Source of the DNA: Escherichia coli
GTDB lineage: Bacteria; Pseudomonadota; Gammaproteobacteria; Enterobacterales; Enterobacteriaceae
DNA: 64,000 nucleotides
Strand: one strand, 5' to 3'
Assembly: GCA_005400705.1 (NCBI GenBank)
Contig: GCA_005400705.1_4079.1
Shown here: one piece after another, positions 1 through 64,000 of the stretch
Position numbering within the stretch: the stretch's first letter is position 1
How the letters are laid out: every line of letters starts with the position of its first letter
Notes under the pieces: generated by a model
What the model was told of the DNA's origin: nothing
Database searches by the model: none
What the model saw: only the letters and a program-made list of their open reading frames with translations
Position numbers and translations under genes: made by a program

Positions 1-283
1 ATACAAAAGAACTTATTCCTGATATTGAGAAAAAATATTATCTTAGTATCACATTTGATGAACAAGGAAAACTAAATGCGTATTCCATAAATTCATCAGC
101 ACACGTTCCATTACATTCAACGTCAATTGGTGATAAACAATTACTAATCGATTCATCAACATGGCACAATAGGGAAAGTTTCTCCGCTGAAACTTTTCAG
201 TACTCGGTATCTGAACCAAAGTCTCCATTTGATTTTGTGTTTGTTAATAACATCCTTTTACGTTTTGGTGTAGGAGTCTAATT

Positions 284-637
284 ATGCTAATTTATTTGAG
301 TGTTCTTGTTATTTCATTACTGGTATCATTAGCAGTACTGAAAGCTGTTGCCATCGGTCGTAGTAAAATTGACAGTACTGAAACGAGTTCCGTTCTAGAT
401 TTGATTATGGATCATCCTAAAGTCTGTGGTATTATTGTATTGTTTGTTATTCTGATTAATACGTATATTGTCAGGGATCATTTATATAATATGTATGATT
501 GTAGTGTTAGATCTATATCACAAGGTGTTGAAACTGACTATAGCTGGTACTATGAGAAATGTAGATTTAAAAATCAGCATGGTATTTGGGTTGATTTTGA
601 CAAACTACGTGGAACTCCTTCAGGAGAAGAAGAATAA
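284..637 (+). CDS. small membrane protein (hypothetical)
   Basis: ORF with SD GGAG upstream; hydrophobic N-terminal segment MLIYLSVLVISLLVSLAVL. Confidence 0.5.
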   Translation: MLIYLSVLVISLLVSLAVLKAVAIGRSKIDSTETSSVLDLIMDHPKVCGIIVLFVILINTYIVRDHLYNMYDCSVRSISQGVETDYSWYYEKCRFKNQHGIWVDFDKLRGTPSGEEE

Positions 638-639
638 TT

Positions 640-1131
640 ATGTTTGAGTTCCCAGAAGAGTCATTTGACTTTATTGACCCTACTGATGATGGATACCGAC
701 ACATTAACATTTATAGTAAAGCTAGAACTAAGTTAGGTAGAGATCTATCTAACTTTTCTTCGCATAGCTTCACACTTGAACCATATGGTTGGTTCCCTTC
801 AGTTGAAACATTTTACTTTTGGTTTTTAACTGGGCAAAAACATGATGACCTTAGAAAAGTATCTGGTGCAGCAGCAAAAGCAGCCGCTAACAAATATATG
901 CATGATCGAATTGAAATGACGGATGATTGTATTTCTATTATTCAAGATGCTATTTGTGCTAAGATAATTCAAAATCCAGAGTTAGCCGAAAGATTAAGAA
1001 AAAGCAAGTTACCTTTTTACCATTACTATGTATATGGTGGTAAAGTTGTAGATGTATCCGACGAACATGATTGGTTTGTTAAAACATTCGAATATATAAG
1101 AACGGTGTTAAAGGAAAACTATAATGGGTAA
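640..1131 (+). CDS. NADAR/YbiA-like (DUF1768) protein, putative ADP-ribose-processing hydrolase
   Basis: Segment FSNFSSHSFTLEPYGWFPSVETFYFW resembles the YbiA/NADAR core (FSNF...W..SEHYFQ); ATGA overlap with upstream ORF. Confidence 0.5.
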   Translation: MFEFPEESFDFIDPTDDGYRHINIYSKARTKLGRDLSNFSSHSFTLEPYGWFPSVETFYFWFLTGQKHDDLRKVSGAAAKAAANKYMHDRIEMTDDCISIIQDAICAKIIQNPELAERLRKSKLPFYHYYVYGGKVVDVSDEHDWFVKTFEYIRTVLKENYNG

Positions 1132-1402
1132 ATGTTGGGTATGCTTCAAGGTGTTTGATGAAGAATATGAAATAATATTAGATGTATTGCCACAGCAGTA
1201 CATGGTGTGTAATGAAAAATACAAATTGGACACCTACCCGACCCCCAAGTACATGGGAATATGTCCTTTGTGTGATGCAAATGGCGTGTCCAATAGTGAG
1301 ATTTCATTCACTAACCAAGCCACAACTAACTGTGTATCTGGGTATATAAGAGAGAATCGAGAATATTTTATTAGGAGATTATATGAACGACAAAATCTTT
1401 GA
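1124..1402 (+). CDS. hypothetical Cys-rich small protein
   Basis: ORF overlapping upstream stop; CxxC...CxxC pattern suggests a zinc ribbon. Confidence 0.4.
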   Translation: MGKCWVCFKVFDEEYEIILDVLPQQYMVCNEKYKLDTYPTPKYMGICPLCDANGVSNSEISFTNQATTNCVSGYIRENREYFIRRLYERQNL

Positions 1403-1613
1403 TACATATGACATCGATACTTTACTAACACCATCTGATAACAGTACTGTTAAAATGGACATGTACTGGATTGTCGTTGATAAAAAAGTATTTAGACATA
1501 AAATTACTAAAGTTTGGCAATGTAATAAAAACAAATCTATTGTTGAAGGATTGGCACAATGCATTCCTAATGCAGAGGTTTTATTTTTACCATATGCATA
1601 TACAAAGGAATAA
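1383..1613 (+). CDS. hypothetical protein
   Basis: ORF with SD GGAG; translationally coupled to neighbours. Confidence 0.4.
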   Translation: MNDKIFDTYDIDTLLTPSDNSTVKMDMYWIVVDKKVFRHKITKVWQCNKNKSIVEGLAQCIPNAEVLFLPYAYTKE

Positions 1614-1614
1614 A

Positions 1615-1776
1615 ATGAAAAAAACTTGGAAAATATTCACAATACCTGCTATAATGTTGTTATTGGCACTTTTCACACCGCAGAGTCATGTATTGTCTCT
1701 TAACATTGTGGAAATAATTCTTCTTGTAATTCACTGTGTCGTGTGTTATAATTATGTAAAAGGTGATAAAGAATGA
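1615..1776 (+). CDS. small membrane protein (hypothetical)
   Basis: Internal ATG of track ORF 1471-1776 preceded by AAGGA; hydrophobic MKKTWKIFTIPAIMLLLALF. Confidence 0.45.
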   Translation: MKKTWKIFTIPAIMLLLALFTPQSHVLSLNIVEIILLVIHCVVCYNYVKGDKE

Positions 1777-2195
1777 AGTTCTTTAAAATTCGAATTGGTG
1801 TAAGTTCTGGTTTATCTCATTGGGTATTTTATGATTTACCTGATAGTTATACTATTGATGATGTAATTGATTTATATACCGAAGATCAACAATGGGTGTT
1901 AGATACCGAAACACATAGAATTGATTGTCAAGAGATTAGTGAAGAAGATTACAAGCACGGAAAGCAAGCCATGAAGTATTTTGAAACAAATATCAAAATG
2001 CTGTCTGAAAACGTATTTCCTGTAAAAGAATGGGCAATTTTACTTGCTAATCCTAAAAAACCTGTTAGAATTGGTTATCCAAATTTTCATATGGTGTATC
2101 GTATGAATGATAAGCGAGAGCTTAACTATCAATACGATTACGATTCATCTAAGTTTGGAGTTCTTAAACAATTTTTAAAGGCTTATCCAGTATGA
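1773..2195 (+). CDS. hypothetical protein
   Basis: ORF, SD AAAGGTGA, ATGA overlap with upstream gene. Confidence 0.5.
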   Translation: MKFFKIRIGVSSGLSHWVFYDLPDSYTIDDVIDLYTEDQQWVLDTETHRIDCQEISEEDYKHGKQAMKYFETNIKMLSENVFPVKEWAILLANPKKPVRIGYPNFHMVYRMNDKRELNYQYDYDSSKFGVLKQFLKAYPV

Positions 2196-2527
2196 GTGAA
2201 GATAGTAAAGAGTATATTTTACGTTGTTCTTGTGGTGATAAAATGGAGCATTGCGTTCACATTGCACAATTTGACTTGACAGAGGAATATGGAGATGATA
2301 AACTTGGTCAATGTCTGATAAGTATGCGTTTAAATCCTTTTTTAAAATGGTATAACCGTGTATGGGTTGCAGTAAAGTATGTTTTTGGTGTAAACGACTA
2401 TCAATATGTAGAAGCAACAATTGATGTTGACATTCTAAAAGAAGTTGTGTTACAATTAGAAGATACTAGAACTGATGAGGTTAAAAAAGAACAAAGAGAA
2501 AAACGTACTGATGTGAAGGTTTTATGA
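2192..2527 (+). CDS. hypothetical protein
   Basis: ORF overlapping neighbours by 4 nt. Confidence 0.45.
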   Translation: MSEDSKEYILRCSCGDKMEHCVHIAQFDLTEEYGDDKLGQCLISMRLNPFLKWYNRVWVAVKYVFGVNDYQYVEATIDVDILKEVVLQLEDTRTDEVKKEQREKRTDVKVL

Positions 2528-2718
2528 GTACTGAACTTTATGAAAAAAAGTACTGTACAAATTGCTCAACTGAGTATACAATACAAGGTATGTTGATTTG
2601 TACAATATGTCAGTCAAAGAAATCAGCAACTTTCATCGTTGATGATAGATTTGGTGATTTGAAACAGTTTAAAGCAAACCGCAATCTTCGTATTTTTAGC
2701 AATCTAAATAAGGAATAA
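2524..2718 (+). CDS. hypothetical zinc-ribbon protein
   Basis: CTNC...CTIC pairs of cysteines in a 64 aa ORF. Confidence 0.45.
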   Translation: MSTELYEKKYCTNCSTEYTIQGMLICTICQSKKSATFIVDDRFGDLKQFKANRNLRIFSNLNKE

Positions 2719-2721
2719 TAT

Positions 2722-3150
2722 ATGAATATCGAACAAACTATCCGTGAACATTCTTTCTTCGCTCCAGAAACTGGTCGTGTTATTGAGAGCGTCAAAATCG
2801 AAGAACTAATGGTCAATGTTAAATACAAAGAACCAAATGATGAGATTAGCAGTACTTTTTGTGCTCTACGTGCACCATTCCGTAATGAAAAAGCTAAGAA
2901 ACCAGCATATGTTCTTGCCATTGCACTGGGTTGTGTTGTAAAACTTGCAGTTGATGAAAATCTTCTGAATATTAAAGTTGCACCAAGCAATGACGATGAA
3001 AACATTGATTTGAACTTTGATGGTTCTCTTGATGAAGATGTATTTTTCCAACAGTCACTTGTTTACGACTTCCGTACAGTGACACATTCTCACATCAAGT
3101 TCATTAATGAAATGGTTGAGATTGTTGCTGAATACGAAGAATCTCTCTAA
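2722..3150 (+). CDS. hypothetical protein, EExFFQxS-motif paralog family
   Basis: SD AAGGA; C-terminal region LDEDVFFQQSLVYDF. Confidence 0.6.
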   Translation: MNIEQTIREHSFFAPETGRVIESVKIEELMVNVKYKEPNDEISSTFCALRAPFRNEKAKKPAYVLAIALGCVVKLAVDENLLNIKVAPSNDDENIDLNFDGSLDEDVFFQQSLVYDFRTVTHSHIKFINEMVEIVAEYEESL

Positions 3151-3162
3151 GTAAATACAAAA

Positions 3163-3184
3163 GCCTCCATCATGGAGGCTTTTA
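3163..3184 (+). terminator. intrinsic terminator
   Basis: GCCTCCAT-CAT-GGAGGC hairpin followed by TTTTAT. Confidence 0.6.
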
Positions 3185-3203
3185 TCACATAAGGAAATGA
3201 AAT

Positions 3204-3755
3204 ATGATAGACCAAATTAAAATCCTTACAAAGCAAATCACTGATTTTCTTTCTGATAAAGATGGATTTAATACAGAAGTAAAAATGCACGGTGTTAGTG
3301 TTGATGTAATTGCACCAAATGGTAATGTAACAAGTTACGACATGTATGAATTACTTCTTTATACTCTAGCAGTACGTAAACTAGGTAGTGATATTGAACT
3401 CAACATCAATACTGATGAAAGTGGAAATAAAATTTTTGCAATCAACACCAGTGCTAAATTCGATATCAGTACTGAAATTAAAAAAATAAATGAAAGTTTT
3501 ATTGGCTTTAAGCATGAATCAATTCAAAGTGTTTTTATTGGAAAGCAAACTTCTAATAGTGAATGCCCATATTGTGTAATGACTTTATATAAAGATGGAA
3601 ACTGGATGCGTCAAGATTTAGTATTTGCTGAACTTCTGTATGCATTTACACATGAACTTAAAATCGAATTGGACGATAGTGTTTATTGCTTTAAGAAAAT
3701 TCGCAATATAACTAAAGATATACAAACCCAACTTAAAGAATTAAATGATAAATAA
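3204..3755 (+). CDS. hypothetical protein
   Basis: 183 aa ORF with SD AAGGAAA. Confidence 0.55.
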   Translation: MIDQIKILTKQITDFLSDKDGFNTEVKMHGVSVDVIAPNGNVTSYDMYELLLYTLAVRKLGSDIELNINTDESGNKIFAINTSAKFDISTEIKKINESFIGFKHESIQSVFIGKQTSNSECPYCVMTLYKDGNWMRQDLVFAELLYAFTHELKIELDDSVYCFKKIRNITKDIQTQLKELNDK

Positions 3756-3871
3756 ATATACCAGAAATGGTTAACATATCATGTTACTTTCCTCCCTTAC
3801 ATAATAATGATGCGTTATTATATTTTCATTTTGTTCTTATTCCCCTTTTGGTACAAAATCATTTTAGTACT

Positions 3872-3895
3872 GCCCCGTTCTTCGGGGCATTTTTA
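3872..3895 (+). terminator. intrinsic terminator
   Basis: GCCCCG-TTCT-TCGGGGC hairpin followed by ATTTTTATT; lies inside the 5' part of track ORF 3767-4312, so that ORF start is probably too far upstream. Confidence 0.55.
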
Positions 3896-3916
3896 TTATC
3901 TAAAATTCGAGTATAT

Positions 3917-4312
3917 ATGAAAAATAATATTGGAACTTCAATAATTAAACCACTTTCTTATTACCTTGAAAAATTTAGAAGCACAAATGGTAATAAATTT
4001 AATAATATATTTCAGTTCTCTCATAAAGAATATATTACAATTGATCATTTTTCAAAGAAACTAATGTATGTAAATGATAATATTAATATTATTAAATTAT
4101 CATTCGATATTGAGTTAGATAAATTAACATTTACTGAATACATTAATAAAAAAACTTCTTTTTTATGTCAATACAATAGGAAAGTATATAGTAATATTTC
4201 TATGTATCTAAATGATGAATATCACTTTCAACAATCTACAATAGAAGAAGTATTATTCAGTACTGAAGAATTAAAAGAACTATATTACTGGTATAATTAT
4301 TTTACATCTTGA
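3917..4312 (+). CDS. hypothetical protein, EExFFQxS-motif paralog family
   Basis: In-frame ATG downstream of the terminator; motif NDEYHFQQSTIEEV; no obvious SD. Confidence 0.5.
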   Translation: MKNNIGTSIIKPLSYYLEKFRSTNGNKFNNIFQFSHKEYITIDHFSKKLMYVNDNINIIKLSFDIELDKLTFTEYINKKTSFLCQYNRKVYSNISMYLNDEYHFQQSTIEEVLFSTEELKELYYWYNYFTS

Positions 4313-4367
4313 CATTATTGTGGGTTTATCCTACAATACATGATGATGCTGCATTGAGGATAAATTT

Positions 4368-4778
4368 ATGAGTTTAGATTTACACAATGAAATAAAATAT
4401 TTTTTAGATTTGAACATATCAGAATTGAACCACCACGTCAATCATATGACTAGTACTGTATGGTGGTCTAATGAACAAGACGACCCAATTATCCAACTAA
4501 GTGATGAATCGTCAATTATGCGATTTTATAAGATTAATTATAAAAAGAACATCAAGATCACATATGTACCATACAAAAACATACTACTAGTCGAAACACT
4601 TAATCCAAGTTCTTTATTAAAAATCACCGATTTAGATACATTACAAACAAGTGAATCTTTATTCCAACGTTCATTAGTTGATGATCTTGGTGGTATTACT
4701 TTTGAAGATATATTACAATTCAAGAAGATGTATAGTGAATTGTTAGAGATTAAAAACACTTTAGTAATGAGGAATTGA
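4368..4778 (+). CDS. hypothetical protein, EExFFQxS-motif paralog family
   Basis: SD GAGGA; motif SESLFQRSLVDDLGGITFEDI. Confidence 0.6.
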   Translation: MSLDLHNEIKYFLDLNISELNHHVNHMTSTVWWSNEQDDPIIQLSDESSIMRFYKINYKKNIKITYVPYKNILLVETLNPSSLLKITDLDTLQTSESLFQRSLVDDLGGITFEDILQFKKMYSELLEIKNTLVMRN

Positions 4779-4779
4779 T

Positions 4780-5184
4780 ATGGTAAGTTTACTAGATATT
4801 GACAATACCAGTTTAGTGCTGGTGAAAAAAGGTTTAATTCCCAATTCTACAAAAATTGATTATGCTGTTATTGAAACAAATATGGGAAATATCTGGTATG
4901 ATTCAGAAAGTGATATTGTGATTAGCTGTGTAGACAGTGATCGTTCTGAATGTTGTAGAGTCGGGCATGACGGACAATTTGTTTTTGAATTTCGTTATTG
5001 GAAGGACTCAAAATTTCACCAAGAACTGGTTGCATTGTCAAATGAACTGTATACAGAAGAAACTTTCTTCATGGAAAGTACTATTAATAATGTTGGTTCA
5101 GTAACATATGAGCACTATAAAAAAGTATATGCACTATTCAGAGAAGTTATGAAAATTATCAGAACTGCTGAAGGTAACGAATAA
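4780..5184 (+). CDS. hypothetical protein, EExFFQxS-motif paralog family
   Basis: SD GAGGAA; motif TEETFFMESTINNVGSVT. Confidence 0.6.
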   Translation: MVSLLDIDNTSLVLVKKGLIPNSTKIDYAVIETNMGNIWYDSESDIVISCVDSDRSECCRVGHDGQFVFEFRYWKDSKFHQELVALSNELYTEETFFMESTINNVGSVTYEHYKKVYALFREVMKIIRTAEGNE

Positions 5185-5185
5185 C

Positions 5186-5563
5186 ATGACTACTATATAT
5201 GATATTTTGGGTGTTCTGAGTAAAAATATAGATGATGATTTTGTTATTGTTCAAGATACTAGAAATACATTTCAACTACCATTAGGTTCACCAGATAGGT
5301 TAATTTTTAATAGATACTCAAATGAACTAACTTACATCCATGATGGGATTGCAATTGTATCAGTTTCTATAAACGACTATACAATACGATATGTATATGA
5401 CTTCAACAATTATTGTACAAGAATCCACAGTATTGATATTTCCGAAGAGGAACTATTCCAATTGTCAGTGATTGAGAAAAATGTAATAGGAATTACAGAA
5501 ATTAATATTGTTAAAAAAGCATTAAACTATACGAATATAAGAATTAATGGTGGGTGCAGATGA
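5186..5563 (+). CDS. hypothetical protein, EExFFQxS-motif paralog family
   Basis: Motif SEEELFQLSVIEKNVIGITEI. Confidence 0.55.
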   Translation: MTTIYDILGVLSKNIDDDFVIVQDTRNTFQLPLGSPDRLIFNRYSNELTYIHDGIAIVSVSINDYTIRYVYDFNNYCTRIHSIDISEEELFQLSVIEKNVIGITEINIVKKALNYTNIRINGGCR

Positions 5564-6015
5564 ATGTTGACGAAATAAAAAATCATTTTGAAATTGCAAT
5601 GTCATGTGAATTTGACACACAACGTGTTCATGACCCGAAAGAACATATACGCATTTGTTGTGAATTGTCAGATGATTGTAATATTTTTATTGGAAAAACC
5701 TATGACATGATCGATCTTTCATGTATAGATCCATTGGAAAGAAAAACAAAATATTTATATCTGTACAACACAACATCAGATACGATTGCAATACAACTAA
5801 TATCAACCACAACATCCCAAAGTTATTATAACATAACTGAGGTTAGTAGTTTATCGTTAACCGAAGAAGGATTCTTTCAACAATCGCTTATTCGTGAAAT
5901 TGGTGTTAGTTATGATGAGTTAAATGTATTAGTAGATTGTTTCGAAAAATTGAGTACTTTTGTATTATCCCTTTTTAATATACAGTCGCAAAATCCAATG
6001 GTGGTGAAATGCTAA
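5554..6015 (+). CDS. hypothetical protein, EExFFQxS-motif paralog family
   Basis: Motif TEEGFFQQSLIREIGVSYDEL. Confidence 0.6.
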   Translation: MQMNVDEIKNHFEIAMSCEFDTQRVHDPKEHIRICCELSDDCNIFIGKTYDMIDLSCIDPLERKTKYLYLYNTTSDTIAIQLISTTTSQSYYNITEVSSLSLTEEGFFQQSLIREIGVSYDELNVLVDCFEKLSTFVLSLFNIQSQNPMVVKC

Positions 6016-6449
6016 ATCCAAGTAAATTTCTCCACTTACTTTCGATAACATCAATACCGGATCTTACCAGTGAAACTAATGAATATCGTGAAGCTGGGGT
6101 GGTGTCTATGGAACTCGATACATTTGACCACAAATGCTATGTGACATATGACCCACCGCGTTATGGTAAAGAACATTCTTCTTTTATTTTTGTATTCGTA
6201 TACACTGTATATGATAATACAACACTTGATGATGTTTGTATTGACACTTACGAAATTTGTGATAATATCATAACTGATGACAACAATAACTCATTTGATA
6301 TGTCACTATATAACACAGAAGAATCGTTGTTTCAACTTAGTACTGTTATTGATGCACCATCATTAGAAGATATAAAACAATTTCAAGAACATCTTGACGC
6401 AGTTCGTGAGATGTTCTATAATCATTATCCAGAAGTAGAGTTCAATTAA
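6009..6449 (+). CDS. hypothetical protein, EExFFQxS-motif paralog family
   Basis: Motif TEESLFQLSTVIDAPSLEDI. Confidence 0.6.
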   Translation: MLNPSKFLHLLSITSIPDLTSETNEYREAGVVSMELDTFDHKCYVTYDPPRYGKEHSSFIFVFVYTVYDNTTLDDVCIDTYEICDNIITDDNNNSFDMSLYNTEESLFQLSTVIDAPSLEDIKQFQEHLDAVREMFYNHYPEVEFN

Positions 6450-6463
6450 CTAAAGGTAATAAG

Positions 6464-6724
6464 ATGACTAAAGTAGTTCGTAAACGCCACATGATGAACA
6501 TGGATGAATTTCGTACATTTGACAAATATCGTACTATGTTTCGTATGCTTTCACAGGGCCGTCCAATCGTCATTGTAACAGAGAATTACATGTCACCTGA
6601 GATTATGTTTGGTAATTATGAAAAGGTCTTCATGTTGTACGTGAAGCGTGGATTACTTACAATCAAGACATTAGCTGAAGCAACTGATGAAGATATGGAT
6701 GGTGATAATACCTTTACCATGTGA
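6464..6724 (+). CDS. hypothetical protein
   Basis: 86 aa ORF with SD AAGGTAA. Confidence 0.5.
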   Translation: MTKVVRKRHMMNMDEFRTFDKYRTMFRMLSQGRPIVIVTENYMSPEIMFGNYEKVFMLYVKRGLLTIKTLAEATDEDMDGDNTFTM

Positions 6725-6802
6725 GGAAATATATGTCTGAAAAGCCAAAAGAACCATTAGATCGTGATGATGATTTTTATGACGAACGATATGGAGATGA
6801 TG

Positions 6803-7054
6803 ATGAGTGAACATAGTGCTGTGCTTAAAAAGATTTTAAAGGAACTTGATGGTGAGTTTAATGTCACAGAAGAAGAATATCAGCATTGGAAGAAAGGTTT
6901 TGAACAACTAACCGAGTATGATAAAGTGTTCAATATGATTGGTGTAATTAGCCAGTACTTACTTGGTGGAGGACGTGCAAGTGCTTCAATTCTGGCATCT
7001 GCAATCATCTGTACATCACGATGGTGTGATGAAAAAAGTTTGGAAGATTTCTAA
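6803..7054 (+). CDS. hypothetical protein
   Basis: Track ORF 6764-7054; the ATG at 6803 follows GGAG at a good spacing, exact start uncertain. Confidence 0.4.
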   Translation: MSEHSAVLKKILKELDGEFNVTEEEYQHWKKGFEQLTEYDKVFNMIGVISQYLLGGGRASASILASAIICTSRWCDEKSLEDF

Positions 7055-7069
7055 ATAAGATGCTATAAT
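7040..7069 (+). promoter_or_regulatory. sigma70-like promoter upstream of methyltransferase gene
   Basis: TTGGAA - 18 nt - TATAAT. Confidence 0.4.
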
Positions 7070-7106
7070 ATATCAGAGTACCTTAACAATATAAAAAGGA
7101 TTTTAT

Positions 7107-8987
7107 ATGAAACCTATCCGAGTACTATCTCTTTTTAATGGAATGAGTGTAGGATACATGGCATTAAAAGATGCTGGTATCCCTGTTGAAAAATATTATT
7201 CATCCGAAATTGACAAATTTGCTATAGCTGAATCCCAAGCTAACTTCCCCGATATAATCCAATTGGGTGATGTAACTAGATGGAGAGAATGGGATATTGA
7301 ATGGGATAAGATAGATCTACTGATGGGTGGTTTTCCATGCTTCCCAGCAGGAACTATGATAATGACAAATAAAGGTCATAAAGATATAAAAGATATAAAA
7401 ATTGGTGATATGGTTCTTACACACACTGGACAGTACCAAAAAGTATTGAGTACTGGTGTTAAAAAGGCTCCCACTCGTATTATTACAGGTCAAGGTCACC
7501 TTCCAATTGAGTGTACCGATAATCATCCATTTTGGAGTAGGGAACGTCTAGCCAATAAATGGAATAATCAACGCCGAAGATATGATTCTGTGTTTTCTGA
7601 ACCGCAATGGGTAAATGCTATAGATCTTACTAAACAAAGTTATATTTGTAATGTTAAAAATATTACACATAATACAGTAAGTGATAAAGATGAAAAATAT
7701 TGGTATTTTGTTGGTCGTTTTATGGGTGATGGATGTGCTAGTGTATCTAATAACAAATACAGTATTACTATTGTAGATTCATTAGATAAAGTTGATGAAT
7801 TGAAAAAATGTTTTGATGATTTTGGATACAAATACACATTAGCTATTAAAGATAATCATGTAAGATGTGATATATATAGCAAAAAGCTTTATGATGAATT
7901 AATATGTATTGGGCATAAATCACAAAACAAATGTTTACCACCTGAAATATTCAATGAAACTATCAATAACAAAGAAGCATTTATTAAAGGATACATGGAT
8001 GCAGATGGTTGTGAGGATAAACACAATAAAAAATACAAATTTACCACCACAAGTTATAAAATAGTTCTTGGTATGCAACAGTTAATCTTAGATACTTATC
8101 AACGTCATTGTACTATTAGTCAAACTGTTCCAAAAACAAAAAAATATATAAAAAATAAGTTGGTTAATCAGCTTCCGTATTGGAATGTTCATTTTAGCTA
8201 TAATAAAATTAAAAGAGATGATGTAATATATGATGAAATTTATATATGGAATCGTGGTGTAAAAAGTAATGTACCAACCGGAGAATGGAAAACCGTTTAC
8301 AATATTGAAGTTGCAGTAGATAACACATATACGGCGAACAATATTGTAGTTCATAACTGCCAAGCGTGGTCAGTTGCAGGTAAACAGGGTGGAATAAATG
8401 ATCCTCGTGGTATGTTATTCCATACAATGGTTGATATTTACCAGCACATAAAAAGTCTCAATCCAGACTTGAAAGTACTGTTCGAGAATGTTAAAATGAA
8501 AGAAGATTTCAAGCAATACATTAATAGTGTTCTTGAGATGACACCAGTACTGATAAATTCCCAGCATTATACGCCTCACTTCAGGCAGAGATATTACTGG
8601 TACAGTACTGATAAACTTTTTATACCACCTGCATTATCAAATGCACCTAAACTTCAAGATATTATTGAAGATGGTTGGTACACTGACAGAACCGCTTCGT
8701 ACTGTATAGATGCTAACTATTTTAAGGGTGGTGATTGTAACCAGTACTTTAATAAATCAAGAAGACAAATTGTTTTCAAAGAACCTGATATCGATAGGGA
8801 TTTCCTTATTGAACATGGTAAGCGAAATGTGGACTATCGTCATTTAACAGTACAAGAGTGTTGCATGTTGCAAGGAATTGATGTAAACTACTTCAAAGTT
8901 AGTAGTTCAACACAAGCATACAAAATGCTTGGGAATGGATGGACTATGCCAGTTATATCACACTTACTACGAGATATATTCTTTTGA
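7107..8987 (+). CDS. DNA (cytosine-5)-methyltransferase, intein-containing precursor
   Basis: C5-MTase motif I FNGMSVG, split motif IV GGFP / CQAWSVAG, motif VI ENV (VLFENVKM); a 340 aa insertion lies between them. Confidence 0.8.
   Translation: MKPIRVLSLFNGMSVGYMALKDAGIPVEKYYSSEIDKFAIAESQANFPDIIQLGDVTRWREWDIEWDKIDLLMGGFPCFPAGTMIMTNKGHKDIKDIKIGDMVLTHTGQYQKVLSTGVKKAPTRIITGQGHLPIECTDNHPFWSRERLANKWNNQRRRYDSVFSEPQWVNAIDLTKQSYICNVKNITHNTVSDKDEKYWYFVGRFMGDGCASVSNNKYSITIVDSLDKVDELKKCFDDFGYKYTLAIKDNHVRCDIYSKKLYDELICIGHKSQNKCLPPEIFNETINNKEAFIKGYMDADGCEDKHNKKYKFTTTSYKIVLGMQQLILDTYQRHCTISQTVPKTKKYIKNKLVNQLPYWNVHFSYNKIKRDDVIYDEIYIWNRGVKSNVPTGEWKTVYNIEVAVDNTYTANNIVVHNCQAWSVAGKQGGINDPRGMLFHTMVDIYQHIKSLNPDLKVLFENVKMKEDFKQYINSVLEMTPVLINSQHYTPHFRQRYYWYSTDKLFIPPALSNAPKLQDIIEDGWYTDRTASYCIDANYFKGGDCNQYFNKSRRQIVFKEPDIDRDFLIEHGKRNVDYRHLTVQECCMLQGIDVNYFKVSSSTQAYKMLGNGWTMPVISHLLRDIFF
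7338..8357 (+). other. intein with LAGLIDADG homing-endonuclease domain, inside the methyltransferase gene
   Basis: Begins with Cys (CFPAGT...), ends ...VVHN followed by Cys; two LAGLIDADG-type motifs (YFVGRFMGDGCAS, FIKGYMDADGCED); the +1 residue is the PCQ catalytic Cys. Confidence 0.75.
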
Positions 8988-9469
8988 ACATAAACAAACA
9001 CCAAACTTATATAAAACGTGCAGAAAGTTTCAAACGTCTGGCTGTAAAATCTGAATTAGAATTTAATTTGTATTATCCTAATATTGGTGATGAGGTATTT
9101 TATTGCTCTCATTCAAAGAATGGAACTTTACTTAAATCGGGTAAAGGAACTATTGTTGATATGACCGCAAATTTCAGAGGTAAACTTAATGTAATGTACA
9201 AAGTACAAGATTCAAGTACTGAGTGTATTCATGAAGTGATGCATAACATACCTGCATATCCAAAAGATTTTGTTCAGCTAATATCTCGAAGGGAGAAACC
9301 TATGTTTTATTGTGGTTATGACAAATTAACCAAACAAATTATTCCTAATACTATGGGAAAATTTAAAAGTGATGTGAAATCTGAACTTGAAAAGAAATTT
9401 GGCACGTCATGGGAAACTGAAAACGAGTTTATCGAAATTCGTTTAATTGAAATTACTATACTTGAATAA
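8939..9469 (+). CDS. hypothetical protein (start uncertain)
   Basis: Track ORF overlaps the 3' end of the methyltransferase gene; true start likely further downstream. Confidence 0.35.
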   Translation: MDYASYITLTTRYILLNINKHQTYIKRAESFKRLAVKSELEFNLYYPNIGDEVFYCSHSKNGTLLKSGKGTIVDMTANFRGKLNVMYKVQDSSTECIHEVMHNIPAYPKDFVQLISRREKPMFYCGYDKLTKQIIPNTMGKFKSDVKSELEKKFGTSWETENEFIEIRLIEITILE

Positions 9470-9474
9470 TTACA

Positions 9475-9499
9475 AATCCACGCATTGCGTGGATTTTTC
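9475..9499 (+). terminator. intrinsic terminator
   Basis: ATCCACGCA / TGCGTGGAT hairpin followed by TTTTTCAT. Confidence 0.55.
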
Positions 9500-9511
9500 A
9501 TAGGTGCATAT

Positions 9512-10027
9512 ATGCCAATTCCTTATGTTAAAATTATTAATAATATTCTCGATTCATGGGAAGATGTTATTACTGGTAAAAAGCAACCATCACCAGTACA
9601 TGCTTTATCTGGGAAACTTCAATTCAGAATGTCAAACCAAACTGAAACATTTAATAATCATGATATTTGCATTACATTAAAAACACCTATCAGTATTGTA
9701 ATTAAAAAAAATAAAGATGATGAATTGACATTATCTATTGGTCGTGATAAAATCATTTTAAGTAATTTGTCTGAAGAAGAATTCTTTCAAAGAAGTACTA
9801 TTATCGATATGAAAGATTTCACATATGAATCATTGGTTGAACTCAATACACGTTTTAACGATATTCAGGAACGATTGCGACCAATTCTTCGTATCGAAGA
9901 AGAAGCCTGGATTGAAAGTATTAGGAAGATGCAAGAAATGTTGAAAGAAAATATTAACAATCTGGGTAAAGCTACAATGGAATTTGGTAAAACTTTTAAA
10001 CTGAACTTTTCAAAGGATCGTAAATGA
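9512..10027 (+). CDS. hypothetical protein, EExFFQxS-motif paralog family
   Basis: ATG after the terminator (track ORF starts 9485); motif SEEEFFQRSTIIDM. Confidence 0.55.
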   Translation: MPIPYVKIINNILDSWEDVITGKKQPSPVHALSGKLQFRMSNQTETFNNHDICITLKTPISIVIKKNKDDELTLSIGRDKIILSNLSEEEFFQRSTIIDMKDFTYESLVELNTRFNDIQERLRPILRIEEEAWIESIRKMQEMLKENINNLGKATMEFGKTFKLNFSKDRK

Positions 10028-10479
10028 AAATTGATAATTTGATTCATGTTTTAGGATCTTTACATAAAATATTATCACATCTACATGAGATAAAGAAACT
10101 GGGATTTAACATCTCAAATTCAATTGAAACTACATTTAAATATCAATCAATTACTGGTGATGGTTATTACATAATCGAATATACTTATGAAACCGATCCA
10201 GACTTCTATCCTCTTACGTTGAGAATTTATCCAACAAATCCGAGAGGAATTCACGACATATCATCAATTTCACTTGATCCAGATGGTGAAACGAGTATTG
10301 AATACAATAATGATTCAAAACCAGAATTTTACATTGATGATATTAAAATGATGTTCAACGATGAATATGTGTTCCAGCAAAGTACTGTGCATGATGTTGG
10401 AAGTACTAATGGACAATTTTGGAATACATGTTATTATCATATGATTGAAATTTGTAAATTACTAAAAGGCGATGATTAA
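10024..10479 (+). CDS. hypothetical protein, EExFFQxS-motif paralog family
   Basis: SD AAGGA; motif NDEYVFQQSTVHDVG. Confidence 0.6.
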   Translation: MKIDNLIHVLGSLHKILSHLHEIKKLGFNISNSIETTFKYQSITGDGYYIIEYTYETDPDFYPLTLRIYPTNPRGIHDISSISLDPDGETSIEYNNDSKPEFYIDDIKMMFNDEYVFQQSTVHDVGSTNGQFWNTCYYHMIEICKLLKGDD

Positions 10480-10862
10480 TGAAATACAGCATTGAAGTAC
10501 ATTACACTACAGGGGACACTGAAAATTGTTATGACGTTCTTAATACAATTGATATTCAATGGTCTTCTAAAGAGGAAGCAGTTGCTGCTTTACAGTGCCT
10601 AAAAGAGCATTGGGTGTTTTATATGAAGCAAGATAATTGCTATACTAAAGAACACGAAACTATCGTTGAAAATGCTAAACAAAAAGAGTGGTTTGACCCA
10701 ATATCACCAGAATATTCATTCTTGGTTAAAGTTGGCGATGTGACAGTTCCATTACGAACACCGTGGAACGGCTACTTTGAAACTCTTCATAATGCACGAG
10801 TTGTCGCTGTTGATAATCCTGAGCAAATCGATTTCGATTCATTGGACTGGAAAAAACTATGA
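10479..10862 (+). CDS. hypothetical protein
   Basis: 127 aa ORF, overlapping stop/start with neighbours. Confidence 0.5.
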   Translation: MKYSIEVHYTTGDTENCYDVLNTIDIQWSSKEEAVAALQCLKEHWVFYMKQDNCYTKEHETIVENAKQKEWFDPISPEYSFLVKVGDVTVPLRTPWNGYFETLHNARVVAVDNPEQIDFDSLDWKKL

Positions 10863-11302
10863 CAGTACTGCACCAATTAAAGAAGGTTAAGCATCCAGTT
10901 GTATACGAGGATTGGAAACGACAGAAGTTGATGGGTGATTTTTATTTCCCAAAATCTAAAGTTCTTGCGAATTCAAGATGTACATATTTCAAACATAATG
11001 ATAAAGATACAGTATTTGTTGAAATGGGTTTCAATCCATCAAATACAATGTTCAGTACTAACCAAACATTTTACAAATTTCATATCCAAAAAGATTCATT
11101 TTCTATCATGATTTTAAAACTTTTAGTTGAAGATCTGCTATACCGTGGTGAAAGTGTTCCTTTATCATTAGTGGATATTCCTTATAATAATTTAGAGGAA
11201 ATGTACTTCCAACAGTTGACAGTGCAAGAAAACTTCGGTATGATAGGACTTCAAGAGTTAGAGATGATTAAGCAAATTCGTGATATCTACTTTAAGGAGT
11301 AA
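10859..11302 (+). CDS. hypothetical protein, EExFFQxS-motif paralog family
   Basis: Motif LEEMYFQQLTVQENFG. Confidence 0.55.
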   Translation: MTVLHQLKKVKHPVVYEDWKRQKLMGDFYFPKSKVLANSRCTYFKHNDKDTVFVEMGFNPSNTMFSTNQTFYKFHIQKDSFSIMILKLLVEDLLYRGESVPLSLVDIPYNNLEEMYFQQLTVQENFGMIGLQELEMIKQIRDIYFKE

Positions 11303-11304
11303 CT

Positions 11305-11448
11305 ATGCCAGTACGTAACAGTACTTCACGCTTTACGCTTCAACAGAAAGCAGATCTTTTGAATATGGCAAACAAAGATTCTAATTTTCACTATCTAGTA
11401 CTCGGTGGTTCAGTTGAAAAGATTGATCTACGTGAGTGTATGAAATAA
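11305..11448 (+). CDS. small ORF (47 aa), hypothetical
   Basis: ATG preceded by AAGGAG; below the ORF-track size cutoff. Confidence 0.35.
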   Translation: MPVRNSTSRFTLQQKADLLNMANKDSNFHYLVLGGSVEKIDLRECMK

Positions 11449-11463
11449 CAAAAGGGGACTAAA

Positions 11464-11634
11464 ATGAGTCTACGTGAATCATGGGAACAATTTAAAGAAG
11501 AGATTGGTTATCGTGGTGTGAAGATTGAACAAATCAATCGTACAGAAAGCATCAAAGCTAGTACGAATGGTACTACTTATGACCGTTATGATGAAAAGTA
11601 TGGTTTACATTCTAAACCGAAGGATACTGAATAA
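11464..11634 (+). CDS. small ORF (56 aa), hypothetical
   Basis: ATG preceded by AAAGGGGA. Confidence 0.35.
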   Translation: MSLRESWEQFKEEIGYRGVKIEQINRTESIKASTNGTTYDRYDEKYGLHSKPKDTE

Positions 11635-11777
11635 TGGTGTATACGAACATTTTTACTGGTATTATGCGTAAGTTTGTTAATGGTACTGGATATGTATCCA
11701 ATGACAACGGTAGTACATGGGTTAAAAATAATACGTCCGAATCTTTAGTGAAAAGTCTTCCGTATTATAAAGCTTGA
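11634..11777 (+). CDS. small ORF (47 aa), hypothetical
   Basis: ATG overlapping the upstream TAA (TAATG). Confidence 0.3.
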   Translation: MVYTNIFTGIMRKFVNGTGYVSNDNGSTWVKNNTSESLVKSLPYYKA

Positions 11778-11834
11778 CACATGAAAATGGAGTATGTATA
11801 ATACTCCTATATTAATCAAATGAGGATATACGAA

Positions 11835-12407
11835 ATGGCTGGTGTTGATAAAATTTGTGAATTCAGTGGAGATTATGAAGGTTACGAGATGTACAAGTCC
11901 AAGCGTAATCACATTCAAGTACTGTCAAAGTACCGTAAAGAATTCCGAGGCCACAAAGCAACATTGTATGTTTTTGAGAATGGCTATTCTGAAGTTTTCG
12001 AAAGCGGAGGATACAGTACAGCTAACATGGCACATATCAACCCAAACCCAACTGAAGATGATTGGAATAGTGGTAACGCTTTTCGTATTTCAATTCTTAA
12101 TAAAATGAATCGTTACGACCGTTATTGTACATTCTTTGAAAATATTTCAGAATACAAGCAAGCATTAAAGAAATATAATCAACGCTTACTAATGAATTAT
12201 AATTACATTCTTCATGTGCCAACTGTTCCAGGTCAGGTTAATGGTCTGTATACGAATAGTACACATGATTTAACTGCGGTGAAGCGTCGCCTCAAACGTA
12301 TGTTGGGTTGTCGTAATTTAACAATCAAGGTTATGCGTAATGAATCAATGTATAACTTTTTAGATGTACTACACTACACATTGAAGGATAATAATGGAAA
12401 CGATTAA
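11835..12407 (+). CDS. hypothetical protein
   Basis: Track ORF 11820-12407; ATG at 11835 follows GAGGA. Confidence 0.5.
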   Translation: MAGVDKICEFSGDYEGYEMYKSKRNHIQVLSKYRKEFRGHKATLYVFENGYSEVFESGGYSTANMAHINPNPTEDDWNSGNAFRISILNKMNRYDRYCTFFENISEYKQALKKYNQRLLMNYNYILHVPTVPGQVNGLYTNSTHDLTAVKRRLKRMLGCRNLTIKVMRNESMYNFLDVLHYTLKDNNGND

Positions 12408-12591
12408 GTTTATGTTTGAGGTGTTTGTTGCATTCATCTTATGTGCTGTGTCTATTACTATTGCTTTAATCCCAGTAATCGTTTACCAAGTTAATGGTGG
12501 GACAGATCCAACAATTGATATTTTACTTCGTTGTTTCGGGTTTTTTATATGGTTGGCGATGTTTATGTACTACATGCATCTTGAGGATTGA
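12394..12591 (+). CDS. small membrane protein (hypothetical)
   Basis: Two hydrophobic segments in 65 aa. Confidence 0.45.
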   Translation: METIKFMFEVFVAFILCAVSITIALIPVIVYQVNGGTDPTIDILLRCFGFFIWLAMFMYYMHLED

Positions 12592-12593
12592 TT

Positions 12594-13424
12594 ATGTCAT
12601 TAGAAAAAATAATCATTTCTGAATTCCGAAAGTATATCATGGATTGTGATAGAGATGTACAGCGTAAGTTCAATGAGTACCTTGACAAATATCCGTATTT
12701 GATGTTTAATCCGTTTGAAACTGATGATGATTTATATCTTGGTTTTTACATAGGATTTACTCAACGAATTCTTCATAAAGATGAAATGAAACAATCTGAG
12801 ATTTGGGTAGAAACTGACTCATCAGAGTCTAATGTTTTTTATCTTTATACATATTATGCCGAAATTGTTAGAGATACGACACCTGATGGTTGTCTATTTG
12901 TACAATCTTCTGATATTGAAAGAATATATATCGAACCTGTATCTTTAGATATGGTTGCACAGCTTCCAACTATCCAACAGTTAGATGCAGACGAATTAAC
13001 TTATTCTGTATTTGAATATCTAGGTAGAGATGATTTAACTCAAGAAATTGATAAAATGGTTTCTAAATATACTTCATCACTTATTTCGAATGGTAAACTT
13101 AAATTAGAATTAATTTTTGAAGATACTAGTATTAATCCAGTAAGAGGGGTTACAATTGGAAAAGTTACCATACGTGTTGTTTACGATAATGAAGTACTAG
13201 GATATATTTCAAAACGTGGACATGATTTATGTATAATTAGTACATTCGTTATTTCTCGTAAAAAATGGAATGATTTAATGCAAAAAATCGTGGACGGTAG
13301 TAAAATTCGTGATATAATATGTAATGACATGGTAATTATTAATCCTGATGTTGACTGTGATGTATATTTTCCAGTTCCTGGATTTACACGAGAAAACTTT
13401 AGTAAATTGAAGGATACGAAATGA
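12594..13424 (+). CDS. hypothetical protein
   Basis: ATG after GAGGA (track ORF begins at a TTG at 12588). Confidence 0.55.
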   Translation: MSLEKIIISEFRKYIMDCDRDVQRKFNEYLDKYPYLMFNPFETDDDLYLGFYIGFTQRILHKDEMKQSEIWVETDSSESNVFYLYTYYAEIVRDTTPDGCLFVQSSDIERIYIEPVSLDMVAQLPTIQQLDADELTYSVFEYLGRDDLTQEIDKMVSKYTSSLISNGKLKLELIFEDTSINPVRGVTIGKVTIRVVYDNEVLGYISKRGHDLCIISTFVISRKKWNDLMQKIVDGSKIRDIICNDMVIINPDVDCDVYFPVPGFTRENFSKLKDTK

Positions 13425-13711
13425 AAATTTTAGAAGTCTTGCTAGAAAAAGATGCATCTGGTACTCTTTATGTTGGTAATGAGTTTAGTCCAGATCCAAT
13501 TGATATGTTACAGAGAATCCAAACACTGACTCAAAACATCTCGGTTAAAAAACCGTTTCAGAAAGAATTGGAAATCTTTTGTGATAAAGATATTGAACAG
13601 CATGATAATGTGATTTCAGATATTAAAAGTCTATTGACAAAAAATGGTTATGTAGAGTATAATCCTCCTATCGTAATCGTTATTCCAGACTTCATGAAAG
13701 GAACAATCTAA
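13421..13711 (+). CDS. hypothetical protein
   Basis: SD AAGGA; ATGA overlap. Confidence 0.5.
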   Translation: MKILEVLLEKDASGTLYVGNEFSPDPIDMLQRIQTLTQNISVKKPFQKELEIFCDKDIEQHDNVISDIKSLLTKNGYVEYNPPIVIVIPDFMKGTI

Positions 13712-13980
13712 TGACTAAAGACGAAATGAAATATCGCTTAAGCGAACTGAAGAAAGAACGTAAACTAGTACGTTTAGACTGGGATATCCTTAACAGGAAA
13801 GATGAGCAATCATATGCTAACTGGAGTTCTGATAAAGTACGAAATGACCGTTCTAAAGAAGATGCAAAGCAATTCATGGCATTATCGAAGCGACTATCAT
13901 CTTTGAACAGTGAAATTACTGGCCTTCAGAAAGAGATCATTTTCATTCTTAAAGCGGAGATTGAATCACTCTATGAATAA
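13711..13980 (+). CDS. hypothetical protein (charged, predicted helical)
   Basis: SD AGGAA; K/E-rich sequence. Confidence 0.5.
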   Translation: MTKDEMKYRLSELKKERKLVRLDWDILNRKDEQSYANWSSDKVRNDRSKEDAKQFMALSKRLSSLNSEITGLQKEIIFILKAEIESLYE

Positions 13981-14269
13981 ACATGAAGTAATTCATTTTG
14001 ATGATAAGATCTATATTCCAAATATTGATAGTACTGAAACATATTACCTAATCAATAAGATTATGGCTGAAACAAATACGTGTTGTCGTCAACAGCCAGG
14101 AAAATATGAGTTCAGTCAGACTATTGGTTATTACCGATATGATATGTTAGAATCATTTACAATTGATAAGTCTAAAGTTATTGACATTCTTGTACAGAAT
14201 GGATATAATGAACAACGTGTAAATGATACAGATTTACCAGTTTCAAAAATTGTTCTTTCTAATAATTAA
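13973..14269 (+). CDS. hypothetical protein
   Basis: In-frame ATG overlapping upstream stop (track ORF 13910-14269). Confidence 0.45.
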   Translation: MNKHEVIHFDDKIYIPNIDSTETYYLINKIMAETNTCCRQQPGKYEFSQTIGYYRYDMLESFTIDKSKVIDILVQNGYNEQRVNDTDLPVSKIVLSNN

Positions 14270-14272
14270 AAA

Positions 14273-14301
14273 TTGGACAAGAACGGATATTGTGATATAA
14301 T
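14273..14301 (+). promoter_or_regulatory. sigma70-like promoter with extended -10
   Basis: TTGGAC - 17 nt - TGTGATATAAT. Confidence 0.5.
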
Positions 14302-14334
14302 GTTTGTTATCGGCAGATATTAAAATGCAAACCA

Positions 14335-14357
14335 TTCCTCAATGATGAGGGTTTTTC
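14335..14357 (+). terminator. hairpin + T-run immediately downstream of promoter (attenuator or small-RNA terminator)
   Basis: CCTCA-ATGA-TGAGG followed by GTTTTTC. Confidence 0.4.
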
Positions 14358-14384
14358 ATAAAAAAGAAATAAAAGGGTATTAAA

Positions 14385-14594
14385 ATGGCTAAAGAAACTA
14401 ACGCACAAGTACTAGATATCACCGACTTCGACCGCACTGTGAACTACATTCAATTCCAGATTCATCAAGCAGAAGAAGCTCTAGCAGTATTCCACGGTAC
14501 TGGTGCAAGGCCAATCCGTTTTGCTCACTTGATTGCATGGAAGAAAAGTCTTCAAGAAGAACTATCTGAACTGCGTAAAGCAAATCGTAAGTAA
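14385..14594 (+). CDS. hypothetical protein
   Basis: 69 aa ORF with SD AAAGGG. Confidence 0.5.
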   Translation: MAKETNAQVLDITDFDRTVNYIQFQIHQAEEALAVFHGTGARPIRFAHLIAWKKSLQEELSELRKANRK

Positions 14595-14605
14595 TTTATC
14601 TTACC

Positions 14606-14634
14606 GCCTCATCATTTTTGATGGGGCATTTTAA
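14606..14634 (+). terminator. intrinsic terminator
   Basis: 9 bp stem GCCTCATCA / TGATGGGGC followed by ATTTTA. Confidence 0.5.
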
Positions 14635-14659
14635 TCATATAAAGTAAGAGGATTTATAA

Positions 14660-15166
14660 ATGAGTGTTGAATATTGGTTTTTGTTTGTGTGTATTGGTAC
14701 ACTTGCATTAATCACCATTGGATTGATTTTCAATACCATGATTAGTGGAAGTAATTACTTTAAGACATTCCAACTTTTAATGTCTGCTATGCCATATAGT
14801 GCTGATGCCGAAAAAACAATTTCTCTAATTTTAGATAAGTTCGATGCAAATCTTTTGGTGGCTAAAATTTCAGCATGTGATACAAATATTTCATTCTACT
14901 CGTTAGACACGGATCTAGATGGAATTGATACACAATACTCAAATCCAGTAGTTGCTGAAATTTTCATTGGTTCAAAATATTATGCATATGGATATGTAAG
15001 AAAATATTATTCAGAAGCAAAAGCTGAGTTGACGAAGAAGCGACCATCAATAAAAACTTTAAAACGCATCATTGCGTTGGAAAAATCACTTCGTGGTCAA
15101 ACAAGCGTTAATGAGCCACCATCAGTGATTAAATCCAAAAAAAGTAATGTTGTGGAGTTGGAGTAA
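14660..15166 (+). CDS. membrane-anchored protein (hypothetical)
   Basis: SD AGAGGA; N-terminal TM segment. Confidence 0.55.
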   Translation: MSVEYWFLFVCIGTLALITIGLIFNTMISGSNYFKTFQLLMSAMPYSADAEKTISLILDKFDANLLVAKISACDTNISFYSLDTDLDGIDTQYSNPVVAEIFIGSKYYAYGYVRKYYSEAKAELTKKRPSIKTLKRIIALEKSLRGQTSVNEPPSVIKSKKSNVVELE

Positions 15167-15456
15167 TGGAACCAGAAAAATCAAGAAAAATTCTTATTGA
15201 TGTCCAAACTAAATTACTAGATATTATGGAAATCATCAATGAGTTACCACAGGGTTATCAGTACAAAGTTCGTGAAATGTTATCTTGTGCCGAAACCGTT
15301 GTTTCTATGTACGATGATATTCAACATGGTATTATCCCTGATATTCTCAAAGATGACGTAAATATTAACACTGAGGTAAAAGAAACTAAATTAGAATCAG
15401 AAACAGTATCTAATAAAAAAGTTCTAGACCTTAGTGGTATAAAAATTAATATCTAA
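15166..15456 (+). CDS. hypothetical protein
   Basis: SD GGAG; ATGA overlap. Confidence 0.5.
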   Translation: MEPEKSRKILIDVQTKLLDIMEIINELPQGYQYKVREMLSCAETVVSMYDDIQHGIIPDILKDDVNINTEVKETKLESETVSNKKVLDLSGIKINI

Positions 15457-15478
15457 AAAACATCCAATAGGAGAAGTA

Positions 15479-15628
15479 ATGAGTAATCAAAAAATCGACT
15501 TAGTAGTAAAACTTCAAGAGATTCAAGCACTAGCTAAAGACCTTGATAACACACGTGCATCAGTAGTTGATTCACTATGTGCAACAATCCTGACTGTTTT
15601 TACAGATTACGAAAATAAATCTGATTAA
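15479..15628 (+). CDS. small ORF (49 aa), hypothetical
   Basis: ATG preceded by GGAGAAG; directly followed by a terminator. Confidence 0.35.
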   Translation: MSNQKIDLVVKLQEIQALAKDLDNTRASVVDSLCATILTVFTDYENKSD

Positions 15629-15643
15629 ACGTTACTTTGTAAA

Positions 15644-15671
15644 TACCCAGTCAAGTACTGGGTATTTTTTT
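15644..15671 (+). terminator. intrinsic terminator
   Basis: TACCCAGT / ACTGGGTA hairpin followed by a T7 run. Confidence 0.6.
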
Positions 15672-15682
15672 AAGGAAATAAA

Positions 15683-16075
15683 ATGACTGAATCAGAACTA
15701 CACGAAATGATAGATTTCATTTATGAAATGGTACAAGATAAAAATAACATCAATACAATTGCATCAGGCCCAAGACAAATTGGTAACCAAATAACATATT
15801 CTTTGTCCTTATGGTTACACCCGTGCATTAAGGTTGATTGTTTGTATTTCCTTCCTGATATTGATGCTTATTATTTTGTCAATCATGATGCATTAATGAA
15901 ACCACATAATCGTCCAGTTGATGATACCTTTGTGACACACCCATTTTACCTGGCTGATTCCGAAGAAGATGAGTTTCAAAAGAACACAACGTTAAGCCCA
16001 GGTGAAATTTGCATCCCTTACGTACTTAAAGATAAAATGAATCACATCACAGAAGTTATGAAAACATGCTGGTAG
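15683..16075 (+). CDS. hypothetical protein, divergent member of EExFFQxS family
   Basis: SD AAGGAAA; motif variant DSEEDEFQKNTT. Confidence 0.5.
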   Translation: MTESELHEMIDFIYEMVQDKNNINTIASGPRQIGNQITYSLSLWLHPCIKVDCLYFLPDIDAYYFVNHDALMKPHNRPVDDTFVTHPFYLADSEEDEFQKNTTLSPGEICIPYVLKDKMNHITEVMKTCW

Positions 16076-16123
16076 ATGCAATGAAACTCTGATATAATAC
16101 AAATAATGATAATAGGAGGATAT

Positions 16124-16342
16124 ATGAAATTTATTGATTTTGATATTTCTAAGGCCAAAGAATTATTTGTAAGAAATGAAGTTTATGATATCATGTTACA
16201 TAACGGCACTGTACAAGAAGATGTTGTGTTGTTTTCGTTTGATGGTGAAAATCTCGAAACTATATATAAATTCAGCAACTTAGATGGTGACTTTTGGGAA
16301 ACCAGTGCTGTTAAAATGTATAGAATTAAAAAGGAGCATTAA
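16124..16342 (+). CDS. hypothetical protein
   Basis: ATG after AGGAGG (track ORF 16106-16342). Confidence 0.5.
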   Translation: MKFIDFDISKAKELFVRNEVYDIMLHNGTVQEDVVLFSFDGENLETIYKFSNLDGDFWETSAVKMYRIKKEH

Positions 16343-16343
16343 C

Positions 16344-16832
16344 ATGCCAATTCGTGGTGTACCAGAACCATTAATGGAAGTTATTAAGCATGTTCGCATT
16401 GGAGATCGAGAAGTTAATCTTCGCCGTAATAACATTTATTACTTTAAAACTTCAGAAATGAGTTCTGTACAGATTGTCATTGGTACATCTATTAAGATTA
16501 CTCGTGTACTTGATGGTAGTACTGATTTCGTTGAATATAATGTACTTACTAACAAAGTAATACACACATATAAATGGAGTGGGTATAAAACTATTAAGTA
16601 TGAGTTTGATGTTGCTAGAACTGAAGAAGAACGATTTATGTTAAGTACTATCAATCCAGCAAACTACCCTGACCTTGATACATTTTTGCTAATTTTAAAA
16701 CTGTATAATGAAGCAAATGGGAAAGCGAAGGAGTATGATAGAATTATGTATGAACGCAAAAAAGAACGTGCTCAGAAAAGTTATGATCTTTATGATAACC
16801 CATATGTAAAATATAATAAGGGGAGAAAATGA
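16344..16832 (+). CDS. hypothetical protein, EExFFQxS-motif paralog family
   Basis: ATG after AAGGAG (track ORF 16284-16832); motif TEEERFMLSTINP. Confidence 0.55.
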   Translation: MPIRGVPEPLMEVIKHVRIGDREVNLRRNNIYYFKTSEMSSVQIVIGTSIKITRVLDGSTDFVEYNVLTNKVIHTYKWSGYKTIKYEFDVARTEEERFMLSTINPANYPDLDTFLLILKLYNEANGKAKEYDRIMYERKKERAQKSYDLYDNPYVKYNKGRK

Positions 16833-17233
16833 ATAACGAAGTTCAAATTATCATAACTCCACCTATACAAAGTCTTGATGTATCTATTAGTGATTTTTTA
16901 GAAAAATATTATGAATGGTTTAATAATGATAATACCATTTATAATCATTCATTACCAGATGGTTTCGTGGAGCTTATCGAATTAAATTCAAAATCACTAT
17001 ACTTCTGTGTTGAATACAATGATTATATGACAGATGAAGCTTATCGCTTTCGTTGTACATTGTATCCGAATTATTTTTCAATAGGTTATAAAGATTACCA
17101 GTACTGTACCACTAACTATAGTGTTGAGGAAGAATTTCAGTACAATTTACTTTATCCTGATTTAGATTATACGATTGCAGTACTGTTGACTAAAATCATG
17201 GATTTTTATAAAGATAAATATAATGCAGCCTAA
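16829..17233 (+). CDS. hypothetical protein, divergent member of EExFFQxS family
   Basis: SD GGGGAG; motif variant VEEEFQYNLLYPDLDY. Confidence 0.5.
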   Translation: MNNEVQIIITPPIQSLDVSISDFLEKYYEWFNNDNTIYNHSLPDGFVELIELNSKSLYFCVEYNDYMTDEAYRFRCTLYPNYFSIGYKDYQYCTTNYSVEEEFQYNLLYPDLDYTIAVLLTKIMDFYKDKYNAA

Positions 17234-17408
17234 GACATTTGATGAGTGGTATCAAATGCATTACAATATAAATGCAGGTGATGTATACTTCTTTAAGTTG
17301 GAGTTGTTTTTATTGTTAAATGATCCCGAATCGTACTATAACAATATCATTTATTGTGATGATTTTAGTACATATTTTAGTATTGCAGTTATGGATATAA
17401 AAAGATGA
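17223..17408 (+). CDS. hypothetical protein
   Basis: 61 aa ORF overlapping neighbours. Confidence 0.4.
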   Translation: MQPKTFDEWYQMHYNINAGDVYFFKLELFLLLNDPESYYNNIIYCDDFSTYFSIAVMDIKR

Positions 17409-17467
17409 CACATGAAGAATGGTTGGTACAAACTGAACACTTGGTTATAGCAAGTATGAAATTTTGA
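17405..17467 (+). pseudogene. truncated MTHEEW-family ORF (20 codons)
   Basis: Starts ATGACACATGAAGAATGG like four longer paralogs but hits a stop after 20 codons. Confidence 0.35.
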
Positions 17468-17768
17468 AATGAACAGTTGATGCACTTGGTAAGTAATAAA
17501 GCGTATTACGATGCATTCTTTGGGAAAATGCTACAATTGAGGTTCATGTGTATTATGCTATTACATTTGGTGATTAATTTATGAAATATGAACATTTAAA
17601 ATACTATGCTGATAGAATAAATTATTATCCCTTTTATATAAGATTAGATGCATTAATATCAAAAAAAGTTGTATATAAACGTTCTCAAGCTGAACTAACC
17701 AATATAGCATTCATTCTTGCAGTACTGTCTAAAATGGGATAATATTAAATTAAGATGGATATTAAGAG

Positions 17769-17945
17769 ATGACACATGAAGAATGGTTAGATGAACTAAA
17801 ATTCAAACATAATCCTTTTGGTTTTGGTATACGCCAAGGTCATTATGATGTGTTAAAAGATAAACAACTTTTCAAATCATTTGTACTTGATGCGGATAGC
17901 AACCACTGGTTCATCTATGAGCTTGCAATTAGAGACAAAAAATAG
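17769..17945 (+). CDS. small protein, MTHEEW family
   Basis: MTHEEWLDELKFKHNPFGFGIRQGHYDVLKD...NHWFIYELAIRDKK; paralog of 18287-18469. Confidence 0.5.
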   Translation: MTHEEWLDELKFKHNPFGFGIRQGHYDVLKDKQLFKSFVLDADSNHWFIYELAIRDKK

Positions 17946-17950
17946 TAAGA

Positions 17951-18049
<99 letters not shown>

Positions 18050-18069
18050 TATAATAAAGGTGATTTAAT

Positions 18070-18285
18070 ATGAAAGTCATTATCAATCCAGCAGGAAACT
18101 TTTTTGGTGAGGTTTTCGGTGCAGACTGTGTTGTGCAAAATTTTCCACGAATTGAAATTGACGGAATTGATGTTCAACAATATGGAAACCTGTACTATGT
18201 AGTTGATGAGACTGGTTCTATTGTTCATGACAGTGCTTTCTTTACAAAAGAAGAGATGAAGCACTTAATTGTACTGGATACATAA
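18070..18285 (+). CDS. hypothetical protein
   Basis: SD AAAGGTGA. Confidence 0.5.
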   Translation: MKVIINPAGNFFGEVFGADCVVQNFPRIEIDGIDVQQYGNLYYVVDETGSIVHDSAFFTKEEMKHLIVLDT

Positions 18286-18286
18286 A

Positions 18287-18469
18287 ATGACACACGAAGA
18301 ATGGATGTCCAAACAGTATAAAGAACATGACTGCTTTGGGAATGGTATTCGTCAGGTACATTATGATATTCTCAAAGATATAAATTTATTCATAAAATAT
18401 GTTTTGGATGAAAATAAACATTGGTTTATATATGAGATTGCATATAGAAACTCAAATAAACAAAAATAA
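18287..18469 (+). CDS. small protein, MTHEEW family
   Basis: Internal ATG of track ORF 18269-18469; MTHEEWMSKQ...HWFIYEIAYR. Confidence 0.5.
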   Translation: MTHEEWMSKQYKEHDCFGNGIRQVHYDILKDINLFIKYVLDENKHWFIYEIAYRNSNKQK

Positions 18470-18483
18470 ATAAGGAATATATT

Positions 18484-18702
18484 ATGGAAACAACGTTATT
18501 TGAAGTTATTCAAGCATTAAAAACTGGTGATGACATTCAAGTATTGCTACATGGTTATCGTTTAAAAGGCACTGTGGTTTTAGTTAATGACACAACGTTA
18601 GTTATTGCCGAAACAAATCCATATGATAGTAATCAAGTTGCTAATATCCATATTGATATTAAAAGCATTATTGGTGTAGGCGTAAATAAAAATCAAGAAT
18701 AA
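18484..18702 (+). CDS. hypothetical protein
   Basis: SD AAGGAA. Confidence 0.5.
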   Translation: METTLFEVIQALKTGDDIQVLLHGYRLKGTVVLVNDTTLVIAETNPYDSNQVANIHIDIKSIIGVGVNKNQE

Positions 18703-18782
18703 CAAATGTTTTTGAAAAAACCAGAAAATGAATGATTTTTTTTTGGGACAACTCAAAAATATATGATATAATAATTAGTACA

Positions 18783-18872
<90 letters not shown>

Positions 18873-18876
18873 ATAT

Positions 18877-18977
<101 letters not shown>

Positions 18978-18979
18978 CC

Positions 18980-19144
18980 ATGACGCATAAAGAATGGATG
19001 AATGACATTAATTTTAGATATGCAGGTTTCGGTAACTGGAGAAAGTATCATTGGGAAATCATGTCAGACCCAGCAGAATACGATAAACTTATAAACCATG
19101 AAGCGTATCCGTGGTTCTTTATTGAAATAATGGTACGAACATGA
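18980..19144 (+). CDS. small protein, MTHEEW family
   Basis: MTHKEWMNDINFRYAGFGNW...; below ORF-track cutoff. Confidence 0.4.
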   Translation: MTHKEWMNDINFRYAGFGNWRKYHWEIMSDPAEYDKLINHEAYPWFFIEIMVRT

Positions 19145-19305
19145 CACATGAAGAGTGGATGAAACGCCAAAAATTAAAGTGGAATCCTTATTATCTCTCG
19201 TTAGAGCCGAGAATGTGGGATGTGATACGTGTTAAATGTATGTACAAATCATTTCTTTGTGATATAATGGATGTTGAAGTTCTGATGCATATTGTGTACA
19301 GATGA
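19141..19305 (+). CDS. small protein, MTHEEW family
   Basis: MTHEEWMKRQKLKWNPYY...; ATGA overlap with previous paralog. Confidence 0.4.
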   Translation: MTHEEWMKRQKLKWNPYYLSLEPRMWDVIRVKCMYKSFLCDIMDVEVLMHIVYR

Positions 19306-19315
19306 TTAAAAAAAG

Positions 19316-19729
<414 letters not shown>

Positions 19730-19786
19730 CTAAATAATTCAGTACCAAGGAGATTAATATGTTTAAAGATGAACGTCCAGATTTGT

Positions 19787-19824
<38 letters not shown>

Positions 19825-19899
19825 GAATTCCACAATCAGACGTATATGGTGTAAGTTACGTCGATGCAATCCAGAACAAGATCTCTGGTACTCTAGGAA

Positions 19900-20109
19900 G
19901 TGGTGAATGTTAACCTAGACGGGTTTGATAATTGGACGATAGGCAATTATTACTTGACTAGCAGGTTTAAACTAGAGGTGATAGTCCTTCACCAAACTGG
20001 AAAACCGGATGGACTTTTATTTAAAAGGGTAAGGCGTGGAAATATGTTTACAGAAGTTGCTTTTAGTAGCCTGTACGCCCCACGTCAAGGTAGCCGAAAG
20101 GCAAGTTAA
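19900..20109 (+). CDS. possible small basic protein, or part of a non-coding transcript
   Basis: 69 aa ORF in a locally GC-richer, structured-looking segment between a promoter and a T8-run terminator; coding status uncertain. Confidence 0.3.
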   Translation: MVNVNLDGFDNWTIGNYYLTSRFKLEVIVLHQTGKPDGLLFKRVRRGNMFTEVAFSSLYAPRQGSRKAS

Positions 20110-20187
20110 AACGGGTGGTTATAAAGCTGAATTAACAGCGGCGTTTAAAAGCGTCACCATCCATTTTTTTTAATTAAAGTTGGTGAT

Positions 20188-20577
<390 letters not shown>

Positions 20578-20602
20578 TATTCAGTACTGATATAATTAAT
20601 TT

Positions 20603-20839
<237 letters not shown>

Positions 20840-20912
20840 CTTTTTAATTTAAAAGTACTTTACTGTAGTGTTTAGTACCGTATAATGTAAACAAAAGGAT
20901 AAAATAAAACTC

Positions 20913-21437
<525 letters not shown>

Positions 21438-21459
21438 TTAAAAAATCAGTACTTTATTA

Positions 21460-21750
<291 letters not shown>

Positions 21751-21751
21751 T

Positions 21752-21844
<93 letters not shown>

Positions 21845-21861
21845 TTCACATGATATAGGGA

Positions 21862-22347
<486 letters not shown>

Positions 22348-22431
22348 AAGAACGAAATGTAGACGGTTGTATTCAGTACTGAATCACATGGGGAGGTTGT
22401 GATTCCCGATTCAGTAGCTTATAAAGCAATT

Positions 22432-22537
<106 letters not shown>

Positions 22538-22556
22538 AGAGGTACTTCGAGTATGC

Positions 22557-22682
<126 letters not shown>

Positions 22683-22684
22683 TA

Positions 22685-22771
<87 letters not shown>

Positions 22772-22826
22772 GACTGCCAAACAGCTTGAAGTACTTTGTA
22801 GTGCTGCACCTATGCCGACACTTGGC

Positions 22827-22936
<110 letters not shown>

Positions 22937-22940
22937 ATCT

Positions 22941-23011
22941 GGTTGATTAGTTAAATGGTATAACACGGATCTTGTAAGTCTGAGTCATTAGTTCGATTCT
23001 AATATTGACCA
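22941..23011 (+). tRNA. tRNA-Thr (anticodon UGU)
   Basis: Acceptor GGTTGAT / ATTGACC (with G-U pairs), D arm GTTA-AATGGTA-TAAC, anticodon loop CTTGTAA, T arm ATTAG-TTCGATT-CTAAT; no encoded CCA. Confidence 0.7.
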
Positions 23012-23076
23012 CAAATATATTCTTAGAAATAACATTTTTCTTGAAAATAAATACTCCATACTATATGGAGAACTAT

Positions 23077-23472
23077 ATGAAAGAAAAACGTTATTGTGCA
23101 TGTTGTAAAATTGAATTGGTTCGAAAGGGTCAAACAAAATATTGTAGTGTTGCATGTCAACAAGAGCTACAATATCAACAGAAAGTTGATAAATGGCTTA
23201 ACGGTGAACATCCAGGATATAAAGGTATTACTATACAGTTATGTCCATTTGTGAGAAGATATCTACATGAAACACGCGGAACTGCATGTGAAGAGTGTGG
23301 ATGGGATAAACGTCATCCAATAGATGGTGCAGTACTGACAGAAGTTGAGCACATTGATGGTGATGCTACAAATAATGACCTACCGAATTTAAAAATCCTT
23401 TGCCCTAATTGTCATTCGATGACACCAACATTCAGAGCGAGGAACAAGAACTCCGCAAGGAATCGTAAATAA
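23077..23472 (+). CDS. HNH endonuclease with zinc-ribbon
   Basis: EVEHIDGDATNNDLPNLKILCPNCHS HNH motif; start moved to the ATG after GGAG because track ORF start overlaps tRNA-Thr. Confidence 0.7.
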   Translation: MKEKRYCACCKIELVRKGQTKYCSVACQQELQYQQKVDKWLNGEHPGYKGITIQLCPFVRRYLHETRGTACEECGWDKRHPIDGAVLTEVEHIDGDATNNDLPNLKILCPNCHSMTPTFRARNKNSARNRK

Positions 23473-23489
23473 ATTTTTTAAGGTAAACT

Positions 23490-23906
23490 ATGAAATACAA
23501 CATTGTTAAAATGGTGAACTATGTATTAAAAAACAACAAATGGTCACTCCTGGATGAATATATAGATGATATTGGTGAAGTTAGAGTATTTTGCTATGAT
23601 CCATATTTGAATCAAACCACAGATTTGAGTAAATGTTTTAATATTTTTCTTGGTTATGAATTCAATAATCATTTTTATTCATTTGATGTGTATTTTGAAA
23701 AAGTTATATTCAGAAGTTATAAATGTGATAATCAAGATTATGATGAATCAATTGAATTGAATGTTAACGATATTGATACTGAAGAAAAATTCTTCCAGTA
23801 CTGCCTCGTTAACAACACATTAGGATTAACATTTGATGACATTAGTGCTATCCTTAAAGTTCAAAGATTGATTCCAGAAGAGGTATTAAATCCGTTAAAT
23901 GACTAG
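23490..23906 (+). CDS. hypothetical protein, EExFFQxS-motif paralog family
   Basis: Motif TEEKFFQYCLVNNTLGLTFDDI. Confidence 0.6.
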   Translation: MKYNIVKMVNYVLKNNKWSLLDEYIDDIGEVRVFCYDPYLNQTTDLSKCFNIFLGYEFNNHFYSFDVYFEKVIFRSYKCDNQDYDESIELNVNDIDTEEKFFQYCLVNNTLGLTFDDISAILKVQRLIPEEVLNPLND

Positions 23907-24264
23907 TCTAATAGTACGTATAATGCAAGATGTTTGTAATAACCTTTATACAGGCAATTTTGACGATCCGAACATAAAAATATTATGTTATGATGGTTTT
24001 ACAATGGTACATCCAGCCTATTCAAATAATATCTACGTAGCATATACAGGTGAAAATCTATTATATCAATTTGATATATATAGTACAATGACAAAGATAA
24101 TTTTGGATGCATCTAAACCAGCAATCTTTATTGCTTCTCATGATTACCATTACACTGAAGAATCACTATTTCAGTACTCAATGATTAATGACATTGGTGG
24201 GTTGACATTGGATGAGGTTAATGCTATACTAGCTGTCTCACGTTTGGTTAAAACCCACAATTAG
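23899..24264 (+). CDS. hypothetical protein, EExFFQxS-motif paralog family
   Basis: Motif TEESLFQYSMINDIGGLTLDEV. Confidence 0.6.
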   Translation: MTSLIVRIMQDVCNNLYTGNFDDPNIKILCYDGFTMVHPAYSNNIYVAYTGENLLYQFDIYSTMTKIILDASKPAIFIASHDYHYTEESLFQYSMINDIGGLTLDEVNAILAVSRLVKTHN

Positions 24265-24273
24265 GAGATTCAT

Positions 24274-24465
24274 ATGTTCTGGAATTTATTATGCTTGTTT
24301 GGTCGTACATTGGTTCTTGCTATTATTCATACACCTGGTATTCGTAATTATGTTTCTTATGAATTTAAGAAAAATTATCACAACAATACTGAAGTTCGTA
24401 CAACTAAGATGTGCAAAGACTTCAAGGTAGATGTTCCACCATTCAAGAAGTACGAGGATGAATAA
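24274..24465 (+). CDS. small membrane-associated protein (hypothetical)
   Basis: SD AGGAG; hydrophobic N-terminus. Confidence 0.45.
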   Translation: MFWNLLCLFGRTLVLAIIHTPGIRNYVSYEFKKNYHNNTEVRTTKMCKDFKVDVPPFKKYEDE

Positions 24466-24749
24466 TGGAATTCATTGTTGCACCTGATGAACTTAAAACA
24501 TTCACGTTCAGAGATAATAACAATTATCCTTATACAAATCATTCATTGAATTCATTACATGTTATTGCAATCATTGCATCTGAATACAGGGATAATCCAT
24601 GTATTGATTTTAAAACCACTGATGGCGAATATACATGGGTGATCCCAAAAGATAAATATAGTTATCAAGGGGCAGTAGAAATTCGTGACTCGATTCTAAA
24701 ACAAATCGAAGATGGAAATACTCATCCTAAACTAAACACTCAGTACTGA
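24465..24749 (+). CDS. hypothetical protein
   Basis: ATGA overlap with upstream ORF. Confidence 0.5.
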   Translation: MEFIVAPDELKTFTFRDNNNYPYTNHSLNSLHVIAIIASEYRDNPCIDFKTTDGEYTWVIPKDKYSYQGAVEIRDSILKQIEDGNTHPKLNTQY

Positions 24750-24762
24750 AATCGTTTAACCC

Positions 24763-24817
24763 GATAGCTTCTAGTCAGTACTGATTCCTCCTTATGTATA
24801 GAAGCTATCACTTTTTT
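24763..24817 (+). terminator. long hairpin + T-run (terminator or regulatory structure)
   Basis: 11 bp arms GATAGCTTCTA / TAGAAGCTATC around a 24 nt loop containing TCAGTACTGA, followed by a T6 run. Confidence 0.45.
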
Positions 24818-24938
24818 ACGTATAATGATATTACCCTCAAATTCATTATATTCGTTACCCTCTAACAGTATCTTTTTATTCCTCTTGGATGCTGTAATTT
24901 AGAAGTTGACTTTTTAACTTCTACTGTGTTATACTTAA

Positions 24939-24966
24939 GGCTGATTCGATGAATCGGCCTTTTTTC
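24939..24966 (+). terminator. intrinsic terminator
   Basis: GGCTGATTC-GAT-GAATCGGCC hairpin followed by a T6 run. Confidence 0.55.
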
Positions 24967-24974
24967 TTATATAG

Positions 24975-25403
24975 GTGAATGCAATGAGTTATTTGTTTAC
25001 TTTAATTGATAAGTATGTTGACATTGTATACCGTCAAGTTTGTAGTGATACGTTTGAAACAAAAAACCCAATTAGAGATGGCATTTTTGATGTTGTCGTT
25101 GGATCATTTTTGAATGGATACACAGAGACATTATACAACAGTAATAATATTTTTATTTCAGTTCAATCCAGACATACATCAGACTATGCTGTTAGCATTG
25201 ATATTTGGGAAAATAATATAGAAATAGATATAACGGAACATACTAACATTCATGTTGATGATACATTTAATCAATTAACTGAAGAAATGTACTTGCAGTT
25301 GAATTTTGTACATGATCTTACAAATATCAGTTATGATACATTAAGGAAAATATGTTTTCTTAGTGGGGTGATCCGTAGTAATATGAGTAAGGATGGGAAG
25401 TGA
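24975..25403 (+). CDS. hypothetical protein, EExFFQxS-motif paralog family
   Basis: Motif TEEMYLQLNFVHDLTNISYDTL. Confidence 0.55.
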   Translation: MNAMSYLFTLIDKYVDIVYRQVCSDTFETKNPIRDGIFDVVVGSFLNGYTETLYNSNNIFISVQSRHTSDYAVSIDIWENNIEIDITEHTNIHVDDTFNQLTEEMYLQLNFVHDLTNISYDTLRKICFLSGVIRSNMSKDGK

Positions 25404-25821
25404 AATGTTAAAAATTCCACCTAAGTCGTTAACACATCTTATTGAATGTGGTGTAATATTTTCCGAAGGTGATACCTCATCATACACATTGGTCGATGAA
25501 CCTTATAATTTTTCATACCAATCTTATAAAAATAATTCTAAAATTTCTTGTAGATATGCTGAAAACATATTAATAGATGTTTCGTTACATAATGTTCCGA
25601 AATTTTACATTGATATCTTTGGTGATTCTTTGACAATTCGAACATATGATTATTTTATTAATAAAGACCTCTTGAGTCTTCCAATTGAACATGATACTAT
25701 AGATTCAGAGATGTTCTTTCAGCTATCAACAGTTTACGATTTACAGGGTTTAACTGTTGAGCAGTTGAATGGAATATTTGAGATTTCACGAAACATACGA
25801 AGCAGGAATAAAAATGTCTAA
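25393..25821 (+). CDS. hypothetical protein, EExFFQxS-motif paralog family
   Basis: Motif DSEMFFQLSTVYDLQGLTVEQL. Confidence 0.6.
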   Translation: MGSEMLKIPPKSLTHLIECGVIFSEGDTSSYTLVDEPYNFSYQSYKNNSKISCRYAENILIDVSLHNVPKFYIDIFGDSLTIRTYDYFINKDLLSLPIEHDTIDSEMFFQLSTVYDLQGLTVEQLNGIFEISRNIRSRNKNV

Positions 25822-26224
25822 TATTTTAAATGAAAAAACAGTTGATGTTGTTATTGGTGTTCTTAACACCGCAACTTCATTTCAGAAGAAACACAGTGTT
25901 GTATACTTTGGTGAAGATTGTTGGCTGAACTATACTAATAATTCGTTTATAATTCGTGTAGAGGCTGATGATATTGGATTAACCGTTCAGGTAGGATGTG
26001 CCAAAACTGACAAACAAATCACTGTCATTGTTGATAAACTTACGTCTTCTTTTTATGATAGTATAGATGATTGTGAACACTATAGTTCAACATTTTATGA
26101 TACAGAAGAAGAACATTTTATGGAAAGTACTGTTCAAGAGTTAGCTATTCCATATAAGCTAATGAAAGCCGTGAGTGATTTAATTTTAAAATATAAAAAA
26201 ATAGGAGTTACTAATGCAATTTAA
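25814..26224 (+). CDS. hypothetical protein, EExFFQxS-motif paralog family
   Basis: Internal ATG after AGGAA (track ORF 25769-26224); motif TEEEHFMESTVQEL. Confidence 0.55.
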   Translation: MSNILNEKTVDVVIGVLNTATSFQKKHSVVYFGEDCWLNYTNNSFIIRVEADDIGLTVQVGCAKTDKQITVIVDKLTSSFYDSIDDCEHYSSTFYDTEEEHFMESTVQELAIPYKLMKAVSDLILKYKKIGVTNAI

Positions 26225-26660
26225 TGGTAAAGTTTCCAAAGTAGGTTTGGTTTTTGAAAACTGTGAATTTGTTGATATTGATGTAAAGAATGTTTTATGG
26301 ATGCATATTGCTGATGAGAAGACTCTTTGTAGCCGTTTTTCAAACGGACTGACAATTAGTACTGTTATCGGTGAGTTCGGTATTGCATTACGCAGCAATA
26401 CACCATCGGATTTCATGGACAACTCTACACTGTTAGACCGTTTAAAAATGCGTGACGTTACACACGTTTATCTATATGATACTAACGGTGTTGAACAGCG
26501 TTATGTAGTTGAATGGGCTAATTATAACCTTAGTGATCAATATTCAGTAAACCAGCGTGTTCAAATCACCCCTGGTGGTAATATTGTGTTTGTTAGTTCA
26601 ACTGGTAAATTAATCAGTGTAGATGATAAAAATATTGATCTATTCACTGCATATAACTAA
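26214..26660 (+). CDS. hypothetical protein
   Basis: SD AGGAG. Confidence 0.5.
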   Translation: MQFNGKVSKVGLVFENCEFVDIDVKNVLWMHIADEKTLCSRFSNGLTISTVIGEFGIALRSNTPSDFMDNSTLLDRLKMRDVTHVYLYDTNGVEQRYVVEWANYNLSDQYSVNQRVQITPGGNIVFVSSTGKLISVDDKNIDLFTAYN

Positions 26661-26671
26661 CAAGAGCTTTT

Positions 26672-27091
26672 ATGAAAACAATCAAAGTGCATTTCAAAGA
26701 CACATGGACAGAAGTGAGTACTGGTAATATTCAGGATATTTTATATAGTACTGAAACTATTCATGTTTATGATGAAGATACTGCTGCCGAGCAGTTAAAA
26801 GTTTTGCATCGTAGTGTTGGTGAGCACACTGAATATGGCATTAAACATACTCGTGAATTACTTAATACTAATCACATTGAAACCCGTAAAGCAAACTTAT
26901 CAAAAGAAGAAATGTTCGATTTCATCCTGAACCATAAAGTTCATATTGAGCCTGATGGGTCTATATGGGAGAACACTGCTGGACAAAAAGTGCTGAAAAA
27001 ATATCATGTTTCAATTGATAATGTAAAAATGTCAGGGTATGATTTGGAAGATGCAATTAATGAATATGTATCTAGGCAGAGGGCAAATTGA
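26672..27091 (+). CDS. hypothetical protein
   Basis: 139 aa ORF. Confidence 0.5.
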   Translation: MKTIKVHFKDTWTEVSTGNIQDILYSTETIHVYDEDTAAEQLKVLHRSVGEHTEYGIKHTRELLNTNHIETRKANLSKEEMFDFILNHKVHIEPDGSIWENTAGQKVLKKYHVSIDNVKMSGYDLEDAINEYVSRQRAN

Positions 27092-27462
27092 TGAGCTTGA
27101 TAACATTTACAATTATTTGTTGCATTACTATTGTACTTTGTCGCCTGATTCATGTATACTCATATCATAAAGCGTTGCGAATCGAACAAGAGATTTACAA
27201 CGAAAACCGAGAACCAGAACCAGTCAAGAAGCCACCATCACCTTATGGGTTGAAACGTGAGATGCATTCTCAAAGTAAAAAGTGGGGTTATGCAATTACT
27301 AAAAATGGCTACATCTATACTGCAAGTAATGGTTATTTTCAAATTCACCACGAATTAGAAGTGGCAGTTCAAATTTTGTGGGAGATGGAGGACATTGGTG
27401 GTTATGAGCGTACTAAGTTTGAATTCATATCAAATGATCCAGGAACTTCACGAGAAACATGA
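27088..27462 (+). CDS. membrane-anchored protein (hypothetical)
   Basis: N-terminal TM segment; ATGA overlap. Confidence 0.5.
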   Translation: MMSLITFTIICCITIVLCRLIHVYSYHKALRIEQEIYNENREPEPVKKPPSPYGLKREMHSQSKKWGYAITKNGYIYTASNGYFQIHHELEVAVQILWEMEDIGGYERTKFEFISNDPGTSRET

Positions 27463-27607
27463 TATAATTGTTGATGTGGAGAAGAAGGAAGTCGTTATGA
27501 AAAAGCAAGCATATAGAATTTTAGAAGACTTCCATCTAAAAGCATTTATAATGAAGTTCTGTACAGATGAACATCTTACCGGACGAGTAATACGTAAGGA
27601 GTTGTAA

Positions 27608-27949
27608 ATGAACTTAAGTTCAACAATTCAGTACTTGAGCAGTAACTTCGAGAAAATTATTTCTCGCGGTGGGATGATTGTACACCCAGAAACAGAGGAA
27701 ATGTACATCATTGGATTTGATAAAAAATCTTATGATCAAGTACTTGTAATTTCCAAGTTAGAAAGTTATAATGAAGTTGTTCAGTTTTGCTGTACCGAAT
27801 TTGGTATCTATATTAAAGACGCTGAAACTAATACAATTTCGCATTATTTTTACCACACACTGATGGGTACTAAAGACTTCGGCTTGAAGTTCGATGATTT
27901 AGTACAATGTCACTATATGTTTAAAACCTTCCCAGCTAGTGGGCATTAA
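27608..27949 (+). CDS. hypothetical protein
   Basis: SD AAGGAG. Confidence 0.5.
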   Translation: MNLSSTIQYLSSNFEKIISRGGMIVHPETEEMYIIGFDKKSYDQVLVISKLESYNEVVQFCCTEFGIYIKDAETNTISHYFYHTLMGTKDFGLKFDDLVQCHYMFKTFPASGH

Positions 27950-27962
27950 GGAGTATATCAAT

Positions 27963-28751
27963 ATGAGCAACATTTTCTTCAAAACTATTTCTTTCAAAAA
28001 AGCATCTTACTCCTACGCCTACGTTGATGGTAAAGTGCTTAATATTGTACTGGATGGTGTTGACGTACCAGTTGAATTTAAAACACATGAAGAAGCAGTT
28101 GAAGGTGCTAAAGAATTGAATTCAATTCTTAATGGTGAAGTAAGTCAAAAACAACATGTAAAATCTGATTTAGATGTACTTTTGGAAAAAATCAAAACTG
28201 GTGAAGTATTAGAAATTTTAGACAACTGTAATGAAAAACTTCGTAATGTAGTTAATAATGTTCGTGACCAGATTCAAGAAAAAGCACTAGAGCAAGCATT
28301 CAAACATGTATCCAAGAATGCTGAATCTCGTATTGACGGTATGGTTAAAAATCTTGATGATGTACTATCTCATCTCTTTACTAAAGAATACGAACAAGAA
28401 GTTGAAGAAGAACCAGTAAAAGAAACTAAAAAAGAAAAACGTAGCTTTGGCTCAGGTGATGATGTGTTTGGTTTTACGAATGTCCGAACAAGTGCAGATG
28501 AACCAAAAGAAATTAGTGAGATGCTCATTGGTGACATGACAACTAAGCAGCTTCGTAATGAAATTGACAAGTTTGTAACTAGTTGTATCAAATCAGAACG
28601 TGCACAAAGTATGTTTAAAAGCATTAGTGAGAACTTTGGTCCAGAAGCAACTGAGCAGGCACTAACTGCATTTAAAGAATTGATTTATAATGTAGCCATT
28701 AGCAATCCAGATAAAACACTTGAAGAAGTTCTACGTGACAATTTCAAATAA
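27963..28751 (+). CDS. hypothetical acidic protein
   Basis: ATG after AAGGAG (track ORF 27939-28751); E/K-rich. Confidence 0.5.
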   Translation: MSNIFFKTISFKKASYSYAYVDGKVLNIVLDGVDVPVEFKTHEEAVEGAKELNSILNGEVSQKQHVKSDLDVLLEKIKTGEVLEILDNCNEKLRNVVNNVRDQIQEKALEQAFKHVSKNAESRIDGMVKNLDDVLSHLFTKEYEQEVEEEPVKETKKEKRSFGSGDDVFGFTNVRTSADEPKEISEMLIGDMTTKQLRNEIDKFVTSCIKSERAQSMFKSISENFGPEATEQALTAFKELIYNVAISNPDKTLEEVLRDNFK

Positions 28752-28766
28752 TTAGATAAAATTAAA

Positions 28767-28792
28767 GCCACTACAATGTAGTGGCTTTTTTT
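28767..28792. terminator. bidirectional intrinsic terminator
   Basis: GCCACTA-CAATG-TAGTGGC hairpin flanked by an A-run upstream and a T7 run downstream, between convergent genes. Confidence 0.6.
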
Positions 28793-28793
28793 A

Positions 28794-29948
28794 TTATGCG
28801 TTGTAACCAACTATTACGACTGAGCAGTCAAGCGGTTCTACTACTTTAAGAATTACATTATCATCTTCATCCACTTGTATTTCACTATGAACTACATGAT
28901 TGTCTGAAGAATATAATTGAACTTGTGGTAGTGCTTTACCATGTTCAGTTACTGGAACTGAGATAGAGTACATAGAGTCTTCACTGAGAACCCACTCACT
29001 TAAAGTATATTCTTTATGGAAAGGAGTAGTATGCAGTGTTTTTCCGATTATACTCAAAGAAACAGGTAAATTATCAGTTTGATACACAGTAATATTACCT
29101 TCTGCGTCTACAGAAAGATCTACACCAACTTGATATAAGTCACCACTGTATGCTTGAAGTGCTAAGTACTGTCCACGATCATGAACATCAAATGGAACAA
29201 CCGCAGAAAATACACCTTCCGAAACAGGTTCAAATTGGGATAGAAGAACTGATGTAACAAAATCAATATCCTCACCACTTTCAAGAACATCAAATTCCAC
29301 CACTTTAGTGTTATAATATGGAGAAGTGAGCGTAGCAGTACCTTTCCCTGATTGTGTGATAACATCAACTGGAATTGTAAATGCATCATTAACAAATTGG
29401 GTAGTAAAGTATTCTGTCCCGTCTGGTAATACGATTGTTATTACCATACCGTTAGTATCAATTTCTGAACCAGTGTTGAATAATTTACCACTAATTGAGT
29501 CATTACCAACAAATACTGGTGAAATGAGAATATTATCTATATCACGATCTATAATACCACATTCAGGTGTATACATATGATACAAGGTTTGTGAACTACC
29601 TAAAATTGTTTTATGTAGCATAAATTTATATACAAATCCAGTATCAGTTTCTTGTGGCTCTTCAGAATATCCACGAACAAAGAAACAATTTTTATTAATT
29701 TCACTTAATAGTTGGTCATTAGTTTTATTGTAATTTAATAGATAACCTTTATTATCTTTAGTTGTTATTTGTACTTTACGATATATTATATTAGTTCTTG
29801 GATCAATTAAATCATATAATCTATGGCTTCTTTGGCGATAGATTCTAATATTTTTTAGTCTAGTTCCATCGTTGAGGATTGCACCATCAACAACATAACC
29901 ACATTCACCAAACTTATAGTGTCCAGCCGCAGCAATTGACCTTGACAT
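28794..29948 (-). CDS. large hypothetical protein (384 aa), possibly structural or host-interaction
   Basis: Only long minus-strand ORF in the middle of the plus-strand block; preceded on the minus strand by GGAGGGATAA-ATG. Confidence 0.6.
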   Translation of the reverse strand: MSRSIAAAGHYKFGECGYVVDGAILNDGTRLKNIRIYRQRSHRLYDLIDPRTNIIYRKVQITTKDNKGYLLNYNKTNDQLLSEINKNCFFVRGYSEEPQETDTGFVYKFMLHKTILGSSQTLYHMYTPECGIIDRDIDNILISPVFVGNDSISGKLFNTGSEIDTNGMVITIVLPDGTEYFTTQFVNDAFTIPVDVITQSGKGTATLTSPYYNTKVVEFDVLESGEDIDFVTSVLLSQFEPVSEGVFSAVVPFDVHDRGQYLALQAYSGDLYQVGVDLSVDAEGNITVYQTDNLPVSLSIIGKTLHTTPFHKEYTLSEWVLSEDSMYSISVPVTEHGKALPQVQLYSSDNHVVHSEIQVDEDDNVILKVVEPLDCSVVIVGYNA

Positions 29949-30008
29949 TTATCCCTCCATTGGTATAATTATTATAACGTATTTATTATGCATATCCAAA
30001 AAATGAGC

Positions 30009-30037
30009 TTGACTGGTGTATGATTTGGTGTTATCAT
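30009..30037 (+). promoter_or_regulatory. sigma70-like promoter
   Basis: TTGACT - 17 nt - TATCAT. Confidence 0.45.
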
Positions 30038-30064
30038 GTAATGAATGAATAATGAGGTGTTTTT

Positions 30065-30649
30065 ATGAATGTTATTGATAATAGATTAGTACTGAAAAAT
30101 GGAAAAATGACTGTTAAGTTATATAAAGATGAAGCAGATTCTTTTATGGCAAAAGCGATTGAAAAATCAGAACGATATAAACTTTTGGCTCCAGCCAGTA
30201 AATCGCCATATGGTTTTAATCATGCACATAGTCATTTTGTTGGTATGGTATGTGAGCACGCATCTTTAGTACTTTTTAATGAAATTGAAAACAATACTGG
30301 TATTAAACTTAATATCGATCCAGCATTCCAAAATGAAGCACGTGACGGTGAATGTGATATTAAGGTAAACAACCTTCGTATTGAAGTAAAAGGTATCAAG
30401 TATAAATCATGGACTGACTTTGGACCATGTGTTAGTACTCGACAGTTAAAAAATATCCAGAAAAAAGCTGACGTAATACTATGGGTATTGTATAATGAGA
30501 AAAAACAAGAGTTCACGTTTGAGGGATTCAACTATGTAAAAGATATTAGTTCTATCCCAGTTATCCTCACTGGTGTACCAGGGCGACCAATGATTGAAAA
30601 TCACCCAGTACTCGGTATTATGAAACCACTACAGGAGTTACCATTGTGA
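30065..30649 (+). CDS. hypothetical protein (possible nuclease-like D...E.K pattern)
   Basis: 194 aa ORF; DGECDIKVNNLRIEVKG is weakly PD-(D/E)xK-like. Confidence 0.45.
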   Translation: MNVIDNRLVLKNGKMTVKLYKDEADSFMAKAIEKSERYKLLAPASKSPYGFNHAHSHFVGMVCEHASLVLFNEIENNTGIKLNIDPAFQNEARDGECDIKVNNLRIEVKGIKYKSWTDFGPCVSTRQLKNIQKKADVILWVLYNEKKQEFTFEGFNYVKDISSIPVILTGVPGRPMIENHPVLGIMKPLQELPL

Positions 30650-30873
30650 TTACTGCAACTGTATATCAAGATATCAATGAAGAATTTCATTCTAAAATTG
30701 CGTTCTTATCATTTCCTGTACTCCCAGCAGTTGGGTCAACGTTGAATCTTACCATTTGTGGTTTTGAGAAATATTATAAAGTACTAGATATTGAGTACTG
30801 TGCTGATGTATATTCATGTAATAGTGAAATTGCAATTCCAGTATCAATCGATATTATTGTAAAAGAGGTTTGA
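30646..30873 (+). CDS. hypothetical protein
   Basis: GTG start overlapping the upstream stop. Confidence 0.4.
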   Translation: MITATVYQDINEEFHSKIAFLSFPVLPAVGSTLNLTICGFEKYYKVLDIEYCADVYSCNSEIAIPVSIDIIVKEV

Positions 30874-30875
30874 TT

Positions 30876-31331
30876 ATGTTTAAGAATTTTATGGTTATCG
30901 TAGCAGTACTGTTTGGTACATCATGTTTCATTTCCCCAGTACACGCAGAAGAACAACGTCAAACTATTAAAACTATTGGGACTGGTAAAACTCCCCCTAA
31001 ACGTACTGCTGAAGAATACATGCCTGAAATGCGTGAACGTTATCGTCAGACATACAGGGAAAAACATGCTAATGATAAACCCATCAAGAAGCATAAATGG
31101 GAAGTTGTTAAATCTCCTTCATTTTGTGCTGGATATGCTAAAGTAAAGATTGAGCAGCACAAAAAACAGTACTATAAAGATATGTATTACTTCTATGACT
31201 CCAGAATTTCTGACACAGATATGATGGCAGGGAAGGTTGATAAAGAAGAATTTCTACAAGGCTATGATATGATGGACGATGACAAAATCATGGAATGCGT
31301 TGAAGTGTATGAAAAATACAGAGGCTTCTGA
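30876..31331 (+). CDS. secreted protein (signal peptide), hypothetical
   Basis: ATG after AGAGG; MFKNFMVIVAVLFGTSCFISPVHA then charged mature region. Confidence 0.5.
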   Translation: MFKNFMVIVAVLFGTSCFISPVHAEEQRQTIKTIGTGKTPPKRTAEEYMPEMRERYRQTYREKHANDKPIKKHKWEVVKSPSFCAGYAKVKIEQHKKQYYKDMYYFYDSRISDTDMMAGKVDKEEFLQGYDMMDDDKIMECVEVYEKYRGF

Positions 31332-31807
31332 TGTTAACAATAGTGTTGTTGGTAAGTCCATTTGTGTATTTTGTGCTGTATAATATTTTTAGTAATGCTA
31401 ATCATTTTAAATATGCACAAACAATTGCAAAACATGAAGGATTTTGGAATTTTTTCCCAGCGTTACTATGCTCATATCTATACCATGAACGCTATTTCAT
31501 TTTTCCTGAATATAAAAATTATGGTTATGATTCTAAAGTAAATGGTATAATTGAGTACTGTATAAGAAATTATCTTAATAATAATGATAACGTCCAAGTA
31601 AGAATAGGAAATGGTAATATACCAAGAATAGTTTTCATACCTGATATACAAGACCCAATATACTTATATCCATATGATTATAGTATTAGTGTAGGTTGTT
31701 CGATACATGGTAGTAAATCTATGTACGATTACTTTATCTTACCACCAACACAAATTAGATTAATAGAAAAATATTTGATGGAAAAGTTTGACAACAAAGA
31801 TTCTTAG
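31331..31807 (+). CDS. membrane-anchored protein (hypothetical)
   Basis: N-terminal hydrophobic segment; ATGA overlap. Confidence 0.5.
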   Translation: MLTIVLLVSPFVYFVLYNIFSNANHFKYAQTIAKHEGFWNFFPALLCSYLYHERYFIFPEYKNYGYDSKVNGIIEYCIRNYLNNNDNVQVRIGNGNIPRIVFIPDIQDPIYLYPYDYSISVGCSIHGSKSMYDYFILPPTQIRLIEKYLMEKFDNKDS

Positions 31808-31848
31808 TATTATAATTAACACACCAAGTAACCCAAGGGGGATGGAAA

Positions 31849-32307
31849 ATGGATGTATTAGCTACAAATTTCAAACGTAATGTTGAAGAGCGTGAAGGTT
31901 ATTTTAGTATTAGTGAAGTTGTCGATGACAATTTTAAACAATACATTTTTAATAGTGCAATTAAATTAAAATGCACAAAGGATTCACCTGATCGTAGCTT
32001 TACTAAATGGATTGCATATTGGGAGGATTCACCAGTTGCAATTGAAATGACTGTGATTACAACAGTACTTGAAACTGGTTACATCAAAGCCATTATAGTT
32101 GATAAGAAAGTCCGTACTCTTGATGAAATTAATCCATATCCAGCCCGAAATTCTAAAGTTTTTGGTGTGTTGGTTGATGGTAAATTTATGATAGAAAAAG
32201 ATGCAAAGGAATATGTAATTAATAAACTTCAAACTACATCAGAAAAAAAGGAAGTATTGGATCAAAACTCTGTTGATGCAATCAAAAAAGCATGGGGACT
32301 AAAGTAA
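31849..32307 (+). CDS. hypothetical protein
   Basis: SD GGGGGATGG. Confidence 0.5.
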   Translation: MDVLATNFKRNVEEREGYFSISEVVDDNFKQYIFNSAIKLKCTKDSPDRSFTKWIAYWEDSPVAIEMTVITTVLETGYIKAIIVDKKVRTLDEINPYPARNSKVFGVLVDGKFMIEKDAKEYVINKLQTTSEKKEVLDQNSVDAIKKAWGLK

Positions 32308-32308
32308 T

Positions 32309-32731
32309 ATGTTCACACTAAGTAATGCAAAATATCTTTTTCTTATTAGTATTATTGGTTGGGTTATGGCTCCAGTGCTAAATGCACTGGGGTTTTCCGA
32401 TGAACATAAACTTTTAAATGTTTCAGGTTTAATTCAGGGTATTTCATGGTATACATTAATTACATTTTCAGTGTGCATCAATACATTTGCCCGTGAACAT
32501 CGACGTTTGTTATATCTGAAAGTATTTGGAACTACCCGATATAGTTTTGTTTACACTTTCATTTTAGTACCGTGTATGTTATATGCATTTGTATTTGATT
32601 ACTATACATATCTATGGGTATGTGGAACTATGTTTGTTATGTTGGAATACATCAGAACTGTTCAAAACTCATATGCCGATGAATTTCATGATCTAGAAGT
32701 TAAACGAAAATTAACGGAGCTAAACAAATGA
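32309..32731 (+). CDS. multi-TM membrane protein (hypothetical)
   Basis: Several hydrophobic segments. Confidence 0.5.
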   Translation: MFTLSNAKYLFLISIIGWVMAPVLNALGFSDEHKLLNVSGLIQGISWYTLITFSVCINTFAREHRRLLYLKVFGTTRYSFVYTFILVPCMLYAFVFDYYTYLWVCGTMFVMLEYIRTVQNSYADEFHDLEVKRKLTELNK

Positions 32732-33153
32732 GAGGTTATAATAAGATTTGTATTTTTGTATTTTTAGTTTGTGCATTCAATTCGTTTGGTTACTACTGTA
32801 CAGAAAATAATATTTCATATGGTTTAAATCCTTTGTGGTTTACAATTTCTAATGTAGCACAAATTGGTATTGCTCTTATGTCTGCACTTATGTTCTGTCC
32901 AATTGTCACTATGGATACTGATCATGAAAGGCTTGGATTTCTCCGTGATACTGGAGACGAACCTTACAGTAGATTGATTGTGTTGTATCCATTTATTGTT
33001 ATTTTAGGTACTAACATCCAACTTGGGTCATTATCTAATAGTGTTACATCAGCAGCTATTGCTATATTTGCATTCACATTTTTTATGGTACACAAATCAG
33101 TACTTAATTGGTATATCACAAAAATGGCAGAAGAAGGTACTAAAAATACTTGA
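32728..33153 (+). CDS. multi-TM membrane protein (hypothetical)
   Basis: Several hydrophobic segments; ATGA overlap. Confidence 0.5.
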   Translation: MRGYNKICIFVFLVCAFNSFGYYCTENNISYGLNPLWFTISNVAQIGIALMSALMFCPIVTMDTDHERLGFLRDTGDEPYSRLIVLYPFIVILGTNIQLGSLSNSVTSAAIAIFAFTFFMVHKSVLNWYITKMAEEGTKNT

Positions 33154-33178
33154 CATAATTTAGTATGTTATATATAAT
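33150..33178 (+). promoter_or_regulatory. sigma70-like promoter
   Basis: TTGACA - 17 nt - TATAAT. Confidence 0.55.
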
Positions 33179-33212
33179 TATTTTGTTAAAAACAAATTAG
33201 AGTAAGGAACTT

Positions 33213-33464
33213 ATGAACATCGATAAGGTCAAAGAACTTAGTGCTGCACTAATTAAGAATGAAGAAGTTTGTGAAGAACTTCGCAGTACTATCAAAGTTG
33301 AGTACGCACGACTCCAAGGTATGCTTCAAGAATCAGAATGGGTAGTAACTAAATCTATCGAAGCAATCTATAAGGATATCGAATCCCTTTTCAACAAGAA
33401 AAGTAAGATTGAATCTGATTCATATAACAAACGTAAAGAGTTATCTACTGCACTTGGTATCTAA
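33213..33464 (+). CDS. hypothetical protein
   Basis: SD AAGGAA. Confidence 0.5.
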   Translation: MNIDKVKELSAALIKNEEVCEELRSTIKVEYARLQGMLQESEWVVTKSIEAIYKDIESLFNKKSKIESDSYNKRKELSTALGI

Positions 33465-33470
33465 AAGTAT

Positions 33471-33499
33471 TTGACATAACAAATAATATGGAGTACAAT
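33471..33499 (+). promoter_or_regulatory. sigma70-like promoter
   Basis: TTGACA - 17 nt - TACAAT. Confidence 0.5.
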
Positions 33500-33538
33500 G
33501 TGCTCCTAATTTAATTATCAGCTAAAAAGGAAAACATT

Positions 33539-33799
33539 ATGAAATCTATTCTCGTTGCAGTTAACCTGGTTGCTTCCCCATCTTTCAACTTCAAACAAGT
33601 TGTTGCTGATAATCTGAAGAAGATCTGTCCAAACGCTGAATTAACTTTCTGTGTGTTTGATTCAGAAAAAGTAACTAAAGTTGATCTAAACTATCTTTTG
33701 AACGAAGTAAAAAGCGTTTCTGGTGAAAGTAACTTAAAAGTTCTTCATGATATTGCTGATGATTATGATGATACACTTGTAATTTCGGAGAAATTCTAA
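33539..33799 (+). CDS. hypothetical protein
   Basis: SD AAAAGGAAA. Confidence 0.5.
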   Translation: MKSILVAVNLVASPSFNFKQVVADNLKKICPNAELTFCVFDSEKVTKVDLNYLLNEVKSVSGESNLKVLHDIADDYDDTLVISEKF

Positions 33800-33804
33800 A
33801 TAAA

Positions 33805-34224
33805 ATGTTTAGATTTCTTCAGTACTTAATCATTAAGTTCTTTGGTTATCATACGATTGAAGGAAAAGCTACACTTGCACATAAAATCTTTGTAGCATTA
33901 TGTACGGGTGATTATGACGTATTGAATAAGTACTGTAAATCGCAAGCATGTATTGATATAATGGCACTTCGTATCTATGAGTGCCAGTTCAATAGATATA
34001 ATTTTTACCAGTACAGATTTGATAAAGAAGAATTTGATAGCATCAAAATGCTAAAGAATTTATGTAACAATAAAAAGAATATGCATATATCAGAATTTGT
34101 TGCTTTGTATTTTTATTTAAAAAGTTCATTGTATATGAACACGATGCAAAGATTCGATACTAGAATTAATGTATTCACCGATAAAGAATTTTATATATAC
34201 GATAAATTCTTAGATAAGGTTTAA
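33805..34224 (+). CDS. hypothetical protein
   Basis: 139 aa ORF. Confidence 0.5.
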   Translation: MFRFLQYLIIKFFGYHTIEGKATLAHKIFVALCTGDYDVLNKYCKSQACIDIMALRIYECQFNRYNFYQYRFDKEEFDSIKMLKNLCNNKKNMHISEFVALYFYLKSSLYMNTMQRFDTRINVFTDKEFYIYDKFLDKV

Positions 34225-34225
34225 T

Positions 34226-34723
34226 ATGACAACTGTTTATATTGATAAACGATTAAATTTATTGATTACCGATTCTAGAGTTACGTCAACTATACCACGA
34301 AACTTATTTGGTTTTTTTCCACTAAGACCAAAATATCAATATGGAGTTGTTAATCAAAAAACTTTATATGTACATGACCGTTTATTCAGTGCTAGTGGGG
34401 CAGTAAGTGAAATTGATAAAGTACTGGATTGGTTAATTAATAAAGTACCAGTTATACCTGACAGAAAGTTAAGTTGCCATTGTGTGCTTCTTTCTAAAGA
34501 TTATGTTATTCATATGATTTTAACTAAAGGAAAGTTTATTAAAAAACTTGAATATCTACATGAAGACTACACTTTCTTTATGGGAAGTGGTGGAGAATAC
34601 ATGGTAGATGCTGCTATTCATGAAGAACATACAACTTTATATGATAAAGTGTTTAGTACTTTCATGGATGTGCATAACCATGATTGCTTCACAGATGATA
34701 ATATTAATGTATATCGATTTTGA
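34226..34723 (+). CDS. hypothetical protein
   Basis: 165 aa ORF. Confidence 0.5.
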   Translation: MTTVYIDKRLNLLITDSRVTSTIPRNLFGFFPLRPKYQYGVVNQKTLYVHDRLFSASGAVSEIDKVLDWLINKVPVIPDRKLSCHCVLLSKDYVIHMILTKGKFIKKLEYLHEDYTFFMGSGGEYMVDAAIHEEHTTLYDKVFSTFMDVHNHDCFTDDNINVYRF

Positions 34724-34744
34724 TTTCGTCATTAGGAGATGTAA

Positions 34745-35710
34745 GTGAAAAAGCTTGATTTAAATACAATTGCCGAAGAAGTTCTGGATGAATGTTTTGC
34801 TAATGAAGAAGTCAACACACTAGAAGCCTTAGATTTCGTTGAAGATAAAGATGAAAATGAAGGTAAAGTACAAAGCAGTTTCAAATATAATATTACACTT
34901 AAGCGACCACCAAATGTTTCCAATGAAGATCTAATTCGTGATATTCAAGCTGGTATCAATGTAAAGAAAAACACTGAACTGTTAGTTCGTTACAATTATG
35001 GACTGATTATTGATGTAGCAAGTAAATGTACTTGTTATATCCCATTTGAAGATAAGATTTCATATGGTGTTGAGGGGTTCATGAGAGCACTAAAAACCTT
35101 TGATCTTAATAAGAATGTGAAGTTCATTACCTATGCTTCTTCTAGTATTTACATGACAGTTTATAACGAAAGTTCTGACGCTAACTATATGGTACACTTC
35201 CCACGTTATATGAGTGTTCATAAGATCAAAGTAAAAAGATTCTGCCAGGAATATATGCGTAAACATGGTGTTCGCCCAACTCCTGAAATAATCTCAGAGG
35301 GTACTGGGATTGAGATTCAGCATGTTAATAATTGTTTGTTATTTCAAAGCGAATACACTTCACTGGATGCACCATTAGACGGTGTTACAGATGGTACACT
35401 AGGTGACATTATTCATTCACCTGCTTCTGATTTTAACCTCAATGTTGATAGTATTCGTGCACCTTTACGTTATGCTATCAATGAACTGACTAACGAATTG
35501 AGTACTAAAGAACGTGAGATTATCCAGCGTGTTCATGGTCTAGGTGAATATGAACCTGAAACGCTTCGTGAGATTGCTGATAATGGTTTTGTTGATGATA
35601 ATGGAAAATATGTTAAATCCCGTTCATCAATACACCGAAAGTACAGTGAAGCTATGCAAAAGCTTAAGAAGCTAGTACTTGCAAAAGGGTACGAATACGA
35701 AGATTTCTAA
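34745..35710 (+). CDS. sigma70-family RNA polymerase sigma factor
   Basis: GTG start after AGGAG; region 2 (EGFMRALKTFDLNKNVKFITYASSSIYMTV) and region 4 helix-turn-helix (LSTKEREIIQRVHGL...ETLREIAD...KSRSSIHRKYSEAMQKLKK). Confidence 0.75.
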   Translation: MKKLDLNTIAEEVLDECFANEEVNTLEALDFVEDKDENEGKVQSSFKYNITLKRPPNVSNEDLIRDIQAGINVKKNTELLVRYNYGLIIDVASKCTCYIPFEDKISYGVEGFMRALKTFDLNKNVKFITYASSSIYMTVYNESSDANYMVHFPRYMSVHKIKVKRFCQEYMRKHGVRPTPEIISEGTGIEIQHVNNCLLFQSEYTSLDAPLDGVTDGTLGDIIHSPASDFNLNVDSIRAPLRYAINELTNELSTKEREIIQRVHGLGEYEPETLREIADNGFVDDNGKYVKSRSSIHRKYSEAMQKLKKLVLAKGYEYEDF

Positions 35711-35717
35711 AGAAAAA

Positions 35718-35743
35718 GGGTTGGCTTATGCCAACCTTTTTTT
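35718..35743 (+). terminator. intrinsic terminator
   Basis: GGTTGGC-TTAT-GCCAACC hairpin followed by a T7 run. Confidence 0.65.
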
Positions 35744-35749
35744 ATGGGA

Positions 35750-36360
35750 TGAAGTAAAAGTTTGTGATATAATTATCTTGTACAATTCTGTTGGCATGAT
35801 ATTCATGTACCTGATCCACTCGAAAACGTAGAGGGCAGTTGAGCAGTCCGACAGTGCGAACAGCAAAAGAAACCCGTTAGATGTGGGCATAGTTTGAACC
35901 CCTCACGGCAATGCGGCTGTATAAAGAACCACGTTAGGATAGCTGGTGGTTCCTTGATAGACATATAAGGATAACACCTTACGAATTATCTAAGGGAGAG
36001 TTATCAAATTTTGTACAGGAAAGTTGCGTCCAGAATTTGAGTACTCACATTAAGTATTTGATTGCATAGATACTTAATGAAGATACACTATGTTTAAAAG
36101 TGTAGACCGTCATATGAAACTGAAGTAGAGAGAAACAGGATGACCCGCTTTCGCACTCGTTATGAGTAATCTTCAATGCAATAGCTCTGATACCATCAGC
36201 GTCAAATTTCCCTCCTTGTGGGGGGGAAGAAAAATCCCTTCCTCAAATCCCGTCAATATTAAAAGTCCTTGACAGTTATTAATCATTCGCGTAGAATACG
36301 TAGTATTAGAAGCGAACAGACATCTCTTCGAGATGGATGATTAACCATTAAGGAATATCA
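35750..36360 (+). ncRNA. candidate structured non-coding RNA (unclassified)
   Basis: About 610 bp with no ORF of 60 aa or more on either strand in an otherwise saturated genome; locally GC-richer; extended -10-like TGTGATATAAT at 35763-35773. Confidence 0.3.
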
Positions 36361-36361
36361 A

Positions 36362-36571
36362 ATGAATTCAGTAATCTTTTTAGTAGTCGCTTTCTCTGTT
36401 AATTCCGGTGTACAAATTACCCCAATGAACTCAATGAACCAATGTTTTTCTGTACGTGACAGTACTTATGATCAAGTAAACCACATGTCACTTATGACAG
36501 TTAGTAAAGAAAGTATGTGGTGTTACAATAGTAATACTAACACAAAGCTTATTGTAGGACAAACTCAATGA
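36362..36571 (+). CDS. hypothetical protein
   Basis: SD AAGGAA. Confidence 0.5.
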   Translation: MNSVIFLVVAFSVNSGVQITPMNSMNQCFSVRDSTYDQVNHMSLMTVSKESMWCYNSNTNTKLIVGQTQ

Positions 36572-36798
36572 GTTATGGTGTTCGTTTTGAGATTCGTTCT
36601 ATTGTCATCAATGCAGAGAAACAAGTATCGTTGGATGGTGATATACGTGAAATTTATCTATCATGTATCCGTGCGAAATCTGAAGCAGATGCCTTAGTAC
36701 AAATGTATAGTTTTAACTTTTCAAATGGATTCTATTTGGTACGAGTTGTTGAAGTTAAAAAAGTAATTCTTGGTTGTTGCATAGAAGGAATAATGTAA
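36568..36798 (+). CDS. hypothetical protein
   Basis: ATGA overlap. Confidence 0.5.
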   Translation: MSYGVRFEIRSIVINAEKQVSLDGDIREIYLSCIRAKSEADALVQMYSFNFSNGFYLVRVVEVKKVILGCCIEGIM

Positions 36799-37587
36799 AT
36801 GAGCACTATCGATGAACTGATTCAACGGAATTCAAAATATTACCAACCATCAGAAATTGTGGATAACATTACTAAATCTGAGTTTGGACCGAACACACGC
36901 AAACTCATTCATGTAATGTCACGTGATGGCTTTAAATGTGATTGTTGTGGTGAATCAAATGTAGTATTCACTTTACACAAGCACAGTACTAAAGAACGTT
37001 ATAAATTCAGACCTTATGTACTTAAAGGGAAACGTCTTGTACGCATGACGTTAGACCATAACGTACTGGACTGTCTTCAGGGCGGTAATGATAAAGAGAA
37101 CATGACTGCACTGTGTGAAGATTGTAACGCATTACGCCAGCATAAGTTTGCTGAATACAGTGAGTTTAAACACTGGTATCATAACGCGGATCGTTCAATC
37201 GAGCCTGACGTTAACTACTGCTTCATTGAGTACATTAAGAATGCAAAAGATACATACATTCTTAAATCAATGTCACCTATTACCGTGTTTCCTGAGAACC
37301 TATTCACTACATTAAAGAATAGTTTTATTGTAGGTGATATTGATGCATTCAAGTATTTTGACAAAGGTGCAAAACATTTTGAAATTCAATGTCTTAGTAC
37401 TGCACTATGTGAACTCATTAAAATTTACATAAAAGAGTGTTTGGGTATTGACAATGTACGTGTACCAGAGTATACTTTTTCTATTGAATTCGATTGTGAA
37501 TCAATCAAAGAGTTTGGAATTCTTTTCAATAAACAAATAGAACTTGCAATTCAAAACGAAATCAAGTACTATACTACTAACATTTAA
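36799..37587 (+). CDS. HNH-motif endonuclease-like protein
   Basis: FKCDCCGE ... LDHNVLDCLQGGNDKENMTALCEDCNALRQHK resembles the HNH signature. Confidence 0.55.
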   Translation: MSTIDELIQRNSKYYQPSEIVDNITKSEFGPNTRKLIHVMSRDGFKCDCCGESNVVFTLHKHSTKERYKFRPYVLKGKRLVRMTLDHNVLDCLQGGNDKENMTALCEDCNALRQHKFAEYSEFKHWYHNADRSIEPDVNYCFIEYIKNAKDTYILKSMSPITVFPENLFTTLKNSFIVGDIDAFKYFDKGAKHFEIQCLSTALCELIKIYIKECLGIDNVRVPEYTFSIEFDCESIKEFGILFNKQIELAIQNEIKYYTTNI

Positions 37588-37602
37588 TCAGAGGAAATTA
37601 TC

Positions 37603-37785
37603 ATGCAAATCATCATTCTTATCGTTGGTATCATGTTAGGTGTTTATGGTCACTCATGGATGAACGAGAAGTTTCCTAATACGCGTCCTGAATATTGCAG
37701 TACTAATGTATTCCAGAATGGTGAGAAACCAAAGGAAAGTATTGGTAAAAAGCTGGACAAAGTACTTGATGTAATCAACGAATAA
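37603..37785 (+). CDS. small membrane protein (hypothetical)
   Basis: SD GAGGAAA; N-terminal TM. Confidence 0.5.
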   Translation: MQIIILIVGIMLGVYGHSWMNEKFPNTRPEYCSTNVFQNGEKPKESIGKKLDKVLDVINE

Positions 37786-37794
37786 GGGGAAAGT

Positions 37795-37995
37795 ATGTTT
37801 AAATCAAATTCGAATGTTGGTAAGAAGGTTCAATTACTTGAGGATGTATCCACTCTGAGTGGGATTTTCCCAAGAGGTCACATCATGACTATTATTGCCG
37901 AAACATCCCGTGGTTGGGACTTGGAAGATGCTGATGGTAATCGCATCCTTGAGGCTGGCTTCTATGGTCATCGTGAATATAAAATTATCGATTAA
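37795..37995 (+). CDS. hypothetical protein
   Basis: SD AAGGGGAAA. Confidence 0.5.
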   Translation: MFKSNSNVGKKVQLLEDVSTLSGIFPRGHIMTIIAETSRGWDLEDADGNRILEAGFYGHREYKIID

Positions 37996-38091
37996 GGATA
38001 TAAAATGATGTTAGAGGCTATCATTGGTATTGTTAGTTTTAGTCATCTGTGTTGCTTGCTTTGGGTATATGATGATTTTTGGTGATTAATA

Positions 38092-38119
38092 CTTGACAGA
38101 AGATATCAGTACTGTATAA
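38092..38119 (+). promoter_or_regulatory. sigma70-like promoter with extended -10
   Basis: TTGACA-GAAGATATCAGTACTG-TATAAT. Confidence 0.6.
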
Positions 38120-38165
38120 TGTTTATATCAAACGAAATCCACTTTAACAAATGATAGGAAATATT

Positions 38166-38444
38166 ATGTCTTTTTCTAAAGAAGAACGTGACCTTATTAA
38201 AAAAGCAATTTGGTTTTATGCTAATGAAGGGAAGTGCGATGAAGAAAAAGCACGTGAACTGTGTAATATCCTTGAGAAGAAACAAGAACTGAAAGTGTTT
38301 CGTATCCGTGATTTGGATGAAGGGGATCGTATTGTCCTAGCTGAAACAAAAGAAGAAGCAGAACAAATCTTCACTGATAAAAACGAAAATCCACATTGGA
38401 TGGAAGAAGTCTGTGATGTTAAAAAAGGTACTTATATCGATTGA
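38166..38444 (+). CDS. hypothetical protein
   Basis: ATG after AGGAAA (track ORF 38151-38444). Confidence 0.5.
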   Translation: MSFSKEERDLIKKAIWFYANEGKCDEEKARELCNILEKKQELKVFRIRDLDEGDRIVLAETKEEAEQIFTDKNENPHWMEEVCDVKKGTYID

Positions 38445-38469
38445 CAGTACTGAATAATAGCAGTATAAT
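38441..38469 (+). promoter_or_regulatory. sigma70-like promoter
   Basis: TTGACA-GTACTGAATAATAGCAG-TATAAT. Confidence 0.55.
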
Positions 38470-38481
38470 GTTTATATCAAA

Positions 38482-38540
38482 GGGAATGCAGTGAAAGGAA
38501 AGACAGCATAATCGTACTCGTCACTGCGTTCCCGCCCTTT
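38482..38540 (+). terminator. 13 bp hairpin + T-run just downstream of promoter (terminator, attenuator or small RNA)
   Basis: Arms GGGAATGCAGTGA / TCACTGCGTTCCC with a 26 nt loop, followed by GCCCTTTT. Confidence 0.45.
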
Positions 38541-38562
38541 TAAATTAAATGAGGAATTAACT

Positions 38563-38871
38563 ATGTTTCAAACTAACACTCAAGGTTTTGTAATCATCGA
38601 TTTGAATCAAAACAGCGGTTATTGGATGAAACCTACTGACGCATGTATGCAGTTTGATTTCTTAGGTTACAGAATTAGTGTAAGTACTGGTGCTTCTGTA
38701 CTGAGAGGTGGTTGTATCGTTGAACATCTGGTAACTGATCCAGAAGGTCGTGAGTATGAAATCGCAGGTTCAGTACAAGATGCCATTATGTTTGTATGTC
38801 AGCGTGAAATGAATGGTTCGAATTCAAATGCACTGACTCATGCTCTTTCTCAAGAAGTGGAGGTTCGTTAA
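38563..38871 (+). CDS. hypothetical protein
   Basis: SD GAGGAA. Confidence 0.5.
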   Translation: MFQTNTQGFVIIDLNQNSGYWMKPTDACMQFDFLGYRISVSTGASVLRGGCIVEHLVTDPEGREYEIAGSVQDAIMFVCQREMNGSNSNALTHALSQEVEVR

Positions 38872-39116
38872 TGAAATATATTGTAGCAGTACTAATCGCT
38901 TTTCTACTCACTGCATGTGATGCTTCTACCAAAGAACGTACAAGTGATTTTGTTCTACCTGCTGAATTAAAAGAAGCAGGGTGTAAGATTTATCGTATGC
39001 AACAAGATGGTGCTGGTGCGACTTTGTACACTGTGTACTGTCCTAATGCAAACACTTCTACGTCGCATACGAGTGGGAAAATTCGTATGAATACATCAGT
39101 GGTTCATGGAGAATAA
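38871..39116 (+). CDS. putative lipoprotein
   Basis: Signal peptide ending in lipobox LTAC (MKYIVAVLIAFLLTACDAS). Confidence 0.55.
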   Translation: MKYIVAVLIAFLLTACDASTKERTSDFVLPAELKEAGCKIYRMQQDGAGATLYTVYCPNANTSTSHTSGKIRMNTSVVHGE

Positions 39117-39118
39117 CA

Positions 39119-39487
39119 ATGAGTCTTGATACAACTCGTGCAGCAAATATCTTAGAACGTTTGAATGATGAAGAATATCTTGCTAATGCAAAATATCAGC
39201 TTGAAAAACTCATTCGAAATGTAAAATATGTTGATATCACTACACAGCTTCCACTAGATGAATATCATAAGCTAAACGAAAATATTGTATATCACCCAAA
39301 TGAAATTTGGATTGAGTGGGAATCATGGACCCATTCGGTTCTCCGTATCGAGGGCTATTGTGTGAAATATGAAAGTTCACCAGGTGATTTTACAAAAAAA
39401 CTGTCGATATTGTGCACTGACACACATGAAATAGTTGAGGTGAATTTGAATCATATGAAGGGTTGCCGTTGGGGAGATCTTAAATGA
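39119..39487 (+). CDS. hypothetical protein
   Basis: SD GGAGAA. Confidence 0.5.
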   Translation: MSLDTTRAANILERLNDEEYLANAKYQLEKLIRNVKYVDITTQLPLDEYHKLNENIVYHPNEIWIEWESWTHSVLRIEGYCVKYESSPGDFTKKLSILCTDTHEIVEVNLNHMKGCRWGDLK

Positions 39488-39759
39488 TTAAAAAACTATT
39501 GACTGTGTTTGTTGTATTCTGTACAATGTTTCTTACAGCATGTAATGATGACGGCAGGTTTAGTGCAAAAGACTTAGTTCGTCAGGATTGTACATTCACA
39601 GGCAAGTCTTTTATTAACGAGTATGAAATATGTACACAATCAGGTCGTATCTGTGGTGGTTGGGAAAAACGTCAGGAGCGATTGTATGTATATGAATGCC
39701 CTGGACATCACAACAAAGTACTAAGCACACACAAACTTGTTTATGATAAGGTTGAATAA
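39484..39759 (+). CDS. putative lipoprotein
   Basis: Signal peptide with lipobox LTAC (MIKKLLTVFVVFCTMFLTACNDD). Confidence 0.55.
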   Translation: MIKKLLTVFVVFCTMFLTACNDDGRFSAKDLVRQDCTFTGKSFINEYEICTQSGRICGGWEKRQERLYVYECPGHHNKVLSTHKLVYDKVE

Positions 39760-39974
39760 TGACTACCAATGAAATGATGCAGGTTATTTGGGATAAAGGT
39801 TGTGATATTAAAATCACTAGTACTGATGTTCGTGTATTCAAAACTGAATATATGGAGTACTTGGATCTTGATACTTATAATAATATTGTATCAATCGAAC
39901 ACAAAGGTGCAGTACTGGAAACGATTGATGTAGTACTCAAGAAAGCTACCGACCTATTAGGAGTGGCAGTGTGA
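39759..39974 (+). CDS. hypothetical protein
   Basis: 71 aa ORF, overlapping stop/start. Confidence 0.45.
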   Translation: MTTNEMMQVIWDKGCDIKITSTDVRVFKTEYMEYLDLDTYNNIVSIEHKGAVLETIDVVLKKATDLLGVAV

Positions 39975-40125
39975 ATAACAAAGAGTGGGAAGATTACCGC
40001 AAGAAGTGCCGAGAGTTTGATAAAGAACTCACAGGTGCAGTGAACGCGGTAATGTGGGTATCTGCAATTATTGCAGTACTTGGTTTGGGTGCTATTATTA
40101 TTAATAAATTATTGTAAGGACTAAT

Positions 40126-40326
40126 ATGTTTACTTTATATCTTGCAGTAGTACTAACTAATGGTGAAATCACTCGCACCGTTGGTGAAGGTGTATATAAA
40201 ACACCTGAGCAGTGTTACTCTGCAACTCATTGGCCTCGTGATGCTGGTGATGAATCTCGCACTGAATACAAATGTATGAAGGTTAAAGGTGATTTTGTAA
40301 ATCTAAAGGTTATTGAGACTAAGTAA
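40126..40326 (+). CDS. hypothetical protein
   Basis: SD AAGGA. Confidence 0.45.
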   Translation: MFTLYLAVVLTNGEITRTVGEGVYKTPEQCYSATHWPRDAGDESRTEYKCMKVKGDFVNLKVIETK

Positions 40327-40844
40327 TGGATATTAATGAGTTGTTGAAATTAGTGTTTAATCGTGAACGCCGCGATACAAGACCAATTGAATATCAAGAT
40401 GTGATACGCATTGAAACTGATTTCTGTTATGGTAAAACAACTCATGACCTTTTGAATCTCTCTGGAAAACGCTATGCTGATGTTTGTTTTTCAGAGAGAA
40501 GTGATGGTTCAGAAATAACGAGTACTGATATTGTTTGTTACGCACGCAGTGCTGATAAATCTTATGAAATAGAACTTATATATTCCCCTAGTTCTAAAAC
40601 AAATCATCACCGCCATATTTTATATGATGTTTACACACCACCTGGTATTGCTGAATATTTTGTTATTGATTATAGTACTGAAGAAAATGTGTTTCAACAA
40701 AGTTTGATTCATAACTTTGAGGTGAATGATCCATTAGTACCAAAGTTGTTCAAACTACTTGACACCATAGATGTTGATTTTGAATTTGTTATGTGCATTA
40801 GAACTTCTTTATTCAATGAATTCATGGAACTTTTTAATATATGA
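40326..40844 (+). CDS. hypothetical protein, EExFFQxS-motif paralog family
   Basis: Motif TEENVFQQSLIHNFEV. Confidence 0.6.
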   Translation: MDINELLKLVFNRERRDTRPIEYQDVIRIETDFCYGKTTHDLLNLSGKRYADVCFSERSDGSEITSTDIVCYARSADKSYEIELIYSPSSKTNHHRHILYDVYTPPGIAEYFVIDYSTEENVFQQSLIHNFEVNDPLVPKLFKLLDTIDVDFEFVMCIRTSLFNEFMELFNI

Positions 40845-41062
40845 ATAGATACTATGTTGTGTATGAACACGTCTCTGAATTTAATAACATACGCGGGTTT
40901 TCCAGAGTAGTCACCAAGATGGATGTATTCATTCGTGCTCTTAGTGAAGTAGATGCACTGTTTAAATTGTTTGATGAAATTACAAAGTATAACACACCTA
41001 AAACACACCGCTATGTGGAAACTGTACATAGCATTATGCTAACTGAAAGTGATGAGGAATGA
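40841..41062 (+). CDS. hypothetical protein
   Basis: ATGA overlap. Confidence 0.45.
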   Translation: MNRYYVVYEHVSEFNNIRGFSRVVTKMDVFIRALSEVDALFKLFDEITKYNTPKTHRYVETVHSIMLTESDEE

Positions 41063-41065
41063 TAA

Positions 41066-41284
41066 ATGAATTTATATCTAGTTGAAGGTTTAGTACAAGT
41101 CTATAAACCAGAAGGTGAAGGTCAACGTTTTTCACACGTAGAAGAATTTAAGTACGTTGTACAGGCTGATGGTCAGTACGATGCGGAAATTCAAGTAGAT
41201 GAATCATTCCGTAAGAAAAATGAAATTGGTAAATTTCAATACCAGAACTTACAATATAAAGTATGGCCTAGTATAAATGACTAA
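41066..41284 (+). CDS. hypothetical protein
   Basis: SD GAGGAA. Confidence 0.45.
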   Translation: MNLYLVEGLVQVYKPEGEGQRFSHVEEFKYVVQADGQYDAEIQVDESFRKKNEIGKFQYQNLQYKVWPSIND

Positions 41285-41492
41285 GATGTGGTGGTGTCAT
41301 GGTGTATATAACGTGTATGTAAATGGTAGATATAAAATGTCTAGTACCTATACAAGACGTGTTAATGCGAACAACCAAGTTGATGCTGCTTGTGAGATCA
41401 TTGAGTGGTATGCTGAGTTCAATGCACCTGACTATATGTACGAAATAGTTACAATAAATGTTGTACAAATCGATACATCTTTGATACAATAA
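41277..41492 (+). CDS. hypothetical protein
   Basis: 71 aa ORF overlapping upstream gene. Confidence 0.4.
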   Translation: MTKMWWCHGVYNVYVNGRYKMSSTYTRRVNANNQVDAACEIIEWYAEFNAPDYMYEIVTINVVQIDTSLIQ

Positions 41493-41524
41493 CCACATCA
41501 AAAAAATTGCATCTGAGGATACTT

Positions 41525-42187
41525 ATGTTAGTTAATCTTAATTTCATCACTTCACCTGACTGGGCATTACGTGGAGTTTCTTTAAACTTCAAGGAAACTA
41601 TGTTTGATTACATTGGTGAGTGTACATTGGTAAATGCAACTTTTGACCCAAATCATCCGTTCTGGGCTGAAATTCATGATCCAACTGTAAACAACAATAC
41701 ATCTGTTATGACTATTGTCCAGACTAAACATGCAGGTATCCTTGCAGGTTATCGACCTGGACATGCAATTGAACACTTCACTGATTACGATGTAGTGGAT
41801 GAATACCCAATGATCCATGAAGATGGAAGTCTATACACATCTGAGGACTTCCGTGCTATCTTTAATAGTACTGATGATATTCTACCAAGTGGACGTCCAC
41901 GTCCTGAGTCTTATCTTATGCATCCATCTTATGGTGTAGCAGATACGCTTGAACAGATTATGAATAAGTACAAGAACCTAATTGAAGGTCCAGAAGAAAT
42001 TGTCCTGTGCTATCACCCAGTACTGAAGTCTGAACAACCAAAGGATGGTGGATGGCGTTGGCATAAGAATGGTGAGTATATCGGTACTAAACGAAGTAAA
42101 GAACGTTTTGAGTACTTGTATGATGAGCCAGATGTTGATGTGGTTTTGTGTTATAATTTTATTAAGGTGAAAAAGAAATGTATCTAG
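41525..42187 (+). CDS. hypothetical protein
   Basis: ATG after GAGGA (track ORF begins at a TTG at 41507). Confidence 0.5.
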   Translation: MLVNLNFITSPDWALRGVSLNFKETMFDYIGECTLVNATFDPNHPFWAEIHDPTVNNNTSVMTIVQTKHAGILAGYRPGHAIEHFTDYDVVDEYPMIHEDGSLYTSEDFRAIFNSTDDILPSGRPRPESYLMHPSYGVADTLEQIMNKYKNLIEGPEEIVLCYHPVLKSEQPKDGGWRWHKNGEYIGTKRSKERFEYLYDEPDVDVVLCYNFIKVKKKCI

Positions 42188-42417
42188 TACTAAGTTTTGT
42201 TGTTGCACTATTGTTTATGTTTTATCCTACACTAGTAGCATTAGCCACTAAACGACCGATTGTAGATATCACTACTGTATTCTTGCTAAACGTGGCATTA
42301 GTACTGGTTTCTATTATCATTCCCGTGAGCTTTACTGTTATTGATATTGTGTCGGTATTACTCTTCGTAATCAGTTATCTTATGCTTATTGAAGAAAAAC
42401 CAGTTGACAACCATTAG
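42178..42417 (+). CDS. small membrane protein (hypothetical)
   Basis: Two TM segments. Confidence 0.45.
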   Translation: MYLVLSFVVALLFMFYPTLVALATKRPIVDITTVFLLNVALVLVSIIIPVSFTVIDIVSVLLFVISYLMLIEEKPVDNH

Positions 42418-42431
42418 TAGTACTGTATAAT
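42404..42431 (+). promoter_or_regulatory. sigma70-like promoter with extended -10
   Basis: TTGACA-ACCATTAGTAGTACTG-TATAAT. Confidence 0.55.
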
Positions 42432-42477
42432 GGTTCCTGTAGTCTGAAACTTAACACTTAAACTTGAGGTAAAAAAT

Positions 42478-42804
42478 ATGCTATCAGTACTAATTTCAAT
42501 TCCGTCTTTAATTCTGATTTGGCTTCTGGTTTACGAATGCTTTATTACTGATGATAATGATAAAAAAGAGTTCTCTGAGTTGTTTATGCTTGATTCACCG
42601 ATTGTGCGTATTTTCTATACAGTCGTTGTGGTTTCAGTAATTGTATGGGTTTTGAGTTTTATCTTCCCACTCGGTGCAGTAGTTAAAACTTTGGATTTAG
42701 TTGAGAACTTTGTTGCAATTATGTGGCTAATCAAAGCACTATTTGCAGGAAATGTTAAAATTTGGATTGATATTATCAAATTCAAGTTCACGAATAAGAT
42801 GTAA
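42478..42804 (+). CDS. small membrane protein (hypothetical)
   Basis: SD GAGG; multiple hydrophobic segments. Confidence 0.5.
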   Translation: MLSVLISIPSLILIWLLVYECFITDDNDKKEFSELFMLDSPIVRIFYTVVVVSVIVWVLSFIFPLGAVVKTLDLVENFVAIMWLIKALFAGNVKIWIDIIKFKFTNKM

Positions 42805-42882
42805 CAGTCAAAATACCTCTATAGTATTAAATACTTCTGTACATATATATAGTACAGAAGTATTTCTCGTTAGAGGTTTGTT

Positions 42883-43242
42883 ATGAAAAGTTATATAAAA
42901 TTAATAGCACTTGTGTGTGCATTATTTTCATGTTTTAGTTATGGTGCAGCAGCAGAAACATATTGTCGTAGTACTAAGGGAACGTGGCATGTATTGACTA
43001 ACGACCCTAGAAATGGTAAAAATATAGTTGTTGATGGCGTGATTTATCGTTTTAAAGTAGAAAGTATTATTGGTAATAAAAAAATCTCGACTTATAGAGA
43101 TGATTCTGGTACATTAGCAAACGTAATATTAATTGTAGACCCAAGAACTGGTAATGGTGATATCTATATAGTAATTTACTTGGACTCATCGGTACGCCGT
43201 GACCTAGATATAGATAAATTGAACTTACACTGTGAAATATAG
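42883..43242 (+). CDS. secreted small protein (signal peptide)
   Basis: MKSYIKLIALVCALFSCFSYGAAA; Cys near both ends of the mature part; paralog of 43634-43984. Confidence 0.5.
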   Translation: MKSYIKLIALVCALFSCFSYGAAAETYCRSTKGTWHVLTNDPRNGKNIVVDGVIYRFKVESIIGNKKISTYRDDSGTLANVILIVDPRTGNGDIYIVIYLDSSVRRDLDIDKLNLHCEI

Positions 43243-43253
43243 GACTTAAAAAA

Positions 43254-43631
43254 ATGGTAAACACTATTTTACTTTTGTTGTTGAATATTCCAATTATTCT
43301 GTCTTTTTTAATTTCTATTTTTATGGCAGGATATTGTTTAGTTGCAGTAATTCATTTTATTTTAACAAACAAATATGTCCTAATTTCTAAGCTTGATTCT
43401 ATTTTTGCTTGCGATTCAATGGCTTATAACTTATGGTTAATTTGTTCTTGCATTATGGGAGTAACTTTCCTTCTGCATGTATTTGATGTCCTTGACCAAA
43501 AGTTCGTATACATCAGTACTGGATTGGCTCTTTATCCTGCTACGTGGTACTTGATTTACGTTGGTGATATATGGTATAGTACTTATAAAGAATATCAGTA
43601 CAAGAAATCACTTAACGTTGGAGGAAAATAA
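43254..43631 (+). CDS. multi-TM membrane protein (hypothetical)
   Basis: Hydrophobic throughout. Confidence 0.5.
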   Translation: MVNTILLLLLNIPIILSFLISIFMAGYCLVAVIHFILTNKYVLISKLDSIFACDSMAYNLWLICSCIMGVTFLLHVFDVLDQKFVYISTGLALYPATWYLIYVGDIWYSTYKEYQYKKSLNVGGK

Positions 43632-43633
43632 TC

Positions 43634-43984
43634 ATGAAAATTATTTTATTTTTTGTATGTATGTTAATGTGTGGATTGTCATATGCTGAACCATTGGAAG
43701 GTTTAGTTTGTACAGATGGTAATATTAAACATATCTATCAAGGTGATAGTGACGATCGAGATATTGTATATATTGATGGACAATCATATACGTTTGTTAA
43801 AGTGCATACAGTAGGCGACATTAGCTTCACTGAGTTTTCTAACGACACAGACCCTAACTTCTTAGCGTTTATTGAAGTAGATGTATATGAAGATAGTAAT
43901 GGTACACAATATGCTAAATTAGTTATGATGCGTCGTGGTGCTAAAGAAACTAGTTTTGGTGGCTTGTGTAAATATAAGGATTGA
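43634..43984 (+). CDS. secreted small protein (signal peptide)
   Basis: SD GGAGGAAA; MKIILFFVCMLMCGLSYAEP; similar architecture to 42883-43242. Confidence 0.5.
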   Translation: MKIILFFVCMLMCGLSYAEPLEGLVCTDGNIKHIYQGDSDDRDIVYIDGQSYTFVKVHTVGDISFTEFSNDTDPNFLAFIEVDVYEDSNGTQYAKLVMMRRGAKETSFGGLCKYKD

Positions 43985-43988
43985 TATT

Positions 43989-44180
43989 ATGTTGATTTAT
44001 CAAAGTGAAAATATTCGTGTTATGCAGCATCCCTACTTACAAATCTTTGATGTGCAGCAGTATATGGAAGGTGATGACCCAAGAACCTATGGTCGTAAGT
44101 ATGATTACTTCACTGTAAAGCAGTGTAAAAATATTAACGAAGTACGACAATTAGTTCAAGAACTTCAAAACAAAGGTTGA
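43989..44180 (+). CDS. hypothetical protein
   Basis: ATG after AAGGA (track ORF 43935-44180). Confidence 0.45.
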   Translation: MLIYQSENIRVMQHPYLQIFDVQQYMEGDDPRTYGRKYDYFTVKQCKNINEVRQLVQELQNKG

Positions 44181-44198
44181 CTTCGGTCAGCCTTTTTT
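44175..44198 (+). terminator. terminator hairpin GGTTGAC-TTCG-GTCAGCC (repeat family) overlapping a -35 box
   Basis: 7 bp stem with UUCG loop and T6 run; TTGACT inside the stem is 18 nt upstream of TATAAT. Confidence 0.6.
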
Positions 44199-44234
44199 GT
44201 TATAATTCTCTTAATAAATTAGAGGATTTTAATT

Positions 44235-44675
44235 ATGTATGTATATCGTTTTGAACTTAAATTTAGTTACATTGAACCTAACTTAGATCCTGCACGAACT
44301 GTAGGTCCGTTTGCACGGTATTCAACCAGATACAGTACTAAAAATGGATTTGACCGTTTGCTCATGACTACACCTTCTCAATTCCAACCTGAACCAACTG
44401 AGGATGGGATCTATTCAATCAAAAGTGGATGGGTATTTGGCTGTCAAAGTTTGAAAGATTTGTTCAGATTCTTCACTATGGACTTAGGTAAATTGCATCG
44501 TGCTGGGTTTGCTATATCTGTATATGAAGTTCCAGACCACCATGTAGACATTGGTCGTAATCAGGTTCAGTACTATTGCGGTAGTGCTAAATTAGTTCGT
44601 ATCATGTCAGTTAAGGAAGCAAAGGATGAGTTCCGACAAAGTAAAAGAGAAACAAATGAGGTAATATATGGATAA
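44235..44675 (+). CDS. hypothetical protein
   Basis: SD GAGGA. Confidence 0.5.
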   Translation: MYVYRFELKFSYIEPNLDPARTVGPFARYSTRYSTKNGFDRLLMTTPSQFQPEPTEDGIYSIKSGWVFGCQSLKDLFRFFTMDLGKLHRAGFAISVYEVPDHHVDIGRNQVQYYCGSAKLVRIMSVKEAKDEFRQSKRETNEVIYG

Positions 44676-45012
44676 AACTCAAATAGAATTAAAGAAATTT
44701 GTTTCATTCTATCTTCCTGATGACCCACGTAATTCACAAAAAGATATTGAATATTATAATATCCTATCTAAACAGTTAATGAGAAAGTTTCAACAGTGTT
44801 TAACAATATTCAATACAGATGGAAGACGTAGATACCGAATCGTTTCAATGAATGATGAAAACGCAAATTTCTTTGATTACGATGTAGTCTTTAGGGCATA
44901 TAATGATGATCGTATAAAATTAAATTATGATCAAATTATACTTGACCTGAATGTTATATGTGTTATAATTACTCACATAGCCGAACTTAATGGTTTTAAA
45001 GAATGGTATTGA
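44668..45012 (+). CDS. hypothetical protein
   Basis: SD GAGG. Confidence 0.5.
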   Translation: MDKTQIELKKFVSFYLPDDPRNSQKDIEYYNILSKQLMRKFQQCLTIFNTDGRRRYRIVSMNDENANFFDYDVVFRAYNDDRIKLNYDQIILDLNVICVIITHIAELNGFKEWY

Positions 45013-45026
45013 ATATAGGATAACAT

Positions 45027-45293
45027 ATGAAGCTTAAATTACAATATAATGGATTTACTTTACGTAATGATACTGAATTTATTAATCGTTCTCCTGGTGC
45101 TGAACTGTTTTTACGAGAGATGAACATTCCTTTCATCATTACTACAGTGGGCGACCGTGAAGTTCTACAATACGCAGAGCATCCGATCATTGATGTTCCT
45201 TGGTACTCTGAGCATATGTACATGGATATGGCACGTCGCTACAACTGTAAGTTCGTAGTTGAAGGTGATAAAATTACAGTCGAATTTAAATAA
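45027..45293 (+). CDS. hypothetical protein
   Basis: SD GGA. Confidence 0.45.
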   Translation: MKLKLQYNGFTLRNDTEFINRSPGAELFLREMNIPFIITTVGDREVLQYAEHPIIDVPWYSEHMYMDMARRYNCKFVVEGDKITVEFK

Positions 45294-45304
45294 GGTAAAT
45301 TAAA

Positions 45305-45598
45305 ATGATCAGTACTTCAGTTAATGAAAGCATCGTCGCTGACGTAGAAATGGTTAAAGAATGTGCAGATGAAACTCTTCGTGATATGTACATTAATGAT
45401 TTAATTACTGAATACGGTAGTCGTGGTGTACACGAATTTATTCGTTTAAGTGGAGAGTTGATGAAAAATCGAATTCGTATGAAGCTTAACGTACATCCAA
45501 AAGCATGGGCATTTACATTAAAATACGCAGAAGATATTGTGAATTTGCGTCGAACTGAAGTATATGAACGTTTGCACAATGGTATGTTAGATAAATGA
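45305..45598 (+). CDS. hypothetical protein
   Basis: SD AAGG. Confidence 0.5.
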   Translation: MISTSVNESIVADVEMVKECADETLRDMYINDLITEYGSRGVHEFIRLSGELMKNRIRMKLNVHPKAWAFTLKYAEDIVNLRRTEVYERLHNGMLDK

Positions 45599-45607
45599 TT
45601 GTAAAAT

Positions 45608-45634
45608 AGGAATTCTTAAATGAATTCCTTTTTG
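45608..45634 (+). terminator. intrinsic terminator
   Basis: AGGAATTC-TTAAAT-GAATTCCT hairpin followed by a T run. Confidence 0.6.
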
Positions 45635-45650
45635 TTTATAAGGTATAGTA

Positions 45651-45872
45651 ATGAAATATATAGTACTTGTACTGATATTATTCAGTACTGTTGTAAGTGC
45701 TAAACAAAAAGAATATGTTAAATGTATAAATTATGAAGAGAAATATGTTGAAACATATAAAAAAAGTATAATTAAAAACGTTTCGATTACTAACAGAGCA
45801 ACAATCATTGTACTTAAAAATGGGTTAATTATGCTATATAAACCACACGTTAAATGTGAAATTATTAATTGA
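45651..45872 (+). CDS. secreted small protein (signal peptide)
   Basis: MKYIVLVLILFSTVVSA. Confidence 0.5.
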   Translation: MKYIVLVLILFSTVVSAKQKEYVKCINYEEKYVETYKKSIIKNVSITNRATIIVLKNGLIMLYKPHVKCEIIN

Positions 45873-45879
45873 GGAAATT

Positions 45880-46452
45880 ATGAATCGTAAAGGTCGTTTT
45901 AAAGTATCAAAAAAGAACAAAAGTTCTAGGTTTAAACCTATTGTTTTAACAGTTAAATCTAACAAAGAATTAACTGCACTTAGTAAAAAGATAATTTCAT
46001 CTAAGATTGAAGTATCATACGTAAATTCATTAAAATATATGAATGTCAAACCACTGGACCAACTCATTTCACTTATATTTGAACGTAATGATTTTGAGAT
46101 ATCAGTAGATGATTATAGAGCCTATAATGCTGGTTTCATTAATGTTACTTGTAATAAAAAACTAACTGAGTTGGAAAATTTGTCATGTATAATAAATCTA
46201 GATAAAGGTGTAGTGAAGTACCATTTTGTACATTTCACTAATATCAATAATGGAATGGGTGTACAATCCAGACCTATAGTGCCTACGTGTGATGTTACTA
46301 AATTAGCAAAGCTCAATGATGAAGAATATTTTCAAGAAAGCATTGTAACTGAGCATTTAGATGATATAATAGCTACTTACAAAGAATGCATATGGGTGTT
46401 GAATGCTATAAAACCTAAATTGTGTTTAATGAATATTGTTCGTGATTTATGA
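45880..46452 (+). CDS. hypothetical protein, EExFFQxS-motif paralog family
   Basis: ATG after GAGGAAA (track ORF 45856-46452); motif NDEEYFQESIVTEHL. Confidence 0.55.
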   Translation: MNRKGRFKVSKKNKSSRFKPIVLTVKSNKELTALSKKIISSKIEVSYVNSLKYMNVKPLDQLISLIFERNDFEISVDDYRAYNAGFINVTCNKKLTELENLSCIINLDKGVVKYHFVHFTNINNGMGVQSRPIVPTCDVTKLAKLNDEEYFQESIVTEHLDDIIATYKECIWVLNAIKPKLCLMNIVRDL

Positions 46453-46465
46453 ATGGGGAATCGTA

Positions 46466-46909
46466 ATGAGTTGGGTAAATGTTAATAGTATTGAACTTAA
46501 CGAACAAGATATTTTTGCATTTGTAAATTTAACTAATAACACAGTACTAAAAGGGCGTTTGTTCAGTGCGAGTGATGGATATAAATGGATCTCTTTGATG
46601 GATGATAGTGGTGTGATTTATAATGTAATGCAATTACCCCAATGGGTATATAGTAACACTGCCGACGATGTTCTTGCCGCAGTTATGCGTGAGTTTGAAA
46701 AACTCCCAGGTGGTGATATCAAAAACAAAGTTTTTAATGCAGAACGGAAAAATTATACAGCACAGCAGTTGGAATCCCTTGCCATTGCTGCTTATCAAGC
46801 TGCTATTAAGAAGCCAGAGTGCGTTATTCTTAAGTATGTACCAGACTTAAAACTTACGTTGGAAGACATGGATGCATTCATTTTTACATCTGAACTTGAT
46901 CAGTACTAA
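46466..46909 (+). CDS. hypothetical protein
   Basis: Internal ATG of track ORF 46436-46909. Confidence 0.45.
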   Translation: MSWVNVNSIELNEQDIFAFVNLTNNTVLKGRLFSASDGYKWISLMDDSGVIYNVMQLPQWVYSNTADDVLAAVMREFEKLPGGDIKNKVFNAERKNYTAQQLESLAIAAYQAAIKKPECVILKYVPDLKLTLEDMDAFIFTSELDQY

Positions 46910-47024
46910 TTTAACTTTGGGACAACCATTCTTATTATGATATAATGTTTTATGTCATTCGATATAAATGACAACGGAACTATAAATATTATAGTAAAAT
47001 TTATCTCTTATAGGAGTTATAAAA

Positions 47025-47408
47025 ATGGTTGATAAATGGAATAAGAAAGATCCATCACATGATGTTGATATTTCTGGTCTAGACAATGCACATAAGCACA
47101 AGTATCTAGATTCACTAGGTCTTCTAAAACCGGACCAAAGTCTTGCACATGATCGTCCATCCCGTGAAAAAGCATTTAGCCTAGAATCACTAGGTCATGA
47201 GCTTAATCGTGTGTTTGAGGATCACCCAATCTATGTACGTGATATTATCGAGAAACTTAAAGTAACTCCTAAAGAGCACTTTAAAGCAACAGTACACTCT
47301 GCATTCCGTGCATTGCATGATTCTCTCAAGAAAACTCACAATCTTCGTAAAATTCATGATGAAATCGTGAATGCAATCGAAAGTGAAAAACATAAGTTCA
47401 AGAAGTAA
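47025..47408 (+). CDS. hypothetical protein (shares YLDSLGLL motif with 47655 gene)
   Basis: SD AGGAG; KYLDSLGLLKPDQ. Confidence 0.5.
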   Translation: MVDKWNKKDPSHDVDISGLDNAHKHKYLDSLGLLKPDQSLAHDRPSREKAFSLESLGHELNRVFEDHPIYVRDIIEKLKVTPKEHFKATVHSAFRALHDSLKKTHNLRKIHDEIVNAIESEKHKFKK

Positions 47409-47415
47409 TAAAAAG

Positions 47416-47440
47416 GGGTTGACTAAGGTCAGCCCTTTGT
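47416..47440 (+). terminator. terminator hairpin (GGTTGAC repeat family variant)
   Basis: GGGTTGAC-TAAG-GTCAGCCC followed by TTTGTTG. Confidence 0.5.
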
Positions 47441-47477
47441 TGTATCATAACTTCTCAATATAACTGAGGTATCATAT

Positions 47478-47591
47478 ATGCAAGGTTTGAAATTTGTAGT
47501 TGCTGCACTCATCGCCGCAGTACTGGTTGGTGGTGTATTCTATGTAGTGGATCAAAAAGTAAATCCACCTGCACAAGAACAATCTAAGTAA
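47478..47591 (+). CDS. small membrane peptide (37 aa)
   Basis: MQGLKFVVAALIAAVLVGGVFYVV... between two terminator hairpins. Confidence 0.35.
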   Translation: MQGLKFVVAALIAAVLVGGVFYVVDQKVNPPAQEQSK

Positions 47592-47599
47592 CAAAATAA

Positions 47600-47624
47600 G
47601 GTTGACTTCGGTCAGCCTTTTCTT
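47600..47624 (+). terminator. terminator hairpin GGTTGAC-TTCG-GTCAGCC (repeat family)
   Basis: Identical stem-loop to 44175, followed by TTTTCTTT. Confidence 0.6.
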
Positions 47625-47654
47625 TATACTATAAATATAGTCATAGAGAAAAAA

Positions 47655-48932
47655 ATGAAATCTATGGAGAGAAATCAAATGCCAAGTAATTTTACTGATA
47701 AAAATGGTGGTAACATGGCTGGTCACTCTGATAAATGGAGTGAACGCAACCGCCGTCCAAATAGTTATCAAGCAGGTCAAGGTTCACGTGGGTCACGTAA
47801 TCAAGGAACTGGTCTAGCTGGTAAAGCAAACGCAGAAGCAGGTGAAGTTAAGAGTACTGAGAACATGACTGAGCTAGAAAAGCTACGTTATGTTAATTCA
47901 TTGGGACTTCTTAATGCTACACAAAAACAACGTCTAGCTGATATGGAACGTGAAGAAAAAGAAAAATCTGCTCCTGCTAAAGAAGAACCAAAACAAGAAG
48001 CACCAAAGGCGGTTAACCCTGTCAAAGAACTGTCTGATAAGTTAGGTAAGATTTTTGCTAATAAACCACAACTTATCCAAGGTATTGTGAAAGAATTGCA
48101 ATCTGTACCTAAAGAAGAATTAAAAGTCAAAGCACAAGCTGTACTTGATGCAATGAGTGGAAATACCAGTACTGAACCAACTGAAGTATTCAGTACTATA
48201 ATGCGTGCACTTGAAGGTACGCAACAAGGTGATGTGCCTGCACAAGAGGAAGTAAGTCTTGAAAGCGTACTTAAAACATTTGATAGTATTGGTAAAGAAG
48301 ACCGTGCTAATGCTCAACAAGTTAAGAATGTACTAGCTAAGTTAGAAAACCGTCTGGAAGGTAAAGACGATAAGATTAAATTAGTATCTGATGCAGTTAA
48401 CGATGCACTTAAATCTTACGTACAAGGTGAAAAGAGTCGTTTTGTAACTGCAATGGATGCTGCATTCAATACTATGAAAAAGTATGAAGCTGATCACGGT
48501 GAGAAGGTTACACGAGATGGTTATCTGATGCGTGATGATGAAGAAGGTGCAGTAGAACAGAACGATGTTCATTCAGACGAAGAAATTGATGACATGGAAG
48601 CTGAACTGTCACAAGACCGCCAAATGACTGAAAAATCCCATAACGAACTACAGAAATTAATGCAATGGGTTGCAGATGTTGGTGAAAAAGCTGGTGCTGA
48701 TAAGAAGAGTATAAACCGAAATCTTAGTTGGATTAAAGATAAAGTTGGTAACAACGCTCGTAAACTACAAAAAGCGTGGACTGATGTAGTGAATGGTGCT
48801 GTTGACATTGATGTTGAATCCGGTGAGGCATATGATTATGCATTGACTACACTTGATGACTCTTTCCGTGATTACGAAAATGGAAATGTAACTCCTTGGG
48901 AAAAGGACATCATGAGCAAATACGGTAAATGA
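47655..48932 (+). CDS. large hydrophilic protein (425 aa), hypothetical
   Basis: Gly/Ser/Asn-rich N-terminus, charged helical remainder; contains YVNSLGLLNATQ; exact start among three nearby ATGs uncertain. Confidence 0.55.
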   Translation: MKSMERNQMPSNFTDKNGGNMAGHSDKWSERNRRPNSYQAGQGSRGSRNQGTGLAGKANAEAGEVKSTENMTELEKLRYVNSLGLLNATQKQRLADMEREEKEKSAPAKEEPKQEAPKAVNPVKELSDKLGKIFANKPQLIQGIVKELQSVPKEELKVKAQAVLDAMSGNTSTEPTEVFSTIMRALEGTQQGDVPAQEEVSLESVLKTFDSIGKEDRANAQQVKNVLAKLENRLEGKDDKIKLVSDAVNDALKSYVQGEKSRFVTAMDAAFNTMKKYEADHGEKVTRDGYLMRDDEEGAVEQNDVHSDEEIDDMEAELSQDRQMTEKSHNELQKLMQWVADVGEKAGADKKSINRNLSWIKDKVGNNARKLQKAWTDVVNGAVDIDVESGEAYDYALTTLDDSFRDYENGNVTPWEKDIMSKYGK

Positions 48933-48942
48933 TAAAACAAAA

Positions 48943-48967
48943 GGTTGACTTCGGTCAGCCTTTTTTT
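48943..48967 (+). terminator. terminator hairpin GGTTGAC-TTCG-GTCAGCC (repeat family)
   Basis: Stem-loop followed by a T7 run. Confidence 0.6.
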
Positions 48968-49003
48968 GTAAATACAAAAGAGGAATTAAGAAGAGGGATT
49001 ACA

Positions 49004-49255
49004 ATGAAAAAATATATTATATTTGGAATTGTATTATTTTCCAGTACTACTTATGGTGCAGATTATCATTGCTCCGTAGCAAGGCAGGATTTCAGAAATG
49101 GGGAGTTCTATACTACCTCATACACAAAAGGAATAATACACGACACCGACAGAACTATTGGATTTAATGCGTTTGACAACAAAGATTCATATACTTCAGG
49201 TATACTATCTGAGCGTAAGACGGATGTACTCGGAATAGAAAAAGAGTTTCGGTGA
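49004..49255 (+). CDS. secreted small protein (signal peptide)
   Basis: ATG after AGAGGG (track ORF 48929-49255); MKKYIIFGIVLFSSTTYGA. Confidence 0.5.
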   Translation: MKKYIIFGIVLFSSTTYGADYHCSVARQDFRNGEFYTTSYTKGIIHDTDRTIGFNAFDNKDSYTSGILSERKTDVLGIEKEFR

Positions 49256-49259
49256 TTCC

Positions 49260-49589
49260 GTGGCAATGTGTAATGACATTGAAAGTACTAAAAAAATTTA
49301 TTATAATAATGAAATAAATTATCGTTTTCATAATTTAACCACAAATAAAAGTTTACTATTTTACAATTGTAAAGAAGTAAAACTCCCACCAGACAATAGC
49401 TGTACTCCAACTAATCAACCCCCAGCACAATGTAATACTCCCTCTGAACCTGATAAAAATAAAAAAGACAAAGATAAAGATAAAAAAGAAGACAAAAAAC
49501 CTTTAAAAGATAAAAAGAAAGATAAAAAACCTAATCCGTTTAAAAATAATAAACCAGCACAACCCGATATGACGTGTAAAATAAAATAA
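49260..49589 (+). CDS. hypothetical protein with K/D-rich low-complexity tail
   Basis: GTG start; Cys-containing N-part then KDKDKDKKEDKKPLKDKKKDKK. Confidence 0.4.
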   Translation: MAMCNDIESTKKIYYNNEINYRFHNLTTNKSLLFYNCKEVKLPPDNSCTPTNQPPAQCNTPSEPDKNKKDKDKDKKEDKKPLKDKKKDKKPNPFKNNKPAQPDMTCKIK

Positions 49590-49598
49590 GGATATAAA

Positions 49599-50018
49599 AT
49601 GAAAAAGATTTTTTTAAGTATTATTTTAGTACTTTTTAGTTTTAATGTATATGCAGCAGATGCTAAACAGGTTGCTAATACAGTAAAAGATGTTATAGTA
49701 GACAATGCTCCTACCTTAGAGGAAATTGGGGTAAAAACTTGTGATATTGTAATATATAATTTAGTTAATGATGAACGAGTTATGTTGAATACGTATGAAC
49801 AAGTAGTCCCATTGGTTGAATCTGGTGCTGCTTTTAGCTTTACATATAAAGTTAAATTAACAGGAGGGGTTGAAGTTAATCTTGACATTGATACCGCTTC
49901 AGTACTAAAAGATAAACTAGGATATGTGTTCAATCGTATTCGTGAAGAAGGTCATCTTAAGTATGTTTATGAAAGTAAAATACTAAAACGTGCAATAGTT
50001 ATAGAAAACTGTAAATGA
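49599..50018 (+). CDS. secreted protein (signal peptide)
   Basis: SD AAGGA; MKKIFLSIILVLFSFNVYA. Confidence 0.55.
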   Translation: MKKIFLSIILVLFSFNVYAADAKQVANTVKDVIVDNAPTLEEIGVKTCDIVIYNLVNDERVMLNTYEQVVPLVESGAAFSFTYKVKLTGGVEVNLDIDTASVLKDKLGYVFNRIREEGHLKYVYESKILKRAIVIENCK

Positions 50019-50027
50019 TAATAAAAG

Positions 50028-50051
50028 GGTTGACTTCGGTCAGCCTTTTTT
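50028..50051 (+). terminator. terminator hairpin GGTTGAC-TTCG-GTCAGCC (repeat family)
   Basis: Stem-loop followed by a T6 run, then -10-like TATGAT. Confidence 0.6.
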
Positions 50052-50087
50052 GTTATGATGTTGATATTAACTACAGAGGATAAAGTA

Positions 50088-50729
50088 ATGACTAAGCAAG
50101 AAATATTCAAAACTTTAATTGACATTTTGCGTCCATCAAAAACTCGTTGTGCGATGGAGTTTGATATTCCTTATGCTGAACGCGTAATCTTTCCACAAGT
50201 TAAAGCTGCTGGACTTACTTTGCTTGGAATGGGGATGTACTCTGTAGTAGTTGAACATAAAAACTATCCTGGGCGTGCATTTAAAGTAACCACTTCACGC
50301 TGGGATGGTTTTCGTGCTTATGCAATGTACTGCATTGAAAACGCAGGAACCAAGTTTCTTCCAGTGATCTACAGTGCAAACGAACAAGGAAACTTTGGAT
50401 GGTATGAGATGGACAAGTACTATCCTATAATTAAACAAAAAAATAATTATGATGACTTTGTTAGTACTAAAATTGGAGATTTATATTCTTATGCACATGC
50501 TGGTCAGTATGCTACTTCAGTGAATGATATGCGTGGAAATTCTGAAGAGATTGCTATTGCGACGGTCGCTGCTAACATCATGAAAGAGTTTCACGGGTGT
50601 TTTGTACCAGACATTCATTCCAGTAATGTCATGATGGATAAAGATGGCAATGTATTCATTACTGATCCTCTTTCGTGTGATGTACGTAGAGAAATACCAG
50701 TTACTGAAGAAGATCCAGTTTTTTATTGA
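50088..50729 (+). CDS. protein-kinase-like (phosphotransferase fold) protein
   Basis: ATG after AGAGGA (track ORF 50055-50729); catalytic-loop-like FVPDIHSSNVMMDKDGNVFITDP compares with aminoglycoside-phosphotransferase HGDLxxxNxx...DGxxxxIDL. Confidence 0.45.
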   Translation: MTKQEIFKTLIDILRPSKTRCAMEFDIPYAERVIFPQVKAAGLTLLGMGMYSVVVEHKNYPGRAFKVTTSRWDGFRAYAMYCIENAGTKFLPVIYSANEQGNFGWYEMDKYYPIIKQKNNYDDFVSTKIGDLYSYAHAGQYATSVNDMRGNSEEIAIATVAANIMKEFHGCFVPDIHSSNVMMDKDGNVFITDPLSCDVRREIPVTEEDPVFY

Positions 50730-50791
50730 CAGAACTGATGTAATGAGGTATTCTTAATAAACCATTAAAAAGTGCGGTAAAGGATAAAATC

Positions 50792-51073
50792 ATGCGTTCA
50801 TTTGAAAACTTAATAGGTAAGAATCTTTTATCTGAAATTGATGCAGACGTTAAAGAATTATCCAAATCAAAAAGTTACATTCATTTGGATGAACTATTTG
50901 TTAAGTACGGTGAGATTGGTTTTAAGTCATTATTTGTTTTTACTATGAAAGTACATAGTTTAAAGTACTTCGATTTGAGTGCTAAAGATGGTGAACCGAA
51001 TCTATATTACATGTATTACCTTAAGAACAAAGATGAAGCTAATACATTACTCTCTGAATATATATTGGGGTAA
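50792..51073 (+). CDS. hypothetical protein
   Basis: SD AAAGGA. Confidence 0.5.
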   Translation: MRSFENLIGKNLLSEIDADVKELSKSKSYIHLDELFVKYGEIGFKSLFVFTMKVHSLKYFDLSAKDGEPNLYYMYYLKNKDEANTLLSEYILG

Positions 51074-51075
51074 AA

Positions 51076-51414
51076 ATGGAACAATATTTTGAATTAATAA
51101 ACAAAGTATCATTTTATGTAGTATCTTTGGTTTGGGTGTATTATATGTTTTGCTACATTATTGCATTCTTCCGATACACTACTTTATATGAACGTATCTA
51201 CTATGATGCCCCAATTTCATTCTTGATGTTTTGTGCATGTACGTGGGGAATATTAGAAGTACTGATATGTGGGTATAGTACTGATGAATTAAATCTGGTA
51301 TCGGTGTTGACTGGGTTTTCATTTGTTGTTATGATAGCTGCCGTTCCAGTATGGTTGTTCTTTGGACTAGTTCATCGCATTGATATATGGCGTTCTAATA
51401 TCCCTGAAAAGTAA
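51076..51414 (+). CDS. small multi-TM protein, array A member 1
   Basis: About 112 aa, 3-4 TM segments, FFRYTTLYERIYYDAPI after TM1, C-terminal RSNIPEK. Confidence 0.55.
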   Translation: MEQYFELINKVSFYVVSLVWVYYMFCYIIAFFRYTTLYERIYYDAPISFLMFCACTWGILEVLICGYSTDELNLVSVLTGFSFVVMIAAVPVWLFFGLVHRIDIWRSNIPEK

Positions 51415-51423
51415 GGATTGGTA

Positions 51424-51765
51424 ATGATTTATTACACTAACATGTTTGCCTATGCTGTTGCTTGCATTTACATTGTTTACTTCTTATTCGGTGGAGTACT
51501 GTGCTTCTTTAAGTACAAAACGTTGTTCAACCGAATGTACCCAAATCATCCAATTGTAGTTGTACTTTTGATTCTTTCAGTTTCTCAAATAATCGTTGAA
51601 ACTACAATGGGTATCAGTAGTGTACATTATAGTTTTGGTACTATAGTAATTATTACTATGCTTATTGCATACATTTTAGTACTTGGATATGGTATCTTTG
51701 GTAATATTGGTATGAAAATGTATCATCGAATTAAAACATTACGTGATAATCTACCGGAGCGTTGA
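51424..51765 (+). CDS. small multi-TM protein, array A member 2
   Basis: ATG after AAGGA (track ORF begins at a TTG at 51418); FFKYKTLFNRMYPNHPI; C-terminal LRDNLPER. Confidence 0.55.
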   Translation: MIYYTNMFAYAVACIYIVYFLFGGVLCFFKYKTLFNRMYPNHPIVVVLLILSVSQIIVETTMGISSVHYSFGTIVIITMLIAYILVLGYGIFGNIGMKMYHRIKTLRDNLPER

Positions 51766-51766
51766 T

Positions 51767-52111
51767 ATGTATAATTTGAACCTAATCTCATATATTATAA
51801 CAACACTGTTTACATTCTATGCCTTTGTTGGTATAATCCTACTGTACTTTAAATTTTATAAAGTGTTTAACCGTTTCTATCCTTCAATGGAGAATGAGTT
51901 TTTCTTTGTGTTGTACGTATGTTACACATTCATGGCTACATGTTTCACTGTAGTCGATGGTGTCATCGGCATTAAAACTGCTGCACCAAATGGTAGTACG
52001 CTGGTTGCATTTATTCTTACCGGATTCCTTGCAACTTATATTGCCTTCATTGCAACATGGTCAGTGGTTGAATTTCTCTTGCGACTACGAAAGAATATGC
52101 CGAATCGATAG
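51767..52111 (+). CDS. small multi-TM protein, array A member 3
   Basis: ATG after GGAG (track ORF 51743-52111); YFKFYKVFNRFYPSMEN; C-terminal LRKNMPNR. Confidence 0.55.
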   Translation: MYNLNLISYIITTLFTFYAFVGIILLYFKFYKVFNRFYPSMENEFFFVLYVCYTFMATCFTVVDGVIGIKTAAPNGSTLVAFILTGFLATYIAFIATWSVVEFLLRLRKNMPNR

Positions 52112-52120
52112 GAGACATAT

Positions 52121-52375
52121 ATGTTTGCATTGCGTAACAAAAACACTAAAGAAATATTATGTTTAGATACCGTATGGGATTGTGCGGGATCAACTACAGT
52201 TCTTGAAGAAGGAACTGGATATTGCGTGTTTGTTGTACATGATAGGAATGAACTCGAATTATTACTTGCTGAGTTCAATGCTGGTGGTAATCCTAACAGT
52301 ACTGAATACCCTGAGATTATCAATCCAGCACCACCAGGCTCTTATGAAATTCTACAACTGTGGGAGTTGAAGTAA
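52121..52375 (+). CDS. hypothetical protein
   Basis: SD GGAGA. Confidence 0.5.
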   Translation: MFALRNKNTKEILCLDTVWDCAGSTTVLEEGTGYCVFVVHDRNELELLLAEFNAGGNPNSTEYPEIINPAPPGSYEILQLWELK

Positions 52376-52755
52376 TGCGTCAAATGCACAAAGTAACCGA
52401 GCTAAACAAGCGTCTGGTTAAACAATCAATGTTCGAGGATAAAGAGTCTTATTATAACTTTAAACGTGCTGTAGAGGCTGCTATCCACATTCAGAAGCTT
52501 AAAGAACGTGGTTGTATTATTCTGGAAAATGGGTCGGAAGTTGTAACGGATGACTTTAGTGTAGCGTTTGATGTTTCACCTGACGGGACGCTATCAATGC
52601 CCCGCTTAGGAACTGGAAACATGACTGTTTGGGTTGGCTTCACTATGGGGAATGTACCTGGTACTGTGTACGTAGATGATGCGGAATTGAAAGACAGTTT
52701 CAAAAACTTATCTTATCTTGAACCACAATACGCACATGAAATGAATTTATTTTGA
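52375..52755 (+). CDS. hypothetical protein
   Basis: ATG after GGAG (track ORF 52360-52755). Confidence 0.5.
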   Translation: MRQMHKVTELNKRLVKQSMFEDKESYYNFKRAVEAAIHIQKLKERGCIILENGSEVVTDDFSVAFDVSPDGTLSMPRLGTGNMTVWVGFTMGNVPGTVYVDDAELKDSFKNLSYLEPQYAHEMNLF

Positions 52756-52756
52756 G

Positions 52757-52784
52757 TTGACAAACACATTCAGTACTGTATAAT
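52757..52784 (+). promoter_or_regulatory. sigma70-like promoter with extended -10
   Basis: TTGACA-AACACATTCAGTACTG-TATAAT. Confidence 0.6.
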
Positions 52785-52831
52785 GCTTATCAAGGGGATG
52801 AACTTCTCATCCCTACAATCGAGGAACTACC

Positions 52832-53386
52832 ATGATTACTTTTAAGAAAACTGCTAACCACATCCATGAAATCTACATTAACGGTCACAAAGCTGGCCTT
52901 CTTCGTTTACTCGCCCATCATCCTGATGTTACCGTATCTGATAATGAACCTAAAGATTGGCGTGTATTTTTCTTTGGAAAGTACAGTGATTTTCAAGTAT
53001 CAAACCTGAAGAACATTCGTTCAGTATGCACGTTAACTGAAATTAAAGAAAAGTTAGAAAAAGCATTGAAAACTAATCCAGATGGTGTTCTTCCACCTGA
53101 TAACTTTGTAGAGAAAGGTTATGCATTAGCTCATTTCAAAGATGGTACTATTCAATCTATCAGTACTGAATATGAATATCAATGGACTGAGTACTTCACT
53201 TATGGATCGCGTAATACATTGATGGCTTCACGTAGTAAATTGGAAGAAGTACTGACTCGTATGAATGAACGCGAACGTCAATTTTATGACAAACCAGAAA
53301 TGTGGAGTTCAACTTACATTGACCGTATTGACTATGTTATTATGACTCCAATCTTTGACACTGCTTACTATGATTCTTTGAAATAA
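52832..53386 (+). CDS. hypothetical protein
   Basis: SD GAGGAA. Confidence 0.55.
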   Translation: MITFKKTANHIHEIYINGHKAGLLRLLAHHPDVTVSDNEPKDWRVFFFGKYSDFQVSNLKNIRSVCTLTEIKEKLEKALKTNPDGVLPPDNFVEKGYALAHFKDGTIQSISTEYEYQWTEYFTYGSRNTLMASRSKLEEVLTRMNERERQFYDKPEMWSSTYIDRIDYVIMTPIFDTAYYDSLK

Positions 53387-53397
53387 GGATAACTTAT

Positions 53398-53574
53398 ATG
53401 AAACTACGTACTCGTAATCGACTGATGGATGCACTGTACCATGAACAGCTTTCACTGAATGAAGTGAAGCGACAGTTAATGTACACATATCTGTTACCCG
53501 CTCGCATTGCAAAACAACGTGCTAAAGAATTGCTGAAAGAAGCAATCGAGTACTGGGAATCTGATTCATACTAA
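53398..53574 (+). CDS. small ORF (58 aa), basic, hypothetical
   Basis: ATG after AAGGA; below ORF-track cutoff. Confidence 0.35.
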   Translation: MKLRTRNRLMDALYHEQLSLNEVKRQLMYTYLLPARIAKQRAKELLKEAIEYWESDSY

Positions 53575-53613
53575 TATTACGTGATATGTCACGTTAATTA
53601 AGTGAGGCGATAA

Positions 53614-53865
53614 ATGAAAATATTATTAGTTTTAATACTACTAATAGTTTTACCATTTACTTTAGTATCCCCTGGACTTGCATGGAATGTATTTGTGTAC
53701 TTAGTATGTACTATTGTAGTAAATGGTATCTTGTTCTTAGTTCTATTCATAAATGGAATAGGACACGGTGGAGGATGGACCAGTACTGCTGATATTGTAC
53801 ATAAAACCACTATGTCTTTATTTGTAGTGTGGAATTTATTCTGGACTTGGTTTGTGTTCTTCTAA
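53614..53865 (+). CDS. small membrane protein (hypothetical)
   Basis: SD GAGG; three hydrophobic segments. Confidence 0.5.
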   Translation: MKILLVLILLIVLPFTLVSPGLAWNVFVYLVCTIVVNGILFLVLFINGIGHGGGWTSTADIVHKTTMSLFVVWNLFWTWFVFF

Positions 53866-53874
53866 TTAAAAAAT

Positions 53875-54246
53875 ATGAATATAGATTTGAAAGGTGCAAC
53901 CCGAACTGTTATCCTCATTGGGGAATACGCTATCAAGATTCCAACCTTTAAAAGTTGGAAGCTATTCTTAACAGGGATGATAGCTAACCTCAATGAACGT
54001 TCGTGGATGCAGTACTCCAAGCGTAGTGATACTGGTATCTGTCCTACTTTGTGGTCATCATGTACTGGACTAGTAACTGTACAGAAACGTTGTAAGCCAG
54101 TGCAACATAGGGGTTTATTTTGGGTGGAGTTGTGTGCTTTAGCATTGAATACAGAGTTAAGTACTGACTTCTTCTATTCAGATGCGAAGCCAGAAAACTT
54201 TGGGTATCTGGGTGGTAAGTTAGTTAAACTTGATTATGGAGATTAA
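53875..54246 (+). CDS. hypothetical protein
   Basis: 123 aa ORF. Confidence 0.5.
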   Translation: MNIDLKGATRTVILIGEYAIKIPTFKSWKLFLTGMIANLNERSWMQYSKRSDTGICPTLWSSCTGLVTVQKRCKPVQHRGLFWVELCALALNTELSTDFFYSDAKPENFGYLGGKLVKLDYGD

Positions 54247-54247
54247 T

Positions 54248-54517
54248 ATGTACGCACTGTATAATAAAGAAAAGAAACGATTTGCTAAGGTTGAAATTTC
54301 GATTGATACATTTGATATGTTGGAGTACTGTATTGTAACTGACCTATCTGCTAACTTGTATTACGTTCATGATGACGTATCAGTACTGCAACGATTGCTT
54401 GAGAATTCCAAAAGTCAATGCCAGGACATCCATGATGGTTCATCTTATGAAACACCTGAGTGTCCCCACGGGCAACTCGATGGGTATGAGATTGTTAAGT
54501 TGGGAATTGTTGAGTAA
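54248..54517 (+). CDS. hypothetical protein
   Basis: ATG after GGAG (track ORF 54230-54517). Confidence 0.45.
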   Translation: MYALYNKEKKRFAKVEISIDTFDMLEYCIVTDLSANLYYVHDDVSVLQRLLENSKSQCQDIHDGSSYETPECPHGQLDGYEIVKLGIVE

Positions 54518-54523
54518 AAGGTA

Positions 54524-54552
54524 TTGACACCGTACTCATTTAACTGTATTAT
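54524..54552 (+). promoter_or_regulatory. sigma70-like promoter with extended -10
   Basis: TTGACA - 17 nt - TGTATTAT. Confidence 0.5.
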
Positions 54553-54582
54553 GTATGTACACCAACTAATGAGGAATCGGAA

Positions 54583-54942
54583 ATGGCATCTTTATCTGAA
54601 ATCACTGAACTGAATCCACTGGTAATTAGTACTGTTCAACGCACCAAGACGTTTTACTTCCGTCCTGCTGATGGATGGAAACGTGGAATGAATGGTGACT
54701 ATCGAGTACTGGAAGATTCGCTCATCGAGCGTATCAACTCTGAACTACAGAAGTATGAAGGTGTTAAAGTTGTCCGTTCAACTTCTCGTTATTTTGAGTA
54801 CTACATTGAGTCTTCAACTGTAAATGAAAACTCATCATTCTCGGTGGATAACACTGATATTCTTCGCAATGCAGTTGGTTTGCTATGCAACATTGCAGAA
54901 GAAATGGGATTAACTATCACCACAATGAGTGAGTTAGAATAG
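54583..54942 (+). CDS. hypothetical protein
   Basis: SD GAGGAA. Confidence 0.5.
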   Translation: MASLSEITELNPLVISTVQRTKTFYFRPADGWKRGMNGDYRVLEDSLIERINSELQKYEGVKVVRSTSRYFEYYIESSTVNENSSFSVDNTDILRNAVGLLCNIAEEMGLTITTMSELE

Positions 54943-54952
54943 AATAAAAAAA

Positions 54953-54976
54953 GGGTTGACTTAGGTCGGCCCTTTT
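54953..54976 (+). terminator. terminator hairpin (GGTTGAC repeat family variant)
   Basis: GGGTTGAC-TTAG-GTCGGCCC followed by TTTT, then -10-like TATTAT. Confidence 0.55.
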
Positions 54977-55012
54977 GCTATTATATCTATATCGAAACGA
55001 AGGAGACAAACC

Positions 55013-55786
55013 ATGACCCGTCAAGAGAAAGCAATCCAAATCGAAAAAAACTTCAATAGCATGATGGCTGCACTGGAATGCCTTCTTGATACACAAGCTA
55101 ACTCTATCAACTCTCTGATCGTATCAGGTAAAGGTGGTGTTGGTAAAACTTATAACGTTGACCAACGGTTGCAGAAAGCTGATGATAACTTTGAAATCGA
55201 CTACAAGAAAATCAGTGGTAAAGTAACTACTTTGGGTCTGTACGAAGCACTGTATCGTTCACGTCATGCCGCATCAGTACTGTTACTTGATGACGTTGAT
55301 ATCTTCTCTGACGAGACTAATATTGATTTGCTTAAAGCTGTGTTGGATACGTCAGAGAAGCGTGTAGTTTCTTACGCGACTTCTGCTAAGTACCTGGAAC
55401 AGCAGGGTATCCCTAAGCAGTTTGAATTCCGTGGTAAAGTAATCTTTCTGACTAACAAAAACCTGTCACAGATTGCTAAAGGTAAAAGCAGCTTAGCACC
55501 ACACATCGATGCACTGATCACTCGTAGTATCTTTGTTGACCTGCAACTGTTCACCAACGAAGAAGTGATGATTCACATTGAGAACATCATGAACAAAACT
55601 AACATCCTTGAAAACAATGGTGTTAACAAAAATGGTTGTAAAGCAATCCTGAATTGGATGCTGAACAACGAAGAACGTTTGCGTAGTCCATCACTGCGTA
55701 TGCCAGTACTGATCGCTGGTTTGTATAATAAATTCCCATACGATTGGGAATCAATGGCAGAGAATATGTTCCTTGAGAAAATTTAA
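55013..55786 (+). CDS. P-loop NTPase (deviant Walker A, ParA/MinD-like signature)
   Basis: SD AAGGAG; Walker A SGKGGVGKT and Walker B-like VLLLDDVD; codon choice (CTG, CGT, GGT) differs from neighbours. Confidence 0.55.
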   Translation: MTRQEKAIQIEKNFNSMMAALECLLDTQANSINSLIVSGKGGVGKTYNVDQRLQKADDNFEIDYKKISGKVTTLGLYEALYRSRHAASVLLLDDVDIFSDETNIDLLKAVLDTSEKRVVSYATSAKYLEQQGIPKQFEFRGKVIFLTNKNLSQIAKGKSSLAPHIDALITRSIFVDLQLFTNEEVMIHIENIMNKTNILENNGVNKNGCKAILNWMLNNEERLRSPSLRMPVLIAGLYNKFPYDWESMAENMFLEKI

Positions 55787-55853
55787 TTACATGTATTGAC
55801 AGTACTACACTATGGTAGTACTATAACTTAATATTCACCACCGGAGATACGAT

Positions 55854-56192
55854 ATGCTTGAGTTTTTTAATTCAGATACAATGCTTAGTATTACTTTGAT
55901 TTATCTGTTTGGTTTTTTCTTTTATCATGCACTAGTTGTAGTACTATGGTATTTTAAAAAGAAAATCGTTTTCAAACTGTATCCTGATGGAAACATTTCA
56001 CTACTTCTTTTCACTATTATCCAAGGTATGTTTGCAATTGTTGGTCTTATCGCACACTTAATTTATTGTGCTAATCCACAGTTGAACTCAATATCACAAT
56101 ATATTGTATTCCTTGGATTACTAATTTGGGTGCTGATATACTTGTTTAATCTCATCATTAATGGAAGAGCAAAAATTCGTGGGGACTTCTAA
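55854..56192 (+). CDS. small multi-TM protein, array B member 1
   Basis: 112 aa, 3-4 TM segments, YFKKKIVFKLYPDGNI after TM1. Confidence 0.55.
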   Translation: MLEFFNSDTMLSITLIYLFGFFFYHALVVVLWYFKKKIVFKLYPDGNISLLLFTIIQGMFAIVGLIAHLIYCANPQLNSISQYIVFLGLLIWVLIYLFNLIINGRAKIRGDF

Positions 56193-56539
56193 TGTTTGAA
56201 TCTTATCTTGAGTTTTTAAAGAGTAGTTCTGTTGCACATTCAATTGCAGGGATTATTCTAACAGGTTATGTAACATTTTGGGTAGTTATGTTTCTAGGAT
56301 GGTATTTTAAACGACAATTCTATAAGCGTAATGGTGAAGATTTTATGAATTCTTTCATTAATCAATCGTTGTTTGCATCAACATTGATAGCATGTATTGT
56401 AGCAACACTCACAGGAAAGGTACTGCCAGCATTCTCCGCAGTTTACGGTACATTGGGTATGATATGTGTAGTTTTTTACTTGACCATTAAAATTTGTTGT
56501 GTTATGATTGAACTTCGAAATAAGATACCGGAGGAATGA
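56192..56539 (+). CDS. small multi-TM protein, array B member 2
   Basis: YFKRQFYKRNGEDF after TM1; C-terminal ELRNKIPEE. Confidence 0.55.
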   Translation: MFESYLEFLKSSSVAHSIAGIILTGYVTFWVVMFLGWYFKRQFYKRNGEDFMNSFINQSLFASTLIACIVATLTGKVLPAFSAVYGTLGMICVVFYLTIKICCVMIELRNKIPEE

Positions 56540-56874
56540 TGGAGTACTTTATTGATTTACTGCCGTGGTATATGAAAGTTAGTACTTTGTACTATATTAT
56601 TAGTGCTGGATTCTACTTTCTGATGTGGTTCTTTAAACGACCAATTTCAGTATTCATCGCTGATAACATGCTGCAATTAAAATTACACGCATGGTTTGGT
56701 ATGGCGATGATTATGCCTATTATTCACTACTCAATGATTAGTAGAGGTTTCCGTTCTAATGGTGAACCAATTGTATTAGTATTCTATTGGGGTTCAACTA
56801 TTGCATATGTAAGTTTGTTGTTGTTCCCAGTCGTTCATAAGTTACGTGCTAAAATTCCTGATGCGAGGTACTAA
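56536..56874 (+). CDS. small multi-TM protein, array B member 3
   Basis: FFKRPISVF after TM1; C-terminal KLRAKIPDARY. Confidence 0.55.
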   Translation: MMEYFIDLLPWYMKVSTLYYIISAGFYFLMWFFKRPISVFIADNMLQLKLHAWFGMAMIMPIIHYSMISRGFRSNGEPIVLVFYWGSTIAYVSLLLFPVVHKLRAKIPDARY

Positions 56875-57188
56875 TGGATATAGTAACATTGATTTACACG
56901 TTGTATTCATTCTATTTCATTATGTGTTGGGTTGGATTTTTATTTGTACTCAAGATGTTTGATTATGTTGAAAAACAGATAAAAGAATTTTGTATTCCTT
57001 TTATCGGTTCAACCATTATTAGTGTTTCTTGTGTGTATTTTTTGGTTTTTGATCCACCAGATAACACTGCAATGATTGACTTGATGTTACTACCAACAAC
57101 TGTTACTTTTTTATGTAGTCTGATGCCGCCGATTAGCCGTGGACTAACAGAATTTAGACGCAATCAAAAGCGTAAACGAGGGATGTAA
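56874..57188 (+). CDS. small multi-TM protein, array B member 4
   Basis: Hydrophobic, basic C-terminus RRNQKRKRGM. Confidence 0.5.
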   Translation: MDIVTLIYTLYSFYFIMCWVGFLFVLKMFDYVEKQIKEFCIPFIGSTIISVSCVYFLVFDPPDNTAMIDLMLLPTTVTFLCSLMPPISRGLTEFRRNQKRKRGM

Positions 57189-57556
57189 TGGAAATTGCTC
57201 TTATTATCTTAACTGCTATGCTGTTTATTAGTACTGTGGTTATAATTGGTAAATTCTTTTGTGTATCATTTTTAGAAACGGTATACGATGAAATTGCTGA
57301 TGATTATGAATTACAAGCCGGATTTTTCATTACGTATTGGCTTAGTTTATTTTGTCTAGTCATTGCTTGGATTTTACATATCTTTAAATGGGGTATGGTA
57401 GACGGTGATCCTATTATGGCAATTATTGTTCTAGTGTTTGGTATCCTTGGTGGTGCAGTGCATAATCTAATGGTTATCTGGCAAACTGTTCAATATGTTT
57501 TGGTTCCCTATTTCGAAAAGATGCACAGTACAATTAAAAAACGTAAACGAGGTTAG
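57188..57556 (+). CDS. small multi-TM protein, array B member 5
   Basis: Hydrophobic, basic C-terminus KKRKRG. Confidence 0.5.
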   Translation: MEIALIILTAMLFISTVVIIGKFFCVSFLETVYDEIADDYELQAGFFITYWLSLFCLVIAWILHIFKWGMVDGDPIMAIIVLVFGILGGAVHNLMVIWQTVQYVLVPYFEKMHSTIKKRKRG

Positions 57557-57557
57557 T

Positions 57558-57920
57558 ATGAACGGGATAGAATTATCTTTCGTTGGTCAATTACTAGTAA
57601 TGGCGTATACATTTATCTTCTCACTGAATGCATTCGTGTGCATTGGGAAGTACTTCCATAAGCGACCATTATCAAATATATATGATGTAATCCAAAAGAG
57701 ATATAGTCCAGCATATACTGTGTTGGGTACAGTATTCAATTTTGGTTTTATTGTATTAATAATTGGACTGTTCACATCCTCTTTGAATACAATAACCTTC
57801 GGTCTTATGATATGTTCATTGGTATTAGCCGTAATTATATGTTGTTTAGTACTACACCTTGTGATACTATTATATATAAAGATCTCTGAAATCCACCAAC
57901 GTTTGGGTATGAGGAAATAA
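57558..57920 (+). CDS. small multi-TM protein, array B member 6
   Basis: ATG after GAGG (track ORF 57495-57920); YFHKRPLSNIYD after TM1. Confidence 0.5.
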   Translation: MNGIELSFVGQLLVMAYTFIFSLNAFVCIGKYFHKRPLSNIYDVIQKRYSPAYTVLGTVFNFGFIVLIIGLFTSSLNTITFGLMICSLVLAVIICCLVLHLVILLYIKISEIHQRLGMRK

Positions 57921-57921
57921 T

Positions 57922-58293
57922 ATGAGTTACCGTGAGATATTTTCCATTATTTCAATTATTATGTTCAGTACTGGAACACTGGTATGGTTATTATATTTCT
58001 TCTGTATTAATCCAGTGTATAATATGTTATGTAATATTAAATCAAGTGCCGGATATATCACTTTTATGGTCTTTATGGGATATTATTGTCTAAGCATTTT
58101 AGGTGTTGTTTTGGTTGTTATATTTGATGTGGGGCCAAATAGTGATGGTATGGAAATACATGAATTAATAACCATGTTTGGATGTATGATACCAACAGCA
58201 CTACTGTTTGTAGCTACTGGTAGTGGATTGATAAAATTATATAATTATTTAAAATCCATTCATAATTCCATTCATAATAAGCGTATGTCATAA
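57922..58293 (+). CDS. small multi-TM protein, array B member 7
   Basis: SD GAGGAAA; hydrophobic, C-terminal basic tail. Confidence 0.5.
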   Translation: MSYREIFSIISIIMFSTGTLVWLLYFFCINPVYNMLCNIKSSAGYITFMVFMGYYCLSILGVVLVVIFDVGPNSDGMEIHELITMFGCMIPTALLFVATGSGLIKLYNYLKSIHNSIHNKRMS

Positions 58294-58335
58294 TAAAAAA
58301 TCCAGTACTATTAAGTACTGGATGTATAAGGAGTT

Positions 58336-58998
58336 ATGATGAAATCAAAATTAGGTTTGTTTTATAAAAACTATTTTGTTAAACAACGTAAATTTATAAA
58401 AAAATATTTCTCTGGTGAGAAGTCTAGTCCTATAATTTTTAAAAGACCAAGTTATAATACTTACTTAGCTTGTGCTAAACAGTCTAAGAAATTTATTACT
58501 CTTTTAAATAAAAACAAAATTAAAGCTTCTTATGTTGAAACGAGAAGAAACTCATCAATAACTCCTGGTGATTTTATTGAGTACGGATGTTTCAATATTA
58601 AGTATAATGATAATACATACTTTATGGATATTGATTGTAATACATCCAATCTTTTTAACATTGTAGTAAATCCATTAAAACAATATAATGTTTATGGTGA
58701 TTCTATTATCAAATTAATCAAAAACAAAGATGGCTTTGATTTTGAAATAAATGTTTTAGATGATAATTTTGACGAAGTACCCGTAAACCCTGAAATCTGT
58801 GATATTTTAAACAGTTTAAAAGGTAGTACCTACAATATATCATCTGATTTAATGTTTCAGTACTCATTAATCCATAAAGATATTGAAAAGTATATTGAAT
58901 GCTCCAGAATTTTGAATTTTCTCTATGATGAATTTAAAAAGAGTTCTAAAATAACTGCATACACTTTGTACAATATTCCTAAAATGGTGAATCTTTAA
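58336..58998 (+). CDS. hypothetical protein, divergent member of EExFFQxS family
   Basis: SD AAGGAG; motif variant SSDLMFQYSLIHKDIEKYIE; last plus-strand gene before the minus-strand block. Confidence 0.5.
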   Translation: MMKSKLGLFYKNYFVKQRKFIKKYFSGEKSSPIIFKRPSYNTYLACAKQSKKFITLLNKNKIKASYVETRRNSSITPGDFIEYGCFNIKYNDNTYFMDIDCNTSNLFNIVVNPLKQYNVYGDSIIKLIKNKDGFDFEINVLDDNFDEVPVNPEICDILNSLKGSTYNISSDLMFQYSLIHKDIEKYIECSRILNFLYDEFKKSSKITAYTLYNIPKMVNL

Positions 58999-59402
58999 CA
59001 AATACAGTACTGGCAACTCCACCGTCTGTAATATATTGTCCAGTACTGTAAATTTGTATACCATCGGTTAAGTAAGTTCTGTATAAAGTTGCTGTAACAT
59101 ATACGTTATTCATATTCATCTCTATTGGTAGTACACATTTGGTATAGGCCGACACATCTGTTTGTGTACCTATACCCAATTGACCTGCGTTATCGCCTGT
59201 GTTATTACCAGTTGCGTAAACACCCAATGAAGTTATAATATGATTAGAAAAATATGAATAACCCAAACTCTTGAGATTCTCTACTGTACAACGTACCATC
59301 TGACATAAGGGCAAAAACTGTTGTATCAGATGAAGCTATTTTTGTTACAGAAGGTTGTATGTTCTGTTTTGATGATGTGATAATTCTTCGAAAGGGTAGC
59401 AT
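58979..59402 (-). pseudogene. frameshifted, internally deleted copy of the RCC1-like repeat gene family
   Basis: Minus-strand ATG at 59402 after GGAGGA gives MLPFRRIIT... which stops after about 52 codons; the +1 frame continues as track ORF 58979-59314 whose C-terminus (AGQLGIGTQTDV...YRTYLTD...YSTGQ) matches the C-termini of the full-length paralogs. Confidence 0.45.
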
Positions 59403-59494
59403 TGTATCCTCCAAATGTAAATCATTATTATATTTAGGACAAAAAAATGCCAGTACAAGGCACTGGCATAAAATCTAAGCAGAAGGCATATCCT

Positions 59495-59605
59495 TCATCT
59501 TAATAAATGAAAATTGTGTACCAGTATTTGTGGTTCCAATTTCTTTATTTCAGGAAGAGTTGGTTTAATATTTCCGTACTTGACCATTCTTGCAAAAGGT
59601 AACAT
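59495..59605 (-). pseudogene. N-terminal fragment (36 codons) of an RCC1-like repeat gene paralog
   Basis: GGAGGGAATT-ATG then MLPFARMVKYGNIKPTLPEI... ending at a stop; carries the family promoter/SD context. Confidence 0.4.
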
Positions 59606-59678
59606 AATTCCCTCCTTTTATTTGTTATACTATATTTAATACAAATAAGAAAGCCAGTATCAAGTACTGGCTTTTACA

Positions 59679-60869
59679 TTACAATTGTCTAGGTGTATCC
59701 AGTACATATCTATTTGTACGAGGACCACCATCATCATCAGTTCCGGTTGAATATATATTTTTCATATCAGCAGTTAGGAAAGTACGATACGAACCGCGAT
59801 ATATTTTTATTTTATCATACATAGAATATGTTATTTCTGACGGCAATGGACATGCAGTAAATTTACCAATGGTAACATCAGAACCAACACCCAATGTGCC
59901 AGCATAACTACTCGCATTTAAACCAGTTGCATATACACCTGCACTCGTAACTAGTATACTAGATTGTGTTGGGTATCCAGTATGAATTGAATACAAAGTA
60001 CCGGGTGGTAAGGTTGTACTATTGTTTCCTAAAACTCCATTAACAGTGCTAGATGTAGTTTTATTTCCCCATGCTCCATTATTAGCTAATCCACCAACTA
60101 GAAACTGACGTGCTCCTGTATTTGGATTCTCCACTAAAGCACTGACTGAACCCATTGAGCATACAGTGTATTGTAACGTTTTTGTGTATGTTGTACTTGG
60201 CTGATATAAAGTATATTCATTATATAAAGTCCATGTAGTGCTGGAACTTATACCGGATGTACCACCACCAATATATAAATTATTTTGTGTATCAAAAAAC
60301 ATTGCACAGCTATTTGTTGACATTATTTGTGCAATATCAACATCTGGTGTTACAGCTTTAACAAATGAACCATCGGTTATTTGTTGAGTTTTTCCAGTAC
60401 CATCAGCGAATTGTTTAGCCCCACTCCAACCAGTACTCCATATTGTATTATTATCCATTAAGAAAGTAAACCACGTAGTACCTGCATACATCTGTTTAAT
60501 TGAAGTACTTGAACTTTGTGTGAACAAATTTTCAATATATTGGTTATAACTTAAAAATGATGTAGTACTAGTTTCTAAACCAATATGACTACCATATCCA
60601 CAATAAAAATAATTTAAGTCATTATCTTGTACTAACAAAGTTCCTTCTGACATCCAACAATCGTTAACGTTTTCTCTAATTAATGTCCATGTTCTTAATG
60701 CAGTGTTGTTTCCTCTCCCAAACTTCCCAAAACTATTATTGCCTCGTGCGTATAGTTGACCATCAGTATAAAGTACAACAACATCACTATTGATTGGTAT
60801 TATTTTCTTAATTTGAAGAGGCTCAGGTGTAATATTTCCATAATCAAACATTCTAACAAAAGGTAACAT
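59679..60869 (-). CDS. RCC1-like repeat protein with conserved MLPFVRMFDYGNI N-terminus
   Basis: Start set to the ATG after AAGGAGGAAAT (track ORF extends 22 codons further into the upstream repeat); repeated G-x-N-x-x-G-x-x-G motifs (YARGNNSFGKFGRGN, YATGLNASSYAGTLGVG). Confidence 0.6.
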   Translation of the reverse strand: MLPFVRMFDYGNITPEPLQIKKIIPINSDVVVLYTDGQLYARGNNSFGKFGRGNNTALRTWTLIRENVNDCWMSEGTLLVQDNDLNYFYCGYGSHIGLETSTTSFLSYNQYIENLFTQSSSTSIKQMYAGTTWFTFLMDNNTIWSTGWSGAKQFADGTGKTQQITDGSFVKAVTPDVDIAQIMSTNSCAMFFDTQNNLYIGGGTSGISSSTTWTLYNEYTLYQPSTTYTKTLQYTVCSMGSVSALVENPNTGARQFLVGGLANNGAWGNKTTSSTVNGVLGNNSTTLPPGTLYSIHTGYPTQSSILVTSAGVYATGLNASSYAGTLGVGSDVTIGKFTACPLPSEITYSMYDKIKIYRGSYRTFLTADMKNIYSTGTDDDGGPRTNRYVLDTPRQL

Positions 60870-60939
60870 ATTTCCTCCTTTATTCATTATACTATATTTA
60901 ATACAAAAAGAAATGCCAGTATCAAGTACTGGCATAATA

Positions 60940-62118
60940 TTATCGGTTAAATTTAAAATCTGTTATGTGTGTCCATGTATGATTTAATGGTGTACTCATT
61001 GGTGTAAAGCCAGCAGGGTCTGACAAAGCTGTACCACGTGCGTACATAAATTGATTGCCAGTACAATCCATTATAGCATAAGAACGTGTTGCTGTGCCAC
61101 ATTTGAACCCAACTGCACTACTTGGGGTCGGTAATACTTCAAATGTAGGTGCATTTGAACTACCACCCCCATCTTTTGTTCCAGCTATGTACAGAACTCC
61201 ATTAGTATCAATGATTAAGTTAGTCCAATATGCTTGTTCTCGACCAGCATAAAAATATGTTAAATCACCGGGTACAAATGGTAACGTTCCTTTATATATT
61301 GTGGTATTAACATTCACTGGTGCACCAGCTACACCCCATGAACTCATATAGTTTCTCCCACTTGCGTAGAATGTAGTTCCTTTACCGTAAAGTATTAATG
61401 TTGCTTGACTTGTTCGCATTGCATTATATTCAAACTCAGGATCATCAGTAGCGTCCTTAAAAATCTGTGTCCATGTTGTTATATTGCCAGTAGTTGTAAC
61501 ACCCATTTGATAATAATAATTATCACCAGTAGCATAGAATTCTTTAGGGCCAGTTTGTACAATTGCATTCCCATTAGTTAACCAAAAATCTAATGTATTA
61601 GTCTTGATCTTGGTTGGTGTGTAATTCGCCACGGTATTTCCTTTTCCGAAATAACCATTAGCGTTATTTCCATGACCCCATAAATCACCATTAGTTGTGC
61701 GTAGGAATAATGTACCAGTATTGAATCCAACTTTTTCTATAGTACTTATGTCAATACCAACAGCAGTGTACTTCGTTGTAAAATCTTGAAAAGTACTCCA
61801 ATAATTTGATGAACCATTAAACATGGTTTGTCTGCCAGTGTACTTCACTTTATTATCGTTAGTGATAAGTAATGTCCCCCACACTGACGCGAACATTAAC
61901 TTAACATTTTCCATAACAAAGTATGGCTTACCGTATGCTGACGCGGTAGTGTTTAAACCTAATAGTTGTCCATCATTACTACAACCCCATACTTCGCCGT
62001 TATCCAAAAGCATCAACATAGTAGGTTTGCCAGATGATACATCCAAAAAGAAATCTTTTGGTGTTGGTACACCAGGTGTGATATTCCCATAATCAAACAA
62101 TCTTACAAAAGGTAACAT
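60940..62118 (-). CDS. RCC1-like repeat protein with conserved MLPFVRLFDYGNI N-terminus
   Basis: AAGGAGGGAAAT-ATG; motifs WGHGNNANGYFGKGN, YATGDNYYYQMGV. Confidence 0.6.
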   Translation of the reverse strand: MLPFVRLFDYGNITPGVPTPKDFFLDVSSGKPTMLMLLDNGEVWGCSNDGQLLGLNTTASAYGKPYFVMENVKLMFASVWGTLLITNDNKVKYTGRQTMFNGSSNYWSTFQDFTTKYTAVGIDISTIEKVGFNTGTLFLRTTNGDLWGHGNNANGYFGKGNTVANYTPTKIKTNTLDFWLTNGNAIVQTGPKEFYATGDNYYYQMGVTTTGNITTWTQIFKDATDDPEFEYNAMRTSQATLILYGKGTTFYASGRNYMSSWGVAGAPVNVNTTIYKGTLPFVPGDLTYFYAGREQAYWTNLIIDTNGVLYIAGTKDGGGSSNAPTFEVLPTPSSAVGFKCGTATRSYAIMDCTGNQFMYARGTALSDPAGFTPMSTPLNHTWTHITDFKFNR

Positions 62119-62189
62119 ATTTCCCTCCTTTATTCATTATACTATATTTAATACAAATAAGAATGCCAGTATCAAGTACTGGCATTATG

Positions 62190-63299
62190 TTATTTTGGTA
62201 AATCAATTTTAGTAAAGACTGCAACATCTTCACTTGCTCCTGGTATTGCGTAATAAGAACCAGTACTATACACATCTCCATTTTTGGTTAATATCGATGT
62301 CAAACCATCACTAAAAAGAACATCCCTAATCTCACTAACTTCAACTGGTAATTGTAAATTGGTAGCACTATATATAGCACCAGTTTGAGAATTGTTTAAT
62401 CCCAAACCACGGTTCGCCCCAACACCCTTCTGATATGTACTAGTAATTACCATTTGTGTAGCAGTATTTAAGGCAGGTGAATTCGTCATAAACAACGGAG
62501 AACTATTAGGCAAAGTACTTACAGGAACGGCACGGAATGTAGTCGTACCTGAACTAAGAAAGTTTGGAGTTTGACCACATACGAAATATGATGTACCATT
62601 ATAGTAATTGAATGCATTACCACCAATGGCTGCATCGATTACACCAGAACTACGCAATCCCCAAGTGTTAATTTGTGTTTGGTTCCCCGTACCATGCTGT
62701 CCACTACTATTCCATCCAGAACTATATAGCTTATTATCTAATGTAAGATACATACTATCATTCGCATTGGTCATTACTTTACGAACGTTCGTAGCACATT
62801 GAGTTAATGTGTAAATTGATGAGGAACCAATACCCAAAGAACCACGATATCCATTATCTCCTGCACCATAGAGTACTGAATTAGTGCTAAGTACAAATAT
62901 TAAACCATTTGTACATACAATATTAGCAATTTCACTTACTGGTATAGCATTGGTAAACCAATTAGTCCTTTCAACTAATACAGTACTGTAAGAAGTAGTT
63001 GTAGAAGATGAGAACCAGTACGTTTGACCTGATGTCCATATCGTATTATCATTTTTAATAATAACAAGTGTACGATCACCCACGAAAAAATTAGAAACAT
63101 CTGTACTTACTAATATCCATGAAGATACCGTGTTGGTATTACCATTTCCAGATTCACCACCTTGATTTCTACCTATGTAATATAAATCATGTGAATCAGT
63201 CAATAAGAATTGACCTTGTGTAGAAGCACCAACTTTAATTATATTTTTAGGACCAGGTACAATATTTCCGTACTTAACCATTCTTGCAAAAGGTAACAT
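62190..63299 (-). CDS. RCC1-like repeat protein with conserved MLPFARMVKYGNI N-terminus
   Basis: AAGGAGAGAATT-ATG; motifs YYIGRNQGGESGNGN, YGAGDNGYRGSLGIG, YSSGWNSSGQHGTGN. Confidence 0.6.
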   Translation of the reverse strand: MLPFARMVKYGNIVPGPKNIIKVGASTQGQFLLTDSHDLYYIGRNQGGESGNGNTNTVSSWILVSTDVSNFFVGDRTLVIIKNDNTIWTSGQTYWFSSSTTTSYSTVLVERTNWFTNAIPVSEIANIVCTNGLIFVLSTNSVLYGAGDNGYRGSLGIGSSSIYTLTQCATNVRKVMTNANDSMYLTLDNKLYSSGWNSSGQHGTGNQTQINTWGLRSSGVIDAAIGGNAFNYYNGTSYFVCGQTPNFLSSGTTTFRAVPVSTLPNSSPLFMTNSPALNTATQMVITSTYQKGVGANRGLGLNNSQTGAIYSATNLQLPVEVSEIRDVLFSDGLTSILTKNGDVYSTGSYYAIPGASEDVAVFTKIDLPK

Positions 63300-63309
63300 A
63301 ATTCTCTCC

Positions 63310-64000
63310 TTAATTTAATAATGCCCCTGGCAAATCCACTTTGACGAATTGTGCATATGCTGAGGAATTTTGATCAAAGTTTGGTCCCAATCCATAAAAT
63401 GAGCTAATGCCGTCTTCATTTGTGTATATGATATAAACGTTCTTTACATCATTTCCGCATATAAATCGAATGTCTTTCGTTTGTGTTCCCGCTGGAACAT
63501 TACGAAGGTTCACAACGCCATTACTTGCATTGTTATCAGCCGACGCAATTGGTAATTGATTTTGACCATATTGACCACGCATATTTTTTGCATCTAAACC
63601 AAACACAGTATTTGATACCGCACCAACTTTCAAAAATGAACCAAAACTATTATTGAATGACTTTGGAAATGTACCACTATAAACACTTCTCCCATCTGAT
63701 AATACCGCTGAACTGAATTTCCCGTTATTCGATATGGCAAATTCATTGTAAGGAAGTGTACCCATTTTGGTATATACAGAATATGAATTAGTGGAAGTAT
63801 TATCAATAATCTTATTACCATTATATCCAATACCATACTGGTATCCGTCTGCATCTTGAACTATACACAAAGGACCACTTGGGGTTTGTGTCAACGAAAC
63901 AACACGTTCAACTTGTATATCACCAAATGTATTTCTTCGCCATGTTCTATCTATTATAGTACTAGTATTACCCAAAGATAATTCCACACTATATAATAGA
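63310..64000 (-). CDS. repeat protein, 5' end beyond the window (partial); probable further paralog
   Basis: Open minus-strand frame runs to the window edge with no upstream stop; contains YGIGYNGNKIIDN and GLGPNFDQNS. Confidence 0.5.
   Translation of the reverse strand, partial: LLYSVELSLGNTSTIIDRTWRRNTFGDIQVERVVSLTQTPSGPLCIVQDADGYQYGIGYNGNKIIDNTSTNSYSVYTKMGTLPYNEFAISNNGKFSSAVLSDGRSVYSGTFPKSFNNSFGSFLKVGAVSNTVFGLDAKNMRGQYGQNQLPIASADNNASNGVVNLRNVPAGTQTKDIRFICGNDVKNVYIIYTNEDGISSFYGLGPNFDQNSSAYAQFVKVDLPGALLN

Follow-up and report, generated by a model that had tools for sequence, protein, structure and literature searches.

The palindrome AGTACT is highly over-represented in Asteriusvirus jumbo coliphages and in an unrelated Leclercia prophage family

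AGTACT in the early-gene region

The window, the whole 64,000-base stretch of DNA analysed here, is the early-gene region of an Asteriusvirus jumbo coliphage of the 121Q/PBECO4 type. Pfam matches in its 137 ORFs were RCC1-like repeats, a methyltransferase with its intein, HNH/NUMOD4, a sigma70-like factor and AAA_16. The feature of interest is the hexamer palindrome AGTACT, the ScaI site.

1-64000, no strand: dispersed AGTACT, 183 copies by exact counting of which 41 are CAGTACTG, about one per 350 bp, found in every reading frame as well as between genes

Mononucleotide composition predicts 21.7 copies and a dinucleotide Markov model 18.1. The excess is 8-10-fold, and AGTACT ranks first among the 4096 hexamers for over-representation. 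The excess of CAGTACTG is approximately 57-fold compared with 8-13-fold for the hexamer. AGTACT is the only strongly enriched hexamer palindrome in the window, the runner-up being TGTACA at 2.5-fold. A first-pass annotation had claimed the over-representation from about 29 copies seen in the first 11.4 kb; exact counting also gives 29 there, and the claim is borne out over the window as a whole. A generic effect of GTAC is ruled out as strong enrichment is found with A..T flanks only; GTAC within W..W hybrid flanks is enriched about 2-fold, and CGTACG and GGTACC are absent.

The predicted coding sequences of the window contain 148 copies, compared with 34.7±5.5 after synonymous-codon shuffling and 22.3±4.9 after codon permutation. 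An artefact of composition or codon usage is ruled out by the Markov, synonymous-shuffle and codon-permutation null models, the codon-aware ones being about 20 SD away from the observed count. The exact k-mer count against a Markov model with codon usage considered, proposed earlier as a check, therefore leaves the excess in place. All three reading frames are used (72/31/45), and the density is 2.7 per kb in coding and 3.8 per kb in intergenic DNA. The excess is strong enough to bend the codon and amino-acid usage of the phage: AGTACT encodes 72 of the 126 Ser-Thr dipeptides where 19 would be expected, and the dipeptide ST is itself 1.6-fold over expectation while TS is not raised.

Flanks, spacing, promoters and hairpins

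The flank preferences of AGTACT are reverse-complement symmetric (C before, G after), independent of each other and alike in coding and intergenic sites, with base -1 being C in 45-48% and G in 6-8%. The optimal extended form is T-T-n-C-AGTACT-G-n-A-A, and TTCAGTACTGAA occurs 13 times compared with about 4 expected from independent flanks. The spacing of sites is near-Poisson (CV 0.89, and likewise near-Poisson at 0.5-2 kb), and clustering or helical phasing was rejected; only one over-represented pair distance, 20 bp, stands out in 121Q (9 vs 2.3), and distances of 18 and 22 bp are raised to a lesser degree. An association with gene boundaries was also rejected, since the density is flat across them apart from 2-fold bumps at promoter and terminator positions, namely at -80 to -40 from start codons and directly past stop codons. 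Although CAGTA and TACTG match the two arms of a LexA consensus, they are not arranged as in a LexA box, and the 18-bp spacing needed for CTG-N10-CAG is seen only 5 times.

Extended palindromes were found at two positions.

22371-22384, no strand: extended 14-bp palindrome ATTCAGTACTGAAT, copy 1, intergenic, tRNA region
22492-22505, no strand: copy 2 of the same extended palindrome ATTCAGTACTGAAT, lying 121 bp downstream of the first

The motif had been described as flanking a tRNA island. The palindromes are indeed present but they lie inside the tRNA region, between tRNA-Asn and tRNA-Thr, and do not flank it.

Several sigma70-like promoters carry the motif at a fixed position.

19317-19344, plus strand: sigma70-like early promoter TTGACT-N9-CAGTACTG-TATAAT, AGTACT at 19332-19337
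19791-19824, plus strand: promoter with two AGTACT 20 bp apart, the one at 19791 abutting the -35 box and the one at 19811 in the spacer beside the -10 box
38093-38120, plus strand: sigma70-like promoter TTGACA-N9-CAGTACTG-TATAAT
42404-42431, plus strand: sigma70-like promoter, AGTACTG abutting TATAAT
52757-52784, plus strand: sigma70-like promoter TTGACA-N9-CAGTACTG-TATAAT

The statement that the motif lies directly upstream of the -10 box in most promoters was, however, too strong; it adjoins the -10 box in 5 of the 23 strict sigma70-like promoters of the window. In 121Q, AGTACTG directly followed by TATAAT is found at an identical offset in 13 of 65 promoters where about 0.2 would be expected. 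This arrangement could mean that AGTACT is primarily an operator or promoter element timing early transcription, the intragenic copies being incidental or weak secondary sites. The second copy abutting the -35 box, 20 bp upstream, in some promoters, the bump before start codons and the location of the density maximum of 121Q (65 per 10 kb) in its second sigma70-promoter cluster are consistent with such a role. Nevertheless, only about 22-26% of sigma70-like promoters carry AGTACT and they account for about 2% of all sites, while 81% of the 121Q sites are inside coding sequences rather than intergenic and the late structural genes of 121Q are still 4-7-fold enriched. Some promoter copies are clearly paralogous duplicates, and the Leclercia prophages described below have the excess without the promoter arrangement. 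Given also the nearly flat density over gene boundaries, a primary role as promoter element appears improbable.

The presence of AGTACT in the loops and stems of three hairpins, the second to fourth below, had also been pointed out, and these hairpins are real.

15641-15675, plus strand: terminator-like hairpin, stem ACCCAGT/ACTGGGT and U-run, -13.7 kcal/mol, z -4.0, AGTACT covering the loop and 3' arm
24763-24817, plus strand: terminator-like hairpin, AGTACT in loop, -17.2 kcal/mol, z -4.9
55801-55822, plus strand: hairpin, AGTACT in each arm, weak, z -1.3
58300-58323, plus strand: hairpin, 10-bp stem TCCAGTACT-atta-AGTACTGGA, -14.3 kcal/mol, z -6.1
59650-59674, minus strand: terminator-like hairpin GCCAGTACT..TACTGGC after an RCC1-like gene, with a paralogous copy at 62162-62186

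The occurrence of the motif within several predicted terminators and hairpins, and the bump right after stop codons, would be compatible with an action in RNA as AGUACU, for instance as a signal for processing or stability or in the building of hairpins. Strand tests are uninformative here because AGTACT is a palindrome. However, most copies are outside predicted structures, the flanks have the reverse-complement symmetry expected for duplex recognition, and minus-strand genes are equally dense (11 copies in 4.1 kb at 59.7-63.8 kb). An RNA signal is thus considered extremely unlikely.

Related phages, Leclercia prophages and the origin of the excess

The whole genome of 121Q contains 903 AGTACT against 118 expected, with every 10-kb bin enriched. 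RaK2 has 107 against 10 and CBB has 84 against 6.6, and the excess is absent in relatives more distant than these three. The density in the phage is 2.6-2.9 per kb. Between 121Q and RaK2, at 72% nucleotide identity, 38% of AGTACT sites are conserved compared with 12% of hexamers of the same composition (p=9e-4); where identity is 86%, the figures are 63-83% and 46-49%. About two thirds of the sites nevertheless differ between genera while the density is retained. Exchangeable segments are poorer in AGTACT, the RaK2 tail-fibre genes having 1.56 per kb compared with 3.1 per kb elsewhere and the intein a single copy in 1 kb.

The same excess, 13-fold, was found in a family of prophages of about 34 kb in Leclercia which are unrelated to the jumbo phages. 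The flanks, the extended motif and the use of all frames are as in the jumbo phages, sites are conserved at 72-78% compared with 45-48% for control words, and the signal switches sharply at the junction between prophage and host. Lysozyme was the only gene common to both AGTACT-rich families at the sensitivity of blastp and phmmer, with no shared DNA-acting or repair gene. The small AGTACT-rich contigs had no isolate relatives in the phage collection. Given that an unrelated enterobacterial prophage family has the same excess, AGTACT looks like a selected DNA tag.

In a 50-kb sample of E. coli K-12, on which the host densities rest, AGTACT occurs at 0.06 per kb (3 vs 11.6 expected), a contrast of about 45-fold with the phage, and GCGC at 6.8 per kb, i.e. 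every 150 bp or so. GCGC is wholly absent from every AGTACT-rich phage including the Leclercia prophage family, with 0 in 121Q against 291 expected.

The occurrence of sites in all frames and in intergenic DNA, their symmetric flanks, near-random scatter and conservation with turnover indicate that selection acts on AGTACT density at the level of duplex DNA. The earlier suggestion of a DNA-level function, as opposed to a coding or compositional artefact, is supported by these features and by the null models. AGTACT may serve in packaging, in self-recognition or, broadly taken, as the binding site of a regulator, but the other particular functions suggested earlier fared less well. Were AGTACT a recombination or mosaic-junction signal, as in the PeSL-like cassettes of T4-type phages, sites should mark module boundaries. 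Instead, the sites did not coincide with the 19 mosaic junctions that separate the window from 121Q: the median distance from a junction to the nearest site is 171 bp compared with 122 bp for random positions, and 2 of the 19 are within 15 bp compared with 1.6 expected. A recombination signal was rejected.

A neutral directional process, such as a mismatch-repair or gene-conversion bias resembling very-short-patch (VSP) repair, might create and restore AGTACT as a functionless word. High turnover with maintained density and near-random placement would fit such a drive, as would the lower density of recently exchanged segments, which is as expected for slow amelioration. AATACT/AGTATT is moreover the least enriched one-step neighbour (0.84-fold combined, compared with 1.7-1.8-fold for other transition neighbours), and a drive restoring near-cognate sequences could also yield conservation above background. 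Against this, orthologous sites are conserved well over same-composition controls in two independent families, and lineage-specific differences follow precursor abundance with no special mismatch signature, so that a VSP-like signature was rejected. The annotation of 121Q contains no Vsr-like gene, the two families have no repair gene in common, and neither the fixed promoter positions nor the 12-14-bp palindromes are predicted by a drive. The known VSP bias of E. coli is also far weaker than the AGTACT effect. A neutral drive is regarded as distinctly unlikely.

Alternatively, AGTACT may be the target of a DNA-modifying enzyme, a methyltransferase or other, with selection acting on how densely modified sites occur, for instance to protect or mark phage DNA. 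Type II methyltransferases typically recognise short symmetric palindromes, and the phage encodes a C5 methyltransferase (7107-8987 in the window) and a Dam-family enzyme (121Q gene 417). AGTACT is avoided in the E. coli sample and in phi92 (0 vs 9.2 expected), a hint of AGTACT-specific restriction among hosts which would make 900 unprotected sites dangerous. The Dam enzymes of PF05869 are, however, typically GATC-specific, the Leclercia prophages have the same excess with no Pfam methyltransferase in about 31 of their 34 kb, and status as a modification target alone gives no reason for an 8-13-fold multiplication of sites. RaK2 DNA reportedly resists many restriction enzymes (PMC3622015), but bisulfite data mentioned as not shown in that paper place m5C in CpG context and AGTACT contains no CpG. 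The RaK2 C5 homologue is 63% identical to the enzyme of the window, and phi92 has a 51%-identical homologue and yet no AGTACT. The encoded C5 methyltransferase is thus probably not AGTACT-specific, and the proposal that AGTACT is its target is judged unlikely; a modifying enzyme in general is likewise regarded as unlikely.

A further possibility is that AGTACT exploits a host protein, either the nucleoid-occlusion factor SlmA as the obvious candidate, to block cell division, or another conserved Enterobacterales factor. Wherever a host is named for an AGTACT-rich phage, it belongs to the Enterobacterales, and an extended motif common to two unrelated phage families with no shared DNA-acting gene would point to a host-side reader. 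AGTACT also forms the middle of GTGAGTACTCAC, the sequence to which SlmA of E. coli binds (Tonthat et al. 2011, PMC3020112). SlmA, however, strongly requires G1, T2 and a purine at position 3, in addition to A4 and G5 (GTRAGYRCTYAC, PMC3020112). The phage sites lack these outer positions and have the wrong base class at position 3: base -1 is C in 44-64% and G in only 2-10%, and G is not enriched at position 1 (-3). GAGTACTC is found 3 times in 121Q compared with 3.4 expected and the full SlmA site not at all, so the flanks do not fit and a SlmA site was rejected as the identity of AGTACT. To our knowledge there is no other host factor with AGTACT specificity. The exploitation of a host protein of this kind seems very unlikely.

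A putative recognition site and its analogues

For the observed excess of AGTACT, with its DNA-level nature, symmetry, conservation with turnover and clade distribution, we tentatively favour a dispersed duplex-DNA recognition site of a two-fold-symmetric, sequence-specific protein, selected for density as a tag of phage DNA. Selection would mainly govern how many sites there are and how densely they lie, about one per 350-400 bp, rather than where individual sites are placed, as a result of which the word would work genome-wide. A few higher-order copies in fixed regulatory positions, namely early sigma70 promoter spacers, 20-bp pairs and 12-14-bp palindromes in non-coding DNA, would allow the same factor to modulate transcription there. 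The absence of GCGC would be the mirror image of this self/host discrimination. That the agent is a binding protein and not a modifying enzyme is inferred, as sequence alone cannot separate binding from modification, and the telling of self from host DNA as its consequence is pure inference. The putative factor may be host-encoded, given that the extended motif, but no DNA-acting gene, is common to two unrelated families of phages; Pfam analysis of the 137 window ORFs gave no HTH or other DNA-binding domain and hence no candidate. It also counts against the tag that a site of 6-8 bp is short for a specific binder, and that two sharp-edged AGTACT-free islands of 4.1 and 7.6 kb in 121Q are left unexplained.

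[quoted passage not shown] Both are short palindromes over-represented many-fold genome-wide, within and between ORFs and in all frames, and orthologous positions of both are conserved above expectation, which argues for selection and not neutral replenishment. HIP1 is, however, a fixed 8-mer of different sequence in excess by 15-300-fold on cellular chromosomes, with a long-range periodicity of 10-90 kb, whereas AGTACT is a 6-bp core with a degenerate 8-mer, occurs in a 350-kb virulent phage and a 34-kb prophage family, is spaced in near-Poisson fashion at 0.5-2 kb and has no known overlapping methyltransferase site. As word and replicon differ, AGTACT is an analogue and not a member. SlmA sites, Noc NBS, MatP matS and ParB parS are likewise dispersed palindromes, read by a symmetric dimer, but these chromosome organisers have tens of sites of 12-16 bp compared with some 900 sites of 6-8 bp in the phage. 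USS/DUS and Chi resemble AGTACT as over-represented, density-selected words serving as tags of self-identity or protection. DUS pairs double as terminator stems, as does CCAGTA..TACTGG in the phage. These words are, however, asymmetric, strand-oriented and tied to competence or RecBCD, in contrast to a palindrome with symmetric and independent flanks.

Avoidance of restriction sites, often palindromes, is known in phage genomes (Rusinov et al. 2018, PMC6286503). It is also evident in 121Q, where 16 of the 24 hexamer palindromes with four GC are absent in addition to GCGC, and the palindrome profile of 121Q correlates with those of the Leclercia prophage family (rho 0.83) and phi92 (0.70). AGTACT runs in the opposite direction, even though phi92 and the E. 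coli sample avoid it. It is conceivable, though doubtful, that a two-word DNA identity code has evolved convergently in unrelated phages of enterobacteria. In this code, the abundance of AGTACT (TTnCAGTACTGnAA), at about one per 250-400 bp, together with the complete elimination of GCGC would make phage DNA almost perfectly distinguishable from that of the host. Its carriers would be jumbo myoviruses of 350 kb, virulent and belonging to three genera, and a temperate 34-kb siphovirus family in Leclercia. A reader, possibly host-encoded, would decide the fate of DNA in infection, be it protection, silencing, degradation or packaging.

No earlier description of an excess of AGTACT, CAGTACTG or ScaI sites in these phages was found in the literature. 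Avoidance of short palindromes is a known trait of phage genomes, and here one such palindrome is raised about ten-fold amid extreme palindrome avoidance, persists in three genera and recurs independently in a prophage family unrelated to them. The AGTACT-rich and GCGC-free composition provides a sharp signature for such phages and for prophage boundaries in sequence data, and the pairing with the absence of GCGC points to a mechanism, open to test, by which phage and host DNA could be told apart. If a reader protein exists, it would provide a small, tractable model for the long-standing question posed by HIP1, namely the purpose of hyper-abundant palindromes. It would also reveal a new system that marks DNA genome-wide in jumbo phages, a group being considered for therapy in which about 80% of genes have no assigned function. 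The two-word code, if true, would be a new kind of sequence-based discrimination of self from non-self in the conflict between phage and host.

Size and character of the AGTACT excess

Exact counting gave 183 copies of AGTACT in the window and 41 of CAGTACTG, the hexamer with its preferred flanks. The first-pass annotation had reported 29 copies in the first 11.4 kb and the recount gives exactly 29. Its claim of several-fold enrichment survives the codon-aware nulls, listed below, and AGTACT ranks first among all 4096 hexamers. The second-ranked hexamer palindrome in the window is TGTACA, at 2.5x. In the same count CGTACG and GGTACC have zero copies, so GTAC alone does not account for the AGTACT effect. 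In the whole genome of 121Q, the reference Asteriusvirus jumbo phage, AGTACT occurs 903 times against 118 expected and CAGTACTG 194 times against 3.4.

Table. AGTACT in the window under four null models
Mononucleotide composition, whole window: expected 21.7, observed 183
Dinucleotide Markov, whole window: expected 18.1, observed 183
Synonymous-codon shuffle, CDS only: expected 34.7±5.5, observed 148
Codon permutation, CDS only: expected 22.3±4.9, observed 148

The sites use all reading frames (72/31/45), with a density of 2.7/kb in coding and 3.8/kb in intergenic sequence. Ser-Thr dipeptides are written AGTACT in 57% of cases where 15% is expected, and the hexamer is carried by 45 of 126 x-Val-Leu contexts (10.9 expected) and by 29 of 70 (Q/K/E)-Tyr-x contexts (4.5 expected). 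Among dipeptides, ST and VL are about 1.6x over-represented and TS and LV are not, indicating that AGTACT has shaped amino-acid sequences. Flanking information is confined to position -1, where C stands in 44% of sites and G is depleted, and position +1, where G stands in 47% and C is depleted. These two positions are mutually independent, are reverse complements and are identical for coding and intergenic sites. The proposal of a DNA-level function is therefore upheld, in that an excess in all frames and between genes, with reverse-complement flanks, places the pressure on the DNA and not on protein or composition. The frames and the flank symmetry are the signature of duplex-DNA recognition by a two-fold-symmetric agent.

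Distribution along the phage genome

The window is the early-gene region; the 64 kb are 96-98% identical to Asteriusvirus jumbo phages of Escherichia, JP4, SP27, 121Q and PBECO4 among them, and the counterpart in 121Q is about 55.4-119.5 kb. Of the 137 predicted ORFs, 125 are on the + strand, and most are short ORFs whose function is unknown. The window carries seven tRNA genes, plus an eighth by Rfam, and its 23 strict sigma70-like promoters all lie on the + strand. Individual features are as follows.

Window 7107-8987 (+): 626-aa ORF, a C5-cytosine methyltransferase split by a Hint/LAGLIDADG homing endonuclease intein at about aa 77-417 (nt ~7340-8358, a 1,018-bp insert)
Window 18877-18955: the eighth tRNA-like gene (Rfam, 32.6 bits), missed by ARAGORN; annotated at the equivalent place in 121Q as tRNA-Leu(TAA)
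Window 21499-21590: tRNA-Ser with anticodon ACT, which would read AGT
Window 59682-63299 (-): beginning of a series of tandemly arranged RCC1-like repeat proteins (13 paralogues in 121Q, 117-131 kb), with a near-identical CCAGTA..TACTGG terminator hairpin after each gene
121Q 135,194-137,161 (locus L003): 2 kb without annotated ORFs, where ttcAGTACTGAat-type copies are dense (as many as 11 per kb) and the second sigma70-like promoter cluster begins
121Q 155,502-159,569 and 161,800-169,384 (locus L004): sharp-edged AGTACT-free islands

AGT is the commonest Ser codon in the window (404 of 1236) and is the first half of an in-frame AGTACT. An unmodified A34 is unusual in bacteria outside tRNA-Arg.

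AGTACT is enriched in every 10-kb bin of 121Q, the lowest counts being in the late structural genes (12-25 per 10 kb) and the highest at 130-150 kb, where tiny ORFs and sigma70 promoters are found (65 per 10 kb). Spacing is near Poisson (CV 0.89-0.92) and no overall clustering was found among pairs at 130 bp or less (308 versus 297 expected), a modest excess at 20 bp being the sole exception in pair distance. Density is flat over gene boundaries except that it rises two-fold between -80 and -40 relative to starts and right after stops, and dips at ribosome-binding sites. The AGTACT-free islands hold 0 copies where about 4 would be expected even from composition and have 5-8 sites per kb on their flanks; small paralogous ORFs are arrayed within them, and GCGC is missing there too. 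The 2-kb region at 135,194-137,161 may be regulatory or origin-like.

The motif had been described as lying upstream of the -10 box in most promoters. This is not so, since AGTACT is in the spacer of only 5 of the 23 window promoters; in 121Q the figure is 17 of 65. The same offset (TTGACA-N9-CAGTACTG-TATAAT) recurs in 13 of those 65 where about 0.2 would be expected, and promoter copies, some of them paralogous, make up about 2% of all AGTACT sites. A primarily transcriptional role is considered improbable. The extended palindromes TTCAGTACTGAA and ATTCAGTACTGAAT are found in non-coding DNA, among them two copies in the tRNA region at a distance of 121 bp. The hairpins named in the first-pass annotation do fold as claimed, and CCAGTA..TACTGG forms the stems of several terminator-like hairpins. 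Action of AGTACT at the RNA level is very improbable.

AGTACT and GCGC in related and unrelated phages

The AGTACT excess is clade-specific. Sorted by identity of their major capsid protein to that of 121Q, viral contigs at 89% or more show 5-7x enrichment, with about 3x in two of them and in one contig at 72%, and no enrichment was found in any contig at 69% or less. Named members of three genera with different hosts are AGTACT-rich, namely 121Q, Klebsiella phage RaK2 (107 versus 10) and Pectobacterium phage CBB (84 versus 6.6). Between 121Q and RaK2, 38% of orthologous sites are kept versus 12% for hexamers of the same composition (p=9e-4), and in the window-phage ph0011 comparison 63-83% are kept versus 46-49%. 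Between genera about two thirds of the sites are unshared, yet density is equal. Sites are sparser in segments that look recently exchanged, such as the RaK2 tail-fibre genes and the methyltransferase intein. Site conservation together with turnover at constant density argues for ongoing selection or a restoring drive on site number; a neutral repair drive that creates the excess is regarded as distinctly unlikely. The same data indicate that individual positions are more weakly constrained than site number.

GCGC is absent from the window (48 expected) and from 121Q (291 expected). Every AGTACT-rich phage locus is GCGC-free (121Q, L001-L007; L008-L017; ph0011, L088; RaK2, L090; CBB, L091); non-enriched relatives and the coliphage phi92 have GCGC at the expected frequency. 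A 50-kb sample of E. coli K-12 has GCGC at 6.8/kb and AGTACT at 0.06/kb (3 versus 11.6 expected). The two words thus part phage from host DNA almost perfectly. The absence of GCGC suggests pressure from a GCGC-specific nuclease, from the host or the phage itself. AGTACT-rich phages also avoid most GC-rich hexamer palindromes. The palindrome profile of 121Q is shared with the Leclercia prophage family described below (Spearman rho 0.83) and phi92 (0.70) but not with non-enriched environmental relatives (0.1-0.3); being common to enterobacterial phages, it points to general avoidance imposed by the host clade. With 0 copies of AGTACT versus 9.2 expected in 29 kb (L089), phi92 handles it like any other dangerous palindrome.

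IMG/VR was scanned for two CAGTACTG copies within 34 bp. The matches were the jumbo contigs and a family of ~31-35-kb contigs of 42% GC with an 11-19x AGTACT excess and no GCGC (L213 1-20400, L214, L104, L145, L146, L208 and about 20 further IMG/VR loci). Its members encode a siphovirus tail with a terminase and portal of lambda type and are integrated as prophages in Leclercia chromosomes, both signatures stopping sharply at the prophage/host junction. These ~34-kb elements are uncultivated lambda-like siphoviruses. Their AGTACT flanks match those of the jumbo phages (C at -1 64%, G 6%, T at -3 and -4), all frames are used (67 versus 14.9±3.0) and positions are conserved (72-78% versus 45-48%). 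At blastp/phmmer sensitivity lysozyme is the only gene common to the two groups. Neither a Pfam methyltransferase nor a recognisable repressor was found in about 31 kb of the family, nor were AGTACTG-TATAAT promoters found in it. Given this unrelated family, the phenomenon is not explained by common descent or a detected shared gene. Unrelated to either family, a viral contig of 60 kb (L098, IMGVR_UViG_3300017648_000055) has an 11x AGTACT excess and a different palindrome profile, with many AT-rich palindromes absent and CAGCTG and CTGCAG present; possibly this is an independent third case, from another host group.

Candidate readers of AGTACT

The encoded methyltransferase had been suggested to target AGTACT. 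The enzyme is intact in 121Q (gene 91, 286 aa, without the intein) and its homologues are 63% identical in RaK2 and 51% in phi92, which also carries several homologues of window ORFs. Its N-terminal motifs resemble Dnmt3-type enzymes. Bisulfite data reported for RaK2 DNA place m5C in CpG context (PMC3622015), and phi92 has the homologue without AGTACT, making the C5 enzyme an unlikely reader. That some modifying enzyme acts on AGTACT is likewise unlikely. The suggested recombination signal is not supported, as window/121Q junctions do not match AGTACT positions. In the 137 window ORFs, Pfam recognised no DNA-binding domain.

Two unrelated families with no shared DNA-acting gene give real weight to host-side readers or to analogous unrelated ones. 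The E. coli SlmA-binding sequence GTGAGTACTCAC includes AGTACT. However, SlmA requires G1, T2 and a purine at position 3 (PMC3020112) and the phage flanks run against these needs, so the SlmA site was rejected and a host factor of this kind is quite improbable.

The most economical reading of the sequence data would be that AGTACT is the dispersed recognition site of a symmetric sequence-specific protein, that selection acts on site density and that a minority of stronger, extended copies has been recruited to regulatory positions. A binding factor that tags phage DNA through AGTACT is tentatively favoured. No earlier description of the excess was found in the searchable literature. Among described phenomena HIP1 of cyanobacteria comes closest, a hyper-abundant palindrome whose orthologous sites are conserved and whose function is unknown (PMC5861425). 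AGTACT shows the operational features of this hyper-abundant palindrome class, in another sequence and another kind of replicon.

Follow-up and report, generated by a model that had tools for sequence, protein, structure and literature searches.

The gene and its operon

The window, i.e. the whole 64-kb stretch of DNA analysed here, is 99% identical to the PBECO4/121Q-type jumbo phages of E. coli and Salmonella (genus Asteriusvirus, ~350 kb), and 129 of its 142 ORFs lie on the + strand. The gene under study encodes a protein of 163 aa within a terminator-closed operon (Table 1). The preceding ORF stops at position 637 and the following one starts at 1124, in the same direction and with an overlap of 8 nt. 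No Pfam domain was found in the 10 nearest genes around it, and a promoter scan returned 19 sites against 17.6 expected, which is uninformative.

Table 1. Coordinates of the gene, its operon, the conserved motifs of the encoded protein and ADP-ribose-related genes of a complete Asteriusvirus genome. Positions are those of the window unless an accession is given; fractions are conservation among 175 family members.
Feature	Position	Strand	Basis or remark
CDS, 163 aa, single-domain NADAR-fold protein (PHROG 652 / 11222 family)	640..1131	+	ATG-to-TAA ORF
Operon of tightly packed co-directional small ORFs	284..3150 (array including terminator 284..3185)	+	ORF list
Terminator-like stem-loop hairpin closing the operon	3157-3185	+	counterpart annotated as terminator in phage G17
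N-terminal motif D17-G18-x-x-H21-I-N23-I-Y25-S26-K27	688..720	+	first beta-strand region, family-specific
L36-S37-N38-F39, "LSNF" superfamily motif	745..756	+	L36 168/175, N38 172/175, F39 166/175
E56, equivalent of the distal-ribose-binding Glu	805..807	+	invariant (175/175); aligned to NADARs
L63, non-basic, where NADARs have the essential diphosphate-binding Lys	826..828	+	aligned with K43 (AdfN) and K55 (YbiA)
G76-x-x-A79-K80-x-x-A83-N84, NADAR "G..AK..GR" helix	865..891	+	G76 175/175, K80 173/175
H128-Y129-Y130, start of the last beta-hairpin	1021..1029	+	H128 173/175, Y129 170/175, Y130 170/175
C-terminal helix with W145 and R154	1072..1101	+	W145 172/175, R154 153/175
Stand-alone divergent Macro domain	OR844650.1 195765-196268	-	fused to the family domain in other phages
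Stand-alone DUF4326	OR844650.1 221296-221628	-	E 6e-24
Calcineurin-like phosphoesterase	OR844650.1 240551-241363	-	fused to the family domain in other phages

The 163-aa ORF is a real gene under purifying selection. The copy carried by PBECO4 is 100% identical, 23 of 24 close relatives have the gene intact with all 492 nt, and the comparison with phage 121Q gives 22 nucleotide differences of which 20 are synonymous (dN/dS = 0.021). In phage G17 (MK327931.1, where 9639-10129 corresponds to 640-1131 of the window) a deletion of 1 nt in an A-run, which changes AACAAATAT into AACAATAT, leaves the gene annotated as two ORFs; the gene upstream is also annotated as frameshifted in that record. Pseudogenisation, which the split annotation might suggest, was rejected: the deletion is unique to the G17 record among the 24 relatives, and it is likely a sequencing error or a strain-specific loss. 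The encoded protein is acidic (pI 5.66, net charge -5), and strongly so at its N-terminus (MFEFPEESFDFIDPTDD).

Other genes of the window have recognisable products. The 626-aa ORF at 7107-8987 (+) encodes a C5-cytosine DNA methyltransferase, matched by PF00145 in three stretches (E 8e-29), into which an intein is inserted, with Hint and Intein_splicing domains and a LAGLIDADG homing endonuclease; this intein is absent from phage G17, since the G17 orthologue has only ~287 aa. A 321-aa phage-encoded protein of the sigma-70 family, with regions 2, 3 and 4, is found at 34745-35710 (+). At least two, and probably three, tandem genes with RCC1-like repeats (beta-propeller) occupy 59679-63299 (-); two of them were scanned and both matched RCC1-like models.

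Assignment to the NADAR superfamily

Taken alone, the 163-aa sequence matches nothing in Pfam (including PF08719 and PF08010), NCBIfam or the PDB, even at E<=10, and in the PHROG collection it matches two families only, 652 (E 6e-45) and 11222 (E 4e-31), both of unknown function. These null results reflect the low sensitivity of single-sequence searches and not missing homology. A profile built from 27 homologues and run with hmmsearch against all PDB sequences gave exactly two matches, the NADAR of 8BAU (PnNADAR, E 1.1e-4) and YbiA of E. coli (2B3W, E 4.8e-4). The Pfam models themselves stay below their thresholds for the family: PF08719 (NADAR/DUF1768) gave sub-threshold matches in 5 of the 27 relatives, with a best E of 0.024, and for PF08010 the best family member reached 20.4 bits (gathering score 36), with a best E of 4.4e-6.

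Structure prediction and profile-profile comparison point the same way. The AlphaFold2 model obtained from the 27-homologue alignment is confident (pLDDT 90.7, pTM 0.84), and Foldseek places the three solved NADAR structures on top of the PDB matches (probability 1.0, 1.0 and 0.99), followed by noise. In a fold search of BFVD, members of the protein's own family come first and then dozens of viral proteins described as "NADAR domain-containing". With hhalign, an alignment of 77 family members matches the alignment of T4 gp30.3/AdfN (PF08010) at 97.5% (E 5.6e-12, 144 columns) and that of YbiA-type NADARs at 94.9% (E 4.2e-8, 138 columns), essentially over the full length in both cases. Thus the PDB profile search, the AlphaFold2 model, Foldseek, BFVD and hhalign together make the assignment to the NADAR fold and superfamily secure. 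The closest characterised relatives of the protein are the "phage NADARs", and the clade of PHROG 652 and 11222 is large, phage-specific and sister to the T4 gp30.3/AdfN family.

The earlier note had proposed a resemblance to the YbiA/NADAR core from a short peptide, and the profile and structure tests bear it out far beyond chance. The peptide corresponds to residues 36-61 (nt 745-822), with 25 of its 26 residues right, its first residue being L and not F (as encoded, LSNFSSHSFTLEPYGWFPSVETFYFW, starting LSNFSS...). The same note took the absence of a significant profile match to NADAR/DUF1768 as the outcome that would refute it; for the single sequence against Pfam this is literally what was found, and the more sensitive tests, i.e. 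the family profile and the profile-profile comparison, overturn it. That the motif is a chance match on an unrelated fold, as the empty single-sequence searches of Pfam, NCBIfam and the PDB up to E<=10 could have led one to think, is excluded by the PDB profile search, Foldseek, BFVD and the alignments to both AdfN and YbiA. PADLOC gave no match for the 163-aa protein, but neither did it for the positive control T4 AdfN, so that this result is uninformative. Canonical YbiA of E. coli does have a PADLOC match, to the candidate-defence model PDC-M42C (E 3.5e-15).

Conserved residues and the putative active site

In characterised NADARs, a Glu (E43 of PnNADAR, E88 of E. coli C7, E36 of AdfN) and an acidic residue of the last strand hold the distal ribose, and the diphosphate is held by a Lys (K50, K95 and K43 respectively) together with R79, W89, R93 and W133 (PMC11543638, PMC11125620, PMC12945103, PMC11825919). 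On the last strand, YbiA/NADAR has a Glu, DarG1 an Asp and the phage gp30.3 NADARs a His (PMC11543638, PMC11125620). Mutation of the Lys severely impairs these enzymes, K95 being essential in E. coli C7 and K43 important in T4 AdfN (PMC11543638, PMC11825919). We compared these positions with the family, residue conservation being counted over 175 members (Table 1).

The elements expected on the ribose side are present. E56 is the counterpart of E43 in PnNADAR, E48 in YbiA, E36 in T4 AdfN and E88 in E. coli C7 NADAR. H128 aligns with H123 of AdfN, i.e. with the "phage NADAR" His that replaces the catalytic Glu/Asp; relative to YbiA, Y127-H128 face E125-H126 with a register uncertain by one residue, and Y129-Y130 align with Y132-W133. 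The LSNF motif is common to YbiA (FSNF), PnNADAR (LSNF) and AdfN (LSNF), and the C-terminal helix has R154 where AdfN has R149 and YbiA R153. In the N-terminal motif (D17 169/175, G18 174/175, H21 169/175, N23 175/175, S26 171/175), I-N-x-Y-S aligns with "INFYS" of YbiA, and D17, G18 and H21 have no canonical NADAR counterpart. The invariants that the family has beyond canonical NADARs are D17, G18, H21, N23, the aromatic helix E-G-Y-W-Y-W, Y129, Y130 and W145.

The diphosphate side is different. L63 occupies the position of the Lys found seven residues after the Glu (K50 in PnNADAR, K55 in YbiA, K43 in AdfN, K95 in E. coli C7), a residue that hardly varies in the AdfN alignment. Family members mostly have S (43), L (40) or G (40) there, with K in 14; the position is K or R in 15 of the 175 members and non-basic in the other 160. 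A basic residue is found at positions 66-68 (K67 here; +10 to +12 from the Glu), 3-5 positions past the lost Lys, in 130 of the 175, and could be a substitute. A83-N84 aligns with G78-R79 of YbiA: the G-R pair is A-N in the clade of the 163-aa protein, and in the wider family position 83 is G in 163/175 and position 84 is R (84) or K (43), i.e. basic in 127/175. R90-I91 aligns with D88-W89 of YbiA, and a W is found at position 91 in only 47/175.

These alignments indicate that the ribose side of the pocket is kept and that its ADP (diphosphate) side is re-modelled. With the Lys changed to Leu and the Arg and Trp contacts lost, substrate recognition must differ in detail from that of every characterised NADAR, and this combination of a kept and a re-modelled side places the protein in a distinct clade and not as a plain member of PF08010 or PF08719. 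In the active-site comparison that the earlier note called for, the ribose-binding Glu and the last-strand His are there, the diphosphate-binding Lys is not.

Distribution of the family

An exhaustive HMM search gave 2,089 clusters at 50% identity, 1,651 of them at E<=1e-10, and tblastn located the domain in 506-671 phage records. Its carriers include Asteriusvirus, jumbo phages of the K64-1/GAP32/BF type, Ackermannviridae (CBA120 orf012) and the chimalliviruses of Agricanvirus, as well as many phages of Vibrio, Klebsiella and Erwinia, and others of Serratia, Pseudomonas and Ralstonia. Most members are stand-alone single domains. The protein is annotated "hypothetical" in almost every record, across more than 500 phage genomes that include therapeutic-candidate Kuttervirus and jumbo phages; one Staphylococcus phage carries the annotation "DUF1768 family protein", and the gene goes unmentioned in the 2025 genome paper on Asteriusvirus Sharanji.

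A motif-based scan of IMG/VR found 261 loci, and a similar scan of one genome for each of 185,579 bacterial and archaeal species found only 21, whose flanks look derived from phages or megaplasmids. Three of these 21 (L090, L097 and L104) lie on Pseudomonas replicons of ~0.95-1.06 Mb labelled "plasmid", which is unusual for a phage-restricted gene. Some uncultivated large phages of IMG/VR (L019, L021, L022/L023 and L061) have two family members within ~1 kb, several of them fused to extra domains, which suggests sub-functionalisation of the paired copies.

Within Asteriusvirus the 163-aa gene is the sole NADAR-fold gene: the 64-kb window contains no paralog and no canonical NADAR, and the complete genome OR844650.1 gave no AdfN-type or YbiA-type NADAR at E<=1.

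Gene neighbourhoods and domain fusions

The neighbourhood census of viral loci (148 non-redundant flanking proteins at 77 loci) brought out no neighbour that recurs; proteins of the Macro, SIR2, T4-type RNA ligase, Metallophos and RNR types are only sporadic. In the bacterial census (117 proteins at 18 loci) the only recurrent partner is DUF488-N3a. No ADP-ribosyltransferase is adjacent to a family member at any of the ~100 viral and bacterial loci. Because of this lack of a recurrent partner, gene context identifies neither the substrate nor a cognate toxin.

Fusions are more telling. Among 73 multidomain family members the partners are DUF4326 (25), SLOG of the YAcAr type (18), Macro (6) and DUF488-N3a (6), with single cases of Metallophos, an exoribonuclease and a canonical NADAR. 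This set corresponds to the NAD+/ADP-ribose processing network of Iyer, Burroughs, Aravind and colleagues (PMC9503650, PMC7824862), in which the SLOG, DUF4326 and DUF488 partners are predicted to act on soluble ADPr derivatives and not on DNA (PMC9503650). The fusion to a canonical NADAR is P0096, a polyprotein-like metagenomic protein of 1,415 aa in which the YbiA-type domain spans residues 6-151 and the divergent one 548-702; the presence of both types in one protein suggests distinct specificities.

Macro genes are also found next to the family. In Agricanvirus chimalliviruses a Macro (AdfM) gene is immediately upstream of the family member, and in the Erwinia chimallivirus Ea35-70 a 293-aa fusion of the domain to SLOG is directly downstream of a Macro gene. 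Chimallivirus Macro proteins are AdfM, a DNA de-ADP-ribosylase that defeats DarTG2 (PMC13309987). In OR844650.1 the Macro, DUF4326 and phosphoesterase genes of Table 1 stand apart, although other phages have these very modules fused to the NADAR-like domain.

At 437-1063 of phage G17, ~8.6 kb upstream of the start of the window, lies a gene whose annotation gives a conserved domain like that of T4 gp30.2 (PHA02597) and names it a phosphoglycolate phosphatase. Gene 30.2 of T4 lies directly beside 30.3 (adfN), and the G17 gene may be a remnant of a shared ancestry of the module.

Comparison with known systems

T4 gp30.3, i.e. AdfN (PF08010), has a proven anti-DarTG1 activity (PMC11825919). Like the 163-aa protein it is a stand-alone phage NADAR-fold protein of ~150 aa encoded among small early or accessory genes, and both have LSNF, the Glu (E36/E56), the G..AK..G helix, the His (H123/H128) and the C-terminal Arg. 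The disparities are K43, replaced by Leu in a protein that scores below the PF08010 threshold; the helix after the Glu, which reads E-G-Y-W-Y-W against E-G-F-L-Q-x-x-K in AdfN; the extra, invariant D-G-x-x-H motif at the N-terminus and the Y-Y-V-Y-G-G-K-V hairpin; and a pI of 5.7 against a median of 9.4 for the DNA-acting AdfN family. AdfN-Bas32 and AdfN-Bas60 (T5-like phages and Vequintavirinae) are, like the 163-aa protein, NADAR-fold proteins of non-T4 phages, and are proposed or shown to be anti-DarTG1 factors. CDD-based DELTA-BLAST picks them up, and they group with canonical NADARs of archaea and bacteria (PMC11825919), whereas the family described here is invisible to the Pfam NADAR models.

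Canonical NADAR/YbiA (PF08719; 2B3W, 8BAU) has ~17% identity to the 163-aa protein. Besides Lys55, replaced by Leu, the clade has lost G78-R79 and D88-W89; E125 gives way to the His-type arrangement, and the D130-x-x-W-G-D-G-G loop to a beta-hairpin. The family is restricted to phages, unlike canonical NADAR/YbiA, and the riboflavin genes expected for a YbiA-type N-glycosidase are absent near the 163-aa gene and the family loci. The DarG1 antitoxin NADAR (BC4488 family; 8BAT) differs in several respects: no DarT1 or other ART is adjacent to the 163-aa gene; DarG1 has a basic N-terminal extension that forms a ssDNA-binding groove, whereas the N-terminus is acidic here; its last-strand Asp is a His; and the equivalents of Lys95 and Lys115 are not conserved. 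AdfM, the phage Macro protein directed against DarTG2, has an analogous role in that it strips ADP-ribose from DNA, but the Macro fold is unrelated to NADAR and the linkage is thymine N3-ADPr.

Possible functions

We infer for the 163-aa protein a catalytic activity, a substrate and an anti-defence role by analogy with AdfN: it may be an ADP-ribosyl N-glycohydrolase used in counter-defence, with N2-ADP-ribosyl-guanine made on phage DNA by DarT1-like toxins as leading candidate substrate. We hold this reading, the most probable of those considered, tentatively, with somewhat less than an even chance of being right. [quoted passage not shown] DarT1-type guanine ADP-ribosylation is the leading candidate because of the AdfN analogy and since guanine-ADPr is an in vitro substrate of all four recognised NADAR families. 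Several points argue against guanine-ADPr. The Lys is lost (L63) and, on the alignments, so are the equivalents of R79 and W89 in the clade; the protein is acidic, against the median pI of 9.4 in the AdfN family, and has no basic N-terminal extension of the DarG1 kind; no ADP-ribosyltransferase toxin is adjacent in ~100 loci; and the SLOG, DUF4326 and DUF488 partners are predicted for soluble ADPr derivatives (PMC9503650).

Two other readings are less probable but deserve attention. In the main rival, with the same fold and chemistry, the protein could degrade a soluble molecule derived from NAD+ or ADP-ribose, such as a cADPR-type immune signal of TIR/Thoeris-like systems or toxic ADPr phosphates, acting jointly with phage Macro, DUF4326 (phosphatase-like), SLOG and Metallophos proteins; a cyclic or otherwise altered ADP moiety would then account for the re-modelled pocket on the diphosphate side. 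The dominance of DUF4326, YAcAr-SLOG, Macro and DUF488-N3a among the fusions and the stand-alone DUF4326, Macro and phosphoesterase genes elsewhere in the Asteriusvirus genome are consistent with this, as are the loss of the canonical diphosphate contacts, the acidity of a protein that displays no obvious DNA-binding surface, and the pairing in P0096 of two NADAR types suggestive of distinct specificities. The characterised NADARs nevertheless all act on base-linked ADPr or riboflavin intermediates (PMC11125620, PMC12945103), Macro partners can be DNA de-ADP-ribosylases (AdfM, PMC13309987), and no TIR- or Thoeris-related context was found. The second reading, about as probable as the first, is that of a fifth, phage-specific NADAR family whose pocket would be rebuilt for a substrate beyond those of all characterised NADARs, either a cyclic or modified ADP-ribose immune signal or an undescribed ribosyl or ADP-ribosyl modification of nucleic acids by host defence; it would carry out one step of a phage "ADPr-demolition" pathway built from modules, its partners being the Macro, SLOG and phosphatase-like DUF4326/DUF488 domains.

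Two further explanations appear improbable. The protein could be a catalytically weak or inactive NADAR-fold binder of ADPr or nucleotides, serving as sponge, sensor, or targeting or specificity module for partner enzymes: up to three or four residues relevant to catalysis through diphosphate contacts are missing (PMC11543638), and the domain is often one module beside bona fide catalytic domains. This fits poorly with E56 and H128, the residues nearest the scissile bond, which are essentially invariant in 175 divergent members along with ~18 other positions, with the dN/dS of 0.021, with the basic residue 3-5 positions past the lost Lys that could substitute for it in 130/175, and with the stand-alone, single-domain state of most members. 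Slightly less probable still is a housekeeping N-glycosidase of phage nucleotide, RNA-repair or metabolite-damage pathways with no part in anti-defence, either for a YbiA-like clean-up of ribosylamine intermediates or for processing by-products of NAD-dependent tRNA repair. YbiA belongs to this type of enzyme (RefSeq "N-glycosidase YbiA"; PMC11543638), and ribonucleotide reductase, thymidylate synthase, thymidine kinase, 5-hmdU DNA kinase, T4-type RNA ligase, RlaP and Thg1 are sporadic neighbours of the family. But each of them is found at only 1-2 of the ~100 loci, the last-strand residue is the phage-type His and not the Glu of YbiA, riboflavin-pathway context is lacking, and a phage-restricted, patchy distribution fits an accessory gene.

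Significance

Phage NADARs and their anti-DarTG1 role are already known: they were shown to be counter-defence enzymes only in 2024-2025, and the canonical, Lys-containing versions alone were tested. What is new is the delineation of a large, Pfam-invisible and Lys-less sister group of gp30.3/AdfN, and the recognition of one of its members as the only NADAR-fold gene of Asteriusvirus. If the clade still removes guanine-ADPr, the reach of anti-DarT counter-defence would be wider, and the "essential" Lys dispensable; if it does not, this would point to a new substrate and perhaps to a host defence chemistry that is also new. In both cases a function that can be put to a direct test is assigned to a widespread part of phage dark matter, and a new profile model for annotating it is warranted.

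Follow-up and report, generated by a model that had tools for sequence, protein, structure and literature searches.

A paralogous family of small proteins with a conserved two-helix module in an Asteriusvirus jumbo coliphage

The window analyzed here, a stretch of 64,000 nucleotides from an Escherichia coli assembly, is DNA of an Asteriusvirus (121Q/PBECO4-type) jumbo coliphage. Our results support the existence in it of a genuine paralogous family, built by repeated duplication, and the databases and papers that we searched hold no description of this family as such. Its members are mostly acidic, small (about 120-190 aa), non-virion proteins that carry a conserved C-proximal module. The best explanation, to which we give roughly even chances of being correct, is that this is an old family of RaK2-like jumbo phages whose members would act early as diversified binders, with their shared motif serving as the keystone of the fold.

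Results

The family and its motif

All 19 motif genes named in the original prediction were found in place, as follows.

2722..3150, + strand: member, 142 aa, DEDVFFQQSLV; HMM; RaK2 reciprocal-best partner (47.6% identity/145 aa)
3917..4312, + strand: member, 131 aa, DEYHFQQSTI; second AlphaFold model
4368..4778, + strand: member, 136 aa, SESLFQRSLV; regex, leave-one-out HMM; RaK2 reciprocal-best partner
4780..5184, + strand: member, 134 aa, EETFFMESTI; regex, HMM; RaK2 reciprocal-best partner (28% identity/142 aa)
5186..5563, + strand: member, 125 aa, EEELFQLSVI; regex, leave-one-out and iterated HMM
5554..6015, + strand: member, about 151-153 aa, EEGFFQQSLI; regex, HMM; RaK2 reciprocal-best partner
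6009..6449, + strand: member, 146 aa, EESLFQLSTV; regex, leave-one-out HMM
9512..10027, + strand: member, 171 aa, EEEFFQRSTI, basic C-terminal extension; regex, HMM, PHROG
10024..10479, + strand: member, 151 aa, DEYVFQQSTV; regex, HMM; RaK2 reciprocal-best partner (25% identity/138 aa)
10859..11302, + strand: member, 147 aa, EEMYFQQLTV; regex, HMM; RaK2 reciprocal-best partner
16344..16832, + strand: member, 162 aa, EEERFMLSTI, basic C-terminal extension; regex, HMM; RaK2 reciprocal-best partner (32.5% identity/126 aa)
19376..19729, + strand: member, 117 aa, EEEYFQMSTV; regex, HMM; CBB reciprocal-best partner
23490..23906, + strand: member, 138 aa, EEKFFQYCLV; HMM; BLASTP E = 1e-12 against 23899
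23899..24264, + strand: member, 121 aa, EESLFQYSMI; first AlphaFold model
24975..25403, + strand: member, 142 aa, EEMYLQLNFV; regex, leave-one-out HMM
25393..25821, + strand: member, 142 aa, SEMFFQLSTV; regex, BLASTP, leave-one-out HMM
25814..26224, + strand: member, 136 aa, EEEHFMESTV; regex, HMM; RaK2 reciprocal-best partner (30% identity/130 aa)
40326..40844, + strand: member, 172 aa, EENVFQQSLI; regex; leave-one-out HMM E = 0.0017
45880..46452, + strand: member, 190 aa, DEEYFQESIV, basic N-terminal extension; profile search

The pattern [DES]E..[FYL][QM]..[STLVMFIC][VI] matches 18 plus-strand ORFs and none on the minus strand, whereas residue-shuffled plus-strand ORFs give a mean of 0.18 matches and a maximum of 2, an excess of about 100-fold over chance that is confined to the coding strand. 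The nineteenth gene, 2722, carries a one-residue variant (DEDVFFQQSLV) that lies outside the pattern. An HMM built from the members, as had been proposed, retrieves on iteration precisely these 19 and no decoys, and 19 ORFs of the window score above decoys over the C-proximal two-helix module. In leave-one-out searches 18 of the 19 members outscore all decoys; 45880 scores weakly there (E = 0.11), and exhaustive searching with profiles ranks it first (P0010, E = 3.9e-11). The start sites used for 3917, 9512, 16344, 25814 and 45880 are those of the phage G17 CDS annotation and of database proteins, not those of the longest ORF.

The motif is conserved at the protein level, because its codons are mixed: Phe is encoded by TTT or TTC, Gln by CAA or CAG, and the conserved Ser by AGY in nine members and TCN in seven. 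This freedom of synonymous codons argues against the idea that we are looking at a translated DNA repeat, or at unrelated proteins that hit a low-complexity pattern by chance. Most pairwise BLASTP comparisons between members are indeed not significant, and their N-terminal parts cannot be aligned, as such an artefact would have it. However, the match counts on the two strands, the leave-one-out scores, the common topology of two modeled members and the retention of orthologues across genera have already refuted it, and we give it practically no credence.

Several details of the original prediction needed adjustment. Firm members span 117-190 aa, not 120-220 aa. The family makes up 19-23 of some 155 CDS, or about 12-15%, instead of a fifth. 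Between the motif and the C-terminus there are 32-54 residues, where 30-45 had been given, with the exceptions of 9512 (84) and 16344 (69), the two members with basic C-terminal extensions. The tandem runs are real but are interrupted by non-members at 3204-3755, 10479-10862 and 24274-24749.

Divergent variants

Five further genes had been put forward as divergent variants of the family.

15683..16075, + strand: possible remote member, 130 aa, SEEDEFQKNTT; weak hits
16829..17233, + strand: probable remote member, 134 aa, VEEEFQYNLL; weak hits
20188..20577, + strand: remote member, 129 aa, shortened motif DEADEFQKRTV; weak-hit enrichment, HMM
21866..22123, + strand: proposed variant, 85 aa, without FQ; from the original prediction only
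58336..58998, + strand: possible remote member, 220 aa, DLMFQYSLIHKD, without EE; HMM, weak hits

Assignment of 20188 to the family is well supported, as family members make up seven of its ten best weak hits in related phages (p = 4e-7) and HMM E values are borderline (0.002-0.12). For three others the data are only suggestive. Weak hits point to 16829 as a probable remote member (4 of 10; p = 0.003) and to 15683 (3 of 8; p = 0.012) and 58336 (3 of 10; p = 0.02) as possible ones. HMM searches with family profiles give no detection of 16829, leave 15683 below detection, and place 58336 marginally above the best decoy, at a borderline E = 0.005-0.017. In phage UE-S1 the counterpart of 15683 is split into two ORFs. 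The case of 21866 is unsupported: the protein stops directly after the supposed motif, lacks FQ, and shows no link to the family by HMM, PHROG or weak hits.

A conserved module and a common predicted fold

The claim that only the motif is held fixed proved too narrow. What is conserved is a module of two helices spanning 40-45 residues, [TS]-E-E-x-[FY]-F-Q-x-S-[TL]-[VI]-x-D ... [TS]-x-E-[DE] with an amphipathic helix after it, and the whole fold appears to be kept with it, while the 90-110 residues N-terminal to the module give no alignment among members, even profile against profile. The consensus of 179 non-redundant members reads N-cap T/S/N/D, E93, E91, F99, Q88/M12, S91, T60/L35, and also shows D64/N22 (about 156 clusters). 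The free motif positions are 18, 22 and 26, spaced i, i+4, i+8, and the motif Gln is replaced by Met alone.

AlphaFold models 23899 (pLDDT 88.7, pTM 0.82) with a helix at 4-15, strands within 26-79, the motif helix at 87-96 and a last helix at 104-114. The model of 3917 (pLDDT 85.1, pTM 0.80), for which paralogues were present in the MSA, so that a slight bias to a common fold is possible, has a helix at 13-21, six strands, helices at 94-98 and 100-109 (the latter bearing the motif) and a helix at 116-130. Folds that differ across members would have spoken against a family, and these two share the topology helix / six-strand sheet / helix / helix despite unrelated N-terminal parts. In Foldseek comparison, independent BFVD models of further paralogues, a CBB protein and a Yersinia jumbo-phage protein match with probability about 1. 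From two members modeled directly and further paralogues reached through BFVD, a single predicted fold would be common to all members, in which a helix at the N-terminus is followed by a six-stranded antiparallel meander sheet and then by two C-terminal helices. The motif is predicted to form the first C-terminal helix, opened by a Thr/Ser N-cap and two Glu and continued by F-Q-x-S-[TL]-[VI], and with the following helix it would make a conserved hairpin. The motif block (pLDDT 90-96) is the highest-confidence segment of both models and lies within the folded core.

Judging from the periodicity of the conserved positions, the conserved Glu, Gln, Ser and Asp would be buried, and because Gln is exchanged with Met alone, packing is favored over hydrogen bonding to a partner. 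A keystone role would thus explain the N-cap, the i, i+4, i+8 spacing and the Gln/Met pattern at least as well as a shared partner. Near-invariant polar residues amid drift beyond profile detection are, nevertheless, more typical of functional than of purely structural motifs, and their presence here counts against a purely structural reading.

Alternatively, the hairpin might dock one common partner while the variable sheet picks clients, just as F-box and SOCS-box proteins join an unchanging helical box to substrate-binding domains that vary. We regard this rival, the nearest to the view taken in the original prediction, as a minority possibility. Extreme conservation of E93, E91, F99, Q88, S91 and D64/N22 over about 156 clusters, with the remainder unalignable, speaks for it, as does the constant position of the module within a standalone protein; however, the N-cap, the variable stripe and the Gln/Met alternation suit a packed helix, and both models rate the motif segment highest inside the folded core. 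A protease, RNA polymerase, the ribosome or a phage protein could be the partner. In 121Q one protein is annotated as a ClpS-type protease adaptor and another as DnaJ-like, which makes manipulation of host proteostasis plausible, but any link to the ClpS-like gene would be wholly conjectural.

The position of the motif also bears on whether it could be a signal, be it for cleavage by a protease or for capsid targeting. EEEYFQMS and DEEYFQES obey E-x-x-Y-x-Q, and the TEV consensus site is E-x-x-Y-x-Q/S or G. Yet a TEV NIa-like or 3C-like substrate was rejected, since the pattern, which occurs in some members, lies in a predicted core helix, not in an accessible extended segment; these phages are not known to us to encode a 3C-like protease specific for Gln. 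T4-type internal proteins carry an N-terminal capsid-targeting sequence that is cleaved and sends the protein into the head. They resemble the family as otherwise unrelated small proteins with a short conserved sequence, encoded at variable phage loci. In this family, by contrast, the motif forms an internal helix, with 32-84 residues between it and the C-terminus, and none of the 62 proteins of the phAPEC6 virion proteome is a member. We therefore consider a signal role highly improbable.

Distribution, age and genomic setting

Exhaustive profile searching yields 160 clusters, of which about 156 (counted at 50% identity) are standalone proteins of 110-220 aa with the module in a constant place; no domain fusions were found among the searched clusters. 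Every traceable member derives from RaK2-like jumbo phages, where the same region of small genes carries many copies in each genome (at least 14 in RaK2, 4-6 in CBB, and ten within 20 kb on a metagenomic contig). In 121Q, the upstream 50 kb with its replication and structural genes has none. The 'rapid divergence' originally suggested is misleading: for 11 of the 19 members RaK2 has a collinear reciprocal-best partner (25-48% identity), UE-S1 keeps all 19, and dN/dS is 0.21 for members versus 0.12 for neighboring genes. On these grounds the divergence of the paralogues is ancient, not ongoing, and each is under purifying selection.

Besides a Dcm methylase and tRNA genes, the region bearing the family contains perfect sigma-70 promoters. 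There are nine perfect TTGACA-N16-17-TATAAT sites within 40 kb, every one on the gene strand, and 11/12 matches lie at 4309-4337, directly upstream of member 4368, and at 19317-19344, before the start of member 19376 at 19376. Judged by these promoters, which match the consensus, and by the relative PA5oct, the proteins, whose median pI is 4.8, are probably made early from host-type promoters. This early-type region, together with the absence of members from the phAPEC6 virion, fits the setting of host takeover or counter-defence that had been anticipated.

Small, acidic, standalone and probably early proteins with strictly conserved polar residues, next to counter-defence-type genes, the Dcm methylase and tRNA genes, might also be ligand sponges resembling Tad or Acb proteins, the conserved residues forming a common pocket for a small molecule such as an immune signaling nucleotide. 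There is no obvious rationale, however, for twenty paralogues with the same pocket and unrelated other surfaces, and the separate conservation of each paralogue across genera implies separate functions, so that we judge this reading improbable.

Comparison with known families

A Pfam scan of 10 members (E up to 1) returned nothing over any cut-off, NCBIfam gave one chance hit (E = 0.045) for all 19 members, and PADLOC-DB HMMs for anti-phage defence matched none of the 19 at E up to 0.1. In PHROGs, members align end to end with their own families of unknown function (phrog_17453, 24941, 24510, 21500, 23322, 30548, 36084, 34619, 33313 and others), and members also hit one another's families at the C-terminal module (E 1e-3 to 1e-6). 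PHROGs keeps them as many separate small families and records no superfamily, motif or fold. Two structural candidates were rejected: the Polo-box domain (six-strand sheet plus one helix, with phosphopeptide-binding residues) and p32/Mam33 (gC1qBP; MAM33 family; helix / seven-strand sheet / two-helix protomer). Both align at Z below 6 over 70-82 residues with identity < 15% and have no Pfam match, and the likeness is an architectural resemblance only.

Discussion

In the explanation that we prefer, the hairpin would be the fold's keystone, packed on one face of the sheet, and would leave sheet and loops free to vary past recognition. Through its own variable surface, each paralogue would then bind a target that differs from those of the others, either a host protein or one of a competitor, and the paralogues might act as stoichiometric inhibitors or modulators in takeover or counter-defence.

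A bolder version, which we think doubtful, is a binder repertoire on an undescribed fold, with a near-invariant hairpin, a hypervariable sheet and twenty-odd paralogues per genome that each neutralize a different host protein. If it were true, the targets would be host defence or housekeeping proteins, the family would be the bacterial-virus counterpart of poxvirus and ASFV immune-evasion multigene families, and it would offer a natural scaffold for engineered binders. ASFV MGF360/505 and the poxvirus Bcl-2-like proteins are host-manipulation multigene families of large eukaryotic DNA viruses. The resemblance lies in tandem paralogue arrays that occupy a non-structural part of a very large viral genome and in a fold retained while sequence has almost wholly diverged; the differences are the bacterial host, the lack of any sequence or fold relation, and the one near-invariant helix, which is kept only here.

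F-box, PRANC and SOCS-box proteins are expanded adaptor families that combine a short helical box with a variable target-binding part. Short conserved helices likewise adjoin a variable part in this expanded family, to which no homology of these proteins was found, but here the helices appear in the models to belong to one compact domain and not to a separable box. Among bacterial systems, the tandem small single-domain alpha+beta proteins can be likened to SUKH/Imm-type polyimmunity arrays, in which each protein counters a different toxin and divergence is fast.

Motif and membership

By megablast, the window belongs with the Asteriusvirus jumbo coliphages (121Q, PBECO4, G17 and phAPEC6; 95-97% nucleotide identity), with its broadest coverage by phage UE-S1 (96% at 91% identity). 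Its G+C content is ~33%, and the + strand carries almost all genes. A regular expression for the motif E-E-x-[FY]-F-Q-x-S-[TL]-[VI] matches 18 + strand ORFs and no − strand ORF; residue shuffles of the same + strand ORFs average 0.18 matches, with 2 at most. The remaining listed gene, 2722 (genes are named by their start coordinates), differs from the motif by one residue. Database proteins and annotated CDS have the same gene starts as the original prediction.

Pairwise BLASTP connects only four members (23490, 23899, 25393 and 4368), and the family must therefore be tested with profiles. In leave-one-out HMM searches, 18 of the 19 members outscore all reversed and shuffled decoys and all non-member ORFs, and iterated HMM searches recover exactly these 19 genes and no decoys every time, whether seeded from the window only or from the window plus the related jumbo phages RaK2 and CBB. 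Each member also matches its own PHROG of unknown function, with cross-matches to the PHROGs of other members at the C-terminal region. The profile tests and shuffles support the 19 listed genes as a genuine motif family, and we consider a chance match scarcely credible. The family makes up ~12-15% of roughly 155 genes in this 64 kb early-type region, about one in seven or eight, and not the fifth that had been estimated.

The codons of the motif vary synonymously (nine members encode the conserved Ser by AGY and seven by TCN), so conservation acts on the protein and not on a DNA repeat; a DNA-level repeat or gene conversion is ruled out by this codon usage. Family genes are annotated as 'hypothetical protein' throughout the G17, phAPEC6, UE-S1 and RaK2 records. 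In phAPEC6, 83% of genes are reported without an assigned function, as are most jumbo-phage genes.

A conserved C-proximal module

When the motif is removed, the sequence downstream of it still ranks members high in leave-one-out HMM searches, while what precedes it orders them no better than chance. BLAST splits the N-terminal stretches of 211 members into 119 components, and hhalign comparison of 17 subfamily profiles of these stretches does not set them apart from reversed controls, with one pair only at 54% probability. Exhaustive searching of 1.84 billion representative proteins with a 53-column profile of the module (HMMER, E up to 0.001) returned 160 clusters, from which four long proteins (P0065, P0078, P0158 and P0160) were discarded as false positives caused by internal repeats. 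The remaining ~156 clusters are 60-220 aa long, mostly 110-200, and the module is always C-proximal, in the same place. No Pfam domain exceeds the gathering cut-off in the ten longest of these clusters, and a profile search meant for domain fusions, with a 104-sequence module alignment, gave just 96 candidates and 4 matches, too few to be informative.

The consensus of 179 non-redundant members, whose percentages are somewhat inflated because the profile itself selected this set, reads T62/S20, E93, E91, x, F37/Y34, F99, Q88/M12, x, S91, followed directly by T60/L35, V49/I37, x, D64/N22, [FLI], x, x, [LIF], [TS], [YLF], E57/D18, [DE] and an amphipathic helix. The motif can be read as a helix that starts with a textbook N-cap (T, S, N or D) and two Glu, and the second helix starts similarly, with [TS]-x-E-[DE]. 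Positions 18, 22 and 26 form a free stripe of the motif helix, on the opposite side from the invariant Phe, [TL] and [VI]. Among the 179 members, Met is the sole replacement for Gln, and all replacements of Ser are small residues. Such unusual invariance of polar residues favors the main rival to the interpretation that we prefer below, namely that the two-helix module (hairpin) docks on a common partner while the remaining sheet selects clients; we hold this to be doubtful, though worth serious attention.

Predicted fold

Because sequence cannot show full-length homology, evidence for a common fold was taken from structure prediction. An AlphaFold2 model of 23899-24264, built from an alignment of orthologues and paralogues (pLDDT 88.7, pTM 0.82), contains a helix at residues 4-15, a strand-rich part at 26-79, a helix at 87-96 that is exactly EESLFQYSMI, and a helix at 104-114. 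The model of 3917-4312, whose N-terminal part is unrelated (pLDDT 85.1, pTM 0.80), has a helix at 13-21, six strands, helices at 94-98 and 100-109, the latter being the motif, and a helix at 116-130, in the same order of elements. Folds that differed across members had been named as grounds for rejecting the family; these two modeled members, with unrelated N-terminal parts, are predicted to share one. Foldseek searches of independently built models in BFVD (TM-scores 0.45-0.76) match Asteriusvirus paralogues as well as one protein each of CBB (E = 0.006) and Yersinia phage fHe-Yen9-04 (E = 0.007). Members have no match in Pfam, NCBIfam, PADLOC or a sequence profile search of the PDB, and the predicted fold, without a convincing solved relative, is apparently new.

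It is very improbable that the motif is a processing or targeting signal. A TEV-like cleavage site and a capsid-targeting signal were both rejected, as the motif is a predicted core helix and the 62 virion proteins of phAPEC6 include no family member.

Distribution and age

Every RaK2-like genus examined carries the family. With the family HMM, a syntenic stretch of 50 kb in RaK2 yields at least 14 members (up to 19 with weaker matches) and CBB yields 4-6; all decoys in these searches stay at E = 0.07 or above. Ten members surround an intein-bearing Dcm methylase on a 20 kb piece of a metagenomic contig, arranged as in the window. None occurs in the 50 kb upstream in 121Q, which carries genes for replication, nucleotide metabolism and structural proteins. 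When 50,697 phage records were searched by tblastn with the consensus module, a short query of low sensitivity, only RaK2-like jumbo phages matched, and one member alone as query matched Asteriusvirus only. The contigs of ten sampled clusters range from 2 to 362 kb, and half are at least 36 kb long.

Collinear reciprocal-best partners in RaK2 exist for 11 of the 19 window members, at 25-48% identity and several over the full length (the sigma factors of the same two phages are 44% identical). Most duplications therefore predate the split of the genera. In UE-S1, all 19 members have syntenic orthologues. Their median protein identity of 88.7% does not differ significantly from that of 80 neighboring genes (90.6%), and their median dN/dS is 0.21, compared with 0.12 for neighboring genes (p = 0.01). 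These substitution patterns show every paralogue to be a gene that is being maintained, with only a mild relaxation of purifying selection.

Possible function and novelty

The most economical reading is that these proteins act in takeover or counter-defence as stoichiometric binders, with differing targets among host or competitor proteins. The hairpin would be a keystone packed under the sheet, the sheet and loops would thereby be free to diverge, and each anciently separated, separately conserved paralogue would present its own surface. We are highly confident that the family exists and that its members share a fold, and propose the mechanism tentatively; for the combination of keystone hairpin and diversified binders, our best overall reading, we judge the chances to be about even. 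A role as ligand sponges appears unlikely. Should the proteins turn out to inhibit specific targets, they would offer a wealth of new activities for host takeover or anti-defence.

Multigene families are well known from large viruses. This one is notable for its size, clade-wide persistence and apparently new fold: one superfamily, defined by its signature and its predicted fold, unites dozens of orphan PHROGs and ~156 clusters. No description of the family, signature or fold was found in the databases and literature searched. The RaK2 paper reports ~10% of gene products as paralogues and does not describe the family itself, nor do the literature on 121Q, PBECO4, RaK2, CBB, phAPEC6, Sharanji and fEgEco12, a comparative jumbo-phage genomics paper, a 2026 jumbo-phage review, or the results of a motif-string literature search.

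Divergent variants

Five further genes had been proposed as divergent variants, of which 20188 is well supported, 16829, 15683 and 58336 are possible members and 21866 is unsupported. Our count thus stands at 19 firm members and, among the variants, one remote member with good support, three possible members and one candidate without support. In family HMM searches, 58336 (E = 0.005-0.017) and 20188 (E = 0.002-0.12) come out barely above the best decoys and 15683, 16829 and 21866 are missed; PHROGs link none of the five to the family. In a further test, the ten best weak phmmer matches of each variant in four related loci were assessed for enrichment in members (background, 46 members among 696 ORFs searched). 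Members account for 7/10 matches of 20188 (p = 4e-7), 4/10 of 16829 (p = 0.003), 3/8 of 15683 (p = 0.012), 3/10 of 58336 (p = 0.02) and none of 21866; thirty control ORFs gave mostly 0-1. A motif shorter by one residue (E-[ED]-E-F-Q) is common to 15683, 16829 and 20188, as is a layout of helix, strand-rich part and helix. The UE-S1 counterpart of 15683-16075 (15699-16092 of the UE-S1 locus) is split into two ORFs, with 80 and 50 aligned residues, either by a frameshift (pseudogene) or by a sequencing error.

Genomic setting and expression

The first 40 kb contain nine perfect TTGACA-N16-17-TATAAT sites and eleven 11/12 sites (examples are at 11774, 13634, 14181, 22626, 29942, 31788, 33150, 38093 and 38441), every one in the direction of the genes (+ strand); ~0.06 perfect sigma-70 sites per strand are expected from base composition. 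Sites at 4309-4337 and 19317-19344 lie immediately upstream of members. These putative promoters suggest that host RNA polymerase transcribes the genes, and early expression is predicted accordingly. In the relative PA5oct, the early class has been reported to comprise blocks of small uncharacterized genes, and infection is rifampicin-sensitive. Neighboring members often overlap by a few bases, like translationally coupled operons.

Members are acidic (median pI 4.8, versus 6.0 for other ORFs). Among firm and candidate members, only 9512, 16344, 45880 and 58336 are basic or near-neutral: 9512-10027 and 16344-16832 have K/R-rich C-terminal extensions with similar ends (...NFSKDRK and ...YNKGRK), and 45880 and 58336 have basic N-terminal extensions.

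The region also has tRNA genes, a Dcm methylase, a sigma factor, homing endonucleases and other paralogue sets:

7107-8987, + strand: Dcm-type cytosine methylase, 626 aa, with an intein carrying a LAGLIDADG homing endonuclease
17769-19305, + strand: second paralogue set, four ORFs of ~55-66 aa (17769, 18269, 18980 and 19141)
17973-23012, + strand: seven tRNA genes (Gly-UCC, Ser-UGA, Ser-GCU, Ser-ACU, Met-CAU, Asn-GUU and Thr-UGU)
34745-35710, + strand: sigma-70-family factor
51076-52111, + strand: three adjacent weak paralogues of 112-122 aa (51076, 51418 and 51743; BLASTP E = 3e-8 and 2e-4)
59679-63987, − strand: large paralogous genes (418, 392, 369 and 225 aa)

The methylase gene matches Pfam DNA_methylase, Hint_2, LAGLIDADG_3 and Intein_splicing. 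The G17 and phAPEC6 annotations have an 861 bp gene without the intein, and the long form occurs in UE-S1 and at 5361-7256 of the metagenomic relative. The tRNA-Ser with anticodon ACU (21499-21590, 92 nt) is unusual; AGT is the commonest codon of the invariant Ser of the motif (8/19 members). The four short ORFs of the second paralogue set lie among the tRNA genes and match one another by BLASTP at E ~1e-6 to 1e-19. Identity of the sigma factor is 99% in most Asteriusvirus records and 84%, 73%, 59% and 36% (EJP2) in others, and this variability suggests mosaic replacement in the region.

Just upstream of the equivalent of the window in 121Q (121Q 33944-35623), genes annotated as encoding IF3-like, ClpS-type protease adaptor and DnaJ-like proteins adjoin; these are phage-encoded host-proteostasis and translation factors. 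A connection of the ClpS-like gene to the family was set aside as conjecture, as nothing supports the link. The large genes at 59679-63987 are annotated as RCC1-like or 'DNA condensation' in relatives, and proteins so annotated occur in the phAPEC6 virion proteome. Fragments at 58979-59414 resemble remnants of another copy of these genes.
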